From an uncultured Muribaculaceae bacterium (lineage in GTDB: Bacteria > Bacillota_I > Bacilli_A > RF39 > UBA660), in contig CAZELY010000006.1 in the NCBI GenBank assembly GCA_964513345.1, forward strand, positions 1-49,027: a stretch of 49,027 nucleotides of DNA, read 5' to 3'. Shown here piece after piece: positions 1 through 49,027 of this stretch; the stretch's first letter is position 1; the number at the start of each line of letters is the position of its first letter. The notes below the pieces were generated by a model. The model did not search any database, was not told the origin of the DNA, and saw only the letters and a list, made by a program, of their open reading frames with translations. The position numbers and the translations under genes were made by a program.

Positions 1-60
1 ACTCGAACCTACGACCTGTCGGTTAACAGCCGAATGCTCTACCAACTGAGCTAATTGAGC
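1..60 (-). tRNA. tRNA-Asn(GTT), 3' end truncated by window edge
   Basis: Reverse complement GCTCAATTAGCTCAGTTGGTAGAGCATTCGGCTGTTAACCGACAGGTCGTAGGTTCGAGT has a D arm, anticodon loop CT-GTT-AA and TTCGA T-loop. Confidence 0.95.
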
Positions 61-65
61 ATTTC

Positions 66-108
66 AATAAAAACAGCTAAACGTTCCTCGATAAGGACGA
101 ATAACTGT
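66..108 (-). terminator. T-box intrinsic terminator
   Basis: ACAGUUA-UU-CGUCCU-UAUCG-AGGAACG-UU-UAGCUGU followed by UUUUAUU, ending a few nt before tRNA-Asn. Confidence 0.85.
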
Positions 109-316
109 AATTCGCGGTGCCACCTTACTTATCACATAACATGATCACTCTATAGTTTCAATAGAAACTTATAATTAGATAACGGTTTACTTCCGATTTA
201 ACCTACTAATTTCAGCTAAATAACTCCGTGGTGTTATTCATATTTATATTATTACCAGCTTTCATCGTTCTGGCTTTCTTTAAATAAGGGATAAATATTA
301 CTTCTCCACTTCTTAG
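66..316 (-). promoter_or_regulatory. T-box riboswitch, Asn (AAC) specifier
   Basis: Stem I GTGG-AGAAGTA...GAA-T-AAC-A-CCAC (specifier 233-235). T-box GGTGGCACCGCG (113-124). Antiterminator AAGG[UGGCACC]GCGAA...UUCGU-CCUU (93-126). Mutually exclusive terminator 66-108. Confidence 0.92.
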
Positions 317-346
317 TATTTATATAAAAAAAATAATTAACAAACT

Positions 347-423
347 TGGTAGTCCGTACGGGATTTGAACCCGTGAGTGCATGCGTGAAAGGCATGTGTG
401 TTAAACCGCTTCACCAACGGACC
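347..423 (-). tRNA. tRNA-Glu(TTC)
   Basis: 77-nt cloverleaf GGTCCGT...ACGGACT-A-CCA, anticodon loop CT-TTC-AC. Confidence 0.97.
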
Positions 424-433
424 AAATAAAAAA

Positions 434-510
<77 letters not shown>

Positions 511-529
511 ATTCATAATTGACTTAATA

Positions 530-558
530 AGTATACCTTATTTTATGAAATTTTACAA
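530..558 (-). promoter_or_regulatory. sigma-A promoter of tRNA Ile-Glu-(T-box)-Asn operon
   Basis: TTGTAA-N17-TATACT, about 20 nt upstream of tRNA-Ile. Confidence 0.75.
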
Positions 559-677
559 GTATTTTTCATGTTTTTTTTGATGAAAAGTGTAAATTTTAGC
601 TTTTTTTCTGTTTTTAAACCCCTTTTTGCCTTTTTTTATCGCGAAATTTGATATAATTATATAAAGGATGTGATTAT

Positions 678-1331
678 ATGCCCTCATGGCCTATTCACTT
701 AGCTTTAGCTAATAAAATCAATAAAAACTTGAATCTTGGTGATGAATTTATTTTAGGAAATGTAATGCCAGATATTTTAGACGGCTATGCGATTGACTCG
801 CCTAGTACAATTACTAAAAAACACGAGACACATTTTCGAAGACCTGGCGATGGTCATGTCGATATCACAAAATTTCTCGAAACATATAAAGAGGAGATGC
901 ATAATCCACTAGTGTTAGGTTATTTGTCGCACATCATGGCTGATAATTATTTTAACACTTATACTTATACTCATCACGTTTCATGCAATAATAAACAAAA
1001 AACGATTATTTTAAAAGATGGTACAATTATCAAAAATTATCAAGGAAAACCTTATCTTATAAAGCAAAGTGATTTTAAAATTTTTGATCGTAAGTTAATA
1101 AATGAAAATTTGCTTCCAACTATTAATATGATTACTCCAAATAATCCTATTAAAGAATGTCCTATAACTGATAAAGACATTCAAAAAACAATTTTAAAAA
1201 TTAATAATTTAGCTAATGAAAAAGAAAAATACGACAAAAATAACTATCAAATGTTTACTGAAGAAGAACTACAACAAGTATTTGATGATTGTTATAAAGA
1301 AATTTTAAACAAATTAAAAGCTCTAAAATGA
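678..1331 (+). CDS. Zinc-dependent phospholipase C / HD-like family protein
   Basis: N-terminal WPIH, LGNVMPD, THF and LGYLSHIMAD motifs typical of the Zn_dep_PLPC-like family. Confidence 0.65.
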   Translation: MPSWPIHLALANKINKNLNLGDEFILGNVMPDILDGYAIDSPSTITKKHETHFRRPGDGHVDITKFLETYKEEMHNPLVLGYLSHIMADNYFNTYTYTHHVSCNNKQKTIILKDGTIIKNYQGKPYLIKQSDFKIFDRKLINENLLPTINMITPNNPIKECPITDKDIQKTILKINNLANEKEKYDKNNYQMFTEEELQQVFDDCYKEILNKLKALK

Positions 1332-1337
1332 GCTTTT

Positions 1338-2225
1338 TTATTCTAAAAAATCATTAAATTTTAATTCAGTCAAATATTTTTCTTTGTCGCGCCATTTTTT
1401 AATTGTTTTAACATACAATTCCAAATATACTTTGGCGTGCAAATACTCTTCAATATCTTTTCTGGCCAAAGTGCCAATTTTTTTAATCATGTCTCCATTT
1501 TTGCCAATGATTATTTTTTTAAGTGAATCACGATCGACAATAATTGCTGCGTTAATTATATATTTATCTTTATCTTTGACAATCTTTTCAGTAACACAAG
1601 TTATAGAATGTGGGACTTCTTCTTCAGTAAGACGGAAAACTTTTTCCCTAATAAATTCAGCAATCATAAAATCCATACTTCGGTTAGTAATTTGATTTTC
1701 TTCAAAATATTTAACATCATCGGTTAAATATTTTTTTAATACCTTAATAAATTCATCGACATTACTACCCTTTAAAGCTGAAAGTGGTACAATATCAGCC
1801 CAGTCGTATAAATCTTTATATTGATTAATAAGATTAAAAACTTCATCTTTAGATAAACCATCAATTTTATTAATAATCAATATTACTGGTTTATTCAAGT
1901 CTTTAATTCTTTCAATAATAAATTCGTCACCTTTTCCAAGCCCAGCTTTGGCATCAACTAAAAAGCAAACGATATCAACATCTTCAATACTATAATAAGC
2001 ACCCTTGTTTAAAATTTTGCCTAATTTATGATTAGGTTTATGAATGCCTGGAGTATCGACAAAGACTATTTGAATATCTTTTTCATTATAAATTCCTTCA
2101 ATAATATTTCTAGTTGTTTGTGGTTTTTTAGATGTAATTGCCACTTTTGTACCAAGAATATTATTAAGTAATGTACTTTTGCCAACATTGGGCCTTCCTA
2201 TTAAACTTACAAATCCACTTTTCAT
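1338..2225 (-). CDS. era: GTPase Era
   Basis: GRPNVGKSTL P-loop, DTPG, NKID, and C-terminal KH domain with IIGKNG. Confidence 0.98.
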   Translation of the reverse strand: MKSGFVSLIGRPNVGKSTLLNNILGTKVAITSKKPQTTRNIIEGIYNEKDIQIVFVDTPGIHKPNHKLGKILNKGAYYSIEDVDIVCFLVDAKAGLGKGDEFIIERIKDLNKPVILIINKIDGLSKDEVFNLINQYKDLYDWADIVPLSALKGSNVDEFIKVLKKYLTDDVKYFEENQITNRSMDFMIAEFIREKVFRLTEEEVPHSITCVTEKIVKDKDKYIINAAIIVDRDSLKKIIIGKNGDMIKKIGTLARKDIEEYLHAKVYLELYVKTIKKWRDKEKYLTELKFNDFLE

Positions 2226-2235
2226 ATATTCTCCT

Positions 2236-3390
2236 TTATAATGTTTTTTCTTGTGTATCTTCGTCTGGTTCCAAAATTTCTTCAGTTATATCATTATATA
2301 ATTCTACCTGCGGTTTTTCCGCAGTTAATTTATTATGCTCAACAATCATATTTTGATTAAATTCACTCGTTAATCTAGCAATTTCATCCAATCCAATTTC
2401 TTCAACTACTTGGCGCGTTAATTCCTTGAACTTTGCAGTCTGTTCATACTTCGAAAATTCCAGTGTCTGCATAGCCAATTCTTGTGAAACACCACCATGC
2501 TCTAATATATATTGTAAATGTTTAAAAGCAATTTCACTATTTCTAGCAATTTCAATTTCATGCTCTTCTTGTAGTTCTATAGAATTACTATGTTTTGTTT
2601 GCGGAATATTATGTTCTTGCGCATACGAAGACAAAAATTCTGTCATCTGCAAAGCTAGACCATGGTCATGCATAGTGTAATAACTATTACTAATTAAAAA
2701 ATTGTCATAGCCTAAATTATTTAAAGCCTGCTTGACAGCCATCGCTTGATTATTACCTTTATAAACAAATAGATTAAAGCGTTTTAAATCATCAGCATAT
2801 GCCGGGTCATCTTTAATTTTTTCATAAACTTCTTCACTAATAATTAGTGAACTTTCATCAGACAGTGTCATATCACCTTTAAAATAAGTATCCTCTGGCC
2901 TTAGTGATTTTAAAGGACTATCAATATGCTTTGCTAATGGTTCGATCATAATATAATCACGGTCATCAAAATTTCCGTACATAGATGATTGAACTAAACC
3001 ATTGATTGTAAAATGCAAGGTGTCACGATGGAGCTCTGAATACACTTGATATTGAGCCATTTCTTCTTGATATTTTTCATATTCTTCATCAGTCATTACT
3101 TGAGGATATTTAGAACGTACAATACTGGATATCGCATCGTTTAAATACATTGAATTTCCAAAAGTGTAAGCACCAGCTGATTCGGTTGTTTGCACCTGAT
3201 GATGAAATGGAAACTGACCAGTTGTCCTTACTAATGCACAATCTTCAACCATATATGATAAATCTGCATCATCTATCAAATATTTATCTTTTAATTCTGG
3301 ATCTTCTAAATAATATTTGTCTTTAACGCGACGTTCGTTATCCTTAGCCCAAGCTTCGTCATCAGTACAATCCAAATATGTAACTTGCAT
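2236..3390 (-). CDS. Hypothetical acidic protein (384 aa)
   Basis: Long ORF with AGGAGG RBS, tightly packed between dgkA and era; no family recognised. Confidence 0.8.
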   Translation of the reverse strand: MQVTYLDCTDDEAWAKDNERRVKDKYYLEDPELKDKYLIDDADLSYMVEDCALVRTTGQFPFHHQVQTTESAGAYTFGNSMYLNDAISSIVRSKYPQVMTDEEYEKYQEEMAQYQVYSELHRDTLHFTINGLVQSSMYGNFDDRDYIMIEPLAKHIDSPLKSLRPEDTYFKGDMTLSDESSLIISEEVYEKIKDDPAYADDLKRFNLFVYKGNNQAMAVKQALNNLGYDNFLISNSYYTMHDHGLALQMTEFLSSYAQEHNIPQTKHSNSIELQEEHEIEIARNSEIAFKHLQYILEHGGVSQELAMQTLEFSKYEQTAKFKELTRQVVEEIGLDEIARLTSEFNQNMIVEHNKLTAEKPQVELYNDITEEILEPDEDTQEKTL

Positions 3391-3399
3391 AATTACCTC

Positions 3400-3795
3400 C
3401 TAAAATAGTGCTAAAATTTTTGGAATGAAAATCATAAGACCTAAAATCACAGCGATAATCGCAAATACCATAACAGCAGCTGCCGCTGTATCTTTGGCCA
3501 CTTTTGCAAGCGGATTTTGTTCTTTAGTACATAAATCGATAGCCGCTTCAATACTAGTGTTTATTAATTCAGTAGCAACAACTAAACCAATAATCAATAT
3601 AATAATTAGCCACTCAGTATAATTTAAATGAAAAGCAATTCCAAACGCTACTACTAAAATAGTAGCTATGGTATGAGCAATAATATTTTGTTCATATTTG
3701 AATGCATATTTCAAACCATCAACCGCATAGCCAAAACTTTTTACAAATCGTTTTAATCCTTTTACTTTTAACTTATCTCTTGATACCATAGCCAT
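3400..3795 (-). CDS. dgkA: Diacylglycerol/undecaprenol kinase
   Basis: ELINTSIEAAID and AKDTAAAAV motifs, three TM segments, adjacent to ybeY. Confidence 0.93.
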   Translation of the reverse strand: MAMVSRDKLKVKGLKRFVKSFGYAVDGLKYAFKYEQNIIAHTIATILVVAFGIAFHLNYTEWLIIILIIGLVVATELINTSIEAAIDLCTKEQNPLAKVAKDTAAAAVMVFAIIAVILGLMIFIPKILALF

Positions 3796-4216
3796 TTAAA
3801 ATCAACTCCTGCTCTTTAAACATTTCTTCTTCATCTTCTTTATTCATATGATCATATCCAAGCAAATGAAGTAACCCGTGAATAGTTAAAAATGCCATTT
3901 CTCTTTTTTCACTATGACCATATTCTTTTGCTTGTTCTTTCATTTTATCAACTGAAATATATATATCACCTAGAAGTCTTCCAAATTCAAAATCAATATC
4001 CTTATTATCTTCCAAAGCAAAACTAATAACATCAGTTTCATGGTCAATGTTGCGATACTCTTTATTAATTTGACGAATCTGATTATTATCAACAAATATT
4101 ACGTTAAATATTACATTATCTAGTTTTTTATATTTTAATGCATATTCGATTAATTTTTTTTCTTCTTCTAAATCTAGTTCTTCATCGGTTTCATTAAAAA
4201 TTTCGAATTTATTCAT
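3773..4216 (-). CDS. ybeY: rRNA maturation endoribonuclease YbeY
   Basis: TDVISF, LGDIYIS and HGLLHLLGYDH motifs; start placed at MNKFEIF. Confidence 0.96.
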   Translation of the reverse strand: MNKFEIFNETDEELDLEEEKKLIEYALKYKKLDNVIFNVIFVDNNQIRQINKEYRNIDHETDVISFALEDNKDIDFEFGRLLGDIYISVDKMKEQAKEYGHSEKREMAFLTIHGLLHLLGYDHMNKEDEEEMFKEQELILNGYGIKR

Positions 4217-4217
4217 A

Positions 4218-4841
4218 TTATACCCCCAACTCAATTACACCAATTAAATAAGCAATTACTAATCCTAAAAGAATTACCATAAGTATATTATAAACAATCG
4301 GTTTTTTCAAAAATTTCGGAAGCAAATGATTAATCTTATTTAATAAATAGTAAACATAGAAACCAACCATCGCACCCATGAAGTTTAATATAATGTCATC
4401 AATATCGAAAACTCGACCAATTGCAAGTTGAGTAAATTCAATAGTCGTTGACACTAAAAGTGAAAGTATAATAACTGCTTTAGGTTTTTCTAATTTTAAA
4501 TAATATGCTGTAAAAAAGCCATATGGCATAAATAAAAGCATATTGCCAATAACATTTTTAAAAAATAGACGACTTCCAAATTGATATCTAAACATTTCTT
4601 TGAATGGAATAAAATTAGAACTACTCCAGCTAACATCTTGAAAAGTAACTACATAGAATAAACATAATACATAAATTATAAATATTAGCGAAGCAAGTTC
4701 ACGATAAACAATAAATTCTTTCTTGTTTTTAAATAAATAAACAATACGCATGCTGATAATAATCACCATACTAATTGCTAGTGTCGGCCACATGGCCTCA
4801 AAAATATCCAGCACTTGATTTCGAAGCATATTATCACTCAA
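4218..4841 (-). CDS. VanZ-family membrane protein
   Basis: NFIPF, GNMLLFMPYG, IEFTQL and RVFDIDDIILN motifs. Confidence 0.88.
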   Translation of the reverse strand: MSDNMLRNQVLDIFEAMWPTLAISMVIIISMRIVYLFKNKKEFIVYRELASLIFIIYVLCLFYVVTFQDVSWSSSNFIPFKEMFRYQFGSRLFFKNVIGNMLLFMPYGFFTAYYLKLEKPKAVIILSLLVSTTIEFTQLAIGRVFDIDDIILNFMGAMVGFYVYYLLNKINHLLPKFLKKPIVYNILMVILLGLVIAYLIGVIELGV

Positions 4842-5982
4842 CCTTTTTATAATCCGTTATGTTTTCATATACTGAAAAAAACATATCCACTTCTATTGTA
4901 CTAGATTTAACTTCACTTTTCAAATATTTCTTGCGAATTATGTATTCATTTTTATTTAATTTTTTTAAAACTTTTTCGGTCGCCTTCTCTTCAGCCTTTA
5001 ATAATGCTTCATCAAATGTTAAAATCCATCTTTTAATTGTTACTTCTTTTTGCTTTTGCTTGACAATCTTTAATGGTAGTAACTGATTTTGAATAATAAC
5101 TCTATCCTTTGTTTTTTTGTTTTTAAACTTGTGAAGTGTTAAATCAAAATTATGATTTAAAAATTTTAAAGCGAAAACTTCTTTACTCTTACCAGTTTCT
5201 TTATATTCTTCATAAACAAAGGGATAGTCAGTTTTTATAACATACCATACTTCTCCATATACTTTTCCTTTAGCTTTGACTTTCCCCATGACACGATCAT
5301 TTAATATAATTTCGCCGCTAATTATAGTGTCACCTTTTTTGACAAACTCATCTATTTCTTTTAAAACTTCACCTTGCGATGAAATTACTTTTTTAATAAC
5401 TGCATCTTTTTTGGCCACAATGTTCCGAGGTGAATTTTGCTCTTCTTTTTTTAATATTTCCCGTTCTTCAACTCTAATAATATATTTTGTGCCTGCTTCT
5501 TCAATTTCTAACCATTCAATATCATCTTTATATTTATTCAAAATTTTTTCTTTGATCTTTTCTTTTTGACTAAAACTTTTTTTGAAAGCAAATTTTTTAA
5601 TTCCATTGTTTTTTAATTCGTTTTTAATTAAAGATCTTATTTCTTTATTTGTATGGACTACTTCAATGTTAAATATTAAATTCGTAAGTAAAAATAGTAA
5701 TAACAAACAAATAAAAGTTATAATTAATAAGTGAATGTTTAATCTAATAACTTTTTTAATTTTTATAAAACCAAAGATATCTTTTTCTAATATTTCATAA
5801 ATGCTTTTTATTTTTAATATTCGCTGATAATCCTTTTTATAAATAAGCATTTCAATTTCTTTTTCATTAATATATTTTAGTGATAAAATACTAATCTTAT
5901 TAACAATTACTTTTTTGATGAAACGATTAATATTCTTACCTTGGATATTTATAAGTATTCTGCTTTTTAAAATTTCAATCAT
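4834..5982 (-). CDS. yqfD: Sporulation protein YqfD (stage IV)
   Basis: Central TM, PRNIVAKKDAVI and VKKGDTIISG motifs; paired with yqfC upstream of ybeY. Confidence 0.88.
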   Translation of the reverse strand: MIEILKSRILINIQGKNINRFIKKVIVNKISILSLKYINEKEIEMLIYKKDYQRILKIKSIYEILEKDIFGFIKIKKVIRLNIHLLIITFICLLLLFLLTNLIFNIEVVHTNKEIRSLIKNELKNNGIKKFAFKKSFSQKEKIKEKILNKYKDDIEWLEIEEAGTKYIIRVEEREILKKEEQNSPRNIVAKKDAVIKKVISSQGEVLKEIDEFVKKGDTIISGEIILNDRVMGKVKAKGKVYGEVWYVIKTDYPFVYEEYKETGKSKEVFALKFLNHNFDLTLHKFKNKKTKDRVIIQNQLLPLKIVKQKQKEVTIKRWILTFDEALLKAEEKATEKVLKKLNKNEYIIRKKYLKSEVKSSTIEVDMFFSVYENITDYKKVE

Positions 5983-6208
5983 TAAACTCTATCGCTTTTA
6001 TAAAACCAGAAATTAACATTTCATCATCTAACATTTTTGCTATTACTAAATTTTCCCCTTTAATAATAAGGATTCCTTCATTATATCTAATAATCATTTT
6101 TTCATCACTAAAGTGATCGATGCAACAGTAATTTAAAATATCCAGTTTGTTTTCTAAATAAATAATTCGAAAGTCTTTTTCAAAAATATAATTTCTAAAA
6201 CCATGCAT
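5975..6208 (-). CDS. yqfC: YabP/YqfC-family sporulation protein
   Basis: Short beta-rich protein with LIIKGENLVIAKM...ISGFI pattern, translationally coupled to yqfD. Confidence 0.8.
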   Translation of the reverse strand: MHGFRNYIFEKDFRIIYLENKLDILNYCCIDHFSDEKMIIRYNEGILIIKGENLVIAKMLDDEMLISGFIKAIEFND

Positions 6209-6223
6209 AAAATCACCTATATA

Positions 6224-6251
6224 ATTTTATGGTTTTATATTTTTATTATGT
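6224..6251 (-). promoter_or_regulatory. Possible sigma-E-type promoter of yqfCD
   Basis: ACATAAT-N13-CATAAAAT resembles the sigma-E consensus; yqfCD is sigma-E dependent in Bacillus subtilis. Confidence 0.4.
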
Positions 6252-6252
6252 A

Positions 6253-6276
6253 AAAAGCCAGGTATTAACCTGGCAA
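6253..6276 (-). terminator. Terminator after PBP gene
   Basis: GCCAGGT-TAAT-ACCTGGC followed by TTTTT, overlapping the stop codon. Confidence 0.7.
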
Positions 6277-8454
6277 TTCTTTATATTTTTCAGAAAGCGT
6301 TATTTTAACTACACCATTGCCCACCTCTTTACCGGCCGCAATACTTTGACTAGTTACATAACCATAACCTTCAATTTCAAATTTATAATTTAAAGCTTTC
6401 ATTAAGTAAATTGCTTCGCCTCTTGAATATCCTTTTAAATCAGGCATGATATTTTTATTACCATTAGTAACTAATATTACTCTATCATATGAAAGTACAG
6501 TATCGCCTTTAGAAGGATATTGATTAATAATTTTGTCACCATTGCCAACAATGATTGGCTTAACTTTGTTTGACTCTAACATAGCTTTAACATCAGCTGT
6601 TTTTTTATTTAAATAAGAATCTAGTTTTAACGAAACGACAGTACTTTTACTGGTTGATCCATCAGCAAACATATTTTTATATTTGGCAATATTTTTCATA
6701 ATATTATTTACTCCATCAGAAACTACTACCGTGGCTCCGACGTTTGGCCTTTTAACTGCTGCATAAATAATAATTTCAGGTTTTTCTTTTGGATACATAC
6801 CAGCAAATGAGAAAATTGAATTGGCTTCTCCTTTTAAATATCCTCCTCGGGGTGAGGCAATCTGAGCAGTTCCGGTTTTACCAATAATATTAAAGCCATC
6901 AATATGATATCGTCTTCCAGTGGCAACAGGATCACTACTATTTACAACATTATCCATTAAATCTTTAATTTTAGTTATCGTATCAGCACTAACAAGTTGC
7001 TCGGACTTTTCGATTTTTCTTTCATATGTCACTTCACCAGTATTAGAATTGACAATTTTCGATACCACATGTGGTGTTAAGGCTTTACCATTATTAGCTA
7101 TAATTGTTAGCGCTCTTAAATGTTGTATAACTGTTGTTGTAATACCTTGCCCAAAACCAGCATTAGCTACTTCGACTGGGTATCTAAAGCCTAATTTGCC
7201 AGATGTTTCTTTCGCAATATCGATGCCAGTAGTTTTACCAAAACCATATTTAGTTAGACAATCGCGCAAATCATTTTTATCAATAAATTTATTAATCATG
7301 TTTGAAATACCAACGTTACTGGAGTACTCAAAGCCTTTATCAAAAGTAATAGTTCCCCAACCTGTATTATTCCAGTCCTTAATTGTTGCATCAGTAACGA
7401 CAATACTACCAGATCTAAAAGTTGCACTACCATTATAAGTACCTTTTTCAATCGCACACATATAAGTATAAGTTTTCATTGTACTTCCAGGTTCAAATGC
7501 CGTCGAAACTAATAAATTTTCATAATTTTTAACATCTCGAACATTTGGATTAAATGATGGTGTGTACGCACTTGCGAGTAAATCACCGGTTTTAGCATCC
7601 ATGACAGATATAATAGCCCATTCTGGCTTATATTTGTCTTCAATTGTTTTCACTTCCGTTTCAGCGAATCTTTGAATACTTGAATCCAATGTTAAATATA
7701 TATCGCTACCATTTATAGCTTCGATTCTCGTTTCAGCAGTATCAGGTATTTTATAACCCAAACGATCCTGCTGATACTGTAAATATCCATCGGTTCCTTT
7801 AAGCAAATTATCATACTTTGCTTCAATACCCATTTCACCTTCAATAGCCGTAACTAATTTGCCATTTTCATCTTCTTTTTCATTTGTCTTGGCATAGCCA
7901 ATGATGTATGAGGCAAAATCGCCATTTGGATAGTAACGTTTATAATCTTCAATAAAGTCAATACCTGGTAAACTCAAATCATCTATTTCACTTTTTTTAA
8001 GTTCTGTTATGTTCCTACCAATGGTTCCAAGTTCAACTTGATATCGATTAGAATTTTTACCTTTTTCTAATCTGGCTTTAATATCTTTGGCATCCCCTCC
8101 TAAAATAGCTGCCAATTTGGAAGCTGTGCCGTCGATATCTTTTACATAATCAATTTTTCCACCTGTTTTTCTAGTTTCTGATAAATATGCAATTAAAGTA
8201 TACGAAGTGACATTTTGGGCCAAAACTTTTTCCGAAACATCATAGATAGTACCGCGTGTTGCTTTTAAAACTTTAGAAACCGTATTACGATTAGCGGCAA
8301 ATTTTTGAATGTTATGACCATTTACTTTTGGTGAAAGTGATAAGTAACAAAAACGCGCAAACAATATTAAAATGCATAGAAAAAAAACAAAAAAGACTCT
8401 TTTTGGGAATTTCCAATTATTCTTTATTTGTTTTTTCCTTCTCACAGGTAACAC
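6265..8454 (-). CDS. ftsI: Class B penicillin-binding protein (division PBP2B/FtsI-like) with PASTA domains
   Basis: N-terminal TM, dimerisation domain, EPGSTMK (SxxK), SSN, KTGT and C-terminal PASTA repeats; follows mraZ-rsmH-ftsL. Confidence 0.9.
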   Translation of the reverse strand: MLPVRRKKQIKNNWKFPKRVFFVFFLCILILFARFCYLSLSPKVNGHNIQKFAANRNTVSKVLKATRGTIYDVSEKVLAQNVTSYTLIAYLSETRKTGGKIDYVKDIDGTASKLAAILGGDAKDIKARLEKGKNSNRYQVELGTIGRNITELKKSEIDDLSLPGIDFIEDYKRYYPNGDFASYIIGYAKTNEKEDENGKLVTAIEGEMGIEAKYDNLLKGTDGYLQYQQDRLGYKIPDTAETRIEAINGSDIYLTLDSSIQRFAETEVKTIEDKYKPEWAIISVMDAKTGDLLASAYTPSFNPNVRDVKNYENLLVSTAFEPGSTMKTYTYMCAIEKGTYNGSATFRSGSIVVTDATIKDWNNTGWGTITFDKGFEYSSNVGISNMINKFIDKNDLRDCLTKYGFGKTTGIDIAKETSGKLGFRYPVEVANAGFGQGITTTVIQHLRALTIIANNGKALTPHVVSKIVNSNTGEVTYERKIEKSEQLVSADTITKIKDLMDNVVNSSDPVATGRRYHIDGFNIIGKTGTAQIASPRGGYLKGEANSIFSFAGMYPKEKPEIIIYAAVKRPNVGATVVVSDGVNNIMKNIAKYKNMFADGSTSKSTVVSLKLDSYLNKKTADVKAMLESNKVKPIIVGNGDKIINQYPSKGDTVLSYDRVILVTNGNKNIMPDLKGYSRGEAIYLMKALNYKFEIEGYGYVTSQSIAAGKEVGNGVVKITLSEKYKELPG

Positions 8455-8456
8455 CT

Positions 8457-8753
8457 CTATTTTCCAACGACAATTATATTATCATTATTATAAGCCAGTC
8501 CCATTTCTTTGACAACCCCTTTAACATTTTCAAAAGATGTAAGTTCATTTACCTTCATTGTTAAACTTTCATTTTTCTTTTCTTGGGCAGTTATATTATA
8601 TTTGATCTCTTCAATACTAATTTTAAGTTCGCTTATTGAAGCACCACAAAATGTTTTTATCCCTAGCGAAAAGATGGCAGCAAAAATAATAGTTACATAA
8701 AGTAATCTTTCACCTCTTGAAATTTTAACTCTTCTTACCTTTCTTTTCGCCAT
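8457..8753 (-). CDS. ftsL: Cell division protein FtsL
   Basis: Basic N-terminus, single TM, coiled coil, and canonical position between rsmH and the PBP gene. Confidence 0.85.
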   Translation of the reverse strand: MAKRKVRRVKISRGERLLYVTIIFAAIFSLGIKTFCGASISELKISIEEIKYNITAQEKKNESLTMKVNELTSFENVKGVVKEMGLAYNNDNIIVVGK

Positions 8754-8757
8754 AAGC

Positions 8758-9669
8758 CTAACCTCTTTCTATTACTCTAAGTCGTGCACTTCGAGCGCGA
8801 TTATTATTTTGTATTTCTGCATTTGTTGGTTTAATATTTGCGATTAAATTAAATTTTGGTTTGTATTCTTCAGGAATTACTGGTAATTTATTTAATTCTT
8901 TTGGAACAGAACTTACTTCATTAAAAATTCTTTTACAAATTTTGTCTTCCAAAGAATGAAATGTAATTACGCATATACGTCCATGGGGACTAATTATATC
9001 TAACGCATCTCTCAGAGCTTTTTCAAAAACTTCTAATTCATTATTTACTTCAATTCTAATAGCTTGAAATGCTTTTCTTGCTGGATGTGAATTTCGGCGA
9101 TACTTTTCAGGAACATTTTCTTTAATAATTTCGGCAAGTTCTAATGTTGTTTCAATTGGTTTTTTTTCTCTTTCTTTAATTATTCCTTTAGCAATGCTTT
9201 TAGCATATTTTTCTTCACCATATTCATAAAATATTTTTGTAAGTTTTTCTTCAGAATAAGTATTTACAACATCTTTTGCAGTTATTCCTTCCTCTTGATT
9301 CATTCGCATGTCAAGTGGAGCATCTTTGTGAAAACTAAACCCCCGTTTAGCATTATCAAGCTGTGGTGAGGAAACACCTAAATCAAATAATATTCCATCA
9401 ACTTTATTTGTCCTTTTTGAAATTTCTTTTTTTATATTTTTGAAATTTGTATTAATAATTTCAAAATTTAAGCCAGCCCTTTTTATTCTCTTCGAAGCTT
9501 CTTTTATAGCTTCTTGATCTTGATCAATGGCATAGAGAAATCCTTTTGGAATATTTTCTAAAATTTTTGCGCTATGTCCACCATACCCTAAAGTACAATC
9601 GACAACAACACTATTTTCTTTCAAATTTAAATATTTAATACTTTCTTCAAGTAAAACGCTAGTATGCAT
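8758..9669 (-). CDS. rsmH: 16S rRNA m4C1402 methyltransferase RsmH
   Basis: HTSVLLEE, DCTLGYGGHS, DLGVSSPQLD, PLDMRM and FHSLED motifs. Confidence 0.98.
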   Translation of the reverse strand: MHTSVLLEESIKYLNLKENSVVVDCTLGYGGHSAKILENIPKGFLYAIDQDQEAIKEASKRIKRAGLNFEIINTNFKNIKKEISKRTNKVDGILFDLGVSSPQLDNAKRGFSFHKDAPLDMRMNQEEGITAKDVVNTYSEEKLTKIFYEYGEEKYAKSIAKGIIKEREKKPIETTLELAEIIKENVPEKYRRNSHPARKAFQAIRIEVNNELEVFEKALRDALDIISPHGRICVITFHSLEDKICKRIFNEVSSVPKELNKLPVIPEEYKPKFNLIANIKPTNAEIQNNNRARSARLRVIERG

Positions 9670-9677
9670 ATAAGCTC

Positions 9678-10112
9678 CTAAATATTAAAATCATTAGAAA
9701 ATATTTCGTCGGCAATATCAGAATAACTATCTTCGTTTTCACTTACAAAGTTATTCCATCTATCGCTATCCCAAATCTCGATTCTATCACCTACACCAAT
9801 AATTACACAATCTTTTTTTAATTCAGCGTAGTTAATAAGAGGAATTGAAATGTTTACTCTCCCTTGTTTGTCAAATTCTGTGGTGTTAGCACCAGACAAG
9901 GTAAAACGCATAAAGTGACGAGTGTTTTTTATGTTTGGCAATTCTTGATACTTACTAATTATTTTTTCGAAAGTTTCTTTTTTGTAAATGAATAAGCATC
10001 CATCCAAGCCACGAGTAATTACAAAATTCTCACCAAGTTCATATCTGATTTTTGAAGGAATTGTTAATCTTCCTTTTTCATCAATCGTATGATGATATTC
10101 ACCCATGAACAT
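9678..10112 (-). CDS. mraZ: Transcriptional regulator MraZ
   Basis: MFMGEYHHTIDEKGRLTIP and DKQGRV motifs; start placed at MFMGEY. Confidence 0.97.
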   Translation of the reverse strand: MFMGEYHHTIDEKGRLTIPSKIRYELGENFVITRGLDGCLFIYKKETFEKIISKYQELPNIKNTRHFMRFTLSGANTTEFDKQGRVNISIPLINYAELKKDCVIIGVGDRIEIWDSDRWNNFVSENEDSYSDIADEIFSNDFNI

Positions 10113-10120
10113 AAAATCAC

Positions 10121-10154
10121 CCACTTTCCCCCACTTCTCTACACCGGATACCAT
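10121..10154 (-). promoter_or_regulatory. MraZ operator (four GTGG-like boxes at 10-bp period)
   Basis: Minus strand ATGG-N6-GTGT-N6-GTGG-N6-GTGG directly upstream of mraZ. Confidence 0.8.
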
Positions 10155-10225
10155 TATTCTACTATTTAATGTTTGATTTGTAAATAGATTTTTTTATATT
10201 TTTTTTGACTTTATATAATTTGACA

Positions 10226-10258
10226 TAAAAAAAGAATTGTCATTTACAACTCTTTTTT
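10226..10258. terminator. Bidirectional-type terminator
   Basis: AAAAAAGAATTGT-CATTT-ACAACTCTTTTTT. Confidence 0.6.
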
Positions 10259-10655
10259 AATATTTAAATATTTTCTTTTTGACCATCTCTAATTTTTTAT
10301 CTGGTTCGTTTTCCTTTTCTGCAAGTTTATCATTAAGAATTTCTTCTACCTCAGATAAATTTTCCTCTTGACAATAGTCGCATATTGCTGAATATTGTTC
10401 ATCGGATAACTCAACAATTTTTTGTACTGCACCATCAGTTTTAACTGCAACTGGCTCAACATTTTTTACAGTCATGGAAATCGCTATATTATTAATAAAA
10501 GAAGAATTCAATACTTCCATCCCTTCAATATCTTTTTTTACTTGTTCATATTCCCATGTTGGAAAAACTTTACTTTCAGAATATTCTTCTCTATCATATA
10601 TTTTCCATTCTTGTGGCCTTTTAATGTTTTTGGTACTTATTTGAATTTTAATCAT
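10257..10655 (-). CDS. Hypothetical protein
   Basis: Open ORF with plausible composition; start at MIKIQ fits RBS spacing. Confidence 0.7.
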   Translation of the reverse strand: MIKIQISTKNIKRPQEWKIYDREEYSESKVFPTWEYEQVKKDIEGMEVLNSSFINNIAISMTVKNVEPVAVKTDGAVQKIVELSDEQYSAICDYCQEENLSEVEEILNDKLAEKENEPDKKLEMVKKKIFKY

Positions 10656-10761
10656 TTGATTCATTCCTTTCTTTTATCTATATTTATAAATTGTAAAGTC
10701 ATTATACTTTGGCATATATAACTTGTCAATAGTATTACTGAATTTAATACAAAAAACTGCC

Positions 10762-11391
10762 TTAAGCAGTTTTATTTAATAGTTCTTTTAAATCATGTTG
10801 TGCTCCATTTTTTTCTATCGCAAGCGCCGTGCTTCTGACACCACTTTTATCAACAGGTGTAAGTGATTTAGCTATCGAAACAATATTTTGAAGATCTCCT
10901 ACATTATTAGTTATTTGCATTTGTTTTCCCTGCAACACTTCACCAATGTTTAGAGCTGAAATGGTCCCATCAGTTTTTATAAATCCAATTAAATAATCAG
11001 TAATGTTGTGTCCAAATTCCAAACTATATGCTGCTATTACATTATCAACATCTAATTTTATTGATAATACTTCATCACCTTTAGGACACACTTGCTTAGC
11101 TACAGCACCAGAAGCTTTACAATAGCCTTCGATCTTATTATTTTGATATTGATTTTGAAGCTTTTTAACATTTTCAGCAAGTGCATCATTTGCTGAAAGT
11201 TCGGTAAATGTTAAATATGCTTCCCCTTGTTTAGTAATATATAAAGTATAGTAAGGACCAGTTAAAATTTGAATTTCTGTTTTATTTTCAAGACTAAAGT
11301 TCTCATCTACATTCAATTTGTTATATACTATATATCCTCCAAGCCCTACTATTATAAGGGCTAAAATAATTATTACTCCTTTACCTTTCAT
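10762..11391 (-). CDS. Membrane-anchored surface protein, GLGGYIVY(N/D)K family
   Basis: N-terminal TM LIIVGLGGYIVYNK; C-terminal half similar to 42844..43509. Confidence 0.85.
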   Translation of the reverse strand: MKGKGVIIILALIIVGLGGYIVYNKLNVDENFSLENKTEIQILTGPYYTLYITKQGEAYLTFTELSANDALAENVKKLQNQYQNNKIEGYCKASGAVAKQVCPKGDEVLSIKLDVDNVIAAYSLEFGHNITDYLIGFIKTDGTISALNIGEVLQGKQMQITNNVGDLQNIVSIAKSLTPVDKSGVRSTALAIEKNGAQHDLKELLNKTA

Positions 11392-11414
11392 TATATTCCT
11401 CCTACCATACTACT

Positions 11415-11443
11415 AGTATATATCTAAATTAATTTAGACACAA
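11415..11443 (-). promoter_or_regulatory. sigma-A promoter with palindromic operator in spacer
   Basis: TTGTGT-N17-TATACT; perfect 16-bp palindrome TCTAAATTAATTTAGA at 11423-11438. Confidence 0.55.
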
Positions 11444-11455
11444 GTTTTTCATATT

Positions 11456-11484
11456 AAAAAGAAAGTTTAAGAACTTTCTTTTTT
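11456..11484. terminator. Terminator after YjcZ-like pair
   Basis: AAAAAGAAAGTT-TAAG-AACTTTCTTTTT. Confidence 0.7.
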
Positions 11485-11596
11485 AATATAAAATACATGA
11501 ACCAAGTAAAATTGCTAATAAAATATAAAGAACTAAAACAATTAAAAAGCCATTACCGGTTTCATGACCACAAGGTTTATCGTTATTGCAAGACAT
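11483..11596 (-). CDS. YjcZ-family small sporulation membrane peptide (37 aa)
   Basis: MSCNNDKPCGHETGNGFLIVLVLYILLAILLGSCILY with GGGAG RBS; below the ORF-track length cutoff. Confidence 0.8.
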   Translation of the reverse strand: MSCNNDKPCGHETGNGFLIVLVLYILLAILLGSCILY

Positions 11597-11615
11597 AATT
11601 ACTCCCCTCTAGGTA

Positions 11616-11702
11616 CTATATCCAAGCACCAAGTATGATTATTAAAAGAATAAATAATACTAAAACAATAGCTGCTGCACTTACGCCAGTGTTATTACAC
11701 AT
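11616..11702 (-). CDS. YjcZ-family small sporulation membrane peptide (28 aa)
   Basis: MCNNTGVSAAAIVLVLFILLIIILGAWI with AGGAGG RBS; IVLVLFILLII matches the YjcZ pattern. Confidence 0.85.
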   Translation of the reverse strand: MCNNTGVSAAAIVLVLFILLIIILGAWI

Positions 11703-11851
11703 ATAAATCATCCTCCTTTTTATCTATTCACATTATTCTATGGAAAAGTTTACGTTGTGTGCGTACTAAAGCCAAAAATAATTAAAAATTATTGTTTTTT
11801 TGTCATAAATTTGTTATCATTATATATGTATGTATGAAAGGAAGAACTAAC

Positions 11852-12829
11852 GTGAAAAAAACATTATTAACATTGGGGGTATGTGCTTTAATATTTGGAC
11901 TTGTAGGTTGTGGACAAACACCTCAACTTAAAGATGGTAAAGAAGTAATCGCATCTATTAAAGGCAAAAAAATTACTGTTGAAGATTTATATGAGAAATT
12001 AAAAAGTCAAGGTGGCGAAGCCGTATTAGTAAACATGATTGACGAATATATTGCTAATAAGGAAGTTGAAACTGATGAAGATGCAAAAACATATGCCGAT
12101 TCACAACTTGAATCATATAGAGAATCATATAAAAACTATGGACAAGATTTTGCCGAAGTATTGAAAAATGCTGGTTACAAAAATGAAGATGCTTTTAAAG
12201 AAACTTTAATTGTTGAGTATAAGAAAAAAGAAATTGCCGAGAATTATGTTAAAGAACAAATTACTGATACCGAAATTGAAAAATATTATGAGGATAATAT
12301 CTTTGGTGATATTGAAGCAAAACATATATTAATTTCTGTTGATACTGACGAAAATGCTACTGATGAAGAACAAGCAGCTGCTGAAAAAGCTGCTAAAGAA
12401 AAAGCAGAAAAACTTATTAAAAAATTAGACAAGGGCGAGGATTTTGAAACACTTGCCAAGAAAAATTCTGATGACAAGGGAACTGCTTCTAAAGGCGGCA
12501 AACTAACAGTTACTTATGGTGAAGTTGTTGATGAATTCTGGGAAGGCTGTGTAAAGCTTAAAGACAAAACTTATACTAAAGAACCTGTTAAGTCACAATA
12601 TGGTTACCACATTATTTATCGCGAAAGTCAAAAAGATAAACCAAAATTAAAAGCAGTTAGAGATACAATTATTGAAAAATTAGTTGACGAAAAAATGGAT
12701 GAAGATGAAAAAATCCAAGAAAAAGCTATGATAGATATTCGTAAAAAATACAAATTAGATATTGTTGATAATGATATTAAAGAGATTTATAACAATTCTG
12801 TAAAAGAATCTTTAGCAGAAAAAGAATAG
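11852..12829 (+). CDS. prsA: Foldase PrsA (lipoprotein parvulin PPIase)
   Basis: GTG start, lipobox LVGC, and AKHILI, FETLAKKNSDD, SQYGYHII motifs. Confidence 0.92.
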   Translation: MKKTLLTLGVCALIFGLVGCGQTPQLKDGKEVIASIKGKKITVEDLYEKLKSQGGEAVLVNMIDEYIANKEVETDEDAKTYADSQLESYRESYKNYGQDFAEVLKNAGYKNEDAFKETLIVEYKKKEIAENYVKEQITDTEIEKYYEDNIFGDIEAKHILISVDTDENATDEEQAAAEKAAKEKAEKLIKKLDKGEDFETLAKKNSDDKGTASKGGKLTVTYGEVVDEFWEGCVKLKDKTYTKEPVKSQYGYHIIYRESQKDKPKLKAVRDTIIEKLVDEKMDEDEKIQEKAMIDIRKKYKLDIVDNDIKEIYNNSVKESLAEKE

Positions 12830-12835
12830 TATAAA

Positions 12836-13597
12836 CTATTCTTTTTTTTGTTCTAAAAATTCCTCAATTTCATTATTTTGATAACCTTTAGCCATTAATT
12901 TGTTTTTGACTTTATAATAAAGTTCTGCATCTTGATATTTTAAAGCACACTTATTATATATTTTTTCCATCTCTTTTATATTTGGTTCACTTTTAATTAA
13001 ATATAAGTGGTTATTAATAGAATCCATACTGTAACCTTGGTTAATTAAATAAGAAACAATTCTTTGTCTCAGTACATAACCGCTATATTTTTTATTAGCT
13101 TTTAATTTCTTTAAGATGATTTTTTCAATATGATTATCAATAATCTCCTGCGAATAATTTTCGATTACTTCATCAATTATTTCGGGTTCTATTTTATAAT
13201 TTTTTAATTCTTTCATTATTTTATAAGGGCCTTCCAAAGTTAAATTAATTTTATCATTGGTAAATGCTTTCGCAAAATTATAATCATTAATTAATCCTAT
13301 CCTTTTTAAAGTTCCAATTATTTTATTTTGATCTTCTTTGATTACTTCAGTTTTATCTAGATAATCTATAATCTCTTTTTCGCTTCTTAGTCTTTGTCCT
13401 ATCATCTTTAAAACCTTATTGTAACTTTCATAATACAGCGTATCCGTATTTATTTTATTTAAAAGTTTACTATCAATATTTTTATCAAATAACAAGTTAT
13501 TTTCTAATATGACATCATCATATGTATTGATAACTTCACCATTTTCCAAAGTAATTTTATATTTACTACCAGTTTTTTTGATTTTATCTATTTTCAT
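12836..13597 (-). CDS. recX: Regulatory protein RecX
   Basis: RLRSEKEI, LINDYNFA, EGPYKI and LINQGY repeated HTH pattern; start placed at MKIDKIKK. Confidence 0.88.
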   Translation of the reverse strand: MKIDKIKKTGSKYKITLENGEVINTYDDVILENNLLFDKNIDSKLLNKINTDTLYYESYNKVLKMIGQRLRSEKEIIDYLDKTEVIKEDQNKIIGTLKRIGLINDYNFAKAFTNDKINLTLEGPYKIMKELKNYKIEPEIIDEVIENYSQEIIDNHIEKIILKKLKANKKYSGYVLRQRIVSYLINQGYSMDSINNHLYLIKSEPNIKEMEKIYNKCALKYQDAELYYKVKNKLMAKGYQNNEIEEFLEQKKE

Positions 13598-13664
13598 GAT
13601 ACCACCAACGATATTATAACAAACATTTGTTTTTAACGCAAACAAAAAAAGTCCTAGGACTTTT

Positions 13665-13868
13665 TTATTTTTCCATTTCAATTTTTACCATATTATTAGC
13701 TATTTCTTCAAGAGCTTTGCCGATGTATTTTTTTGATTTATACTCATTTTCTTTCATTTGATAATGACGTGTTTCTTTCATTTCCCTTACCCTTTTAGAA
13801 ACAATATTAACTAGCAAATATTTTGATCCTACATTGTTCTGTAAATTATCAATTGACGGATATAGCAT
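13665..13868 (-). CDS. rpoZ: RNA polymerase omega subunit
   Basis: MLYPSID...SKYLLV..VSKR...ALEEI pattern. Confidence 0.92.
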   Translation of the reverse strand: MLYPSIDNLQNNVGSKYLLVNIVSKRVREMKETRHYQMKENEYKSKKYIGKALEEIANNMVKIEMEK

Positions 13869-13941
13869 ATATATCACTCCCCTACTATTGATAATATAAC
13901 ATTTATTTCAAATAGGCAATGAGAATAAAATAAATTTGACA

Positions 13942-15798
13942 TTATTTAACACAATTTCTTAAGCCTTCTAAAACACAGTACATAGCCCAAGTATCTTGCT
14001 TACAATACTCTAATAATTTTTGATATTTGTGCTCATACTCAGCTTTATCCATCTTAGGAAACTTTGCGTATGTTACTAAAGCTTCAGTTCCATTTCCAAT
14101 TTCCATACCTTTATATGTTAAATCTGAAAATATCGGCAATACCTTTTTTATCGAAAATGAACCATTTAAGTCTGTGTGATAGTAGTTAAACATCGAAGCT
14201 TTATCCTTGTCATAGCCTAATTCTTCATACATTGATGTTTTTGTTTTGACTAAATTCATCAAATCAAAAATCATACTTCTTATATGTAGTAATTTTTTTC
14301 TGTATTGAGGGAAAATTTCTGCAAGTTCTTTTAGTCTAGTTTTTTCAAACGAATCATTATAAACTAAAACAGTCCCTTCGTCACCTATCCATTCACATAG
14401 TTTTTGACAAATTTCTTCACGATGATCTGCATGATCTTTAGCTAAATATTCAAAATGATCTTTTTCTTTATCACAAATACCTTGTTCTTTTTCAACGTGA
14501 AGTGAAAATTGAAAAACTGATTGACTGTAACACTTTTCACCTCTATATCTTGGTAATGGACAAGGAAAAGTCTCAAAATCCAAATGATAAATAGGATACT
14601 TTATTTGTTTTAACCCATCAATTATTTTTTCTTTATCAATATACGGTGTATTTGTTTCAACAACTTCTCTTTGTACAACGTTTTTGGCACGATTTAAATA
14701 TTCTTTGGGTACATCTGTCATTTTAACATAGCCATCATTTATCAAATCAAATCTTTCATATTTGTTTCCATTTTGATCTTTAAAACCGTGATGTCCATCT
14801 AAATAAGCCATGATTGAGTTTTTTTCAGGCAAAATGTTCCAGCAAATTTTTGCAAATTTGCACTTCGTTGTTTTCTTTTTTTCACAGTACTCACCTAGCG
14901 GAAATGAATCTATTTTTAGTGTTTTTATATATGATTCTACCCTTTTTCGATCTAAATCAATTTTATCCATATAGTCTTTAGTAATACTGGTCATATCAAT
15001 AAATGATACAATTTCGTTTCCAAATTTATCGGTATTATATACTGGTTCATTATCATAAGTTCCATCAAAAACATACTCACTATTTAAAACTGCTAGATAA
15101 TATTTAATATTATTTATTTTGTTTTCTTCGCCATTAGCTTTTAAATCATTTTCAATGATATATCGTTGCACTGCTAAATCATATACATAGTGACCAGCAT
15201 CACCATACTTATTAAATAATTTTACTTTTTGAAAATTATATTTTTTAATATCCATATAATCTTCTATATTAAGTTCTAAATCTTCCAAAAGGTGATATAC
15301 ACCTTTTTCATCTTTCATAAAAATAGATGTAATTTCTTCTGATTCTGGTTTTTTTACTCCTAATGCAAGAAACTTTTTAGTCGTGGTAGCTTTTACTTCA
15401 ATTATATTAAAACGATCATTAATCTCATTGTAAATGTCAACATAGCACAAATATCTTATATTATTTATAAGACAGTCAAAACTTTCTTGTTCTAATGTTT
15501 CTTTAGAATATTTAAATGTTCCTTCAAAATATTTTGGGGCCAAAGCACCTGCTAAAATCTCGACATTATTATAATATGGAAGCATCACTTCCAATTGTTC
15601 ATCTTTCTCACTAAGTATGTCTTCTCCATTTTCATCATACATAGTCCCAAGAATTTCATGCATTTCTTCTTCAAGTTCTTCCTTACGGTATTCTTCCAAG
15701 GTAACCATACTTTCAAGTTTTTCTTTTTTTAAGTCTTCTAAAGCTACATACCTTGGGCATCTTGAATAATTTATAAAATTCGTTTTTGTTACTGCCAT
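13942..15798 (-). CDS. DUF2779-type nuclease (PD-(D/E)xK + Cys cluster + RNase H-like C-terminus)
   Basis: N-terminal RCPR, VDI...IIEVKATT, C-x7-C-x5-C, HLDFETF, SIKKVLP and YCKQDT motifs. Confidence 0.8.
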   Translation of the reverse strand: MAVTKTNFINYSRCPRYVALEDLKKEKLESMVTLEEYRKEELEEEMHEILGTMYDENGEDILSEKDEQLEVMLPYYNNVEILAGALAPKYFEGTFKYSKETLEQESFDCLINNIRYLCYVDIYNEINDRFNIIEVKATTTKKFLALGVKKPESEEITSIFMKDEKGVYHLLEDLELNIEDYMDIKKYNFQKVKLFNKYGDAGHYVYDLAVQRYIIENDLKANGEENKINNIKYYLAVLNSEYVFDGTYDNEPVYNTDKFGNEIVSFIDMTSITKDYMDKIDLDRKRVESYIKTLKIDSFPLGEYCEKKKTTKCKFAKICWNILPEKNSIMAYLDGHHGFKDQNGNKYERFDLINDGYVKMTDVPKEYLNRAKNVVQREVVETNTPYIDKEKIIDGLKQIKYPIYHLDFETFPCPLPRYRGEKCYSQSVFQFSLHVEKEQGICDKEKDHFEYLAKDHADHREEICQKLCEWIGDEGTVLVYNDSFEKTRLKELAEIFPQYRKKLLHIRSMIFDLMNLVKTKTSMYEELGYDKDKASMFNYYHTDLNGSFSIKKVLPIFSDLTYKGMEIGNGTEALVTYAKFPKMDKAEYEHKYQKLLEYCKQDTWAMYCVLEGLRNCVK

Positions 15799-15839
15799 AT
15801 TATCACCAATATAATTATAACAAAAAAGAATAGTTTATA

Positions 15840-16781
15840 CTATCCTAATTTATTTACCGCTTTAATAAAACTATTACTCATAAGTTTTAAATATTCTTGT
15901 TTTTGCAAACTATTTAACCATGCTTTTGGGATACTATTAAAACCATATATAATTCCCGCAATTGAGCCAGTTAAGGCACCAATTGTATTAGTAGAACCAC
16001 CCAAATTTATGGATCCGACAATAGCTTCTTTAAAATTATTTGTATTATAAATGCACCATAAAACGGCTTCTAAGGTGCAAACAACATAATCATTTGATGA
16101 TATCTCTTCAAGCTGATAATCAAAAATATTTTCCTTTAAAATCCTTCTATACTTAATTACCGCTTTTTTATCAAAAAATGAATAGTTTAATTCTTTTAAT
16201 AGTTGATAACTTACATCTTTATTATAACCTTCTAGTAAAAACATAATATATCTAACATATATATAGCACCCTAAAATACTAATTTCGTGTTTATGAGTTA
16301 AAGATGAAATTTGCCAAACAATGGTAAAAATACGCTCATCAGATAATTTATTTTTAAAGCAATAAAAAGCAATTGGTAACATTCTAGATAATGATCCATT
16401 GGTATTGTCATTTTCACCTTCAAGTCCAGATTCGATTGCAGAAACCCCTTTTTGAAATCTAGAAATTGCTTTCATATTTGTAGTTTCAATTCCAAAAATT
16501 TCTCCAGTTGGTGTGTATTTAGCATATGTCAGCCACTGAGAAAAATTTTTCATTATATCATTATAATCGACTTTGTTTTTGGCCATAATAGAATCCATAG
16601 TGGCCAACATCATCGAACCATTAAAAGACCATGAACCTTTGGGTAGTGGATAATTATCAAATTTAGTCATTGTCGTGATTGGTTTTTCTATAAGTGTCTT
16701 ACGATCATAAAATTCTACTGGAAATCCCATGGCATCACCAATTATAAAACCATAATAACTTTCCTTAAACTGATTTATCAT
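15840..16781 (-). CDS. ADP-ribosylglycohydrolase-family protein, metal ligands degenerate
   Basis: GDAMGFPVEF, NGSLSR and LTHKH retained; SDD replaced by SFN and DTDT replaced by STNT. Confidence 0.85.
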   Translation of the reverse strand: MINQFKESYYGFIIGDAMGFPVEFYDRKTLIEKPITTMTKFDNYPLPKGSWSFNGSMMLATMDSIMAKNKVDYNDIMKNFSQWLTYAKYTPTGEIFGIETTNMKAISRFQKGVSAIESGLEGENDNTNGSLSRMLPIAFYCFKNKLSDERIFTIVWQISSLTHKHEISILGCYIYVRYIMFLLEGYNKDVSYQLLKELNYSFFDKKAVIKYRRILKENIFDYQLEEISSNDYVVCTLEAVLWCIYNTNNFKEAIVGSINLGGSTNTIGALTGSIAGIIYGFNSIPKAWLNSLQKQEYLKLMSNSFIKAVNKLG

Positions 16782-17986
16782 TTAATTATTTCCTTTATCA
16801 AACGCGGTTTTATAATTTCTTTTTCTGACAACTCAAAGCACTTTAAAAATTCGTCTTCGTTTATTTTTTCATTGTCAAAATATATGCTTAATAAATCATC
16901 ATTTTTCATGACTAAATCACCAACTTTGGCATTTAATAATACACCACAATTATCAGCATTTTCAATCATTTTTTTTAATCTTAATGTATTTATAGATTCA
17001 ATATAACCTTGTTGCTTAGCTTTGATTGTTTTTACTTTAGTACCCAATTTAATATTAATAACATTACCTTTTTGAGTTTTAACAAATTCCATAAATTTTT
17101 CATATCCAAATTTGTTTCTTAGAGCTTCCTCAGCGTACTCGATTGATTCCTCAACGGGAATACCTTTTTCTAATGATAAAATTATGGAAGCCATATGAAT
17201 AATCAATTCATTTAAATCCTTAGGACCTTCACCTTTTAAAGTGTTTATGCATTCAACCATTTCCAAAGAATCTCCGATCGCAAATCCAACAGGTTCGCTT
17301 GCTTCTGTTAATACACAAATAATATCTTTAGCGTTTAAATGGCCGATTTTCATTGTAAGACGAATATATTCTTTGGCATCATCAATAGTTTTTAAATATT
17401 CATATTTGCCAAATTTAACTTCCATCATAATTTTAGATGATGAATAAAGTAATTTATTACTCATGGTTAATGCGGCCGCGATAGGAACTGAAATTTTAAT
17501 GTTATTATCATGTAGTAATTTTTTAATTTTAACACTTAATTTATTAGAAGACACGCTAGGATTTACAAAAACAACATTTATTTTATCTAGTTGTTTTAAA
17601 ACATCTTTTTTAGATAGATTTAAATTAATATCAAGTGTTTTTTGAAGTTTATTAACAATACCTACATCTTCTTTAAATATTGATACGCCCATTGATGCTA
17701 CTAGGAAATCTAAAATTATGGAAATTTTAGTATCCAAAGCATCAATAATAATTTCGTCAACATTGCAGTTTAAATAACTTTCGTGGTGAGAATTTGCGAC
17801 TAAGGCATTAGTTAAGGCAACTATTTCTTTGTCACTTAATTTACTATCGTTTATTAGTTTTAAAAAATTAATAAATTCAATTTCCGGCAACTCACCATTC
17901 TCGAATGACGAAAAAACCAATTCAAATTCACTGGCATTTATTTCTTCTTCCTGATTTTTCTTTTCGATTATTTCTAATATGTCCAT
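16778..17986 (-). CDS. Pyrimidine-nucleoside phosphorylase (Pdp/DeoA)-like protein, active-site loops degenerate
   Basis: PVGFAIGDSLEMVECINTLKGEGPKDL and C-terminal barrel conserved; KHSTGGVGD and SGRGLGHTGGT absent. Confidence 0.8.
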   Translation of the reverse strand: MDILEIIEKKNQEEEINASEFELVFSSFENGELPEIEFINFLKLINDSKLSDKEIVALTNALVANSHHESYLNCNVDEIIIDALDTKISIILDFLVASMGVSIFKEDVGIVNKLQKTLDINLNLSKKDVLKQLDKINVVFVNPSVSSNKLSVKIKKLLHDNNIKISVPIAAALTMSNKLLYSSSKIMMEVKFGKYEYLKTIDDAKEYIRLTMKIGHLNAKDIICVLTEASEPVGFAIGDSLEMVECINTLKGEGPKDLNELIIHMASIILSLEKGIPVEESIEYAEEALRNKFGYEKFMEFVKTQKGNVINIKLGTKVKTIKAKQQGYIESINTLRLKKMIENADNCGVLLNAKVGDLVMKNDDLLSIYFDNEKINEDEFLKCFELSEKEIIKPRLIKEIIK

Positions 17987-18059
17987 AATATACCTTCCTT
18001 AAGTACCACTATATTATAATAGTTTTGATTAGTAAAAGTCAAATTAAAAGGAAAACCAA

Positions 18060-18422
18060 TTATTTTAGTTTCCTTTCGATTAATTCAATAGTTCGTTTTG
18101 GATCAGTATAAAGCTTTTTATAAATTTCAGATTTTTCTTTTAGTATAGTAATAATCTCAATATCTTTTTTATTTAACTTAATATGATAATCTTTTTCATC
18201 TTCAGCCACGACATTTATCTCTTGACCTACAAGTTCATCTAAAGATAAGTTTAGTGCCTCAGCTAGTTTTAAAAACTTTTCTAAAGATGGTGTCCTTTCA
18301 CCACTTTCATACCAACAAATAGTTACTTTAGAAACACCTATTTTATCAGCCACAGCTTGCTGCGACAAGCCAAGATTTTTACGAGCCTCTCTAATTCTAT
18401 TACCATCAACATTAAATACCAT
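18060..18422 (-). CDS. XRE-family HTH repressor (cI-like)
   Basis: RIREARKNLGLSQQAVADKIGVSKVTICWYESGERTP plus C-terminal extension. Confidence 0.9.
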   Translation of the reverse strand: MVFNVDGNRIREARKNLGLSQQAVADKIGVSKVTICWYESGERTPSLEKFLKLAEALNLSLDELVGQEINVVAEDEKDYHIKLNKKDIEIITILKEKSEIYKKLYTDPKRTIELIERKLK

Positions 18423-18482
18423 TTTATCAATGTCCTTCCGCTACTAAAATTATAACAAGCTGCTAACAAAAATAGAGAAACT

Positions 18483-18537
18483 TTAACATAAAGTTAACAA
18501 ATCAATTGCTTTTTTATTGCATTTAACATGTGGTTAA
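18483..18537. promoter_or_regulatory. Two TTAAC-N5-GTTAA operators between divergent XRE genes
   Basis: TTAACATAAAGTTAA (18483-18497) and TTAACATGTGGTTAA (18523-18537); the second fills the spacer of TTGCAT-N17-TATAAT (18517-18545). Confidence 0.7.
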
Positions 18538-18561
18538 TATATAATAAATATGGAGGGACAT

Positions 18562-18765
18562 ATGGAAAAATTAAAAAAATTGCGAAAATCAAAACATATA
18601 ACGTGTGAGGAAATGGCCAAAAAATTAAATATCAGTAAACCTTTTTATTGGCAATTAGAAAACAATAAACGACGCTTGTCTTATGAAATGGCTTTTAAAA
18701 TTTCTGAAATTTTGAAAACAAAACCCGATAAAATATTTTATGAAGAATTTAAAAACAAGGACTAA
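18562..18765 (+). CDS. Small XRE-family HTH protein (Cro-like)
   Basis: LKKLRKSKHITCEEMAKKLNISKPFYWQLENNKRR, HTH only; GGAGG RBS. Confidence 0.9.
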   Translation: MEKLKKLRKSKHITCEEMAKKLNISKPFYWQLENNKRRLSYEMAFKISEILKTKPDKIFYEEFKNKD

Positions 18766-18775
18766 TCCTTGTTTT

Positions 18776-19111
18776 TTATGATGATGTTTCTTTTCTATTA
18801 CTTGATAAAAATGTTATTTTTTCAGCAACTACTTCAGTATAATATTTTCTGCCTTCTTCCGTTTCGTAATTGCTGGTTTGAATTCTACCTTTGACACCAA
18901 CTAAATCACCTTTTTTACAATAATCAGTAGTACTTTGCGCTATGCCCTGCCATAGTTTGCAGCCAATATAATCAGTATCATATTCACCGTCAATATTTTT
19001 ATATGGTCTTGGGACTGCCAAGGTAATTCTAGTAACTTTTTTCCCACTTTCAGTTTCGAAGAGTTCTGGATCATTTACTAATCGGCCAACTAAAACTGTA
19101 TTATTTAACAT
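18776..19111 (-). CDS. ssb: Single-stranded DNA-binding protein, short form without acidic tail
   Basis: LNNTVLVGRLVNDPEL, KGDLVGVKGRIQT and TEVVAEKITFL OB-fold motifs. Confidence 0.93.
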   Translation of the reverse strand: MLNNTVLVGRLVNDPELFETESGKKVTRITLAVPRPYKNIDGEYDTDYIGCKLWQGIAQSTTDYCKKGDLVGVKGRIQTSNYETEEGRKYYTEVVAEKITFLSSNRKETSS

Positions 19112-19263
19112 AAACCCTCCTTTCCAAGTAAAATATACCTTAGTATTCCAAGAGGGGCAAATAAAAAAAACAGGTAAATTCTTTTATTTTCTTTTATAAT
19201 TTCCCTGTTTTATTATTATAAATTATATATTTTATAACTTTATTTTTTATTTAAAATACTAAA

Positions 19264-19623
19264 TTACCATGCTTTACAGTCAAATTTATATTCAATGTTT
19301 TTAATGCCCCCGGTTGCAAAATCAACTTGAACAGTAGCATATGTTTTATCATAATTACATTTAGCAAATGGTTTTAAATTATATGTTTCCCCTTCGTCGT
19401 TAGCGTCTTTAAGCATTTGTAAAGTTACTTTATATGCCGAAGTACCGCTATAAACACTCATATATTTATCAAAATAATCAGATACTGGACCTTTCAAATC
19501 CTTTTCTAAGTTAGTATCGTTTTGTTTGTTCATAAATATGTATCCGCCAGCTAAAGCTAACACAACGACACAAATAATTGCGATAATAACTATTTTCATA
19601 TTTCCCTTTTTACTTTTTTCCAT
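19264..19623 (-). CDS. Small membrane-anchored protein
   Basis: N-terminal TM ending LAGGYIFMNK; two Cys in the ectodomain. Confidence 0.75.
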   Translation of the reverse strand: MEKSKKGNMKIVIIAIICVVVLALAGGYIFMNKQNDTNLEKDLKGPVSDYFDKYMSVYSGTSAYKVTLQMLKDANDEGETYNLKPFAKCNYDKTYATVQVDFATGGIKNIEYKFDCKAW

Positions 19624-19633
19624 ACATTTCCTC

Positions 19634-20956
19634 CTAAAAATAACTTTTCATTAAAGCATTTAATTCCACTGCATATTCCATTGGCAAATTCTCTCTAAAT
19701 TCTTCAATAAAGCCCATAATTAATAATTCTTTGGCTTTTTCTTCATCCAATCCTCTACTCATTAAATAAAATAGTTTGTCTTCATCTAATTTAGAAACTG
19801 TAGCTTCATGTTCTAAAAAAGATGAATTATTGCATACAACATTTTTGGGAATTGTATCACTTTTAGATTTGTTATCTAGTAATATTGTATCACATTTGAC
19901 CGTACTTTGCGAGTTTTTTGCATCTTTTCCGATAAAAACTGTTCCACGATAACTAGCATCGCCACCCGAAGCCGCAATCGACTTACTTATTATGTTGCTT
20001 TTAGTATGAGGAGCTAAATGAATCATTTTGGCTCCAGCATCTTGAATTTGCTTTTTAGTAGCTACCGCAATCGAAATGCAGTTACCACAGGCACCATTTT
20101 CTTTTAAAACGCAACACGGGTATTTCATATTTATTTTTGAACCAATATTGCCATCGATCCATTCCATAAGTCCATTTTCTAAAACTTGCGCACGTTTCGT
20201 AACTAAGTTATATACATTATCAGCCCAATTTTGAATAGTTGTATATCTACATGATGCATTTTTACCAACATATATTTCAACCACAGCAGCGTGCAGTGAA
20301 TCTTCCAAGTGATAAGTCGCCGTGCAACCTTCCATATAATGAACATGACTATTGTCATCAACAATGATTAATGTTCTTTCGAATTGACCCATGTTTTTAG
20401 TATCTAGTCTAAAATAACTTTGCAGAGGTCTATCAATTGTTGTATTCGGTGGAATATAAATAAAAGTTCCGCCACTCCATACGGCGCCATTCAAGGCTGT
20501 ATATTTATTTTCATCATATTTTACTAGTTTGTTAAAATATTTTTTAAATATTTCAGGGTGATTTTTTAACCCATCATCGGTGCTGCAAAAAATAACATTT
20601 TTATCTTCTAACTCTTTTATCATATTATGATAAACAACTTCACTTTCATATTGAGCCCCAATACCATCTAAATATTTTTTTTCAGCATCAATCAAGCCAA
20701 TTTTATCAAAAGTGTTTTTTATATTGCAGGCAACATTTTGCCAGTCATTTTCAACTTTTTTACTAACGCTTTTATAATAATTAATTTTATCAAAATCTAT
20801 TTTTAATTCTGGTCCAAAGTTAGGATTAGGTTTTTCGATGAAAGTTTTATATGCTTGCAGACGAAAATCGGTCATCCATTTTGGTTCACCTTTTATTTTT
20901 GATATTTCTTTGATTTTTTCTTCTGAAAGACCTAATTCCTGTTTCATTTTTTTCAC
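19634..20956 (-). CDS. sufB: Fe-S cluster assembly protein SufB
   Basis: GIGAQYESEVVYH, WSGGTFIY, GQFERTLII, YMEGCTA and EHEATVSK motifs. Confidence 0.97.
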   Translation of the reverse strand: MKKMKQELGLSEEKIKEISKIKGEPKWMTDFRLQAYKTFIEKPNPNFGPELKIDFDKINYYKSVSKKVENDWQNVACNIKNTFDKIGLIDAEKKYLDGIGAQYESEVVYHNMIKELEDKNVIFCSTDDGLKNHPEIFKKYFNKLVKYDENKYTALNGAVWSGGTFIYIPPNTTIDRPLQSYFRLDTKNMGQFERTLIIVDDNSHVHYMEGCTATYHLEDSLHAAVVEIYVGKNASCRYTTIQNWADNVYNLVTKRAQVLENGLMEWIDGNIGSKINMKYPCCVLKENGACGNCISIAVATKKQIQDAGAKMIHLAPHTKSNIISKSIAASGGDASYRGTVFIGKDAKNSQSTVKCDTILLDNKSKSDTIPKNVVCNNSSFLEHEATVSKLDEDKLFYLMSRGLDEEKAKELLIMGFIEEFRENLPMEYAVELNALMKSYF

Positions 20957-21002
20957 CTACTTTATTATACTAGATTTAACAAAAAATAAAAAGAGAAAAT
21001 TA

Positions 21003-21428
21003 TTATTTCTCTAATTCTTTTAATACTTTTTCAATGCCCCACCACGATAAAAGTACACATTTTTTTCTGTTTGGTTGCTTATATGTATCATCATAAACAA
21101 TTGCGCTTTCCAAGATACTTCCATCATATTCTTTTTCATCAATCATATTTAAGAAATTTTCTAAAATATCTTTAACTTCATCGATATTTTTTCCAGTTAA
21201 TGTTTCGATCATAATAGACGTCGAACTTATACACATCGCACACGCCTCACCATCAAAACGTATATCTTTAATTTTATTATTTTCAATTTTAACCATTAAA
21301 TTAACTTCATCGATACAGCTTTCATTGTTCATATTTACTTTTATATAACCATTATCATCTATTAATCCCCTATTTTTAGGATTTTGATAATTTTCTAATA
21401 TTATTTCTCTTTTTAAGTTACTATCCAT
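21003..21428 (-). CDS. sufU: SUF system sulfur-transfer protein SufU (NifU-like)
   Basis: NPKNRG, NESCID, GEACAMCISS and RKKC motifs. Confidence 0.92.
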   Translation of the reverse strand: MDSNLKREIILENYQNPKNRGLIDDNGYIKVNMNNESCIDEVNLMVKIENNKIKDIRFDGEACAMCISSTSIMIETLTGKNIDEVKDILENFLNMIDEKEYDGSILESAIVYDDTYKQPNRKKCVLLSWWGIEKVLKELEK

Positions 21429-21490
21429 AATATCACCGAAATAATTATAACTTAATTATTATTTTAAATCAAGAAAAAGCACTATTGTGC

Positions 21491-21754
21491 TTATCTCGAT
21501 TCAACAATTAATTTGATAGCAGTTCGCTCTTCACCATCGATTATAATATCAGTGAAAGCCGGAATACATATTAAATTCTTGCCACTTGGCGCTACAAAAC
21601 CTCTAGCAATCGCGATAGCTTTGATGGCTTGATTTAAAGCTCCAGCGCCTATGGCTTGTATTTCAACTATTCCTTTTTCTCTAAATACATTGGCCAAAGC
21701 GCCAGCAACTGAATTAGGGTTTGATTTAGCCCTTACCTTAAGTGTTTCTGTCAT
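21491..21754 (-). CDS. spoVS: Stage V sporulation protein S
   Basis: LKVRAKSNPNSVAGALA...QAIGAGALNQAIKAIAIARGFVAPSG. Confidence 0.97.
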   Translation of the reverse strand: MTETLKVRAKSNPNSVAGALANVFREKGIVEIQAIGAGALNQAIKAIAIARGFVAPSGKNLICIPAFTDIIIDGEERTAIKLIVESR

Positions 21755-21819
21755 TATTTCCTCCTTTAAGATATTTAATTATATTCAAAAAAAGAAAAAT
21801 TAATACTTTTAAAAATTTG

Positions 21820-21848
21820 TTGACATTTTTACTAAATATATGTATAAT
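21820..21848 (+). promoter_or_regulatory. Consensus sigma-A promoter of tRNA-Gly(TCC)
   Basis: TTGACA-N17-TATAAT. Confidence 0.9.
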
Positions 21849-21866
21849 TATAAATGCCTACTATTT

Positions 21867-21940
<74 letters not shown>

Positions 21941-21950
21941 GGTTGATAGT

Positions 21951-21979
21951 AAGTTCAAACTTTTATGTTTGAACTTTTT
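21951..21979 (+). terminator. Terminator after tRNA-Gly(TCC), inside cassette A
   Basis: AAGTTCAAAC-TTTTAT-GTTTGAACTT followed by TTT. Confidence 0.75.
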
Positions 21980-22308
21980 ATATGTCCCACTAATTTTAAG
22001 ATTTTTATAAAAGTGGGCCTATTACTTTTCCTTATTTTATAACATTTTTTATCAATTACGATTAGTAATTGGGATAGATTTTGCAAGTGCAAAATAAGAA
22101 TGATACTACGTAAAACCCGTTATTTTTCAAAGAAAAATAGGTGTCGTGGTATCATCTTCTTATCCTGATAAAAATTTTTACTTAAAATTTAGAAGTTTTT
22201 GGGATATGTAAATTAAAACTGTAAAGTACAATTTTTTATAGTAATATCTACACCATTTTTATTAGATGCATGATAAAATGTTGTTGTAGAAAATAGGAGG
22301 TAAAAATT

Positions 22309-22872
22309 ATGGAAAACAAAAGTACAGGAAAAACTGTAGCAATAATTATTTTATTACTTGCGGTATTAGGGTTGGGTGGATATATTATTTTTGACAAAGT
22401 ATTAAATACTAAAGAGGAACCAACTATAGTTGAAGATAATGCGAAAACAAATGAAACTAGTATTCAAACATACAATTATAACGATGTTAAAGGATTATAT
22501 ACGTACACAGGGCAACAAGTCCATAGTGAAGCAAATGATGGAAATATAACTCCTAAATATGAATTATATTTATATGAAAATGGAATGTTCTATTATAACT
22601 ATGCATATCTTGCAGGTGAAGGGAAAATAGGAAACTACACAATTGTTAATAATACTATAGTTCTTAATAATTTGTTTGATACCCATAGTGATGTTTCACT
22701 TACTACTACCAACGGAACAAATGCTTTAACTATAAACGAAGATGGTTCATTAACTGATAATAATCAACCTATTTCGATTGTTAAAGAGCAAACAATAACT
22801 CTTAAAAAAACACCAACTAATGTTAACTATCAAGATGTACAAGATAAATTTAAATCAGCATTTGCCAATTAA
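22309..22872 (+). CDS. Cassette A cargo: membrane-anchored surface protein, GLGGYI(V/I)(Y/F)DK family
   Basis: AGGAGG RBS, MENKSTGK + TM + LGLGGYIIFDKVLN, Asn/Thr-rich beta ectodomain. Confidence 0.9.
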   Translation: MENKSTGKTVAIIILLLAVLGLGGYIIFDKVLNTKEEPTIVEDNAKTNETSIQTYNYNDVKGLYTYTGQQVHSEANDGNITPKYELYLYENGMFYYNYAYLAGEGKIGNYTIVNNTIVLNNLFDTHSDVSLTTTNGTNALTINEDGSLTDNNQPISIVKEQTITLKKTPTNVNYQDVQDKFKSAFAN

Positions 22873-22939
22873 TAGTTAAAAACAGTATTAATTATAAAAT
22901 AAGCAGTTGTGCTACATTTTATTATTAAACAATAATAAA

Positions 22940-23016
22940 TTAATGCAGTTAGTAAGTCTAATTACTAATGTTTGGACTTGTGAAAAAGTTGCCAGACTTC
23001 TTCTTCACCCGCTCCA
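22940..23016 (+). repeat. Conserved cassette right arm + att core (copy 1)
   Basis: 61/66 identical to the reverse complement of 43664-43729, followed by the tRNA 3' fragment. Confidence 0.92.
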
Positions 23017-23025
23017 TTTAATAAT

Positions 23026-23056
23026 TAAATCACAAATTTTAATAATTTGTGATTTT
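23026..23056. terminator. Probable original tRNA-Gly(TCC) terminator, displaced
   Basis: AAATCACAAATT-TTAAT-AATTTGTGATTT followed by TT, about 10 nt after the att repeat. Confidence 0.7.
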
Positions 23057-23100
23057 TATTTTCCTGCAATCGCGGTATTATTTCAAACAAAAAAGAGCAT

Positions 23101-23421
23101 TTATTGCTCTTTTCCACAAGATTTGCAGAATTTCGAATCGGCATCGATTTTACTACCACAATGTTTACAATATATGCCATCTTCTTCAGTAAATCCCTTT
23201 TTTATAGCTCTCGTGGTAGTTTCAATTCCATCTTTAGTAGCGTCAGCCATATCCGTCGAAATACTATGAATATCTTCCTTTGATTCATCCATCATATATT
23301 TCATAGACTTTACCTGTTTACTCATCATTTTAGCCCTTGCTTTCGGACTAAACATTAAAACAAACACAAATATAAATATTAATATTGCAATGCCAAATAT
23401 AATATATATCATACCAAACAT
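23101..23421 (-). CDS. Membrane protein with C-terminal zinc ribbon
   Basis: N-terminal TM and YCKHCGSKIDADSKFCKSCG. Confidence 0.85.
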   Translation of the reverse strand: MFGMIYIIFGIAILIFIFVFVLMFSPKARAKMMSKQVKSMKYMMDESKEDIHSISTDMADATKDGIETTTRAIKKGFTEEDGIYCKHCGSKIDADSKFCKSCGKEQ

Positions 23422-23458
23422 CAAATCATCCTTCCTATTATCATTATAGCATATTTTA

Positions 23459-24220
23459 TTATTTCTTGGCTAAGAAAGCCATGAATTGTGGAAATTCATG
23501 ATACCTATACCAATAATTGTAATCTAAATCTTTAAGTTCATCCACACATATTGATTCTTTAAAATCTTCTATTTGAAAACCAACTTTTTTTAACATTTGA
23601 AAATGCGCTGAAGGTGAAGCAATGTACATTAAAAATGTCATATCTTCACATGCTAAATATTCTTCTATTTTAGTAAAAGTATTATAATTACCATATATCT
23701 TATTTTCTTTATTAGAGTTTTGATACCCCAATAATTTAAACTCTTTATTATCTATCCTTATTTTTTCGCTAGTCCATCTCATTGGATGGCCTACTGAAAA
23801 TAAAAAATTGCCGTCTTTTTTTAACACTCTATAAACTTCTTTATATACTTTTTCGGGATCACTTGAATAATGTATGGACAAGCTACTATATACAAAATCA
23901 AAACTATTGTCATCAAATGGCAATTCATGCATATTCCCTACTATAAATTCATAGTTAGGATATGTTTCTCTAGCAATTTCAATTGATGGTTCTGAAATAT
24001 CAAGACCAATAATTTCTGATGGTTTAAATTTCTCCAATAATTTAGATTCTTCGCCAGTTCCACAACCAAGCATTAAAACTTTTTTACCTTTTAAATCTGG
24101 CATCATGCTTTTCATCATTGGCTTTTCTACAAAACTATGTGCTCTATTAACGTTACTTAATAATTCCTTTTGTCGTTCTTTTGCTTTGCCATCATAGTCA
24201 TTAATTTTACTATTCATCAT
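23459..24220 (-). CDS. Class I SAM-dependent methyltransferase
   Basis: KKVLMLGCGTG, GLDIS, FDFVYSSL and VLKKDG motifs. Confidence 0.9.
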   Translation of the reverse strand: MMNSKINDYDGKAKERQKELLSNVNRAHSFVEKPMMKSMMPDLKGKKVLMLGCGTGEESKLLEKFKPSEIIGLDISEPSIEIARETYPNYEFIVGNMHELPFDDNSFDFVYSSLSIHYSSDPEKVYKEVYRVLKKDGNFLFSVGHPMRWTSEKIRIDNKEFKLLGYQNSNKENKIYGNYNTFTKIEEYLACEDMTFLMYIASPSAHFQMLKKVGFQIEDFKESICVDELKDLDYNYWYRYHEFPQFMAFLAKK

Positions 24221-24284
24221 ATCACCTATAAATATTATACCATTAAAATGAATTTAATTGTGCTATAATATATATGGTGATTAT

Positions 24285-24803
24285 ATGATAGCACTAATAG
24301 TGGCAAATATTCTCCTTTTTATCGCATCAATTATTGGCGTATACAATGGCTACTTAAAAGATAAAAAAAGAATAATAATAAATCATTCTATAAATTTAAT
24401 TTTATCACTTATATCATATCTTCTTTTAGGAGGATATTCAGGAGCAATTATATGCTTTGCAGGACTTTTGAGAAATTTTTTGGCCTATAACGAAAGATTA
24501 GACTGGCCAACTAAAATATTATTAATTGCGGTTGCTGGGGCATTAATCGTCTCATTTAACAATTATGGCTTGGTAGGATATTTTCCATTAATTAATTTTG
24601 CTGTCTATACTTCAATTATCGACACTAAAAATATGTTACTGTTTAAAAGAGTTTGCGCTTTTAATTGCATTTTAAGTGGATTATATAATTTTGTTCTTTT
24701 TGCCTTCTCAGCATTTGCCTTTAACGTTATAACTTTAATAATGAATTTAATAGCTATTTATCAAATAAAATATAAAAATATTAATAAAATGAAAAAAATT
24801 TAA
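24285..24803 (+). CDS. YgjV-like inner membrane protein
   Basis: Six TM segments with LLGGYSGA...LLRN pattern; start placed at MIALIV. Confidence 0.7.
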   Translation: MIALIVANILLFIASIIGVYNGYLKDKKRIIINHSINLILSLISYLLLGGYSGAIICFAGLLRNFLAYNERLDWPTKILLIAVAGALIVSFNNYGLVGYFPLINFAVYTSIIDTKNMLLFKRVCAFNCILSGLYNFVLFAFSAFAFNVITLIMNLIAIYQIKYKNINKMKKI

Positions 24804-24811
24804 AAAAAGGG

Positions 24812-24924
24812 TTGACAAACATATTTTATATGTTATAATGAATACAGTGATTTAATTGATTCAATTAAATCACTACAGGGAAAGATTATTACGATATTAA
24901 TTGTAATTGGTCTTTCCCTTTTTT
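24812..24924 (+). promoter_or_regulatory. Promoter, 14-bp inverted repeat and leader terminator
   Basis: TTGACA-N16-TATAAT; AGTGATTTAATTGA-T-TCAATTAAATCACT (24846-24874); GGGAAAGATTATTAC...GTAATTGGTCTTTCCC followed by T6 (24878-24924). Confidence 0.7.
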
Positions 24925-24950
24925 GTTTTAAAATAGGAGGTTGATAAGAA

Positions 24951-25457
24951 ATGAAAACAAATTTGACGAACTTAATGAGTATTCTTTCAGAAGAAGAAAA
25001 GAAATTTTCTGATTATTTATTAAACTTAAGAAAGCTTGCTTATACATCAGAAATTCAAGAACTTGATGGTACTATTAATGTTACCCAAGATTTTAAAAGT
25101 GATTTTGATGAAGCCTTTGCAGATTGCAAGAGCATTCAAAAAAGAATCACTAAATTAAAATCTGTTATTAGTGAAAAAAACAATGAGTTTAAGCTTGAAG
25201 ATGGTCGTACCATTCAAGAAGCAATCTACGATAATACAAATTTGCGAAAACTTAAAACTCTATACAATACTTTAATTCCTTTAAGAGATTCTAAAGAAAG
25301 GGTTACTGAAGTACATAATTCATACTTTGAATGTAAAAAAGTAAACTTTGATTTAAAAACTCTAAAAAAAGAATTAAAAGAGATTGAAAACAAAATACAA
25401 CAAACAGATTTTGAAATTTCTAAGTTAAATTCAATAGAATTTGAAATAGAAATGTAA
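24951..25457 (+). CDS. Coiled-coil hypothetical protein (DIP1984-like by resemblance)
   Basis: AGGAGG RBS; long helical segments, RITKLK..I...N...KL.DG.TI.EAI and E.KIQQ..N pattern. Confidence 0.6.
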   Translation: MKTNLTNLMSILSEEEKKFSDYLLNLRKLAYTSEIQELDGTINVTQDFKSDFDEAFADCKSIQKRITKLKSVISEKNNEFKLEDGRTIQEAIYDNTNLRKLKTLYNTLIPLRDSKERVTEVHNSYFECKKVNFDLKTLKKELKEIENKIQQTDFEISKLNSIEFEIEM

Positions 25458-25460
25458 TAG

Positions 25461-25680
25461 ATGGTGCTTGCGAATTCTAGCAAGGTAAATGAGATAGATA
25501 TCTAAAGCCATTATCTTTCCCAAATGTTTTATATTTATAGTAAATTTAATAGGTATTGAGATTCTATTTTGAATAATTTACATTATACGATTTATTAACT
25601 GTTACAATTTATAATTTATTATATGTGCTTTAATTATTGTTTTTATGTAATACTATGGATATATAAATATGCGGGGGAGA
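25461..25680 (+). ncRNA. Candidate structured ncRNA
   Basis: 5' domain AUGGU/GCCAU enclosing a CUUGC/GCAAG hairpin; ~27-bp long-range stem 25514-25542 with 25651-25680 containing several G-U pairs; no ORF. Confidence 0.55.
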
Positions 25681-25703
25681 TTAAAAGGATGATCACTAAG
25701 TGA

Positions 25704-26171
25704 TCATCCTTTTTTATTAACTAATCTCATAACTTTTCTAATACTCTTAACCAATATTTGTTTAACTCTTTCTCTAGATAAATCAAATTCATCCATCAAT
25801 TGTTCAATTGTATAGTTATATCCGTCTATCAAACCAAAACGCCTGCCTATAATTTTTTGCTCACGCTCATTTAAAACATCTATATTGTTTTTTATTGTTA
25901 ATTTTAATTTTTCATATTCGTTATTATCCTTAATACAAATTTCATTATTTGAGACATAGCAGTCATAAGGATGATGATACTCATTTTTCTTTATCTCTGT
26001 TTTTTTCAGTAGTTCTTTCATATCAACAACATCTTGTAATTTTTCATCTAATAAAGTAGCCAATTCTTCGTTAGTTGGAGTTCTTTTATTTGTTTCTTTA
26101 AACTTCTTTTCAGCTTTTAACATTTTATTAATTCTTTCAACAAAATAAACTGATACTTTTAAATTTTTCAT
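25704..26171 (-). CDS. Sigma-70 region 3/4-only protein
   Basis: RTPTNEELA (region 3) and LNEREQKIIGRRFGL...SRERVKQI (region 4); region 2 absent. Confidence 0.8.
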   Translation of the reverse strand: MKNLKVSVYFVERINKMLKAEKKFKETNKRTPTNEELATLLDEKLQDVVDMKELLKKTEIKKNEYHHPYDCYVSNNEICIKDNNEYEKLKLTIKNNIDVLNEREQKIIGRRFGLIDGYNYTIEQLMDEFDLSRERVKQILVKSIRKVMRLVNKKG

Positions 26172-26295
26172 AATATCTCTCCTACGCTAAATAATTATAT
26201 ATCACAAAATTATTTACCTGACAACCGATTTATTAGAAAAATATAGATTTTTAATAAATAATATGATATATTAAAATTGTAAAGGAGTTGTATGT

Positions 26296-27072
26296 ATGGC
26301 AAAGCAAAAGAAAATTGTTGACATTACAAAAGAAGACACAAAATCTAAAGAAAGGTATGGAGTTGATTCTAACAAAAAAATTGTTAAATTAGAAGATAAA
26401 GGTGATCCTAAAAAACGTGCCAAATGTAAACGTATTTGGGCAATAGTTTTATGGGTTATAGCTATAGCTTTTGAAGTAATTGCAATTTTAAGATTAAATG
26501 GCACTATCGAGTGGTTTGCCAGTTTAAGTGTTGAAGCTTTTATAATAATATGTATTATTCTTGATTTAGCTTTTGTTATTCCTGGTTCCCTACTATGGAA
26601 AAAAGCTAATCACATCGATCCAGCTTCAGAAAAAGATCCAACAAAATTCTGGCTAGCAAACAATTTGGGAACTATAATTTCAGTAATAGCTTTCTTACCA
26701 TTAATCATCTTAGTTCTAGTGAACAAAGATCTAGATAAAAAATCTAAGGCCATTGTTTCGATTATAGCTGTAGTTGCGATGCTAATAGCCGGCGTAACTA
26801 GTTATGACTTCAATCCAGTATCACAAGAGCAATTAGCTCAAGCTGAAGAAGAAGTTGAAGCTGTTGGAACACTTGGTGATGATGGCAAATATCATGTATA
26901 TTGGGCCCCACATAGTAAAAAATATCATGTTGATCCAGATTGCCCAGCATTTTCACAAAGCGAAACAATATACGAAGGTACGGTTAAACAAGCTTTTGAA
27001 AATAATTTAACTGATCCATGTAGAAGATGTATTCCAGCTTTGGACAAACAAGACCACGGGGATGAAAAATAA
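26296..27072 (+). CDS. Membrane protein with C-terminal Cys/His metal-binding domain
   Basis: Four TM segments, then VYWAPHSKKYHVDPDC...PCRRC. Confidence 0.75.
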   Translation: MAKQKKIVDITKEDTKSKERYGVDSNKKIVKLEDKGDPKKRAKCKRIWAIVLWVIAIAFEVIAILRLNGTIEWFASLSVEAFIIICIILDLAFVIPGSLLWKKANHIDPASEKDPTKFWLANNLGTIISVIAFLPLIILVLVNKDLDKKSKAIVSIIAVVAMLIAGVTSYDFNPVSQEQLAQAEEEVEAVGTLGDDGKYHVYWAPHSKKYHVDPDCPAFSQSETIYEGTVKQAFENNLTDPCRRCIPALDKQDHGDEK

Positions 27073-27326
27073 TGGCTAAAAAAATTGTTAAAGTCGAAGA
27101 TACAAAAAAAACTAAAAAATCAGTTAACTTAGGTAAAATTGCTTCAACTATTATGGAAAATACAGATGCCGTTGAAAAAATTGTTGATGGCATTAGTGAT
27201 ATTATGAACAGTGATACAAAATCGTCAAATAAGAAAACAACAAAGAAAAAATCGACAAAAAAATCAGCTAATAAAGACAATTTATCAACAGTAATTGATA
27301 TTGCTGAAAAGATATTTAAAAAATAG
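27072..27326 (+). CDS. Small Lys-rich hypothetical protein
   Basis: Translationally coupled (TAATG overlap) to the upstream gene. Confidence 0.7.
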   Translation: MAKKIVKVEDTKKTKKSVNLGKIASTIMENTDAVEKIVDGISDIMNSDTKSSNKKTTKKKSTKKSANKDNLSTVIDIAEKIFKK

Positions 27327-27344
27327 AACGAATTGTTCTATTTT

Positions 27345-28247
27345 TTATTTATTAATATATTTAACAGCCTCTAATGCTGCAGTGGCTCCATCAGATTCAG
27401 CAGTAACTAATTGCCTAACTAATTTAACGCGATTATCACCAGCTACAAAGATACCATCAACATTAGTATGACAATCTTCTTCTGCTATAACATAACCATA
27501 TTCATTTAATTTTATCAATTTAGCAAAATTTTGATTTTCTGGAATACGGCCAACAGCTACGAATAAACCGGCCACTTCAATCGTGTCTTTTTTATTGTTT
27601 TCATCAGTAATTTCAATTGCTTCTAATTTATCTTTACCAACTAATTTAGTAACAGCTGTATTAAATATACAAGCTATATTTTGTCTTCTTTTTAATTTTC
27701 TAATCAAAGCTTCCTCAGCCTTAAATTCATCACGTCTATGAATTAGGTAAACACTTTTAGCAATATCAGATAAATAAATTGCTTCTTGTAAAGCCGTGTT
27801 GCCGCCACCAACAACAGCAACGGTTTTTCTTTTATATAAATTTCCATCGCACGTTGCACAATAAGAAACGCCTTTTCCTACTAATTTATCTTCTTTTGGT
27901 AGTCCTAGTTTTCTATTATCTGCACCAGTTGCTAGAATAACGGTTTTTGATTGATACGTTTTTTTAGAAGATACTACTTCTTTGTAATCCTTATGATCGA
28001 TGATTTCCGTCACTTTTTCAAATTTAATTTCTGCTCCTAGATCTTTTGCCTGATTATATATTTTAGTAGCAAAATCATATCCAGATATATTAGGGCATGC
28101 TGGATAATTTTCAATATTGTCAGTTGTTATAATTTGGCCACCATAAGCAGTTGCCTCTAAAACAAGTACACTTTTTTTTGCCCTCGTTCCATATATAGCC
28201 GCTGTTAATCCAGCTGGACCAGCACCTACTACTATAATATCATACAC
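27345..28247 (-). CDS. trxB: Thioredoxin reductase
   Basis: GAGPAGLTAA, VSYCATCDG, VGGGNTA and FVAGD motifs. Confidence 0.97.
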   Translation of the reverse strand: MYDIIVVGAGPAGLTAAIYGTRAKKSVLVLEATAYGGQIITTDNIENYPACPNISGYDFATKIYNQAKDLGAEIKFEKVTEIIDHKDYKEVVSSKKTYQSKTVILATGADNRKLGLPKEDKLVGKGVSYCATCDGNLYKRKTVAVVGGGNTALQEAIYLSDIAKSVYLIHRRDEFKAEEALIRKLKRRQNIACIFNTAVTKLVGKDKLEAIEITDENNKKDTIEVAGLFVAVGRIPENQNFAKLIKLNEYGYVIAEEDCHTNVDGIFVAGDNRVKLVRQLVTAESDGATAALEAVKYINK

Positions 28248-28549
28248 TATTCCTCACCTACCATTTTTTCGATTTCTTCTTTTGGCTGCATACCAAAACT
28301 GCGGTTAACTTCTTGGCCATCTTTAAAAAGAATCAAACATGGTATTGACATAACTCCATATTTTTTAGCTAATTCCTCATTATTATCAACATCCACAGAG
28401 ACTATTTTAACCCCTTCAATTTCTTCTAAGATCGGCCTTAACATTCTACATGGACCACACCAATTTGCGTTAAAATCAACTAAGACTTTTTCTTGGGCAT
28501 TAATAACCTCATTATCAAAATTATCATTTGTGATTTCTTTAATTTCCAT
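28247..28549 (-). CDS. trxA: Thioredoxin
   Basis: WCGPC motif. Confidence 0.97.
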   Translation of the reverse strand: MEIKEITNDNFDNEVINAQEKVLVDFNANWCGPCRMLRPILEEIEGVKIVSVDVDNNEELAKKYGVMSIPCLILFKDGQEVNRSFGMQPKEEIEKMVGEE

Positions 28550-28646
28550 AACTATGCTCCTTCTATGTTAATGGTATCATAAACAGTATATAAAAGCAAT
28601 AAAACTTTATTCTAGTTGACACTAAAAAAGATAAACTAAGTTTATC

Positions 28647-29201
28647 TTAATAGTTATCATTTAAAATTTCAAAATAGGCTTTTGGATGTGCACAAACTGG
28701 GCAAATATCTGGTGCTTCTTCGCCATAGTGAATATGTCCACAATTACGGCAAATCCACATTTTTGGAACCTCTTTTTTAAATACTTTTTCTTCTTTAACA
28801 CTTTCTAATAGTTTTTTATATCTTTCTTCATGATGTTTTTCAATTTTACCAACTTCTTCAAACAAGAAAGCAATATCATCAAAACCTTCTTCTTTAGCTG
28901 TTTCGGCGAAATTTTTATACATGTCAGTCCATTCATAATTTTCACCCTCGGCAGCCATTTGTAAGGCTTCGATGGTATTAACCTTTAAACTATCTTTAAT
29001 CTCACCGCCAAATAATAATTTCAACCATAATTTAGCGTGCTCTTTCTCATTATTTGCCGTTTCTTCAAAAATAGCTGCGATTTGTTGATATCCCTCACTT
29101 TTAGCTGTTGAAGCAAAATAATTATATTTATTCCTTGCTTGACTTTCGCCAGCAAATGCAGCTTGTAAGTTTGCTTCTGTTTTACTTCCTTTTAATTCCA
29201 T
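28647..29201 (-). CDS. rbr: Rubrerythrin
   Basis: [26 protein letters not shown], and C-terminal CRNCG...CPVC rubredoxin domain. Confidence 0.96.
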
Positions 29202-29235
29202 TTTTTCACTCCTTCTTTTTAATTATAACATAATC

Positions 29236-29961
29236 TTATTCAGATTGATATTCTTTAATAAGTTCATTATACTTATTTAAAGTATCGGTATTTTGAAAGA
29301 CAATTTTGCCATCTTCAATTTGCCATTTATTTTTATTACTTATAAGTAAATCGATAACTTTTTCTTCAGTCGTTAATATATTATTAATATTTTCACCAAT
29401 TTGTTTATATGTTTCTTGTGATTCAGAAAAATCTACTTTTTTTGTTTCTCCTAACATTAACTTTTTATATAAGTCAACATATGTCTTATCAAGCTTCTTT
29501 TCTTCTATTTTATTCATAATTTCTTCTTCTGTAGTCATTTGTGTAAGACGATTTAATTTTTCATTAAAACTCGTTTTCGTTGTTGATAAATACTCTTTAG
29601 TTTCCTTAAAATCAGGGCCATCTTTGGAATAATTATCAGCCGATAAAATATTTACAAGTTTTTCATCATCGGCTATTTTTAATAATTCTTTTAAATTTGT
29701 AGAATATTCATCTAAATATTCTTTGATAGTTTTTTCGACAACTGCATAATTTTTAGTTGTTTTAATGTTTGTATTGAAATTAGCATTTTCAAAATCTTGC
29801 TTAGCTAAATTAGAAATTTCTGTTTTTAATATACTCTCTTGTTTTAAATCACGAATCAATATAAAAGATACCACTGAAACAATTATTATTAAAATTCCCG
29901 CAATAATGCTAAATTTCATAATTGATTTATTATTCATTTTTACATTTATTTTTTCACCCAT
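29236..29961 (-). CDS. Membrane-anchored helical hypothetical protein
   Basis: Single N-terminal TM with helical ectodomain. Confidence 0.75.
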   Translation of the reverse strand: MGEKINVKMNNKSIMKFSIIAGILIIIVSVVSFILIRDLKQESILKTEISNLAKQDFENANFNTNIKTTKNYAVVEKTIKEYLDEYSTNLKELLKIADDEKLVNILSADNYSKDGPDFKETKEYLSTTKTSFNEKLNRLTQMTTEEEIMNKIEEKKLDKTYVDLYKKLMLGETKKVDFSESQETYKQIGENINNILTTEEKVIDLLISNKNKWQIEDGKIVFQNTDTLNKYNELIKEYQSE

Positions 29962-30054
29962 ATTTTATCCTCCCAAGTAATATTATAGCAGTTTTTAATT
30001 ATCCAGTAAATAATTTGTCATATATTTTATAATAAAAAAGATAGTTCAAATGAA

Positions 30055-31146
30055 CTATCTTCCATTATTTATAATTTTACCAAAGTTTTCATATTTAAGA
30101 ATATATCTATATGCAGTGTGACCATAAATAATTATGAACCATGATTCTAAATCTTCACGAATTTCTGTACAGATAATTGGTGAATGTAATTCTTCTTCGA
30201 TATCAACTAAGTCATTGAATTGTTTGATTGCAACTACATCGTACTTAGTAAGATCTGGTAAGTTTTCACTTTCTGCTACGATATCGCCATATTCTTTCAA
30301 TATCTTATTCAATTGAAGTATATATTCAGATTTCTTAGTAGCAGTTAATAATTTAGAAGCAACTGCTTTTAGCATAACTAGTGAGAATAATAATAGTAAT
30401 ACGCCAAATGCTAGTAAAGGAATATTTATACCTTTAGTTTCTGAAGCATCAGTTGTTACAACTTGTCGACCACTATTTACATATTCTGGTTTTAATTGAA
30501 CTGTTGATTTCAATAATGGAATTTGTAATCCCATAACATTGCTTTCATTTAAAGTTGTACTTTTCCCTGGAAGGCCTCCGGTAACTTCAATTTTGAAAGC
30601 AAGATCAACGCGACCATCAATTGATAAACCAAACTCATTTCTAAAATCAGTTAAAATCTTATTATATGTATTATAGTCAAGGTTAACAGTTTTATCAATG
30701 TTAATAGCCTTACCAGTTCCAGTTTTAGTTTCAGCAGGCGCAATTTGATAAACTTTTGACCAAACATCATTAGCTTTACCATCAGCTTCGGCATAAATAC
30801 CTTTAGCTGTCGCTATTACCTCATATTTATAAGTATATTCAACATCTTTCGTAGTTTCTAAATTGTATTTTGCATTTACTTCAATACGATCAATAAGTGA
30901 TGCAATATACTGCTTATTCATTCCCATATAAGGAGCATTGAAAAACTGATTCTGTTTAATATAAACTTTATAATTCATATTGCTATTATAGCTATAAGCA
31001 TATAACTCTTGACTTGGGCCGCTATCCCGTTTAACACTCTTATAGATTAAGAATATTGAAAATATTAAAGCTATCAATACTAAAATAACCATAAAAACCT
31101 GAATCCATTGTTTCAGAATGATTTTACTCTCATTTTTTGTATTCAT
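30055..31146 (-). CDS. DUF5305-like membrane protein
   Basis: N-terminal TM, beta-rich ectodomain, second TM, and C-terminal FNDLVDIEEELHSPI domain; adjacent to the signal peptidase gene. Confidence 0.65.
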   Translation of the reverse strand: MNTKNESKIILKQWIQVFMVILVLIALIFSIFLIYKSVKRDSGPSQELYAYSYNSNMNYKVYIKQNQFFNAPYMGMNKQYIASLIDRIEVNAKYNLETTKDVEYTYKYEVIATAKGIYAEADGKANDVWSKVYQIAPAETKTGTGKAINIDKTVNLDYNTYNKILTDFRNEFGLSIDGRVDLAFKIEVTGGLPGKSTTLNESNVMGLQIPLLKSTVQLKPEYVNSGRQVVTTDASETKGINIPLLAFGVLLLLFSLVMLKAVASKLLTATKKSEYILQLNKILKEYGDIVAESENLPDLTKYDVVAIKQFNDLVDIEEELHSPIICTEIREDLESWFIIIYGHTAYRYILKYENFGKIINNGR

Positions 31147-31169
31147 AATTACCTCTCCCTCTTATTCTT

Positions 31170-32312
31170 TTAAGATACCATACCGCTTAACCAAACAGAT
31201 GGGTAACCGATAAATGGAATCACACATGACACTTTACCAACAACATTTTCTAATTTAACCTTTCCAGCATCACTAGTGTTGTTAGCATCACCTTTGGTTA
31301 TAAACAACTTGTTTCCATATTCATCATTAGCAACTTCAACAATACGGTGAACTACGTATTTTGAACCACTAACAAATTGAATAACATCATTTTTATCTAA
31401 TTCATCTTTTTCTTGAGTATTTAATTTCTTAACAATAACAGCATCTCCTCGATTAAAGGTTGGGCTCATACTACCCGATAATACCGCAATTGGTTGATAT
31501 TTGAAAACTCCTATTACAAAACAAACTACAACACCCACAAATACAAAAGTAGGTATATATACTACTGGATTATATTTCCTCTTTGTTCGCCTTGACATAC
31601 GTTCATTTTTACTTACGTGAACATAATTTAAATATACAAATATCGCAAGTGGAACACTGATACCAAGTACTGATGTTACAAACCAATCAAGCCCAGGAAT
31701 TATTGGTAAAATAAATTCTGGTACCGTCATAAATAAACGATAAATAATTGGTAACCTCGATCCACCAATATATGACAAATATGTCAATACTCCGCCTGTT
31801 ACAAATAATGGAATCAATGTTGAAGTTACATATATAAATGTTTCCTTAATATCAGTAAAATGCTCAAACATTGATGAAAATGAAATATTAACTAAAACAA
31901 AGAAAATAGTTACAGCAACATAATTAAGAGCTTTCTTGTTTTCAATACGAATAATAGCATTTCTGATATATTCTTGAAAGAAAATTATGCCAGCAAATGA
32001 CCACAAATTCTTTAAAATGCTAAATATTTGTTTAGAATATGGTGTCCTTTGATACCCAAAAATTAATCCTAACAAGAAATAAAATATTAAATATATAATT
32101 AACGCTATTATTAAACTTTGAGTTTTGTTGCCTTCATCTTTTACTCTTAATGTCTCGCCTTCACTCAAAAATACCGCGACTGCACAAATGCCAATCCACA
32201 ACAAAGGGTTAATAACTTCGTTATATAGCGGAATGCTAGTTGGTGAAAGCACAAATATATTAAGTAACAAATATACAATTAATAGCGCATATAATATAAA
32301 GTGTTTCCTCAT
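31170..32312 (-). CDS. SipW/ER-type signal peptidase I with multi-TM N-terminal extension
   Basis: AVLSGSMSPTF, RGD, VVHRI, TKGDAN and VVGKV (Ser-His dyad type). Confidence 0.9.
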   Translation of the reverse strand: MRKHFILYALLIVYLLLNIFVLSPTSIPLYNEVINPLLWIGICAVAVFLSEGETLRVKDEGNKTQSLIIALIIYLIFYFLLGLIFGYQRTPYSKQIFSILKNLWSFAGIIFFQEYIRNAIIRIENKKALNYVAVTIFFVLVNISFSSMFEHFTDIKETFIYVTSTLIPLFVTGGVLTYLSYIGGSRLPIIYRLFMTVPEFILPIIPGLDWFVTSVLGISVPLAIFVYLNYVHVSKNERMSRRTKRKYNPVVYIPTFVFVGVVVCFVIGVFKYQPIAVLSGSMSPTFNRGDAVIVKKLNTQEKDELDKNDVIQFVSGSKYVVHRIVEVANDEYGNKLFITKGDANNTSDAGKVKLENVVGKVSCVIPFIGYPSVWLSGMVS

Positions 32313-32426
32313 ATTATAACCCCTTCTATTAATATTCAACCCCTACTATAACTATCATATATAATTATAACATAACTTTTTATTATTGACAATCAAATTC
32401 TTTTGATTTTTTCATTTTTAGAGCCA

Positions 32427-32451
32427 AAAAAGATTGCACGCACAATCTTTA
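32427..32451 (-). terminator. Terminator after second fibre gene
   Basis: AAGATTG-TGCGTG-CAATCTT followed by T-run on the minus strand. Confidence 0.6.
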
Positions 32452-33084
32452 AACTTGCGAATAATTAATAGTAATATTTAATGTACCTGTTTCTTCCATT
32501 TCCATGTTTCCAGTACTAGCAGGTGTCCAAGTACCATTATTATTTGTACATGCCTCTTGGGTAGTTGAAATGCCGTCACTACAACTAGCCGCAACAGTAT
32601 CAACAAAATCAGCTCTAACTGTCATTGTCGTTGTACCACCTGGAGCTAAAGTACTTGTTGATGGTGCGGTAACTGTAAATTTTACATGCCCTTGAGTAGC
32701 AGTCAAACCATTAATTGTAAAATCGTTACCAGATAATGTTGGTGCTGCAGCCACAGCTGAAAGCGTACCACCATTAATTATTCTTAGCGTAAATATTATA
32801 TAGTCACCCGGTTGATTTAAATCAGCGTGTAATTGTGCTGTTAAAGGTTTGTCACCGTTGCCATAAGTTAATGTCCCAGAAGGGGCAATACCAACAGCCG
32901 GTGTTGATGGTGCAATATCAGCATTTACTTGTGCTGCTTTATCAAAATGTACATCCCAATTTGATGTAATCTGCGCCGAACCTGTAATTTGTAATTGTGT
33001 TGCAAAGGCAGCATAACCTACTGCCATTACTAATACTATAGCAAGTAATCCGGCAATTAAAATATTCTTTTGTCTTGTTTCCAT
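32449..33084 (-). CDS. SipW-dependent signal-peptide protein (TasA/CalY-like fibre subunit)
   Basis: KNILIAGLLAIVLVMAVGYAAF leader; Thr/Gly-rich beta body with PGD...NGGT; one Cys pair. Confidence 0.75.
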   Translation of the reverse strand: METRQKNILIAGLLAIVLVMAVGYAAFATQLQITGSAQITSNWDVHFDKAAQVNADIAPSTPAVGIAPSGTLTYGNGDKPLTAQLHADLNQPGDYIIFTLRIINGGTLSAVAAAPTLSGNDFTINGLTATQGHVKFTVTAPSTSTLAPGGTTTMTVRADFVDTVAASCSDGISTTQEACTNNNGTWTPASTGNMEMEETGTLNITINYSQV

Positions 33085-33186
33085 AACCATTCTCCTAACT
33101 TTATTATTCCCTATCTTATACTTATATGGTATCACATAAAATATTTAATATCAATATGTTTTATTCAATTTAATGTTTTTTGACAA

Positions 33187-33210
33187 AAAAAAGATTACGA
33201 AAGTAATCTT
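33187..33210 (-). terminator. Terminator between the two fibre genes
   Basis: AAGATTAC-TTTC-GTAATCTT followed by T-run on the minus strand. Confidence 0.65.
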
Positions 33211-33218
33211 AATTTTCA

Positions 33219-33800
33219 TTATGAAGTAACTTGTTCATAGTCAATTACAAGTGTAGCAGTTTTACTAACACTTGCTGGTTGTGTGCTACTATCTGCAGGA
33301 TCATATGTAACTGTTACAGTCATTGTAGTTTCAGCTCCTGGTGTTAATGTACTAGCACTATTTGCAAAGTTGTAGCTATACTTAATTGGCTCATCACCAG
33401 CAGTTGTGTCTTCTACTTGTGGATTTGCAGCAGCATCTTGAATCCATTTGATACCATTTGTTTTAACTCTAGCAGGTAAAGTTCCACGGTTCTTAATCGT
33501 TATTGTATAAGTAACAGTGTCGCCCGGTGTTTTTAAGTTAGTGTTAAAGGTTGCTGTTGTAGCTGTATTACTGTGTGAAATATCGCCTGATTGTGGATAT
33601 ACAAGACGTCCATTTACAGTTGTTTGTTCACCAGCAGAAGCACTTGGTGTAACTGAAATTATTGCTACATCCCATTGTGAATCAACACTAGCTGTACCAG
33701 TAATTTGTAATTGCGTTGCAAACGCAGCATAACCTACTGCCATTACTAATACTATAGCAAGTAGTCCTCCTATCAAAATATTCTTTTGTTTTGCATCCAT
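33219..33800 (-). CDS. SipW-dependent signal-peptide protein (TasA/CalY-like fibre subunit), paralogue
   Basis: KNILIGGLLAIVLVMAVGYAAF leader and PGDTVTYTITIKNRGTL. Confidence 0.75.
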   Translation of the reverse strand: MDAKQKNILIGGLLAIVLVMAVGYAAFATQLQITGTASVDSQWDVAIISVTPSASAGEQTTVNGRLVYPQSGDISHSNTATTATFNTNLKTPGDTVTYTITIKNRGTLPARVKTNGIKWIQDAAANPQVEDTTAGDEPIKYSYNFANSASTLTPGAETTMTVTVTYDPADSSTQPASVSKTATLVIDYEQVTS

Positions 33801-33924
33801 ACTATCATCCTTTCTATCTTAAATTCACTTTGGCAGTACACATTACCCTACCATCTCTTACATCATAGCACAAATGAAAAAAGTTATCAAGAATTTTTAA
33901 ATAAAAAGTAGTTTATTTCATAAA

Positions 33925-35589
33925 CTACATTTTTTCTGGAATATTTATACCTAACAATTTCAACAAAGTTTCAATTATCTTATTGTTAAAATTAAGAATT
34001 ATTTCAAAGTCATTTTTCTGAGTTCCTTCTAAACCAAGGACTCTATTATTTTGATAAAAATTATTAGCAGATACTGATAAATCATATAAATAATTGGCAA
34101 TATAATGCGGTTTTCTATCTCTAGCAGCTGTATTGATTGTATCACTTACTTCCAAAAGTTTTAATCTTAAATTACGATCAGTTTCACTATATATTTTGTC
34201 AGATAAAACGCCATTGTTATCACTAATTATTTTATTAATACGCAAATATGTATACAAAATATATGGTCCTGTTTTTCCATTAACTTCACTAAATTTTTTA
34301 ATGTCAAAAATATAATTATGCTCTAAATCGTTTTGCATATCAGCAAACTTAATAATTGCATTGACAATTTTATCGATGTCCTCATCATTCATGCTTTTGT
34401 TTTCTTCTCTTAAACTTATAAACTCAGTTCTAACTTCGTTAATCAAATCTTGTAATCTCATTGTTCCGCCACTACGTGTTTTAAATGGTTTATTGTCAGT
34501 GCCATTAACAGTTCCAAAACCATAATGTTCTAAATTTGCTGTAGTTAGTTTACACTTTCTAGCGGCTCTAAACACTTGCATGAAATGCATGTTTTGACGA
34601 TTATCAGTTATATAAATCATATTGTCAGGTTTGAAATCGCTTTCACGTTGTAAAATGGTTCCTAAATCAGCTGTAGCATATAAATAAGCGCCATCACTTT
34701 TTTGAATTAAACATGGAGGAACTTCTATTTTGTCACTTTCTTCTTTAACAAATATAACTTTTGCCCCATCATCTTCTTTTAAAACATCTTCTTTTTCAAA
34801 TATCGAAAATAATTTATCAAATTCTTTATAAGAATCGCTTTCGCCATACCAATAATCAAAGTGGACATCTAAATAATTATAAATACTTTTAATATCTGAA
34901 ATTGAAAGGTCATGAATTCTTTGCCATAGTTTTTTATATAACACATTTCCGTTTTGAAGGTCTTTTGTTATTTTTAGACACTCAGCTTTAATTTCTTCAT
35001 TTTCTTTGCATAAAGAACTTATTTTAGGATATGTTTTATTTAAATATTCTAAATCAAATTCAGCTGTTTCAGGATTTTCAAAATCATTTAAAATACCATA
35101 AATAACTTGACCCATCTGTGTTCCAATATCACCTAAGTGAACATCCGCAATAGTATTATTCCCAACAAATTTTAAAATATTGTTAATGGCTTGGCCTAAA
35201 ATAGCTGATCTTAAATGGCCAACATGTAATGGCTTAGCAACATTAGGTCCACCATAATCTAAAACAATTGTCTTAGAATCTTTGTTAGCTCCTAAAATTT
35301 CTTTTTTCATTAGCTTACGTAGTTCTTCACAAATATAATAGTCACTTACTTTTATATTGATAAATCCTGGATTAGCAAAACTAACTTCCTTAAAATATTT
35401 ATCAAAATCATCAATATTATTTATTTTATTGACTACTTCTTCACCAATTTCCTTTGGTGCTTTGTGATAAAGTTTTGCCAATTTAAATAAATCGTCACAC
35501 TGAAAATCCGCATCTTTATTAGATTTGATAACTTTAGTATCATTATCATACCCTAATTCTTTAAATACGGCATTAAATATTTCTTTCAT
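33925..35589 (-). CDS. argS: Arginine-tRNA ligase
   Basis: DYGGPNVAKPLHVGHLRS, GESDSY, KSDGAYLYAT, FKTRSG and GPYILY motifs. Confidence 0.97.
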   Translation of the reverse strand: MKEIFNAVFKELGYDNDTKVIKSNKDADFQCDDLFKLAKLYHKAPKEIGEEVVNKINNIDDFDKYFKEVSFANPGFINIKVSDYYICEELRKLMKKEILGANKDSKTIVLDYGGPNVAKPLHVGHLRSAILGQAINNILKFVGNNTIADVHLGDIGTQMGQVIYGILNDFENPETAEFDLEYLNKTYPKISSLCKENEEIKAECLKITKDLQNGNVLYKKLWQRIHDLSISDIKSIYNYLDVHFDYWYGESDSYKEFDKLFSIFEKEDVLKEDDGAKVIFVKEESDKIEVPPCLIQKSDGAYLYATADLGTILQRESDFKPDNMIYITDNRQNMHFMQVFRAARKCKLTTANLEHYGFGTVNGTDNKPFKTRSGGTMRLQDLINEVRTEFISLREENKSMNDEDIDKIVNAIIKFADMQNDLEHNYIFDIKKFSEVNGKTGPYILYTYLRINKIISDNNGVLSDKIYSETDRNLRLKLLEVSDTINTAARDRKPHYIANYLYDLSVSANNFYQNNRVLGLEGTQKNDFEIILNFNNKIIETLLKLLGINIPEKM

Positions 35590-35599
35590 TTTATGCCTC

Positions 35600-36040
35600 C
35601 TAAATAATCTTTTTTAAAACTTTTGCTGAACTACTATTTAATATTTCAAACCACTTATCTCTTCTTTGCATAATGCTTTCGCGAAGTTGTTCAGCAACCT
35701 CATGATCAATGCCCTCTTTATATTCTAAATAATCGACAAACTTTTTTGCTTCGTCGAAAGAATCTTCAAGATCATCATCAACAGGATCGTCATATCCAGA
35801 ATATGTAAGCCAACTTATAAGGCAGTCTTCTTCATCAATGCCATAGTTTTCAATATAAGCAACTTCGTAACAATATGGCAAAATAGCATCATGCTGCTGT
35901 TTGAAATTACCTTGTTCCCAAACTGCTTCTATCATGTCATAATCACCACATGTTCGACATATTTCTGTAATTAGTTTAGGGTCAGCAGTTGTTATATAAT
36001 GACTACCATCGATATGATCTTTAACTAAATATTCAAACAT
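35600..36040 (-). CDS. Hypothetical acidic protein with CxxC
   Basis: EICRTCGDYD motif; GGAG RBS. Confidence 0.7.
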   Translation of the reverse strand: MFEYLVKDHIDGSHYITTADPKLITEICRTCGDYDMIEAVWEQGNFKQQHDAILPYCYEVAYIENYGIDEEDCLISWLTYSGYDDPVDDDLEDSFDEAKKFVDYLEYKEGIDHEVAEQLRESIMQRRDKWFEILNSSSAKVLKKII

Positions 36041-36116
36041 CGATACTTCTCCTTTTGATTTATTATAACATTACTGTAAAATAAAAGCAAAGAAATAATC
36101 TTTGCTTATAAAATAT

Positions 36117-36551
36117 TTATTTGCAAGTATAACCAATATTTTTTAATTTAGCAAAATATTTAATCGAATTTTTCTTGATATTAAGTTCATCGAGTTGTTC
36201 TTTTTTTAATTTTGAAACATCAAAATAATATTTTAGAACATACAAATCTTTTTTATTTTCTGGATTAGTTATTTTTATGTATTTTGATTTAAGTAAATTA
36301 TTATTATAATTGCCAAGTGATTTTTTGATACCATCAATAACTAGATTACCATTACTATTTCGAGCTTTATATGTTCTTGTTGAAATAACTTCTAAAACTT
36401 CATCGTTGTTATTATAAGTAACATCAAGTTTTTCATTATCAATAATATTTTCCGACAAAATTTCTTTAGTACAAGTTTTTGTGAATTCTTCACTTTTTGC
36501 TTCGCATCCTACTAATAAAATTGGAATTATTAATAAAATTAATTTTTTCAT
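36117..36551 (-). CDS. Lipoprotein
   Basis: MKKLILLIIPILLVGC lipobox; Cys near both ends of the mature chain. Confidence 0.85.
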   Translation of the reverse strand: MKKLILLIIPILLVGCEAKSEEFTKTCTKEILSENIIDNEKLDVTYNNNDEVLEVISTRTYKARNSNGNLVIDGIKKSLGNYNNNLLKSKYIKITNPENKKDLYVLKYYFDVSKLKKEQLDELNIKKNSIKYFAKLKNIGYTCK

Positions 36552-36555
36552 GATT

Positions 36556-38688
36556 TCACCTCTTTGGTTTTATTAACGATAATGATACTTTATTTTTATC
36601 CATATATATATCATCAACATAACAATCAACGATATCGCCGACATTAACTACTTCCATTGGATGTTTAATAAACTTATCTGTCAATTTTGATATATGAGCC
36701 AAACCATCATTCTTAAGCCCAATATCAATAAAAGCTCCAAATGGTGTTACATTCCTAACCGTTCCTTGTAATTGCATGCCTATTTTTAAATCTTCTAAAT
36801 GAAGAACATCGCTTTTCAAAAGCGGTTTTGGCATATCATCACGGGGATCACGATTAGGTTTTTTTAATGATTTAATAATGTCTTCCAGCGTATATTTGTC
36901 AGTGCCTAATTTATCAGCATATTCATTTATATCAATGTCAATATCCATTTTTTCGGTTCCAATATCACTTAATGATAAATTCAATAAATCCAAAAGTTTT
37001 AAAGTAATATCATAGCTTTCTGGGTGAATAGCAGTAGCATCCAATATTTTATCACCATCAACAATTCTCAAAAAACCAACTGCTTGTTTATACGTTTTTG
37101 GAGATAGCAATTTGCTGATAACTCCCCTATTTTTTATTTTACCATTTTCGTCTCGATACTTAATTAATTTGTCAATGTTGGTTTTAGTAAGACCCGACAC
37201 ATATTTAAGTAAAGAACTGCTTGCGGTATTAACATTAACACCAACATTGTTGACAGCTTTTTCGACAACAAAATCCAATGAAGTACTTAATTTTTTGTTT
37301 GGTATATCGTGTTGATAAAGGCCAACCCCAATACTTTCTGGATCGATTTTAACTAATTCTGAAAGCGGGTCTTGCAGTCTTCTAGCAATACTGATCGCAC
37401 TTCGTTCTTCGACATGTAAATCAGGAAATTCAGAAATTGCCAATTTGGAAGCTGAATATACAGAAGCACCAGCTTCGCTTACGATAATATATTCAACTTT
37501 TCGTTTAGCTTCTTTAATAACATCAGCCACAAACGCTTCACTTTCTCTTGATGCGGTTCCATTACCAATAGCAATTATATCAATACTATATTTATCAATT
37601 AAATCAAGTAAAATTTGTTTGCTTTTTTCTTTTTCGTTTTTAGGTTCATGTGGGTAAATTACTTTAATATCTATTTTTTTTCCTGTAGTGTCGACTACTG
37701 CCAATTTGCATCCGGTTCTATATGCCGGATCAAAACCTAAAACCATTTTTTCTTTCATCGGTGGTTGCATTAATAAGTTTTCAAGATTTTTGCTGAAATT
37801 TTCAGTAGCTTCATCTTCAGCAATTTCTGTTAATTCTGATCTAATTTCTCTTTCGATAGATGGGGCAATTAAGCGTTTATAACTATCCGCAATAGATTCT
37901 TTAATTATGTAATTAAAAGGTCCTTCTTTTTTGATTAATTTTTCCTCTAAAAATTTCAAAATTTTCTCTTTATCAACATCAATATTTACAGTAATAATTT
38001 TTTCGTTTTCAGCTCTATTAATTGCTAGAACACGATAAGCTTTAGCATATTTTACTTTTTCTTGGAATTCATAATACATCTCATATACTTTATTTTCATC
38101 TTGAGCATTTTTCTTTAATTTAGTATTTATAATACCAGTATTATAAGTAAAATTTCTTATCCATTTACGGAAGTAGGCATTATCACTAATCCATTCAGCA
38201 ATAATATATGAAGCACCTTCTAATGCCGCATTTTCGTCTTTAACATTTTCATTTATAAATGGTTTTACTAGCTCGTCTTTTGATTTAGTAGTATATGCCA
38301 TTATTTGTTTAGCAAGTGGTTCCAACCCATTTTTAATAGCTTCAGTAGCTTTAGTTTTTTTCTTTTCTTTATATGGCCTATATAAATCCTCAACTTCAAC
38401 TAGCTTGCTAGCAGCCATTATTTGGTCTTTTAATTCATCAGTAAGCAATCCTTTTTCATCAATTAATCTAATAACATCTTCTTTTCTTTTTAAAAGATTT
38501 ACCCCATATTCATATACTTCATTAATTTTTCTAATTTGTTCTTCATCTAAATTGCCAGTGGCTTCTTTACGATATCTCGCAATAAAAGGAATAGTGTTTC
38601 CTTCTTCTAATAATTTAAGTGTTTTTTCTATTTGACTTTCTTTAATATTTAATTCGGTTGCGATGTCTTTTATAATATTTTCATTCAT
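36556..38688 (-). CDS. tex: Tex/YhgF S1-domain transcription accessory protein
   Basis: GNTIPFIARYRKE, GFDPAYRTGCK, SEAGASVYSAS and C-terminal S1 domain. Confidence 0.97.
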   Translation of the reverse strand: MNENIIKDIATELNIKESQIEKTLKLLEEGNTIPFIARYRKEATGNLDEEQIRKINEVYEYGVNLLKRKEDVIRLIDEKGLLTDELKDQIMAASKLVEVEDLYRPYKEKKKTKATEAIKNGLEPLAKQIMAYTTKSKDELVKPFINENVKDENAALEGASYIIAEWISDNAYFRKWIRNFTYNTGIINTKLKKNAQDENKVYEMYYEFQEKVKYAKAYRVLAINRAENEKIITVNIDVDKEKILKFLEEKLIKKEGPFNYIIKESIADSYKRLIAPSIEREIRSELTEIAEDEATENFSKNLENLLMQPPMKEKMVLGFDPAYRTGCKLAVVDTTGKKIDIKVIYPHEPKNEKEKSKQILLDLIDKYSIDIIAIGNGTASRESEAFVADVIKEAKRKVEYIIVSEAGASVYSASKLAISEFPDLHVEERSAISIARRLQDPLSELVKIDPESIGVGLYQHDIPNKKLSTSLDFVVEKAVNNVGVNVNTASSSLLKYVSGLTKTNIDKLIKYRDENGKIKNRGVISKLLSPKTYKQAVGFLRIVDGDKILDATAIHPESYDITLKLLDLLNLSLSDIGTEKMDIDIDINEYADKLGTDKYTLEDIIKSLKKPNRDPRDDMPKPLLKSDVLHLEDLKIGMQLQGTVRNVTPFGAFIDIGLKNDGLAHISKLTDKFIKHPMEVVNVGDIVDCYVDDIYMDKNKVSLSLIKPKR

Positions 38689-38743
38689 TTAAATCTCTCC
38701 TATTTATTTAAGTATAGCATATCAGCATTTATTTTTAAAGGCT

Positions 38744-39952
38744 TTAATATTTTTTACTTATTTTCTTTTTACCCCTCATTGAAGCCTTGCCAATCGCATT
38801 ATAGCCATATTTATTTTTTATTTTATCAACCGCATCATTTAGGCTACGATCGTTCAAATGATCGTCAGATTTATCAAAAATTGATGGTTGATAAATACTT
38901 TCATATGTTAAATCATCAACCCCTAATCCTACTAATCGAATAGCTTCATCTTTCCACATATCATCGACTAGCTTTTTAGCGGTTTCAAAAATAGTAGTCA
39001 TACTATTCGTAGCATTTTTTAATTTAACTTGGTGGGTAAAGTTTTTAAAATTGGAATTTTTAAGTTGAACTCGCACAACATAGGCATAGCGGTTTTCACG
39101 ACGAAGTTGCGATGACAAATTGTCGGCAATAGCTTCTAAAATGTCATAAACATCTTCTTTATAAATCAAATTGTGTGGAAGTGTGGTACTATTGCTTATA
39201 CCTTTCGATACTATTTGACTAGAATCAACTTTTGAATTATCAATGCCGTTAGCAAAGTTTATCATTCTTGATGCCTGATTTTTAAAGTATGGATATAAAT
39301 ATTCTACTTTTTTAACACTTAAATCACCAATGGTATTAATGCCAAGCTCACGTAATTTCAATGATGTTTTTTTACCGATAAAAAACAAATCTTCAATTGG
39401 TAAAATTTTCATTTTTTGATCAATCTCATTTTCAAAAAGTGTATGGACTTTATCAGGTTTTTCAAAATCAGAAGCCATTTTGGCACATAGTTTAGAATTA
39501 GCAATCCCTATGTTAACCGTAAAACCCAACTCTTTTTTAATTTCATTTTTTAATTTGTAAGCAAATTTAACCTCATCACCATATAAATGTTTAATTGGGC
39601 CATAATCTAAAAAGCATTCATCAATACTCATTTTTTCAATATCTGGTGTATATTTAGAAATCAAATCAAATAATTTATTGGACATTTCTTTATACCATTT
39701 ATAATTTGGTTTATATACTTTAAGCGTTGGGCATTTTTTTCTCGCCATATAAATTGGTTCACCGGTTTTAACGCCTTTCTTTTTTATGGGTGTTGATTTA
39801 GCAAGCACAATTCCATGACGTCTACTTTCTTCGAAGCCAATAACCGCATATGTGTTTCTAATATCTATGGTTGCACCTTCATTAAGCATTAAAACAGCTG
39901 TCCACGATAAGAAAGCATTGTTAACATCTATATGCATGATGATTCTTTCCAT
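38744..39952 (-). CDS. dinB: DNA polymerase IV
   Basis: HIDVNNAF, MSIDECFLD, AKMASDFEKP and little-finger domain; start placed at MERII. Confidence 0.93.
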   Translation of the reverse strand: MERIIMHIDVNNAFLSWTAVLMLNEGATIDIRNTYAVIGFEESRRHGIVLAKSTPIKKKGVKTGEPIYMARKKCPTLKVYKPNYKWYKEMSNKLFDLISKYTPDIEKMSIDECFLDYGPIKHLYGDEVKFAYKLKNEIKKELGFTVNIGIANSKLCAKMASDFEKPDKVHTLFENEIDQKMKILPIEDLFFIGKKTSLKLRELGINTIGDLSVKKVEYLYPYFKNQASRMINFANGIDNSKVDSSQIVSKGISNSTTLPHNLIYKEDVYDILEAIADNLSSQLRRENRYAYVVRVQLKNSNFKNFTHQVKLKNATNSMTTIFETAKKLVDDMWKDEAIRLVGLGVDDLTYESIYQPSIFDKSDDHLNDRSLNDAVDKIKNKYGYNAIGKASMRGKKKISKKY

Positions 39953-39976
39953 ATTACCACCACTTATATTATAACA

Positions 39977-39990
39977 CGAACGCATGTTTT
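39977..39990. promoter_or_regulatory. LexA/DinR (Cheo) box upstream of dinB
   Basis: CGAAC-GCAT-GTTTT, directly upstream of an extended -10 TGTTATAAT. Confidence 0.7.
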
Positions 39991-40025
39991 GTGCGCAAAA
40001 AAAGAAAGCATTTTTGCTTTCTTTC

Positions 40026-41564
40026 TTAGATAAGTGTTAAGATGCAGCAAACTAATAAAATAATTAAGGCTGCTACAACAGCAAATTTCCAGATGTATTT
40101 AATCCATTTTTTATAAGATACATCGAAATAGCTTAAACCAGCAATTAGAATAGCACTTGTTGGAAGTAAGATCATTGCTAAACTATACATTGATTGTGAT
40201 AATAGTCCTGCAATACTAATCATGCCTGAACTAAATCCAGAAATATAAGTTTGTAGACTATATAGTAAATAATATAAGTCATTGTAGAAGAAACTTCCAT
40301 ATAATGCGGTTAGACCTGTAGTAAGAACATTAAAGTCCCCTGTCATGGTCATGGTAGCATGGAACATTGTTTCTGTGATTGTTCCTGTTCCTTGATATGA
40401 TGCTTGATATAATACTGATAAGATTACACTAGCTAAAGCAGCATATAAAGCTGTTGGCATCATTTTCTTAATTCCAGCAATAAAGCTTTCAACAAATTCA
40501 TTTATTGATAATCTATAAATGAAAGCAATAACGATAGCTGCTAGAACCATCATAATAACAAATTCATTATTTCCCCAATAACCAAGAGCGTTGATACCAC
40601 TCAATAAATTTTCAAAAATTGGGAATCCATGAATTTTAACACCCATGATTGTTGAATGAAGATTACTAAATGCTTCAATTCCAAATGCATAATACCAGTT
40701 GTACATACCAAATAGTGATACAATCATCATAAGTGCGAAAATGATAACAAGTGGTAAAGTACTAATACCTTTGTTAGCGTTTACCTTTTTAACATCTTTG
40801 CTTATAGCCATGTTTTTAGTTGTTGCCTTAGTAGTACGCTTTGCAGGTTTTTTAGTTGTTTTAACTGCTTTTTTAGGTGCTGCTTTTTTAGGCTCAACTT
40901 TTTTAGTTTCGACTTTTTTAACAGTGGCTTCTTTTTTGACAGCTTTCACTTCTTTTTTAGCATTAAACTTAACAACAAATAAAATTAAAGCTGTTGTAAG
41001 TAATACTAGCAAGATTACTTTGGCAATGATTTGATCATTCATGTCTAAGAATAAAATGTTTTTAGTATAACCAGAAATGTTAAATCCATAAGTTGATGCC
41101 ATAGAACCTACTAGAATTGCTCCTACTGTAGCTGCTAGGCTAGCAACTTTATCAACATTCATTCTAGCAAAAATCATTGCGAATAATGGTACCAATGCAA
41201 ATAGTGGTAACATTAATCCAGTTAGTGAAGATAAAACTGCAAAGAAGATAATTGTACAAATTAAAAATCTTTTTTCTTTACCAGCTTTTTTCTTGCAGAT
41301 TTTTTCTACTAATGCATCCAAAGCTCCAGTTTTATGCATTACGCCATATAAACCACCTATACAGCAAAATACAACTACATATAGTGCAAAAGTGACAAAT
41401 GTAGATGCTGGAACACCTATTAAATCAAATAGGCCAATAGCATTAATACTACCTGTTGTAAATTTTGCTCCTTCCCCTGAGTAAGATCCTGTTGGAATAA
41501 TCCAACTAAGAACTACGAAAATTAAGAAACATATTCCAATTGCCTTTAATAAATTTCTTTTCAC
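40026..41564 (-). CDS. YfcC/DcuC-like multi-pass transporter with Lys-rich insert
   Basis: LSWIIPTGSY, IGGLYGVM.KTGA and ILLPTS...GL...DVSYKKW motifs; about 12 TM. Confidence 0.75.
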   Translation of the reverse strand: MKRNLLKAIGICFLIFVVLSWIIPTGSYSGEGAKFTTGSINAIGLFDLIGVPASTFVTFALYVVVFCCIGGLYGVMHKTGALDALVEKICKKKAGKEKRFLICTIIFFAVLSSLTGLMLPLFALVPLFAMIFARMNVDKVASLAATVGAILVGSMASTYGFNISGYTKNILFLDMNDQIIAKVILLVLLTTALILFVVKFNAKKEVKAVKKEATVKKVETKKVEPKKAAPKKAVKTTKKPAKRTTKATTKNMAISKDVKKVNANKGISTLPLVIIFALMMIVSLFGMYNWYYAFGIEAFSNLHSTIMGVKIHGFPIFENLLSGINALGYWGNNEFVIMMVLAAIVIAFIYRLSINEFVESFIAGIKKMMPTALYAALASVILSVLYQASYQGTGTITETMFHATMTMTGDFNVLTTGLTALYGSFFYNDLYYLLYSLQTYISGFSSGMISIAGLLSQSMYSLAMILLPTSAILIAGLSYFDVSYKKWIKYIWKFAVVAALIILLVCCILTLI

Positions 41565-41650
41565 TCTTTCTACCTCCCATGATAATTATAGCAGATTTTC
41601 TTTATAATATAAAGTTTTTTTGACAAAATTTACAATTTTTACTATAAAAA

Positions 41651-41670
41651 AAATATCACGAAGTGATATT
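41651..41670 (-). terminator. Terminator after phosphoesterase gene
   Basis: AATATCAC-TTC-GTGATATT followed by T-run. Confidence 0.65.
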
Positions 41671-41675
41671 AATAT

Positions 41676-42605
41676 TTATTTTCGACTTTTACGAAGTCTT
41701 TTATTACCAAATGTTTGTAATTCTTGACGCATACTTATAATATTTCCTTTTTTATCCATATCGATATCTAGCCACCAACAAGATTTATCATTAGCAAGTC
41801 CCTGGGCTTTACAAAATGGTGTCATGTCTTCTAAACAGCTTGTTTGAAAACAATGAGTATTATCTTGTTTCATGTAGAAACTTTGATGAATATGTCCTGT
41901 TTGCAAAATTTGTGGCAATTCGTCAATTGGAATAGTATCTAAATATTTTTGAATTTTATATGATTTAGCATAAGCGCTTCCGCCTTTACCATGGAATAGT
42001 CTTATCTTAAGCTTACCAATTTTTAAATCAGCATAGCCACTTCCTAAATAAACGATATCATCTCTTTGTTTAGCTATAGCTTTTACTATTTCGCTGCCGC
42101 TTGATTTATACCACCAATCATCGTGGTTTCCTTGAATAGCATATGTTTTTATTGAATCACTTTTAGGATATTTGTCAACACAATAATCTACTTGACCTTC
42201 ATAACTAACTTCTTTTAATTCATAAACGTGCTCAGGTCTAGTACTTCTACCATCGGTAAAATCACCAGCATGTAATATATGCTTAACACCACGTTTTTCT
42301 GCTTCTTCATATATGTAATTCAAAATATCTAAGCGATCATATTTACTTGCCAAATGCGTATCGCTTATTAAGCATAGTTTAAGGCTATCACTAGCATAAG
42401 GAACTTCATATACATCGTCCGTTTTAAAAGGTTGTTTTAATTTAACGATTTCACCATTAACATAATCAATTAATTCGCCATCTTCTTTCATAAGTTCAAC
42501 TAAGCCTATTACTTCATAATCCTTAAGTTCAAGTTCTGTACAGATGTCGACTAAATCCTTTCTTTTTTTAATTAGTTGTTTTAATTTCTTTTTTAATTCA
42601 TCCAT
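41676..42605 (-). CDS. Calcineurin-like metallophosphoesterase with N-terminal HTH-like domain
   Basis: SDTH, HAGD..DG, GNHD, FHG and TGHIH motifs. Confidence 0.9.
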   Translation of the reverse strand: MDELKKKLKQLIKKRKDLVDICTELELKDYEVIGLVELMKEDGELIDYVNGEIVKLKQPFKTDDVYEVPYASDSLKLCLISDTHLASKYDRLDILNYIYEEAEKRGVKHILHAGDFTDGRSTRPEHVYELKEVSYEGQVDYCVDKYPKSDSIKTYAIQGNHDDWWYKSSGSEIVKAIAKQRDDIVYLGSGYADLKIGKLKIRLFHGKGGSAYAKSYKIQKYLDTIPIDELPQILQTGHIHQSFYMKQDNTHCFQTSCLEDMTPFCKAQGLANDKSCWWLDIDMDKKGNIISMRQELQTFGNKRLRKSRK

Positions 42606-42763
42606 ATTAAACCTCCCACAAAATTTTTGGATAGAATCAACTAGTTATACATTAATCGAGGTTTTTAAAACTAAAAATCTACCATACATAAAAAAAGTTG
42701 ATGTTTAGTGATGCGGCAATAGCATCTAGTATCCTTTTACATTATAACATGCTTTTTGCAAAA

Positions 42764-42772
42764 TGTGGATAA
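42764..42772 (-). promoter_or_regulatory. Perfect DnaA box at the -35 position of the phosphoesterase promoter
   Basis: TTATCCACA on the minus strand, with its 3' end 17 bp upstream of TATAAT (42741-42746). Confidence 0.5.
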
Positions 42773-42816
42773 CTTTTTGAATTTTTTTGAAACTTTTTTT
42801 ACAAAAATAAAAAACC

Positions 42817-42833
42817 CTTTATATTAAAGGGCT
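42817..42833 (-). terminator. Terminator after 42844..43509
   Basis: GCCCTTT-AATAT-AAAGGGT followed by T-run. Confidence 0.65.
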
Positions 42834-42843
42834 CATAATTATG

Positions 42844-43509
42844 CTATTTGATTTTTATATAATCTTCTAAATTATATAAAGTGCCATCAGTACTTTGAGC
42901 AAGTACTGTAATATGTCCTCCGCCAGCATCTTCAATCCAAGCACTTGCAGTATAAAATTTAACTATGTTGGTTAAATTACTAACCTGTCCAGAAGATTTA
43001 AATTCTGATTTTTGCAATGAAGAATATATTGGAATATATTCTATGCTACCATCTTCCATAATAAATAAAGCGATAGTTCCTGTTTCATCTTGCCCTATTG
43101 TTCCAATATAAATATCTTCTATTTCTTTAGAAAAATTAACTACAAATTCATCATATTTATCTTTTTTTAAATTAGAATCAACAAGATTATTCCACGAAAC
43201 ACTAATCTTTATTTGTTTTTGATTATCTCCTAAATTAATATTTATGCCTGTCATTGACCATGCTTGAGATAGTGAATATTTCAAATCTTTATTTGATGAC
43301 AAAACTTTAGAAGAATTAAACTTAAATAAATAATTAATACTATCTTGTTTTTCTGTTCCCATAGTTTTTCCATCTTGTTTCTCTGTTTTAGTAGGTTCCT
43401 CATTTTCTTTATTTAAAACTTTATCATAAACAATATATCCACCCAAACCAATAACTGCTAATAATAAAGCAATAATTAATATAGTCTTTCCTGTACTTTT
43501 ATTTTCCAT
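42844..43509 (-). CDS. Membrane-anchored surface protein, GLGGYIVYDK family
   Basis: MENKSTGKTILIIALLLAVIGLGGYIVYDKVLN; start placed at MENK. Confidence 0.9.
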   Translation of the reverse strand: MENKSTGKTILIIALLLAVIGLGGYIVYDKVLNKENEEPTKTEKQDGKTMGTEKQDSINYLFKFNSSKVLSSNKDLKYSLSQAWSMTGININLGDNQKQIKISVSWNNLVDSNLKKDKYDEFVVNFSKEIEDIYIGTIGQDETGTIALFIMEDGSIEYIPIYSSLQKSEFKSSGQVSNLTNIVKFYTASAWIEDAGGGHITVLAQSTDGTLYNLEDYIKIK

Positions 43510-43612
43510 TTTTTCACTCCTTACATTTTTATACAATTTAATTTTATCACATTTTTATTGTTTATTATTGCAATAATTTCTTTTTTGCATCCATTTGACA
43601 TGTTGTTTTACA

Positions 43613-43643
43613 AAAAAACTTACAAACATATAGTTTGTAAGTT
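43613..43643 (-). terminator. Terminator immediately beyond the cassette B att repeat
   Basis: AACTTACAAAC-TATAT-GTTTGTAAGTT followed by T-run. Confidence 0.75.
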
Positions 43644-43652
43644 ATTTCCACC

Positions 43653-43729
43653 TGGAGCAAGGAAAGAAGAAGTCTGACAACTTTTTCACACGTCCAAATA
43701 TTAGTAATTAGATTTACTAACTACATTAA
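43653..43729 (-). repeat. Conserved cassette right arm + att core (copy 2)
   Basis: Reverse complement matches 22940-23016 with 5 mismatches in the 66-nt arm. Confidence 0.92.
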
Positions 43730-43764
43730 GTATATCATAGAAGTTATTTATATAATTATAAATT

Positions 43765-44601
43765 TTATTTTATAACTTCATAACTTACTAAATAATAATT
43801 GTTATTATCTTTAGCAAATGTGTATTTGTATTGTGGCTTTAGGTTTTTAAATTGGTCATAATTTTGTTCGTAGTATTGTTTTGCTTTTTCTTTATCTGTT
43901 TTAAGAACTTCACCAATTTCACTTTTATTTGTAAATTGATGTAATTCATTAATCTTTGTTGTAAATTGAGCATCAGCATAATATTCTTGTTCTGGGGTTT
44001 CAATTAGCCCCATAGCTGGTTCATATACTCTTGTAATTGTAAGTACATAATTATCTACATTCTTTTCAATATTTGCTACTTTTGAAATTAATGGTTTATT
44101 TTCCATAGCATCGTGTGATACATTGTTTTCCACATAATCATTTTTTGTTTTATCAAATGTAGCAAGTGGCATTGTGAAACCACCAAATATTATGTCGGGG
44201 TAATTAGTTAATTGTATATTATATAAATCTTTTAGATAATTATCTACATTTGTTTTGTTTATAGTTATATTATTTAAAAGAAAATAAAAATATAATGTTT
44301 CAATTTGAGCCTCACTTAATTCATTTTTTACTGTTAAATTATTTAAATTTTCTACATCTCCAAAAATATACAATTTATATTTTTCTGATTTTTCAAAGAG
44401 TGAATTAGCAATAGCATTTAAATCCTCTTTTGGTGCTTCTACTTTTTCTGTTTTTTCAGGTTCATTTGCTTCTGTACTTTCTTTAGTTAACAATTTATCA
44501 TAGACAATATAGCCACCTAATCCTAAAACTAACAATACTAAAATAATAATAGCAATTATTGTTCCTTTGCTTTTTTTTAAATTTTCATTTTGATTTTCCA
44601 T
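43765..44601 (-). CDS. Cassette B cargo: membrane-anchored surface protein, GLGGYIVYDK family
   Basis: MENQNENLKKSKGTIIAIIILVLLVLGLGGYIVYDKLL; ectodomain unrelated by eye to the cassette A cargo. Confidence 0.9.
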   Translation of the reverse strand: MENQNENLKKSKGTIIAIIILVLLVLGLGGYIVYDKLLTKESTEANEPEKTEKVEAPKEDLNAIANSLFEKSEKYKLYIFGDVENLNNLTVKNELSEAQIETLYFYFLLNNITINKTNVDNYLKDLYNIQLTNYPDIIFGGFTMPLATFDKTKNDYVENNVSHDAMENKPLISKVANIEKNVDNYVLTITRVYEPAMGLIETPEQEYYADAQFTTKINELHQFTNKSEIGEVLKTDKEKAKQYYEQNYDQFKNLKPQYKYTFAKDNNNYYLVSYEVIK

Positions 44602-44699
44602 AAAACACACACCTTTCTACTTTTTTATGCAACAACATTTTATCATACATCTAATAAAAATGGTGTAGGTACTATTATAAAAAATTGTGCTTTACATTT

Positions 44700-44882
44700 T
44701 TACTTTACATAAGCAATATTAGTGTTTTTAATGCTTATAATATTACCGTTTTCATAAGTAGGAGTAGTATTAGTAAACCGGCATTAAAATTAATGTCGTT
44801 TATTTTCTAATTGTAAAACTTTTACATCTTCTTTTTTAAATGTTTTATTTATTTCTAATTCTTTAGTTTTTTTATCTAACAT
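44700..44882 (-). pseudogene. Interrupted reading frame (MLDKKTK...NKRH**...FTNTTPTYENGNIISIKNTNIAYVK)
   Basis: ATG with RBS-like GAAAGTGAGAG; 61 codons in one frame with two internal TAA. Confidence 0.4.
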
Positions 44883-44980
44883 ATAATCACTCTCACTTTC
44901 CATTTTACATAACAAAAAAACTAACTATTTCTAGTTAGTAAATCTATTTATGTTCGAAAAGTTCGAACTTACTATCAACC

Positions 44981-45055
44981 TGGAGCAAGTGACCGGAATC
45001 GAACCGGCATCTTAGCCTTGGCAAGGCCATATACTAACCGTTGTACTACACCTGC
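44981..45055 (-). tRNA. tRNA-Gly(GCC)
   Basis: 75-nt cloverleaf GCAGGTG...CACTTGC-T-CCA, anticodon loop TT-GCC-AA. Confidence 0.96.
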
Positions 45056-45098
45056 AAGAAAGAACTTTAAAAGTTCTTTTTAATTATATAATAAATAA

Positions 45099-46748
45099 TT
45101 ATTTTTGTAAAGCCATTTCAACTCTTTTTTTCATTCTTTCAATTCCTAATAATTTCATAATATCATATAGATCTGGTGTCATTGATTTAGTAGTTAAAGC
45201 TACTCTTAAAACCATACTAACATCGGTAATATTACCTTTATAATTATCAGGGTTTTCTTTGTAGGCTTTCATATCAGATGCATAACCTAGTTTTTCTGCT
45301 AAGTCTTTCATTTTATTAAACCATGCATCTTTATCATCATTACTATCATAATATTCATTTAAATACATATTTAGAATTTTTTCTTGTTCATCTTTATCAG
45401 TAATGCTTTGCCATTCATAATTTTCTGGTTTAAACAGTTCATCATACATATACCAAGTTTGATTTTTAACATCACCAAAATACGCAATATCTTTTCTTGG
45501 TTTTTTCTGAACTCTTTCAATGTTAAATATATTAATCGAATACTCTTTATATTTTTCTAATAAATTAGCAAATTCTTGATCATATATTTTTGCATAATCT
45601 AAGGCTAAGTCATATACCTCTTCAGCGGTTAATCGACTTATATAATTTTTAGAAATGTTTAAAAGTTTATCATAATCAAACATCGTACCACCAGTGCTCA
45701 TTTTACTAAATTCTAATTTGAAATCATCAATGTTTTGATACTTGTTTTGTTCAAGCCACATTTCAAAATTAGAATTGGCAACTGTTTCTAAATAAAGCAT
45801 AATTGCTTCATTTGGAATACCTTTTTCATGATAAAAACTAATTGCCGCTTCTGGATCTTTTCGCTTACTTATTTTTCTTCTTTTGCCATCCTCTTCTTTC
45901 ATAAGTGGGGAAATATGACCATATTTTGGAACTTTAAAGCCAAGCATGACAAATAGCTGAGTATGTAATGGAATACTTGGATACCACTCTTCACCACGAA
46001 GGACGTGAGTTGTATGCATTAAATGATCATCAACAGCATGTGCAAAATGATAAGTTGGAAGCCCATCTGATTTTATAATAATCGCATCTTGATCATTTTC
46101 AGGCATTTTGGATTTTCCCTTGATACAATCCTTGAATGTGAATTTTTTATTAAAACTTCCATTCGATTTTAATCTAATAATATATTTTTCACCATTTTTA
46201 ACTTTTTCAATTACTTCGTCCATTGTTAATTTTCGGCATCTTGCCCAATAACCATAATATCCAGTTCTTTCTTTCTTTTGAGTTTGTTTTTCGCGATCTT
46301 TAGCAAGTTCTTCTTCTGTACAAAAACATGGATAAGCTTTATCTTCAATAATTAATTTTTTAGCAAAAGCTTGATAAATATCTTGTCTTTCACTTTGGGT
46401 ATAAGGGCCATAATTCCCTTTATCCCCATCTTTAGTGACACCTTCATCAAATACTATATTAAATTTTTCTAAATCTTCAATGATAGTTTTTACGCCATCA
46501 TCAATTTCCCTTTTTTGATCAGTATCTTCAATTCTTAAAATACAAACACCATTAGTTTGTTTGGCCATTTTAATATTAATAAAACTTGAAAGCAAAGCTC
46601 CAATATGAATAAACCCCGTTGGACTAGGAGCATATCTCGTTACCATTGCGCCTTCTTTTAAATCTCTTTCAGGATATAAATTTTCATAATAATTATAATC
46701 GTGTTTAACATTAGGCAATAATAAATCTGCATACTCTTCTCTTGTCAT
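45099..46748 (-). CDS. gltX: Glutamate-tRNA ligase
   Basis: TRYAPSPTGFIHIG, LRIEDTD, GPYTQSER, RGEEW and KISKR motifs. Confidence 0.96.
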   Translation of the reverse strand: MTREEYADLLLPNVKHDYNYYENLYPERDLKEGAMVTRYAPSPTGFIHIGALLSSFINIKMAKQTNGVCILRIEDTDQKREIDDGVKTIIEDLEKFNIVFDEGVTKDGDKGNYGPYTQSERQDIYQAFAKKLIIEDKAYPCFCTEEELAKDREKQTQKKERTGYYGYWARCRKLTMDEVIEKVKNGEKYIIRLKSNGSFNKKFTFKDCIKGKSKMPENDQDAIIIKSDGLPTYHFAHAVDDHLMHTTHVLRGEEWYPSIPLHTQLFVMLGFKVPKYGHISPLMKEEDGKRRKISKRKDPEAAISFYHEKGIPNEAIMLYLETVANSNFEMWLEQNKYQNIDDFKLEFSKMSTGGTMFDYDKLLNISKNYISRLTAEEVYDLALDYAKIYDQEFANLLEKYKEYSINIFNIERVQKKPRKDIAYFGDVKNQTWYMYDELFKPENYEWQSITDKDEQEKILNMYLNEYYDSNDDKDAWFNKMKDLAEKLGYASDMKAYKENPDNYKGNITDVSMVLRVALTTKSMTPDLYDIMKLLGIERMKKRVEMALQK

Positions 46749-46826
46749 AATTTCACCTCTTTAACATTATCTAACATTTATTAAAAAAAAGCAATTAAAA
46801 CTTGAAATTTTAATCACTTCTTTATT

Positions 46827-48833
46827 TTATGGATTGGTTCCTCCAGAAGAACTTTCACCTTCTCCACCTTGATCAGATGGTGTAGTTCCGCCACCTTCTC
46901 CGCCTTGATCAGATGGTGTGGTTCCACCACTTTCTCCCCCTTGATCCGTTGGATTATCATCTATTGGTTCTTCTTCCTTAGGTTCTTCTTTCTTTTTAGT
47001 TTCCCCAGCTAATTTTATTGTAATACTACTTACATCTTCAACATTAGCTCCAGCTGGAACACTTTGTGAAATAACATTACCTGTTCCATTACCTTCTACT
47101 GTTACTTTTATACCATGTGATCCACAATAAGAATTAACATAGCTTAAAGATTGACCAGTGAAATTAGGAAGTAATGTTAATGATGATTTTGAAGTTTTAT
47201 CTTTACCAATAACTACTTCTTTATATGGTTCATTAATGTTAAACTTAAATGTTTTAACAGTCTTAGCTTTTTTCAATCCTAAATTTTCTTTCATGGCATC
47301 AGATACAGCTTTAATACTGTCATCATATAAAACATAATTATATAGTGATAAATTAATTCCGCCGTAGTCATATATTCTTTGACTATAGCCATTTAAATAT
47401 AATCTTTGGATACCAAGCAAAGTAGCCATATCACTCTTCTTAGATGCCTTAGAAGATATATCTTTAAAGACATTATATAGTGATAAAATTTGTTCAGTAC
47501 TCATATTAGTATTCATATTATTGCTTATGGTATCTAAAACTTCATGAATCGTATCTAAGCTATTAATTGTTTTTACTTTATTTAATAAAGCCATAATAAC
47601 TTCTTGTTGATGAAGTCCTCTAGTGAAATCATCGGCATTATAATTAGTCCATTTAGCAGAGCAAAAGCCTGGGTTTGGATGACGATTACGAGAATATGCC
47701 AAAGCTTTTTCACCATTCAATACTTGTTTACCAGCTTCAACAAAGACAGTGTTGCCTCCCCATTGACGACGGCTATTTTGTTCACAGAAATTATATGGGA
47801 CATCGATTTCTACGCCGCCAACTGCATCAACTAATTGCACAACTCCCCTAAAATTAATTTTAACGTAATAATCAATATCAATATCTAGGAAATTCTCAAT
47901 TGTTCTTTGCATGCAGCTTTCACCTTGCCAAGCAGCATGAGTAATTTTATTTTTCTTTTTATTAGCAAAACAGCTAATTGGAACATAAGAATCACGCGGA
48001 ATACTTAATATAGTCGTTGATAAAGTATCAGGATTAAAAGTAATTACCATAAGTGAATCCCCATTGAATGAACTGTTCGCAATACCTTCAGTTTCCGAAT
48101 CAACACCCATCAATAATAACGTAAATGGTTCAGTAATAGGTTTGGTTGATTTCTTTGATTTTTCATCACTTTTTTTCTTTACTTTTTTAGTTTGAGTATA
48201 AAGTACTTTGGTAGTATCCGCTAAGTCTTCATAACCATCAATACTACCATACATGATTGAATAATTTGTCGGCAAAAATATATATTTAATTTTACCATCT
48301 TTCAAGGCATCAATCATCGCAATAAAACTATCAAAACTTTCAGTTTTATTATTTAAATCTTTTTTATCAATTATTTCATTTGGAATAATAAATCCTTCAT
48401 AACTCGTTTCATCTTCCAAAATCCCTAAAGTTTCTTTTTTAACATCATCTAAAGATGAAGCTTTATTTTCTTTTAATGTAACAAGGCTAGATGAATATGT
48501 AATATAATTAGATGTCTTGGTAACTTTTTGAATAGAACCATATACTTTAGCAATGTTATAGCCAACAAATGCTTCTGCACCAGCAAATACTAACATTAAA
48601 ATTAAACAAAATATTAATTTAACTTTTTTATATTTTCTTAAGAATCTTAAACTTAAGCATAAAAACAACAAAGAAATTACGCCACTAGCTATCATTGCAA
48701 CAATTCTTAAAACATCTTCAATATTTTTAAGTAAAAGTAAATTATAAATTAAATATCCAGACGCTCCTAACAATGCAATTACAAATAGTAAAACTATAAA
48801 AAATAAAAATTTATGCTTAGTATACTTTTTCAT
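46827..48833 (-). CDS. LCP (LytR-CpsA-Psr) family protein with PASTA domain
   Basis: Three N-terminal TMs, LLMGVD, DSLMVIT, SIPRDSY, YSRNRH and RGLHQQ motifs; PASTA-like segment near the C-terminus. Confidence 0.92.
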   Translation of the reverse strand: MKKYTKHKFLFFIVLLFVIALLGASGYLIYNLLLLKNIEDVLRIVAMIASGVISLLFLCLSLRFLRKYKKVKLIFCLILMLVFAGAEAFVGYNIAKVYGSIQKVTKTSNYITYSSSLVTLKENKASSLDDVKKETLGILEDETSYEGFIIPNEIIDKKDLNNKTESFDSFIAMIDALKDGKIKYIFLPTNYSIMYGSIDGYEDLADTTKVLYTQTKKVKKKSDEKSKKSTKPITEPFTLLLMGVDSETEGIANSSFNGDSLMVITFNPDTLSTTILSIPRDSYVPISCFANKKKNKITHAAWQGESCMQRTIENFLDIDIDYYVKINFRGVVQLVDAVGGVEIDVPYNFCEQNSRRQWGGNTVFVEAGKQVLNGEKALAYSRNRHPNPGFCSAKWTNYNADDFTRGLHQQEVIMALLNKVKTINSLDTIHEVLDTISNNMNTNMSTEQILSLYNVFKDISSKASKKSDMATLLGIQRLYLNGYSQRIYDYGGINLSLYNYVLYDDSIKAVSDAMKENLGLKKAKTVKTFKFNINEPYKEVVIGKDKTSKSSLTLLPNFTGQSLSYVNSYCGSHGIKVTVEGNGTGNVISQSVPAGANVEDVSSITIKLAGETKKKEEPKEEEPIDDNPTDQGGESGGTTPSDQGGEGGGTTPSDQGGEGESSSGGTNP
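46861..46946 (-). repeat. 36-bp tandem repeat encoding PSDQGGE(S/G)GGTT
   Basis: About 2.4 copies with 36-nt period in the LCP gene 3' end. Confidence 0.85.
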
Positions 48834-48943
48834 CTAAACTCCTCCTTGATACTGTACTAAATATTATAACTCAAAATAATTTTTTTCACAAGAGCCTAGC
48901 TCCTTTTTAATTAAATCATATAATAAAATATAAAGCAAATTTA

Positions 48944-48972
48944 TTGACAATATTATTTTTTTATATTACAAT
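48944..48972 (+). promoter_or_regulatory. sigma-A promoter of tRNA-Cys
   Basis: TTGACA-N17-TACAAT. Confidence 0.85.
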
Positions 48973-48986
48973 GTTATTACTTACAC

Positions 48987-49027
48987 GGGTCCGTAGCCAA
49001 GTGGTAAGGCATGGGACTGCAACTCCC
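48987..49027 (+). tRNA. tRNA-Cys(GCA), truncated by window edge
   Basis: GGGTCCG-TA-GCC-AAGTGGTAA-GGC-A-TGGGA-CTGCAAC-TCCC, anticodon GCA. Confidence 0.9.

Follow-up and report, generated by a model that had tools for sequence, protein, structure and literature searches.

The window, a stretch of 49,027 nucleotides from an uncultured bacterium, is the start of contig C6 in an assembly of 886 kb that is 84% complete. At its left edge lie an asparagine T-box, its tRNA-Asn, and neighboring genes for tRNA-Ile and tRNA-Glu, all on the minus strand. In the direction of transcription, tRNA-Ile(GAU) (434 to 510; 76.6 bits with the Rfam tRNA model) and tRNA-Glu(UUC) (347 to 423; 61.6 bits), both of them also found by ARAGORN, are followed by a spacer (AGUUUGUUAAUUAUUUUUUUUAU..., 324 to 346), the T-box leader (90 to 323), an intrinsic terminator composed of a hairpin and a U-tract (65 to 108), and a tRNA-Asn(GUU) gene (1 to 60) that is the first copy of a tandem array and is cut at its 3′ end by the end of the contig (45 bits with the Rfam tRNA model). 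An initial annotation, made from the sequence of the window, had described a complete T-box leader between tRNA-Glu and tRNA-Asn, in a region bounded at 316. The location between the two tRNA genes is correct, but the leader starts at 323, on the minus strand.

Anatomy of the leader and its promoter context

The leader aligns to the Rfam T-box model (RF00230) over the full model positions 1-219 with a score of 131 bits (gathering score, 93; E = 6e-29), and it is the top-scoring of the nine T-boxes in this genome. Along the minus strand lie the GA/K-turn motif of Stem I at 314-304 (5′ side, AAGAAGUGGAG...AGUA), the AG bulge and distal loop of Stem I at 281-255, the specifier loop AUGAAUAACACC at 241-230, Stem II and the IIA/B region at 223-183, Stem III at 148-129, and the T-box sequence and antiterminator at 126-93, with the T-box sequence itself (AAGGUGGCACCGCG) at 126-113. 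The specifier loop reads AUGAA-U-AAC-A-CC, and the Rfam alignment puts the asparagine codon AAC (233 to 235; context, GAA-U-AAC-A) in the specifier position, with a purine directly after it. The UGGC of the T-box bulge is found at 119 to 122, and its C pairs with the discriminator G73 of tRNA-Asn. The terminator hairpin (strands ACAGUUAUUCGUCCUU and GAGGAACGUUUAGCUGU; 108-73) has a folding energy of -14.4 kcal/mol, and the antiterminator (126-93) has one of -4.9 kcal/mol. The 5′ strand of the terminator hairpin is the 3′ strand of the antiterminator, which makes the two helices mutually exclusive. The U-tract UUUUUAUU (72-65) is followed by GAAAU (64-61) and then by the first base of tRNA-Asn at position 60, so that the distance of about 5 nt given in the initial annotation is exactly 5 nt. 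All of the parts that make a T-box leader complete, including the specifier, bulge, terminator, and U-tract, are thus present, as had been proposed.

Alignment of 28 distinct related leaders of the window's type indicates that both alternative helices are maintained. In the outer terminator helix, 95.8% of the cells are paired, and four of seven pairs are changed on both sides; in the antiterminator, the corresponding values are 97.4% and two pairs. Shifting the 3′ partners by 1 to 3 columns as a control left pairing at only 17 to 58%. The specifier position holds AAC in at least 96 of 112 related leaders under a strict pattern, and AAC is also present by eye in six inspected leaders among the 16 that fall outside that pattern. 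The variable base of the UGGN bulge is C in 54 related leaders and U in 58, both of which pair with G73.

These data bear on the idea that the leader is a relic that no longer switches, in which case read-through would be constitutive or, alternatively, termination would be constitutive and tRNA-Asn would be made by leak. The distal region of Stem I, which in T-boxes provides the platform for the elbow of the tRNA and here aligns to RF00230 with high posterior probability, gives this idea some footing, since its motifs are AGAAA and GAACGAUGAAAG rather than the consensus AGAGA and GGUUGGUGAAA and the alignment contains a 2-nt deletion, a departure of the distal loop from the Rfam consensus. 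However, a relic would not be expected to be the highest-scoring T-box in the genome, to conserve the codon and the discriminator-pairing base across about 110 leaders, or to keep both alternative helices through compensatory changes, and we regard decay of this kind as extremely improbable. By every feature that can be checked on sequence, the RNA belongs with the T-boxes, and the same features predict that it shares the mechanism of the canonical T-boxes of Bacillus subtilis tyrS and glyQS.

Promoters were sought in a scan limited to sigma-70-type consensus sites. The only promoter-like site upstream of the T-box on the minus strand is at 530 to 558 (TTGTAA, 17 nt, TATACT; 9 of 12 matches), and this candidate promoter likely serves the whole tRNA-Ile, tRNA-Glu, T-box, and tRNA-Asn unit. 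The same scan scored no promoter-like site between tRNA-Glu and the leader, where the spacer (324 to 346) has no consensus -35 and -10 elements at the proper spacing, and none between the U-tract and tRNA-Asn, a position at which the initial annotation had named a separate promoter as evidence against its reading. The pattern of the spacer is kept in about 28 loci of the same layout, and its conserved TTGTTA...TATAAAT was considered and rejected as a promoter: the spacing is wrong (13 to 15 nt), and the segment is homologous to transcribed leader sequence in loci where TTGACA-17-TATAAT stands further upstream. Clear promoters of that form are found at the related T-boxes that have no preceding tRNAs. 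We take this conserved spacer to be part of the leader rather than a promoter. A weak promoter may be present in this AT-rich spacer, in which case gating would stay unchanged. Because of their upstream position, tRNA-Ile and tRNA-Glu are outside the control of the attenuator, in agreement with the earlier proposal that they are constitutive. The arrangement is best read as a T-box inside a tRNA operon that leaves the Ile and Glu tRNAs free of its control.

The tRNA-Asn array and the genes that follow it

The tRNA gene in the window begins with GCUCAAUUAGCUCAGUUGGUAGAGCAUUCGGCUGUUAACCG... (acceptor 5′ strand, GCUCAAU) and is identified as tRNA-Asn by the anticodon GUU at 27-25, within the anticodon loop CUGUUAA. 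The start of C6 overlaps the end of another contig, C19, by 46 nt, and the C19 copy continues into a tRNA-Asn 3′ end (AUCAGGC-G-CCA) that cannot pair with the GCUCAAU of C6. Since the acceptor stems of the two contigs differ, there are at least two tandem copies of tRNA-Asn, and since tandem copies share a core, the contig break fell inside tRNA-Asn. A direct join of C6 and C19 as one gene was rejected because of the differing acceptor stems and an overlap of 46 nt, compared with 55 nt at other contig ends. The order of the two contigs was settled by synteny, as two genomes of the same genus are collinear across the junction on single contigs, with six tRNA-Asn copies in one and a single copy in the other. 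The connection between the tRNA-Asn of C6 and the gatCAB genes described below rests on the 46-nt overlap and this synteny.

A G73 discriminator had been assumed for tRNA-Asn; G73 and an encoded CCA are present in all relatives and also in the copy on C19, whereas the copy in the window ends before position 73. Asparagine specificity, with AAC reading the anticodon GUU and UGGC reading G73-CCA, is borne out by the Rfam alignment together with these copies.

ARAGORN found no tRNA-Asn other than the array copies in the window's genome (assembly, 84% complete). Among relatives, the tRNA-Asn core pattern is confined to the array in 25 of 26 genomes. With a looser anticodon-arm pattern, the only tRNA-Asn-type anticodon arms of a complete 1.5-Mb chromosome are its four array copies, and eight other genomes contain array copies only or sites at chance level. 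Because every recognizable tRNA-Asn gene is behind the T-box, synthesis of tRNA-Asn would be gated by uncharged tRNA-Asn. We lean toward the view that the T-box is the sole transcriptional route to tRNA-Asn in this genus, with the tRNA autoregulating its synthesis via its aminoacylation state.

That view would fail if the array had a start of its own, such as a weak AT-rich promoter at the 3′ end of the leader or inside the array; tRNA-Asn would then be constitutive, and the T-box would modulate only the read-through coming from upstream. A cell can never do without tRNA-Asn, this very AT-rich region abounds in weak -10-like hexamers, and the restriction of the scan to sigma-70-type consensus sites leaves room for such a start. 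The space available for it is small, however: the 5 nt that separate the U-tract from the start of the tRNA contain no scored site, the spacers inside the tRNA-Asn arrays of relatives measure just 3 to 11 nt, and the 3′ region of the leader is constrained by two covarying helices. An independent start therefore seems very unlikely, although less so than decay of the leader.

A search for a T-box bulge linked to tRNA-Asn recovered the layout in 27 of 401 genomes of the family (17 of 214 genera). Of 14 genomes that belong to the window's genus, 11 have it, and 349 genomes from other families in the class gave no match. A global scan of one genome per GTDB species gave at least 95 low-GC matches, and in 88 of the 95 listed the T-box is followed by tRNA-Asn, for at least 88 loci. 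The synteny suggested by the initial annotation is thus recurrent. These loci come from uncultured small-genome gut Bacilli, labeled Bacilli, Tenericutes, Mollicutes, or Erysipelotrichaceae. High-GC matches in the global scan (Streptomyces, Kocuria, and others) were set aside as chance matches beside other tRNAs. Relatives overall have 1 to 6 tandem tRNA-Asn copies; among the matches listed in the global scan, the arrays have 1 to 4, most often two, and at least 28 of the listed loci have tRNA-Glu just upstream, as in the window.

On C19, the last tRNA-Asn is followed by a hairpin of 13 bp (-18.4 kcal/mol) that has six U's, and a ribosome-binding site lies 12 nt beyond it. The genes are then gatC (99 amino acids), gatA, gatB, and aspS (578 amino acids), in that order. 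These names come from NCBIfam, in which GatB and AspRS score above the cutoff and the best hits of GatA and GatC fall slightly short of it. Among the matches listed in the global scan, the order downstream of the array is gatCAB and then aspS or asnS, with asnS or aspS directly after the array in a few loci, and wherever a locus extends far enough, the array is followed by genes for the formation of Asn-tRNA. The initial annotation had suggested a look beyond the left edge of the window for genes of this kind, and they are there on C19, with asnS in some relatives. Its view of tRNA-Asn as the first gene behind the T-box stands, while the single-gene target that it implied is replaced by a tandem array and then by gatCAB-aspS. 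It had also cautioned that protein genes related to asparagine might follow the tRNA; they do so after the array, and the architecture is intact.

The enzymes encoded downstream point to the pathway involved. A single gatCAB is present in the window's genome, along with two AspRS genes of the bacterial type, whose products are 40% identical to each other, and the AspRS of the operon is the more divergent paralogue (600 versus 811 bits). A search for asnS in three genomes of the window's genus (84%, 94%, and 95% complete) found none. Among the 27 genomes with this layout, a true asnS occurs in 8, each time inside this operon, and glnS was found in none. Because the genus lacks AsnRS, the AspRS of the operon is presumably nondiscriminating, and the unit in all likelihood specifies the indirect pathway to Asn-tRNA-Asn, composed of a nondiscriminating AspRS and GatCAB, plus its tRNA substrate. 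Two copies of AsnB-type genes are also present. Free asparagine could not be loaded onto tRNA because there is no AsnRS, and AsnB-type homologues also amidate cell wall precursors.

One feature of the tRNA counts against this pathway reading. Bacterial GatCAB reportedly needs U1-A72 as an identity element, and a change to G1-C72 causes a 100-fold loss (PMC1635274). All of the tRNA-Asn copies that we inspected begin with G and have C at position 72, and the tRNA-Gln of the window's genome has U1-A72. If the GatCAB of these bacteria does use a tRNA-Asn with G1-C72, the accepted bacterial identity rule would need revision.

The decision of the T-box may reach gatCAB-aspS only in part, as the second hairpin with its six U's stands before them. 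Tight control of GatCAB by an asparagine signal alone would be hazardous. Since the sole GatCAB is also needed for Gln, there being no GlnRS, basal read-through or a further promoter must exist.

Class-2 leaders and the place of the decision

About half of the related leaders belong to a second class, in which there is a short hairpin (UUCGUCCC/GGGACGAA) and no U-tract. Like the window, these class-2 relatives (e.g., L014 and L026), which belong to the same bacterial family, have cognate tRNA genes between the T-box and the charging enzymes. In class 2, the 22 nt before the first tRNA are complementary to the 22 nt after the last one (-10.45 kcal/mol, versus -6.93 kcal/mol with swapped partners), and the strands that take part in this pairing of the flanks are the 3′ one of the hairpin in the leader and the 5′ one of the terminator ahead of gatC. 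Class-2 leaders may not gate the tRNAs at all, with the decision being taken at the terminator that follows constitutively made tRNAs, whereas leaders of the window's class would terminate before them. Within the window's class, there was no signal for pairing of leader and trailer across the array, either with short flanks (-4.04 versus -3.31 kcal/mol for swapped partners) or with long segments (-15.9 versus -14.6 kcal/mol; standard deviation, 3.4). Because class-2 leaders lack the U-tract, the mechanism is not uniform across the family.

Class 2 lends weight to a different account of the locus, in which the T-box evolved for gatCAB-aspS or asnS, in keeping with the role of Asn T-boxes elsewhere, the tRNA genes are passengers inserted behind it, and their regulation is a tolerated side effect. 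The leaders without a U-tract and with complementary flanks fit constitutive tRNAs and a decision before gatC, and the occurrence of Asn-tRNA formation genes after the array in every sufficiently long locus is what this account would predict. For the window's class, however, the covarying terminator and U-tract stand directly before the first tRNA, and the complementarity of the flanks is missing. Furthermore, tRNA-Asn genes are confined to the position behind the T-box, a position that recurs in more than 80 species with up to 6 copies, and in most loci the array is divided from gatC by a strong terminator-like hairpin, which would make the tRNAs the main product of read-through. The second hairpin and the confinement of all tRNA-Asn genes argue that tRNA-Asn is more than a passenger, and we consider the passenger account unlikely, although it is the most serious of the alternatives. 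It is probable, in our judgment, that the RNA acts as a canonical T-box riboswitch that attenuates transcription and is specific for tRNA-Asn, located in the middle of a tRNA operon and gating the tRNA-Asn array and, in part, gatCAB-aspS.

Proposed regulation and related systems

In a canonical T-box, the specifier reads the anticodon and the UGGN bulge pairs with the NCCA of uncharged tRNA, which favors an antiterminator over an intrinsic terminator. Applied to this locus, RNA polymerase would most likely start upstream of tRNA-Ile and transcribe tRNA-Ile and tRNA-Glu unconditionally, followed after tRNA-Glu by a leader of about 260 nt. Uncharged tRNA-Asn would bind the leader through contacts between AAC and the anticodon GUU, between Stem I and the tRNA elbow, and between UGGC and G73-CCA; the weak antiterminator would be stabilized, and the polymerase would read on into the tandem array of at least two tRNA-Asn genes. 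Without uncharged tRNA-Asn, the stronger terminator and its U-tract would halt transcription 5 nt before the first tRNA-Asn. A fraction of the transcripts that enter the array would pass the second terminator-like hairpin and extend into gatC-gatA-gatB-aspS. The switch would in this way couple the supply of the indirect asparaginylation system, its RNA substrate included, to the charging state of tRNA-Asn.

What a T-box senses is how much of the tRNA is uncharged relative to charged, since charged tRNA competes for Stem I but cannot stabilize the antiterminator. A shrinking tRNA-Asn pool or slow charging would be expected to lead to more read-through, and a full charged pool to less. Because it is this ratio that is read, the loop could raise capacity during starvation and otherwise hold the pool at demand. 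The initial annotation had proposed a feedback loop in which uncharged tRNA-Asn promotes the synthesis of more tRNA-Asn. The anatomy of the leader supports gating of tRNA-Asn by uncharged tRNA-Asn, but a runaway positive loop does not appear to be implied. The analysis shows how the locus is built and conserved, that the switch helices covary, which genes it contains, and that asnS and glnS are missing. We infer that there is one promoter, that attenuation does take place, that some transcripts read through the second hairpin, that the AspRS of the operon is nondiscriminating, and that the loop is homeostatic.

Known T-box regulons, cataloged over more than twenty years, consist of genes for aminoacyl-tRNA synthetases, amino acid biosynthesis, and transporters, and a 2008 survey lists only protein-coding targets, with no T-boxes upstream of amidotransferase genes (PMC2494555). 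The locus described here differs from canonical T-boxes in that the first regulated genes are those of the ligand tRNA itself and in that the leader is inside a tRNA operon instead of directly after its own promoter. A full-text literature search, whose reach excluded Saad 2012/2013, Vitreschak 2008, and Gutierrez-Preciado 2009, turned up no account of tRNA genes behind a T-box.

In function, the nearest relative is the NT-box of Clostridium acetobutylicum, which Saad et al. (J Biol Chem, 2012; PNAS, 2013; cited in PMC4574755) reportedly described as controlling an operon for tRNA-dependent transamidation. As in the window, an asparagine-responsive T-box is upstream of genes for AspRS and GatCAB; we know of no tRNA genes in the C. 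acetobutylicum operon. The NT-box is said by the same authors to have an unusual specifier loop in which the codons AAC and GAA overlap and both are read, with two tRNAs bound. In the GAA-U-AAC of the window, compared here with the NT-box by description only, GAA is the ordinary conserved loop motif and is separated from AAC by one base, with no overlap.

Two other systems share parts of this arrangement. The thrU-tyrU-glyT-thrT-tufB operon of Escherichia coli is a mixed tRNA-mRNA operon with one promoter, and, as in the window, tRNA genes are cotranscribed with a downstream protein gene related to translation; unlike the window, it has no riboswitch and no link between charging state and transcription. 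In the stringent response and growth rate control, ppGpp or the initiating nucleoside triphosphate is sensed at the promoters of tRNA genes. As proposed for the window, tRNA synthesis then follows translational demand and amino acid supply, but that control acts on initiation at all stable-RNA promoters, whereas the element in the window would be an attenuator specific to one tRNA.

A T-box that gates the genes of its own ligand would be a new class of T-box target and would create a direct feedback loop from the charging state of a tRNA to its own synthesis. It would also offer a possible mechanism for controlling the supply of a single tRNA species, a problem for which there are few other bacterial answers. 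If the reading is true, the element is a homeostat for one tRNA that differs from global stringent control, a riboswitch gating the very genes that encode its ligand, and part of a pathway operon that includes its RNA cofactor, since the enzymes use tRNA-Asn as a scaffold for making asparagine. Annotation pipelines and T-box databases, which assign the first coding sequence as the target, would file these leaders under gatC or asnS and miss the tRNAs.

The same arrangement is seen for a second amino acid in the same bacterial family. At least six related loci among the matches listed have a T-box with a UUC specifier, followed by tRNA-Phe(GAA) and, in most of them, by pheS. Together with this layout, the asparagine loci would, if the reading is true, represent a general and previously unrecognized extension of the T-box regulon. 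Across the six Phe loci, the pheS-like matches are strong in three, weak in two, and absent in one.

tRNA-Asn identity and the amidation pathway

Every tRNA-Asn copy listed begins with a G1-C72 pair (window 1 to 60, reverse strand; the end of contig C19, which continues the array past the window; and loci L001 to L027 from family genomes), whereas the tRNA-Gln of the same genome carries U1-A72. The identity rule published for bacterial GatCAB requires U1-A72, and a G1-C72 pair causes a 100-fold loss (PMC1635274). Since asnS is absent from the genus, amidation of Asp by GatCAB would have to take place on a tRNA with a G1-C72 pair, and such activity, as read from the gene content and tRNA sequences, would contradict that rule.

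Two tRNA-Asn isodecoders occur, GCUCAAU/AUUGAGC and GCCUGAU/AUCAGGC, and their sole differences are compensated acceptor-stem pairs (loci L001 to L027 and, from the one-genome-per-species scan, L028 to L147). Both are retained together in many genera among the matches listed (L001 to L147). In the window’s genome, the array opens with a tRNA-Asn copy of the GCUCAAU/AUUGAGC type and closes with one of the GCCUGAU/AUCAGGC type.

Hairpins and leaders around the tRNA array

Outside the window, a 13-bp hairpin followed by six U’s (−18.4 kcal/mol; C19 60 to 125, reverse strand) separates the last tRNA-Asn from the ribosome-binding site of gatC. GatCAB is the only amidotransferase of this genome, which lacks glnS, and the stretch from the hairpin to gatC is too short to hold a promoter. 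Taken together, these features suggest that read-through of the hairpin must be substantial.

In class-2 loci (e.g., L014, L017, L026, L078, and L121), the leader has a short hairpin without a U-tract, and the flanks of the whole tRNA array are complementary, with the 3' strand of the leader hairpin pairing with the 5' strand of the terminator that precedes gatC (−10.45 kcal/mol versus −6.93 for swapped partners). This complementarity suggests that the class-2 tRNA genes may lie inside the expression platform of the riboswitch. At L016 (genome G329), a single tRNA-Asn gene has a complete Asn T-box leader on either side (132 and 128 bits).

T-box(Phe) loci

At least six loci (L048, L053, L061, L074, L085, and L101) have tRNA-Phe(GAA) directly downstream of a T-box leader whose specifier is UUC (Phe). 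The six leaders have Rfam scores of 57 to 105 bits, and L085 alone exceeds the gathering score. A pheS-like gene follows tRNA-Phe at 35 to 37% identity in L053, L061, and L101; the match is weak (24 to 27%) in L074 and L085, and none was detected downstream of tRNA-Phe in L048.

Other genes of the same genome

The genome, which lacks AsnRS, encodes two AsnB-type glutamine-hydrolysing asparagine synthetases (C3:23735-25345 and C22:3297-4907) that may serve cell-wall amidation rather than translation. A further T-box (C9:37459-37638, reverse strand), whose specifier appears to be AGC (Ser), precedes two paralogous P-loop kinase-like open reading frames of ~180 aa rather than any obvious synthetase gene. 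At its far end (48987 to 49027, forward strand), the contig of the window likewise breaks within a tRNA (anticodon GCA, Cys). Contig C9 begins with the same tRNA behind a different upstream flank, and thus tRNA-Cys is probably duplicated in this genome as well.

Follow-up and report, generated by a model that had tools for sequence, protein, structure and literature searches.

Cis-mobilizable elements (CIMEs) that derive from ICEs or IMEs are known, for example at the fda site of Streptococcus thermophilus (Guedon et al. 2017, PMC5704250). They resemble the two units analysed here, cassettes A and B, in that integration and transfer genes are lost while attL and attR are kept at the 3' end of a conserved gene, and tandem accretion with functional relatives and origin by internal deletion are also common to both. 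Unlike CIMEs, A and B are much smaller, have parents that use a large serine recombinase (LSR) and tRNA CCA ends, and include, in A, a candidate oriT. A second comparison is with Tn4451/Tn4453 of Clostridium perfringens and Clostridioides difficile (TnpX LSR, TnpV, TnpZ Mob), which share LSR, TnpV and relaxase with intact relatives of A and B. TnpX targets GA dinucleotides with low site specificity, whereas the A/B family inserts precisely after the tRNA CCA, and its LSR gene is preceded by a conserved small ORF of 90 aa. LSR, TnpV and relaxase are all missing from A and B themselves.

Pseudo-SCC (ccr-less SCC) at rlmH/orfX of staphylococci is recombinase-less, is bounded by attachment repeats of the CcrAB/CcrC LSRs, occupies the 3' end of a housekeeping gene, frequently lies in tandem with complete elements, and is excisable when Ccr is provided. 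A and B target tRNA genes instead of rlmH, reside in a different host phylum branch and are far smaller; the comparison is by NCBIfam score, with LSRs of the A/B family scoring best against the CcrB model, yet below its cut-off. Integron gene cassettes are, like A and B, single-gene units without their own recombinase at a fixed site whose occupants differ by strain. However, attC, attI, IntI and a common Pc are missing from A and B, each of which has a promoter of its own and is bounded by LSR-element ends. A and B are most likely a known kind of relic of mobile elements, rather than an integron-like system.

Results

Cassettes A and B, 1.1-1.3 kb in size with one gene each, lie in a 49,027-nucleotide stretch of DNA (the window, Table 1) from an uncultured gut bacterium. 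The direct repeat of A is TCACCCGCTCCA, read from the sequence at 21929-21940 and 23005-23016, and that of B is CTTGCTCCAGGT, read at the end of tRNA-Gly(GCC) and at 43650-43661. ARAGORN and the sequence reading confirm that 12-nt duplicates of the tRNA 3' end bound both cassettes, as the preliminary description had stated. The earlier view that A and B are site-specific insertions at tRNA 3' ends and members of one family is supported. The cassette ends, GGTTGATAG.. and ..CTTCTTCTT, are not inverted repeats. A DDE/IS-type transposon or MITE was rejected, as there are no terminal inverted repeats, and the length and content of the direct repeats follow the tRNA end with no fixed-length target-site duplication.

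Table 1 Features of cassettes A and B and their insertion sites in the window.
Feature	Position	Strand	Basis
Consensus promoter of tRNA-Gly(TCC)	21820-21848	+	Promoter scan
tRNA-Gly(TCC), target of cassette A	21867-21940	+	ARAGORN; Rfam 64.6 bits
Cassette A	21941-23016	+	Between intact tRNA-Gly(TCC) and 12-nt copy of its 3' end
A left end (attL), P' half-site GGTTGATAGTAAGTTCAAAC	21941-21976	+	23/24 identical to B; variant of family left end, CCA followed by GATTGATAGGAAACTCGAAC
Hairpin and T-run in A left end, now terminating the tRNA transcript	21951-21976	+	Terminator call
Family-conserved structured motif, candidate MOBP-type oriT	22066-22172	+	nhmmer; covariation; nick consensus
Promoter and 5'UTR block of anchor-gene family	22205-22299	+	84/95 identical to B; resembles promoters of contig C13 paralogs
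Cargo A, 187 aa, N-terminal membrane anchor and extracytoplasmic domain	22309-22872	+	ORF list; no Pfam or PDB match
A right arm (attR)	22940-23016	+	68/77 identical to B (43653-43729); homologous to right end of LSR-bearing element in L128
Original 3' flank of tRNA-Gly(TCC) (attB B' side), with native terminator hairpin	23017-23058	+	Same flank after different family right end in L275-L278
Second accessory module: terminator (43617-43643), promoter, 221-aa anchor gene (42844-43509)	42832-43649	-	Missing together with B in empty allele
Cassette B	43650-44980	-	Between intact tRNA-Gly(GCC) and 12-nt copy of its 3' end
B right arm (attR), with 12-nt repeat CTTGCTCCAGGT at 43650-43661	43650-43729	-	Aligned with A arm and family right ends
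Cargo B, 278-aa anchor-family protein	43765-44601	-	ORF list
Promoter and 5'UTR block of cargo B, left limit at pseudogene truncation point	44617-44711	-	84/95 identical to A block
Pseudogene of family 90-aa small ORF	44703-44882	-	tblastn E=5e-10 against small ORFs of LSR-bearing elements
B left end (attL)	44913-44980	-	Hairpin-2 26-mer in at least 120 stretches of public genomes
tRNA-Gly(GCC), target of cassette B	44981-45055	-	ARAGORN; Rfam

The blocks common to A and B are the top inverted-repeat pairs across the whole window. All three blocks reported earlier were recovered, the left end as described (23 of 24 nt identical), but the promoter block is 95 nt long, not 82, and the right arm 77 nt, not 66. 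The arms are ~12% diverged, and the best-conserved parts are the half-sites beside the junctions (left 23/24, right P half-site 21/22). The ~270 nt after the left end are unrelated between A and B, and their internal junctions differ, as expected from independent decay. Beside the core, the right arms differ (CACCCG versus TCCTTG), and each version agrees with the tRNA at its own site. A crossover limited to CCA is not sufficient by itself to account for this, which counts against the explanation preferred below. The whole-genome search proposed in the preliminary description found no further copy of the arms in the 886-kb genome, and the exact arms have no match in 60 related genomes, viral contigs or metagenome contigs.

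The structured motif of cassette A contains the hairpin ATTTTGCAAGTGCAAAAT, a long covarying stem and then TTATCCTG, with ATCCTG at 22162-22167. By nhmmer, 21 copies (16 distinct sequences) are found in related elements, and compensatory changes occur in 10/16 pairs. The reported nick consensus is (C/T)ATCCTG(C/T) (PMC3772185); in cassette A, the motif is followed by A, where the consensus has C or T. We note that the hairpin together with TATCCTG makes this region a candidate MOBP-type oriT. The promoter block of A has an extended -10 TGATAAAAT around 22271-22279 and the RBS AGGAGG, and its right arm consists of the hairpin GTTAGTAA..TTACTAA, the P half-site AAAAAGTTGCCAGACTTCTTCTT and the 12-nt tRNA-end copy.

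The left end of cassette B contains the P' half-site, hairpin 1 GTTCGAAcTTTTCGAAC and hairpin 2/terminator CTAACTAGAAATAGTTAGTTTTTTTG. The small-ORF pseudogene covers codons 1 to ~49, with two in-frame stops and one insertion, and is cut at 44703, while the homology between A and B starts at 44711. A 30-codon ORF in B, absent from the preliminary description, is the start of this pseudogene. The 221-aa module plus the outer flank of B has no clean CCA junction on its far side; thus, the 2.15-kb difference between the B locus and the empty allele is not one clean site-specific event.

Cargo A has no Pfam or PDB match and is ~30% identical to two paralogs behind tRNA-Pro, and cargo B is 40% identical over its full length to C13:21899-22696, a gene behind tRNA-Leu(CAA). 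As described before, A and B each have a single ORF whose product carries a ..GLGGYI..DK anchor at its N-terminus, but a third anchor gene lies just outside B. The ectodomains had been called unrelated-looking; BLASTP of cargo A against cargo B indeed gave no alignment anywhere, anchor included, but each ectodomain has a paralog elsewhere in the genome. In this genome, 9-10 genes belong to the anchor family. Of about 6 loci with such genes, 4 lie directly behind tRNA genes, and the A/B arms are missing from all anchor-gene loci other than A and B. The promoter block also resembles promoters of anchor-gene paralogs on C13, and its reading as a cassette component is not supported; the common promoter and membrane anchor belong to a chromosomal gene family rather than to the cassettes. 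Behind tRNA-Pro on C13 lies an array of four tandem anchor genes, whose inter-gene repeats, 92-99% identical, suggest gene conversion or unequal crossing-over. The second and third gene of this array are each preceded by 27 nt that imitate the 3' end of tRNA-Pro and then by a copy of the tRNA-Pro terminator.

A and B read GGTTGATAGTAAGTTC(A/G)AAC at the left end, in agreement with the family pattern, in which CCA is followed by (G/A)ATTGATAGGAAACTCG.., hairpin 1 and the terminator hairpin 2; both hairpins are present in B. A scan of public genomes with the hairpin-2 26-mer of B found at least 120 stretches. Among the matches listed, the 26-mer lies 43-45 nt after the tRNA CCA, or downstream of a preceding element's right end, and follows 14 tRNA species (for example Gly-TCC at 26 loci, Gly-GCC at 12 and Cys at 9). 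The same left end behind differing acceptor stems fits a crossover at or near CCA, not a long identity segment. At the 80 loci with at least 1.5 kb downstream among the matches listed, a complete LSR starts ~520 nt away in 25, LSR fragments are found in 9 and none in 46. LSRs next to attL are also carried by intact members in G012, G062 and L075, and A and B have none ~0.5 kb from their left ends. The family, which is Tn4451-like and mobilizable, is very common in RF39 and other gut Bacilli MAGs.

Intact members are a few kb long and are arranged as attL, hairpin, terminator hairpin, 90-aa small ORF, LSR, variable cargo, a structured motif ending in TATCCTG, and attR. The cargo often includes TnpV (PF14198), a relaxase (MobA/VirD2-like or Mob_Pre) and a NikA-like protein. 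Intact members are inserted immediately after the encoded CCA and supply their own terminator for the tRNA, and the final part of their right arm mimics a short stretch of the tRNA 3' end. The small ORF is absent from A. In L128, the LSR-bearing element has a right end to which the right arm of A and B can be aligned (hairpin CAGTTAGTA..TTACTA, then AAAGGTTGTCCGACTTC..GCTCCA), and alignment with L128, L145 and L275 gives the pattern AAAGTTG..N..GC(T/A)CCA joined to the native tRNA flank. In the complete genome G012, tRNA-Gly(TCC) is followed by a stack of three elements, and every junction has (C)GCTCCA. An LSR of G012 and the LSR of L075 are 99% identical, while core genes of the two species are only ~70-76% identical, which we take as an indication of recent transfer. 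The reconstructed attP of one family member has LSR-like inverted symmetry at 17/26 positions, centred between GC and TC of GCTCCA, a value reached by 4/2000 shuffles; for the reconstructed attP of A and B themselves, ungapped inverted symmetry is not significant.

No recombinase is encoded in A or B, in accordance with the preliminary description, and searches found no LSR remnant (tblastn) and no relaxase similarity in either. XerD (359 bits; cut-off 329.6) is the sole PF00589 protein of the genome. Serine recombinase (PF00239) has no match in the MAG, which is 84% complete, so that an LSR element may have been left unbinned.

Both sites vary in occupancy among conspecific strains, as the earlier account of the cassettes had anticipated. 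An empty tRNA-Gly(GCC) allele is present in L285, L288 and L289, where homology resumes at window position 42831. At the tRNA-Gly(TCC) site of L275-L278, a different family right end is joined to an identical B' flank. Up to the CCA (21940), L075 and the window share 99.4% identity; L075 then carries a small ORF and an LSR (Resolvase and Recombinase domains) of a subfamily whose left end differs from that of A and B.

Discussion

A and B are probably independently decayed, recombinase-less, CIME-like derivatives of one family of LSR-encoding integrative mobilizable elements, and they keep attL and attR. Judged by their sequences, they agree with CIMEs in having one cargo ORF each, ends homologous to family ends, and junctions exactly at CCA. 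Two related elements, each with an anchor-family gene beside the right arm and with arms now ~12% diverged, would have landed at tRNA-Gly(TCC) and tRNA-Gly(GCC), respectively. Internal deletions would then have removed the recombinase module in each. The deletion in B would have started at codon ~49 of the small ORF and reached the cargo promoter, and the one in A would have begun right behind the first hairpins and stopped at the oriT-like motif. The outcome would be a self-expressed single gene for a membrane-anchored extracytoplasmic protein between intact-looking recombination sites. We infer that an LSR made the A/B junctions by a crossover in or next to GCTCCA, and that these sites could still be usable with a cognate LSR, such as those of elements with the left end GATTGATAGG, supplied in trans. 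Trans-mobilisation of A and B is a plausible possibility. Points against the reading of A and B as decayed LSR elements are that the genomes and contigs searched contained no element combining an LSR with the exact A/B arms, that the reconstructed attP of A and B lacks significant ungapped inverted symmetry, that the change at the B locus is not one clean event, and that the MAG, at 84% completeness, may have left an LSR element unbinned.

A different possibility is that A and B are active non-autonomous mini-elements, cis-only units (att sites, one gene and, in A, an oriT) that are excised, transferred and re-integrated by the LSR, small ORF and relaxase of a full-length relative acting in trans, and that one copy begot the other. 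The strong conservation of the half-sites, the oriT-like motif with its ATCCTG core in A, and the LSR element at the same tRNA in a conspecific strain speak for it, as do the left ends without an LSR outnumbering those with one (46 versus 25 among the matches listed) and a 1.6-kb LSR-less unit of a similar kind in L145 and L194, whose upstream contexts differ. We nevertheless consider it unlikely. A and B have no common internal junction, and that of B falls within a pseudogene, which points to separate deletions; the divergence of the arms indicates no recent copying. Moreover, pattern scans found no circular junction or second-site copy of A or B, the same-species LSR belongs to the subfamily with a different left end, and the base after the nick motif of A departs from the consensus.

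It is very improbable that no site-specific recombination was involved and that an old segmental duplication or gene conversion was followed by within-species homologous replacement between the conserved tRNA and downstream genes. The promoter and anchor as gene-family features, the near-identical repeats of the tRNA-Pro array and the far side of the 221-aa module without a CCA junction would fit such events, but each distal repeat matches its own tRNA, the junctions lie exactly at CCA, both ends are homologous to mobile-element ends from over a hundred genomes, and the arms are confined to A and B among the anchor-gene loci.

The proposal of the preliminary description, tyrosine-integrase-dependent, integron-like cassettes at tRNA-Gly 3' ends, is hardly tenable: 11-12-nt direct repeats at tRNA 3' ends are a classic tyrosine-integrase signature, and IMEs at tRNA genes are assigned to tyrosine recombinases in an IME review (PMC5704250), but XerD is the only tyrosine recombinase of the genome, both ends are homologous to LSR-element ends, B has the LSR-linked small-ORF pseudogene, 25/80 related loci have an LSR after the same left end and this end follows 14 tRNA species (both among the matches listed), and the integron-like logic fails on the lack of attC-like or attI sites, the own promoter of each cassette and the differing internal junctions. 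A tyrosine-integrase tRNA island was also rejected, as full-length relatives (25/80 loci among the matches listed, together with G012, G062 and L075) carry an LSR next to attL.

Beyond the decay of two elements, we raise as a rather speculative and improbable view that, in this RF39 lineage, tRNA 3' ends are landing pads at which cassettes with a single surface-protein gene insert, as cis-only units moved in trans. In each unit, a gene with its own promoter, coding for a membrane-anchored protein, would be combined with LSR att half-sites and in some cases with a MOBP-type oriT, and the family LSR, small ORF and relaxase would be the movers. If true, this would account for the location of 4 of about 6 anchor-gene loci directly behind tRNA genes, and also for the tRNA-Pro 3'-end imitations and terminator copies in the tandem array. 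The target would be generic, with the enzyme reading the T-arm-to-CCA end common to tRNAs, and the system would be a serine-recombinase counterpart of the gene-cassette system.

Arrangement of the two cassettes

The MAG that contains the window (as its contig C6) is 886 kb in size, with ~30% G+C and 84% completeness. ARAGORN, the repeats and the common blocks confirm that two cassettes, A and B, each lie between a tRNA-Gly gene and a copy of that gene's 3′ end, as stated in the preliminary description. By sequence inspection, the left end of cassette A (GGTTGATAG...) abuts the CCA of tRNA-Gly(TCC), and the same left end abuts the CCA of tRNA-Gly(GCC) in cassette B. The distal repeats are a second TCACCCGCTCCA at 23005-23016 in A and CTTGCTCCAGGT again at 43650-43661 in B, each followed by a hairpin terminator. 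The blocks common to A and B, which form the strongest inverted-repeat pairs in the window, proved to be real and slightly longer than first given, with identities of 23/24 at the left end, 84/95 in the promoter block and 68/77 in the right arm. The att half-sites are the best-conserved parts of the two cassettes, and a whole-genome search found the arms to be unique in their own genome. Each cassette carries one ORF with a GLGGYI..DK membrane anchor.

Coordinates of the features discussed (window positions unless a contig is named)
Feature	Position	Strand	Location	Remark
tRNA-Gly(TCC)	21867-21940	+		ARAGORN
Cassette A	21941-23016		behind tRNA-Gly(TCC)	
Conserved structured motif, ~105 nt	22066-22172		cassette A	recurs in 16 distinct versions in related elements, loci L094-L194
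221-aa anchor-gene module	42832-43649		beside cassette B	accessory: missing along with B in the empty allele
Cassette B	43650-44980	-	behind tRNA-Gly(GCC)	
tRNA-Gly(GCC)	44981-45055	-		ARAGORN
tRNA-Pro(TGG) array	C13:3115-6640		another contig of the same MAG, outside the window	four tandem anchor-family genes

Recombinase class of the cassette ends

Insertions at tRNA 3′ ends are by default ascribed to tyrosine integrases, and the cassettes had been read in this way, as integron-like units. This reading failed in every membership test that we ran, and the cassette ends are homologous to those of elements carrying a large serine recombinase (LSR). The single PF00589 protein in the MAG is XerD (TIGR02225, 359 bits, above the cut-off), and a search of the MAG for PF00239 found no serine recombinase. 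DDE/IS and HUH elements were excluded, as both terminal inverted repeats and a fixed target-site duplication are lacking, and a Xer-dependent IMEX was excluded because the target is not dif.

The LSR elements are found at the same tRNA genes in related bacteria. In same-genus species, some tRNA-Gly genes are followed by a simple terminator only and others by a B-like left end. Locus L075, which is conspecific with the window and 99.4% identical to it over 4450 nt, loses this identity exactly at the CCA (window 21940). Beyond its tRNA come, in order, a hairpin and a terminator hairpin, a 93-aa ORF, and an LSR with Resolvase, Recombinase and Zn-ribbon domains. The complete genome G012 contains three such modules stacked behind tRNA-Gly(TCC), with (C)GCTCCA at every junction. 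An LSR of G012 shares 99% identity with that of L075, compared with ~70-76% for core proteins of the two species, and this indicates recent horizontal transfer. The same module is located behind tRNA-His in a further genome (G062), together with TnpV and a relaxase.

We scanned public species-representative genomes with the second hairpin of cassette B (CTAACTAGAAATAGTTAGTTTTTTTG) as the query, and at least 120 stretches matched, mostly from MAGs of gut Bacilli or "Tenericutes". Among the matches listed, the hairpin lies 43-45 nt past the CCA of 14 tRNA species, or else past the right end of a preceding element. The targets among these listed matches include Gly-TCC (26 loci), Gly-GCC (12), Cys (9) and Thr-GGT (5), as well as Leu, Trp, Lys, His, Arg, Ala, Met and Gly-CCC, and the left junction is invariably CCA followed directly by (G/A)ATTGATAGGAAACTCG... 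Judged by sequence, a variant of this family end, GGTTGATAGTAAGTTC(A/G)AAC, forms the left end of A and B. Among the 80 listed loci with at least 1.5 kb downstream, a complete LSR starts ~520 nt away in 25, fragments are present in 9, and no LSR is found in 46. We note that six copies of the left end (L121, L125, L129, L149, L155 and L174) are on contigs binned as Muribaculaceae, Bacteroidaceae or Paludibacteraceae, which could be mis-binned Bacilli contigs or could reflect a wider host range.

Comparison with intact family members

The two hairpins of the family are retained in cassette B, as are the ribosome-binding site and the beginning of the 90-aa small ORF that precedes the LSR in intact elements. 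A tblastn alignment (E=5e-10) covers residues 1 to ~49 of this ORF and includes two in-frame stops and one insertion. It stops at cassette position 278 (window 44703), and similarity to cassette A begins 8 nt further on, at 44711. B is therefore best described as a family member whose interior was deleted from small-ORF codon ~49 to the cargo promoter. On its left side, cassette A retains just the 24-nt half-site and hairpins of its own. At locus L128, an LSR-bearing element has a right end with which the 77-nt right arm of both cassettes aligns. In all three, the hairpin CAGTTAGTA..TTACTA is followed by AAAGGTTGTCCGACTTC..GCTCCA; the other family right ends, of the form AAAGTTG..GCTCCA, align less closely.

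The reconstructed family attP has an inverted symmetry centered between GC and TC of GCTCCA. This symmetry is 17/26 in element 1 of G012, equalled by 4 of 2000 shuffles, and 15/26 in the GATTGATAGG type, equalled by 61 of 2000. No significant inverted symmetry was found by the ungapped test in the reconstructed attP of A and B themselves. Two other contigs of the same MAG contain element-like left ends without an LSR, one with CCA followed by CTTAGAAATCTGTTCGAACTTCTCGAAC.. at tRNA-Thr GGT (C1:~132560-132641) and one with CCA followed by AATTGCTAGCGAACTCAAAC.. at tRNA-Leu TAG (C19:~7020-7100). These may be further relics or solo attL scars.

A candidate oriT in cassette A

The conserved motif in cassette A consists of a short hairpin (ATTTTGCAAGTGCAAAAT), a long stem and an invariant TTATCCTGCTTA, in this order, and its consensus form is TATCCTGC. 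Compensatory double changes are seen in 10 of the motif's 16 predicted pairs. The motif is located ~220 nt from the right end of the complete L128 element, and it is found in either orientation inside LSR elements. The nick region of MOBP-type oriT is (C/T)ATCCTG(C/T) after an inverted repeat (PMC3772185), and the intact relatives encode MobA/VirD2-like or Mob_Pre relaxases together with a NikA-like protein. From the match to the nick consensus and the presence of these proteins, we infer that the motif is a candidate oriT. The copy in A reads TTATCCTGA, in which the core hexamer is intact and the next base (A after G) is atypical. The motif is absent from Rfam; beyond the tRNA itself, Rfam returned only a sub-threshold c-di-GMP-I-UAU match to the motif (19.7 vs 65.9 bits), which we took as chance.

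Cargo and the anchor-gene family

Genes with the anchor motif form a family with 9-10 members in the same genome, and this family is present in 36 of 65 genus genomes. The promoter block shared by A and B had been described as a cargo promoter block. It resembles the promoters of other anchor-family members, and we assign it to the gene family rather than to the cassettes. BLASTP gave no alignment anywhere between the A and B cargo proteins. The cargo of B has a full-length paralog (40% identical) behind tRNA-Leu(CAA) on contig C13, and that of A has two paralogs (~30% identical) behind tRNA-Pro. Sequence searches of Pfam, PHROGs and PDB for cargo function gave nothing significant, and the AlphaFold2 models, built from alignments of 2-3 sequences, are unusable at pLDDT 40-41.

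Four of about six anchor-gene loci in the same genome lie immediately downstream of a tRNA and share its orientation. Genus-wide, a tRNA lies within 1.5 kb at 3 of the 29 best anchor loci, so a general link between anchor genes and tRNAs was rejected. In the tRNA-Pro(TGG) array, a degenerate 27-nt copy of the 3′ end of tRNA-Pro stands ahead of the second and third genes, followed by terminator and promoter copies 92-99% identical to those behind the tRNA itself, with a compensatory stem change in one terminator copy. The ends of this array are not of the LSR-element type, and no variation was seen in two other samples, where the array is identical.

Two further proteins in the window, at 10762-11391 (-) and 19264-19623 (-), have the same type of N-terminal anchor, and neither is beside a tRNA. 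The 209-aa one of these two is a distant relative of the 221-aa paralog (24% over 210 aa). Elsewhere in the window (32449-33800), two paralogous secreted proteins of 228 and 193 aa, encoded side by side, have a common 136-nt 5′ repeat that is 83% identical, and the pair adjoins a 389-aa membrane protein. Our guess is that the C-terminal part of the latter is signal-peptidase-like and that this is a TasA/SipW-like module. A gene for a LytR-CpsA-Psr/PASTA protein contains three tandem 36-nt repeats (46856-46963), which encode a Gly/Thr/Pro/Ser/Asp/Gln-rich C-terminal tail with units of the GGTTPSDQGGE type.

Strain variation at the two sites

Both sites vary among strains, as predicted beforehand, with an empty allele at site B and alternative occupants at site A. 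Four assemblies from different studies (L275-L278), with flanks 94-99% identical to the window, have the same native flank as the window (TTTAATAATTAAATCACAAA...) at site A, and in them it is joined to another right end of the family, ...GAGAAAAGTTGTGTAAGCACTCAACTATCGCTCCA. Three others (L272, L273 and L279; flanks 97.6-98.6% identical) have a larger island at this site with restriction-modification genes like those of L128, and L075 has its LSR element on the tRNA side. The island of the conspecific strain L272 (ERZ28654795 scaffold_31) encodes a DNA methylase with a 278-aa partner, as well as an ASCH protein and a membrane-anchored protein of 166 aa. The LSR element of L128 has the same methylase pair as cargo, and at site B strain L272 has the empty allele.

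The empty allele of site B, found in conspecific L285, L288 and L289, reads tRNA...CACTTGCTCCA joined to TTTGAAATTAACCCTTTAATAAAAAGGGTTTTT and runs directly into a metallophosphoesterase gene. Its flank has a terminator design conserved across the genus, so the empty state is ancestral. Relative to this allele, the window has 2149 nt extra (42832-44980) and lacks 11 nt. The extra DNA comprises cassette B and a second module with a 221-aa anchor gene, and every contig having the 221-aa gene also has B. No CCA junction is present on the far side of this module, and the stop codon of the 221-aa gene runs into the native terminator hairpin of the tRNA. Breaks in Logan contigs were rejected as a sign of strain heterogeneity; they fall in the tRNA anticodon region and are better explained by cross-species k-mer sharing.

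Origin of the two cassettes

The simplest account has two insertions and two deletions. Two related family members, with arms 12% diverged and each with an anchor-family gene adjoining the right arm, would have integrated at one tRNA-Gly gene each (TCC and GCC). The small-ORF/LSR module would then have been lost by a different internal deletion in each. This decay model does not account for the arrival of the 221-aa module, or for the right-arm positions beside the core, which differ between A and B, each toward its own tRNA. A cis-mobilizable element (CIME), as defined by Guedon et al., no longer has genes for integration and transfer and has kept attL and attR (PMC5704250); on this account, A and B are CIME-like relics.

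Mobilization of A and B in trans, proposed in the preliminary description, seems to us rather unlikely. It draws on the att half-sites being the best-conserved parts and on the oriT-like site kept by A. A circular attP junction would have the form ..CAGACTTCTTCTT-core-GGTTGATAG.. Exact-pattern scans of viral, metagenome and genome contigs, with the reconstructed attP, the junction of tRNA end and left end, and the right P half-site as patterns, found neither an excised circle nor a second-site copy. A BLAST search of 60 related genomes with a 137-nt right-arm query gave only chance-level matches. That a single mini-element copied itself is disfavored by the different internal junctions of A and B.

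Discussion

As CIME-like relics, A and B are of a known kind, and their closest parallels are CIMEs and the ccr-less pseudo-SCC elements. Their parent family is like Tn4451 in gene content (LSR, TnpV and Mob relaxase), but differs from it in that it uses tRNA CCA ends both precisely and generically and has a conserved small ORF. According to a 2017 review of integrative mobilizable elements, those with serine recombinases integrate inside genes, and tRNA 3′ ends are targets of tyrosine recombinases (PMC5704250). Our literature search found no description of a serine-recombinase family targeting tRNA CCA ends.

These results correct the enzyme class: the ends are those of a serine-recombinase family which targets the CCA end of many different tRNAs and is very common in human-gut RF39/Bacilli MAGs. 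A decayed member can be reduced to two att half-sites and one expressed gene, with an oriT-like site in some cases. This should help in annotating left ends without a recombinase (46 of the 80 listed loci), which are otherwise mistaken for odd tRNA terminators. Provided that the att sites still work, they could be used with their cognate LSRs as compact integration tools with a generic bacterial target. In this small-genome gut symbiont, the content that varies among strains behind tRNA genes includes genes for surface-exposed proteins.
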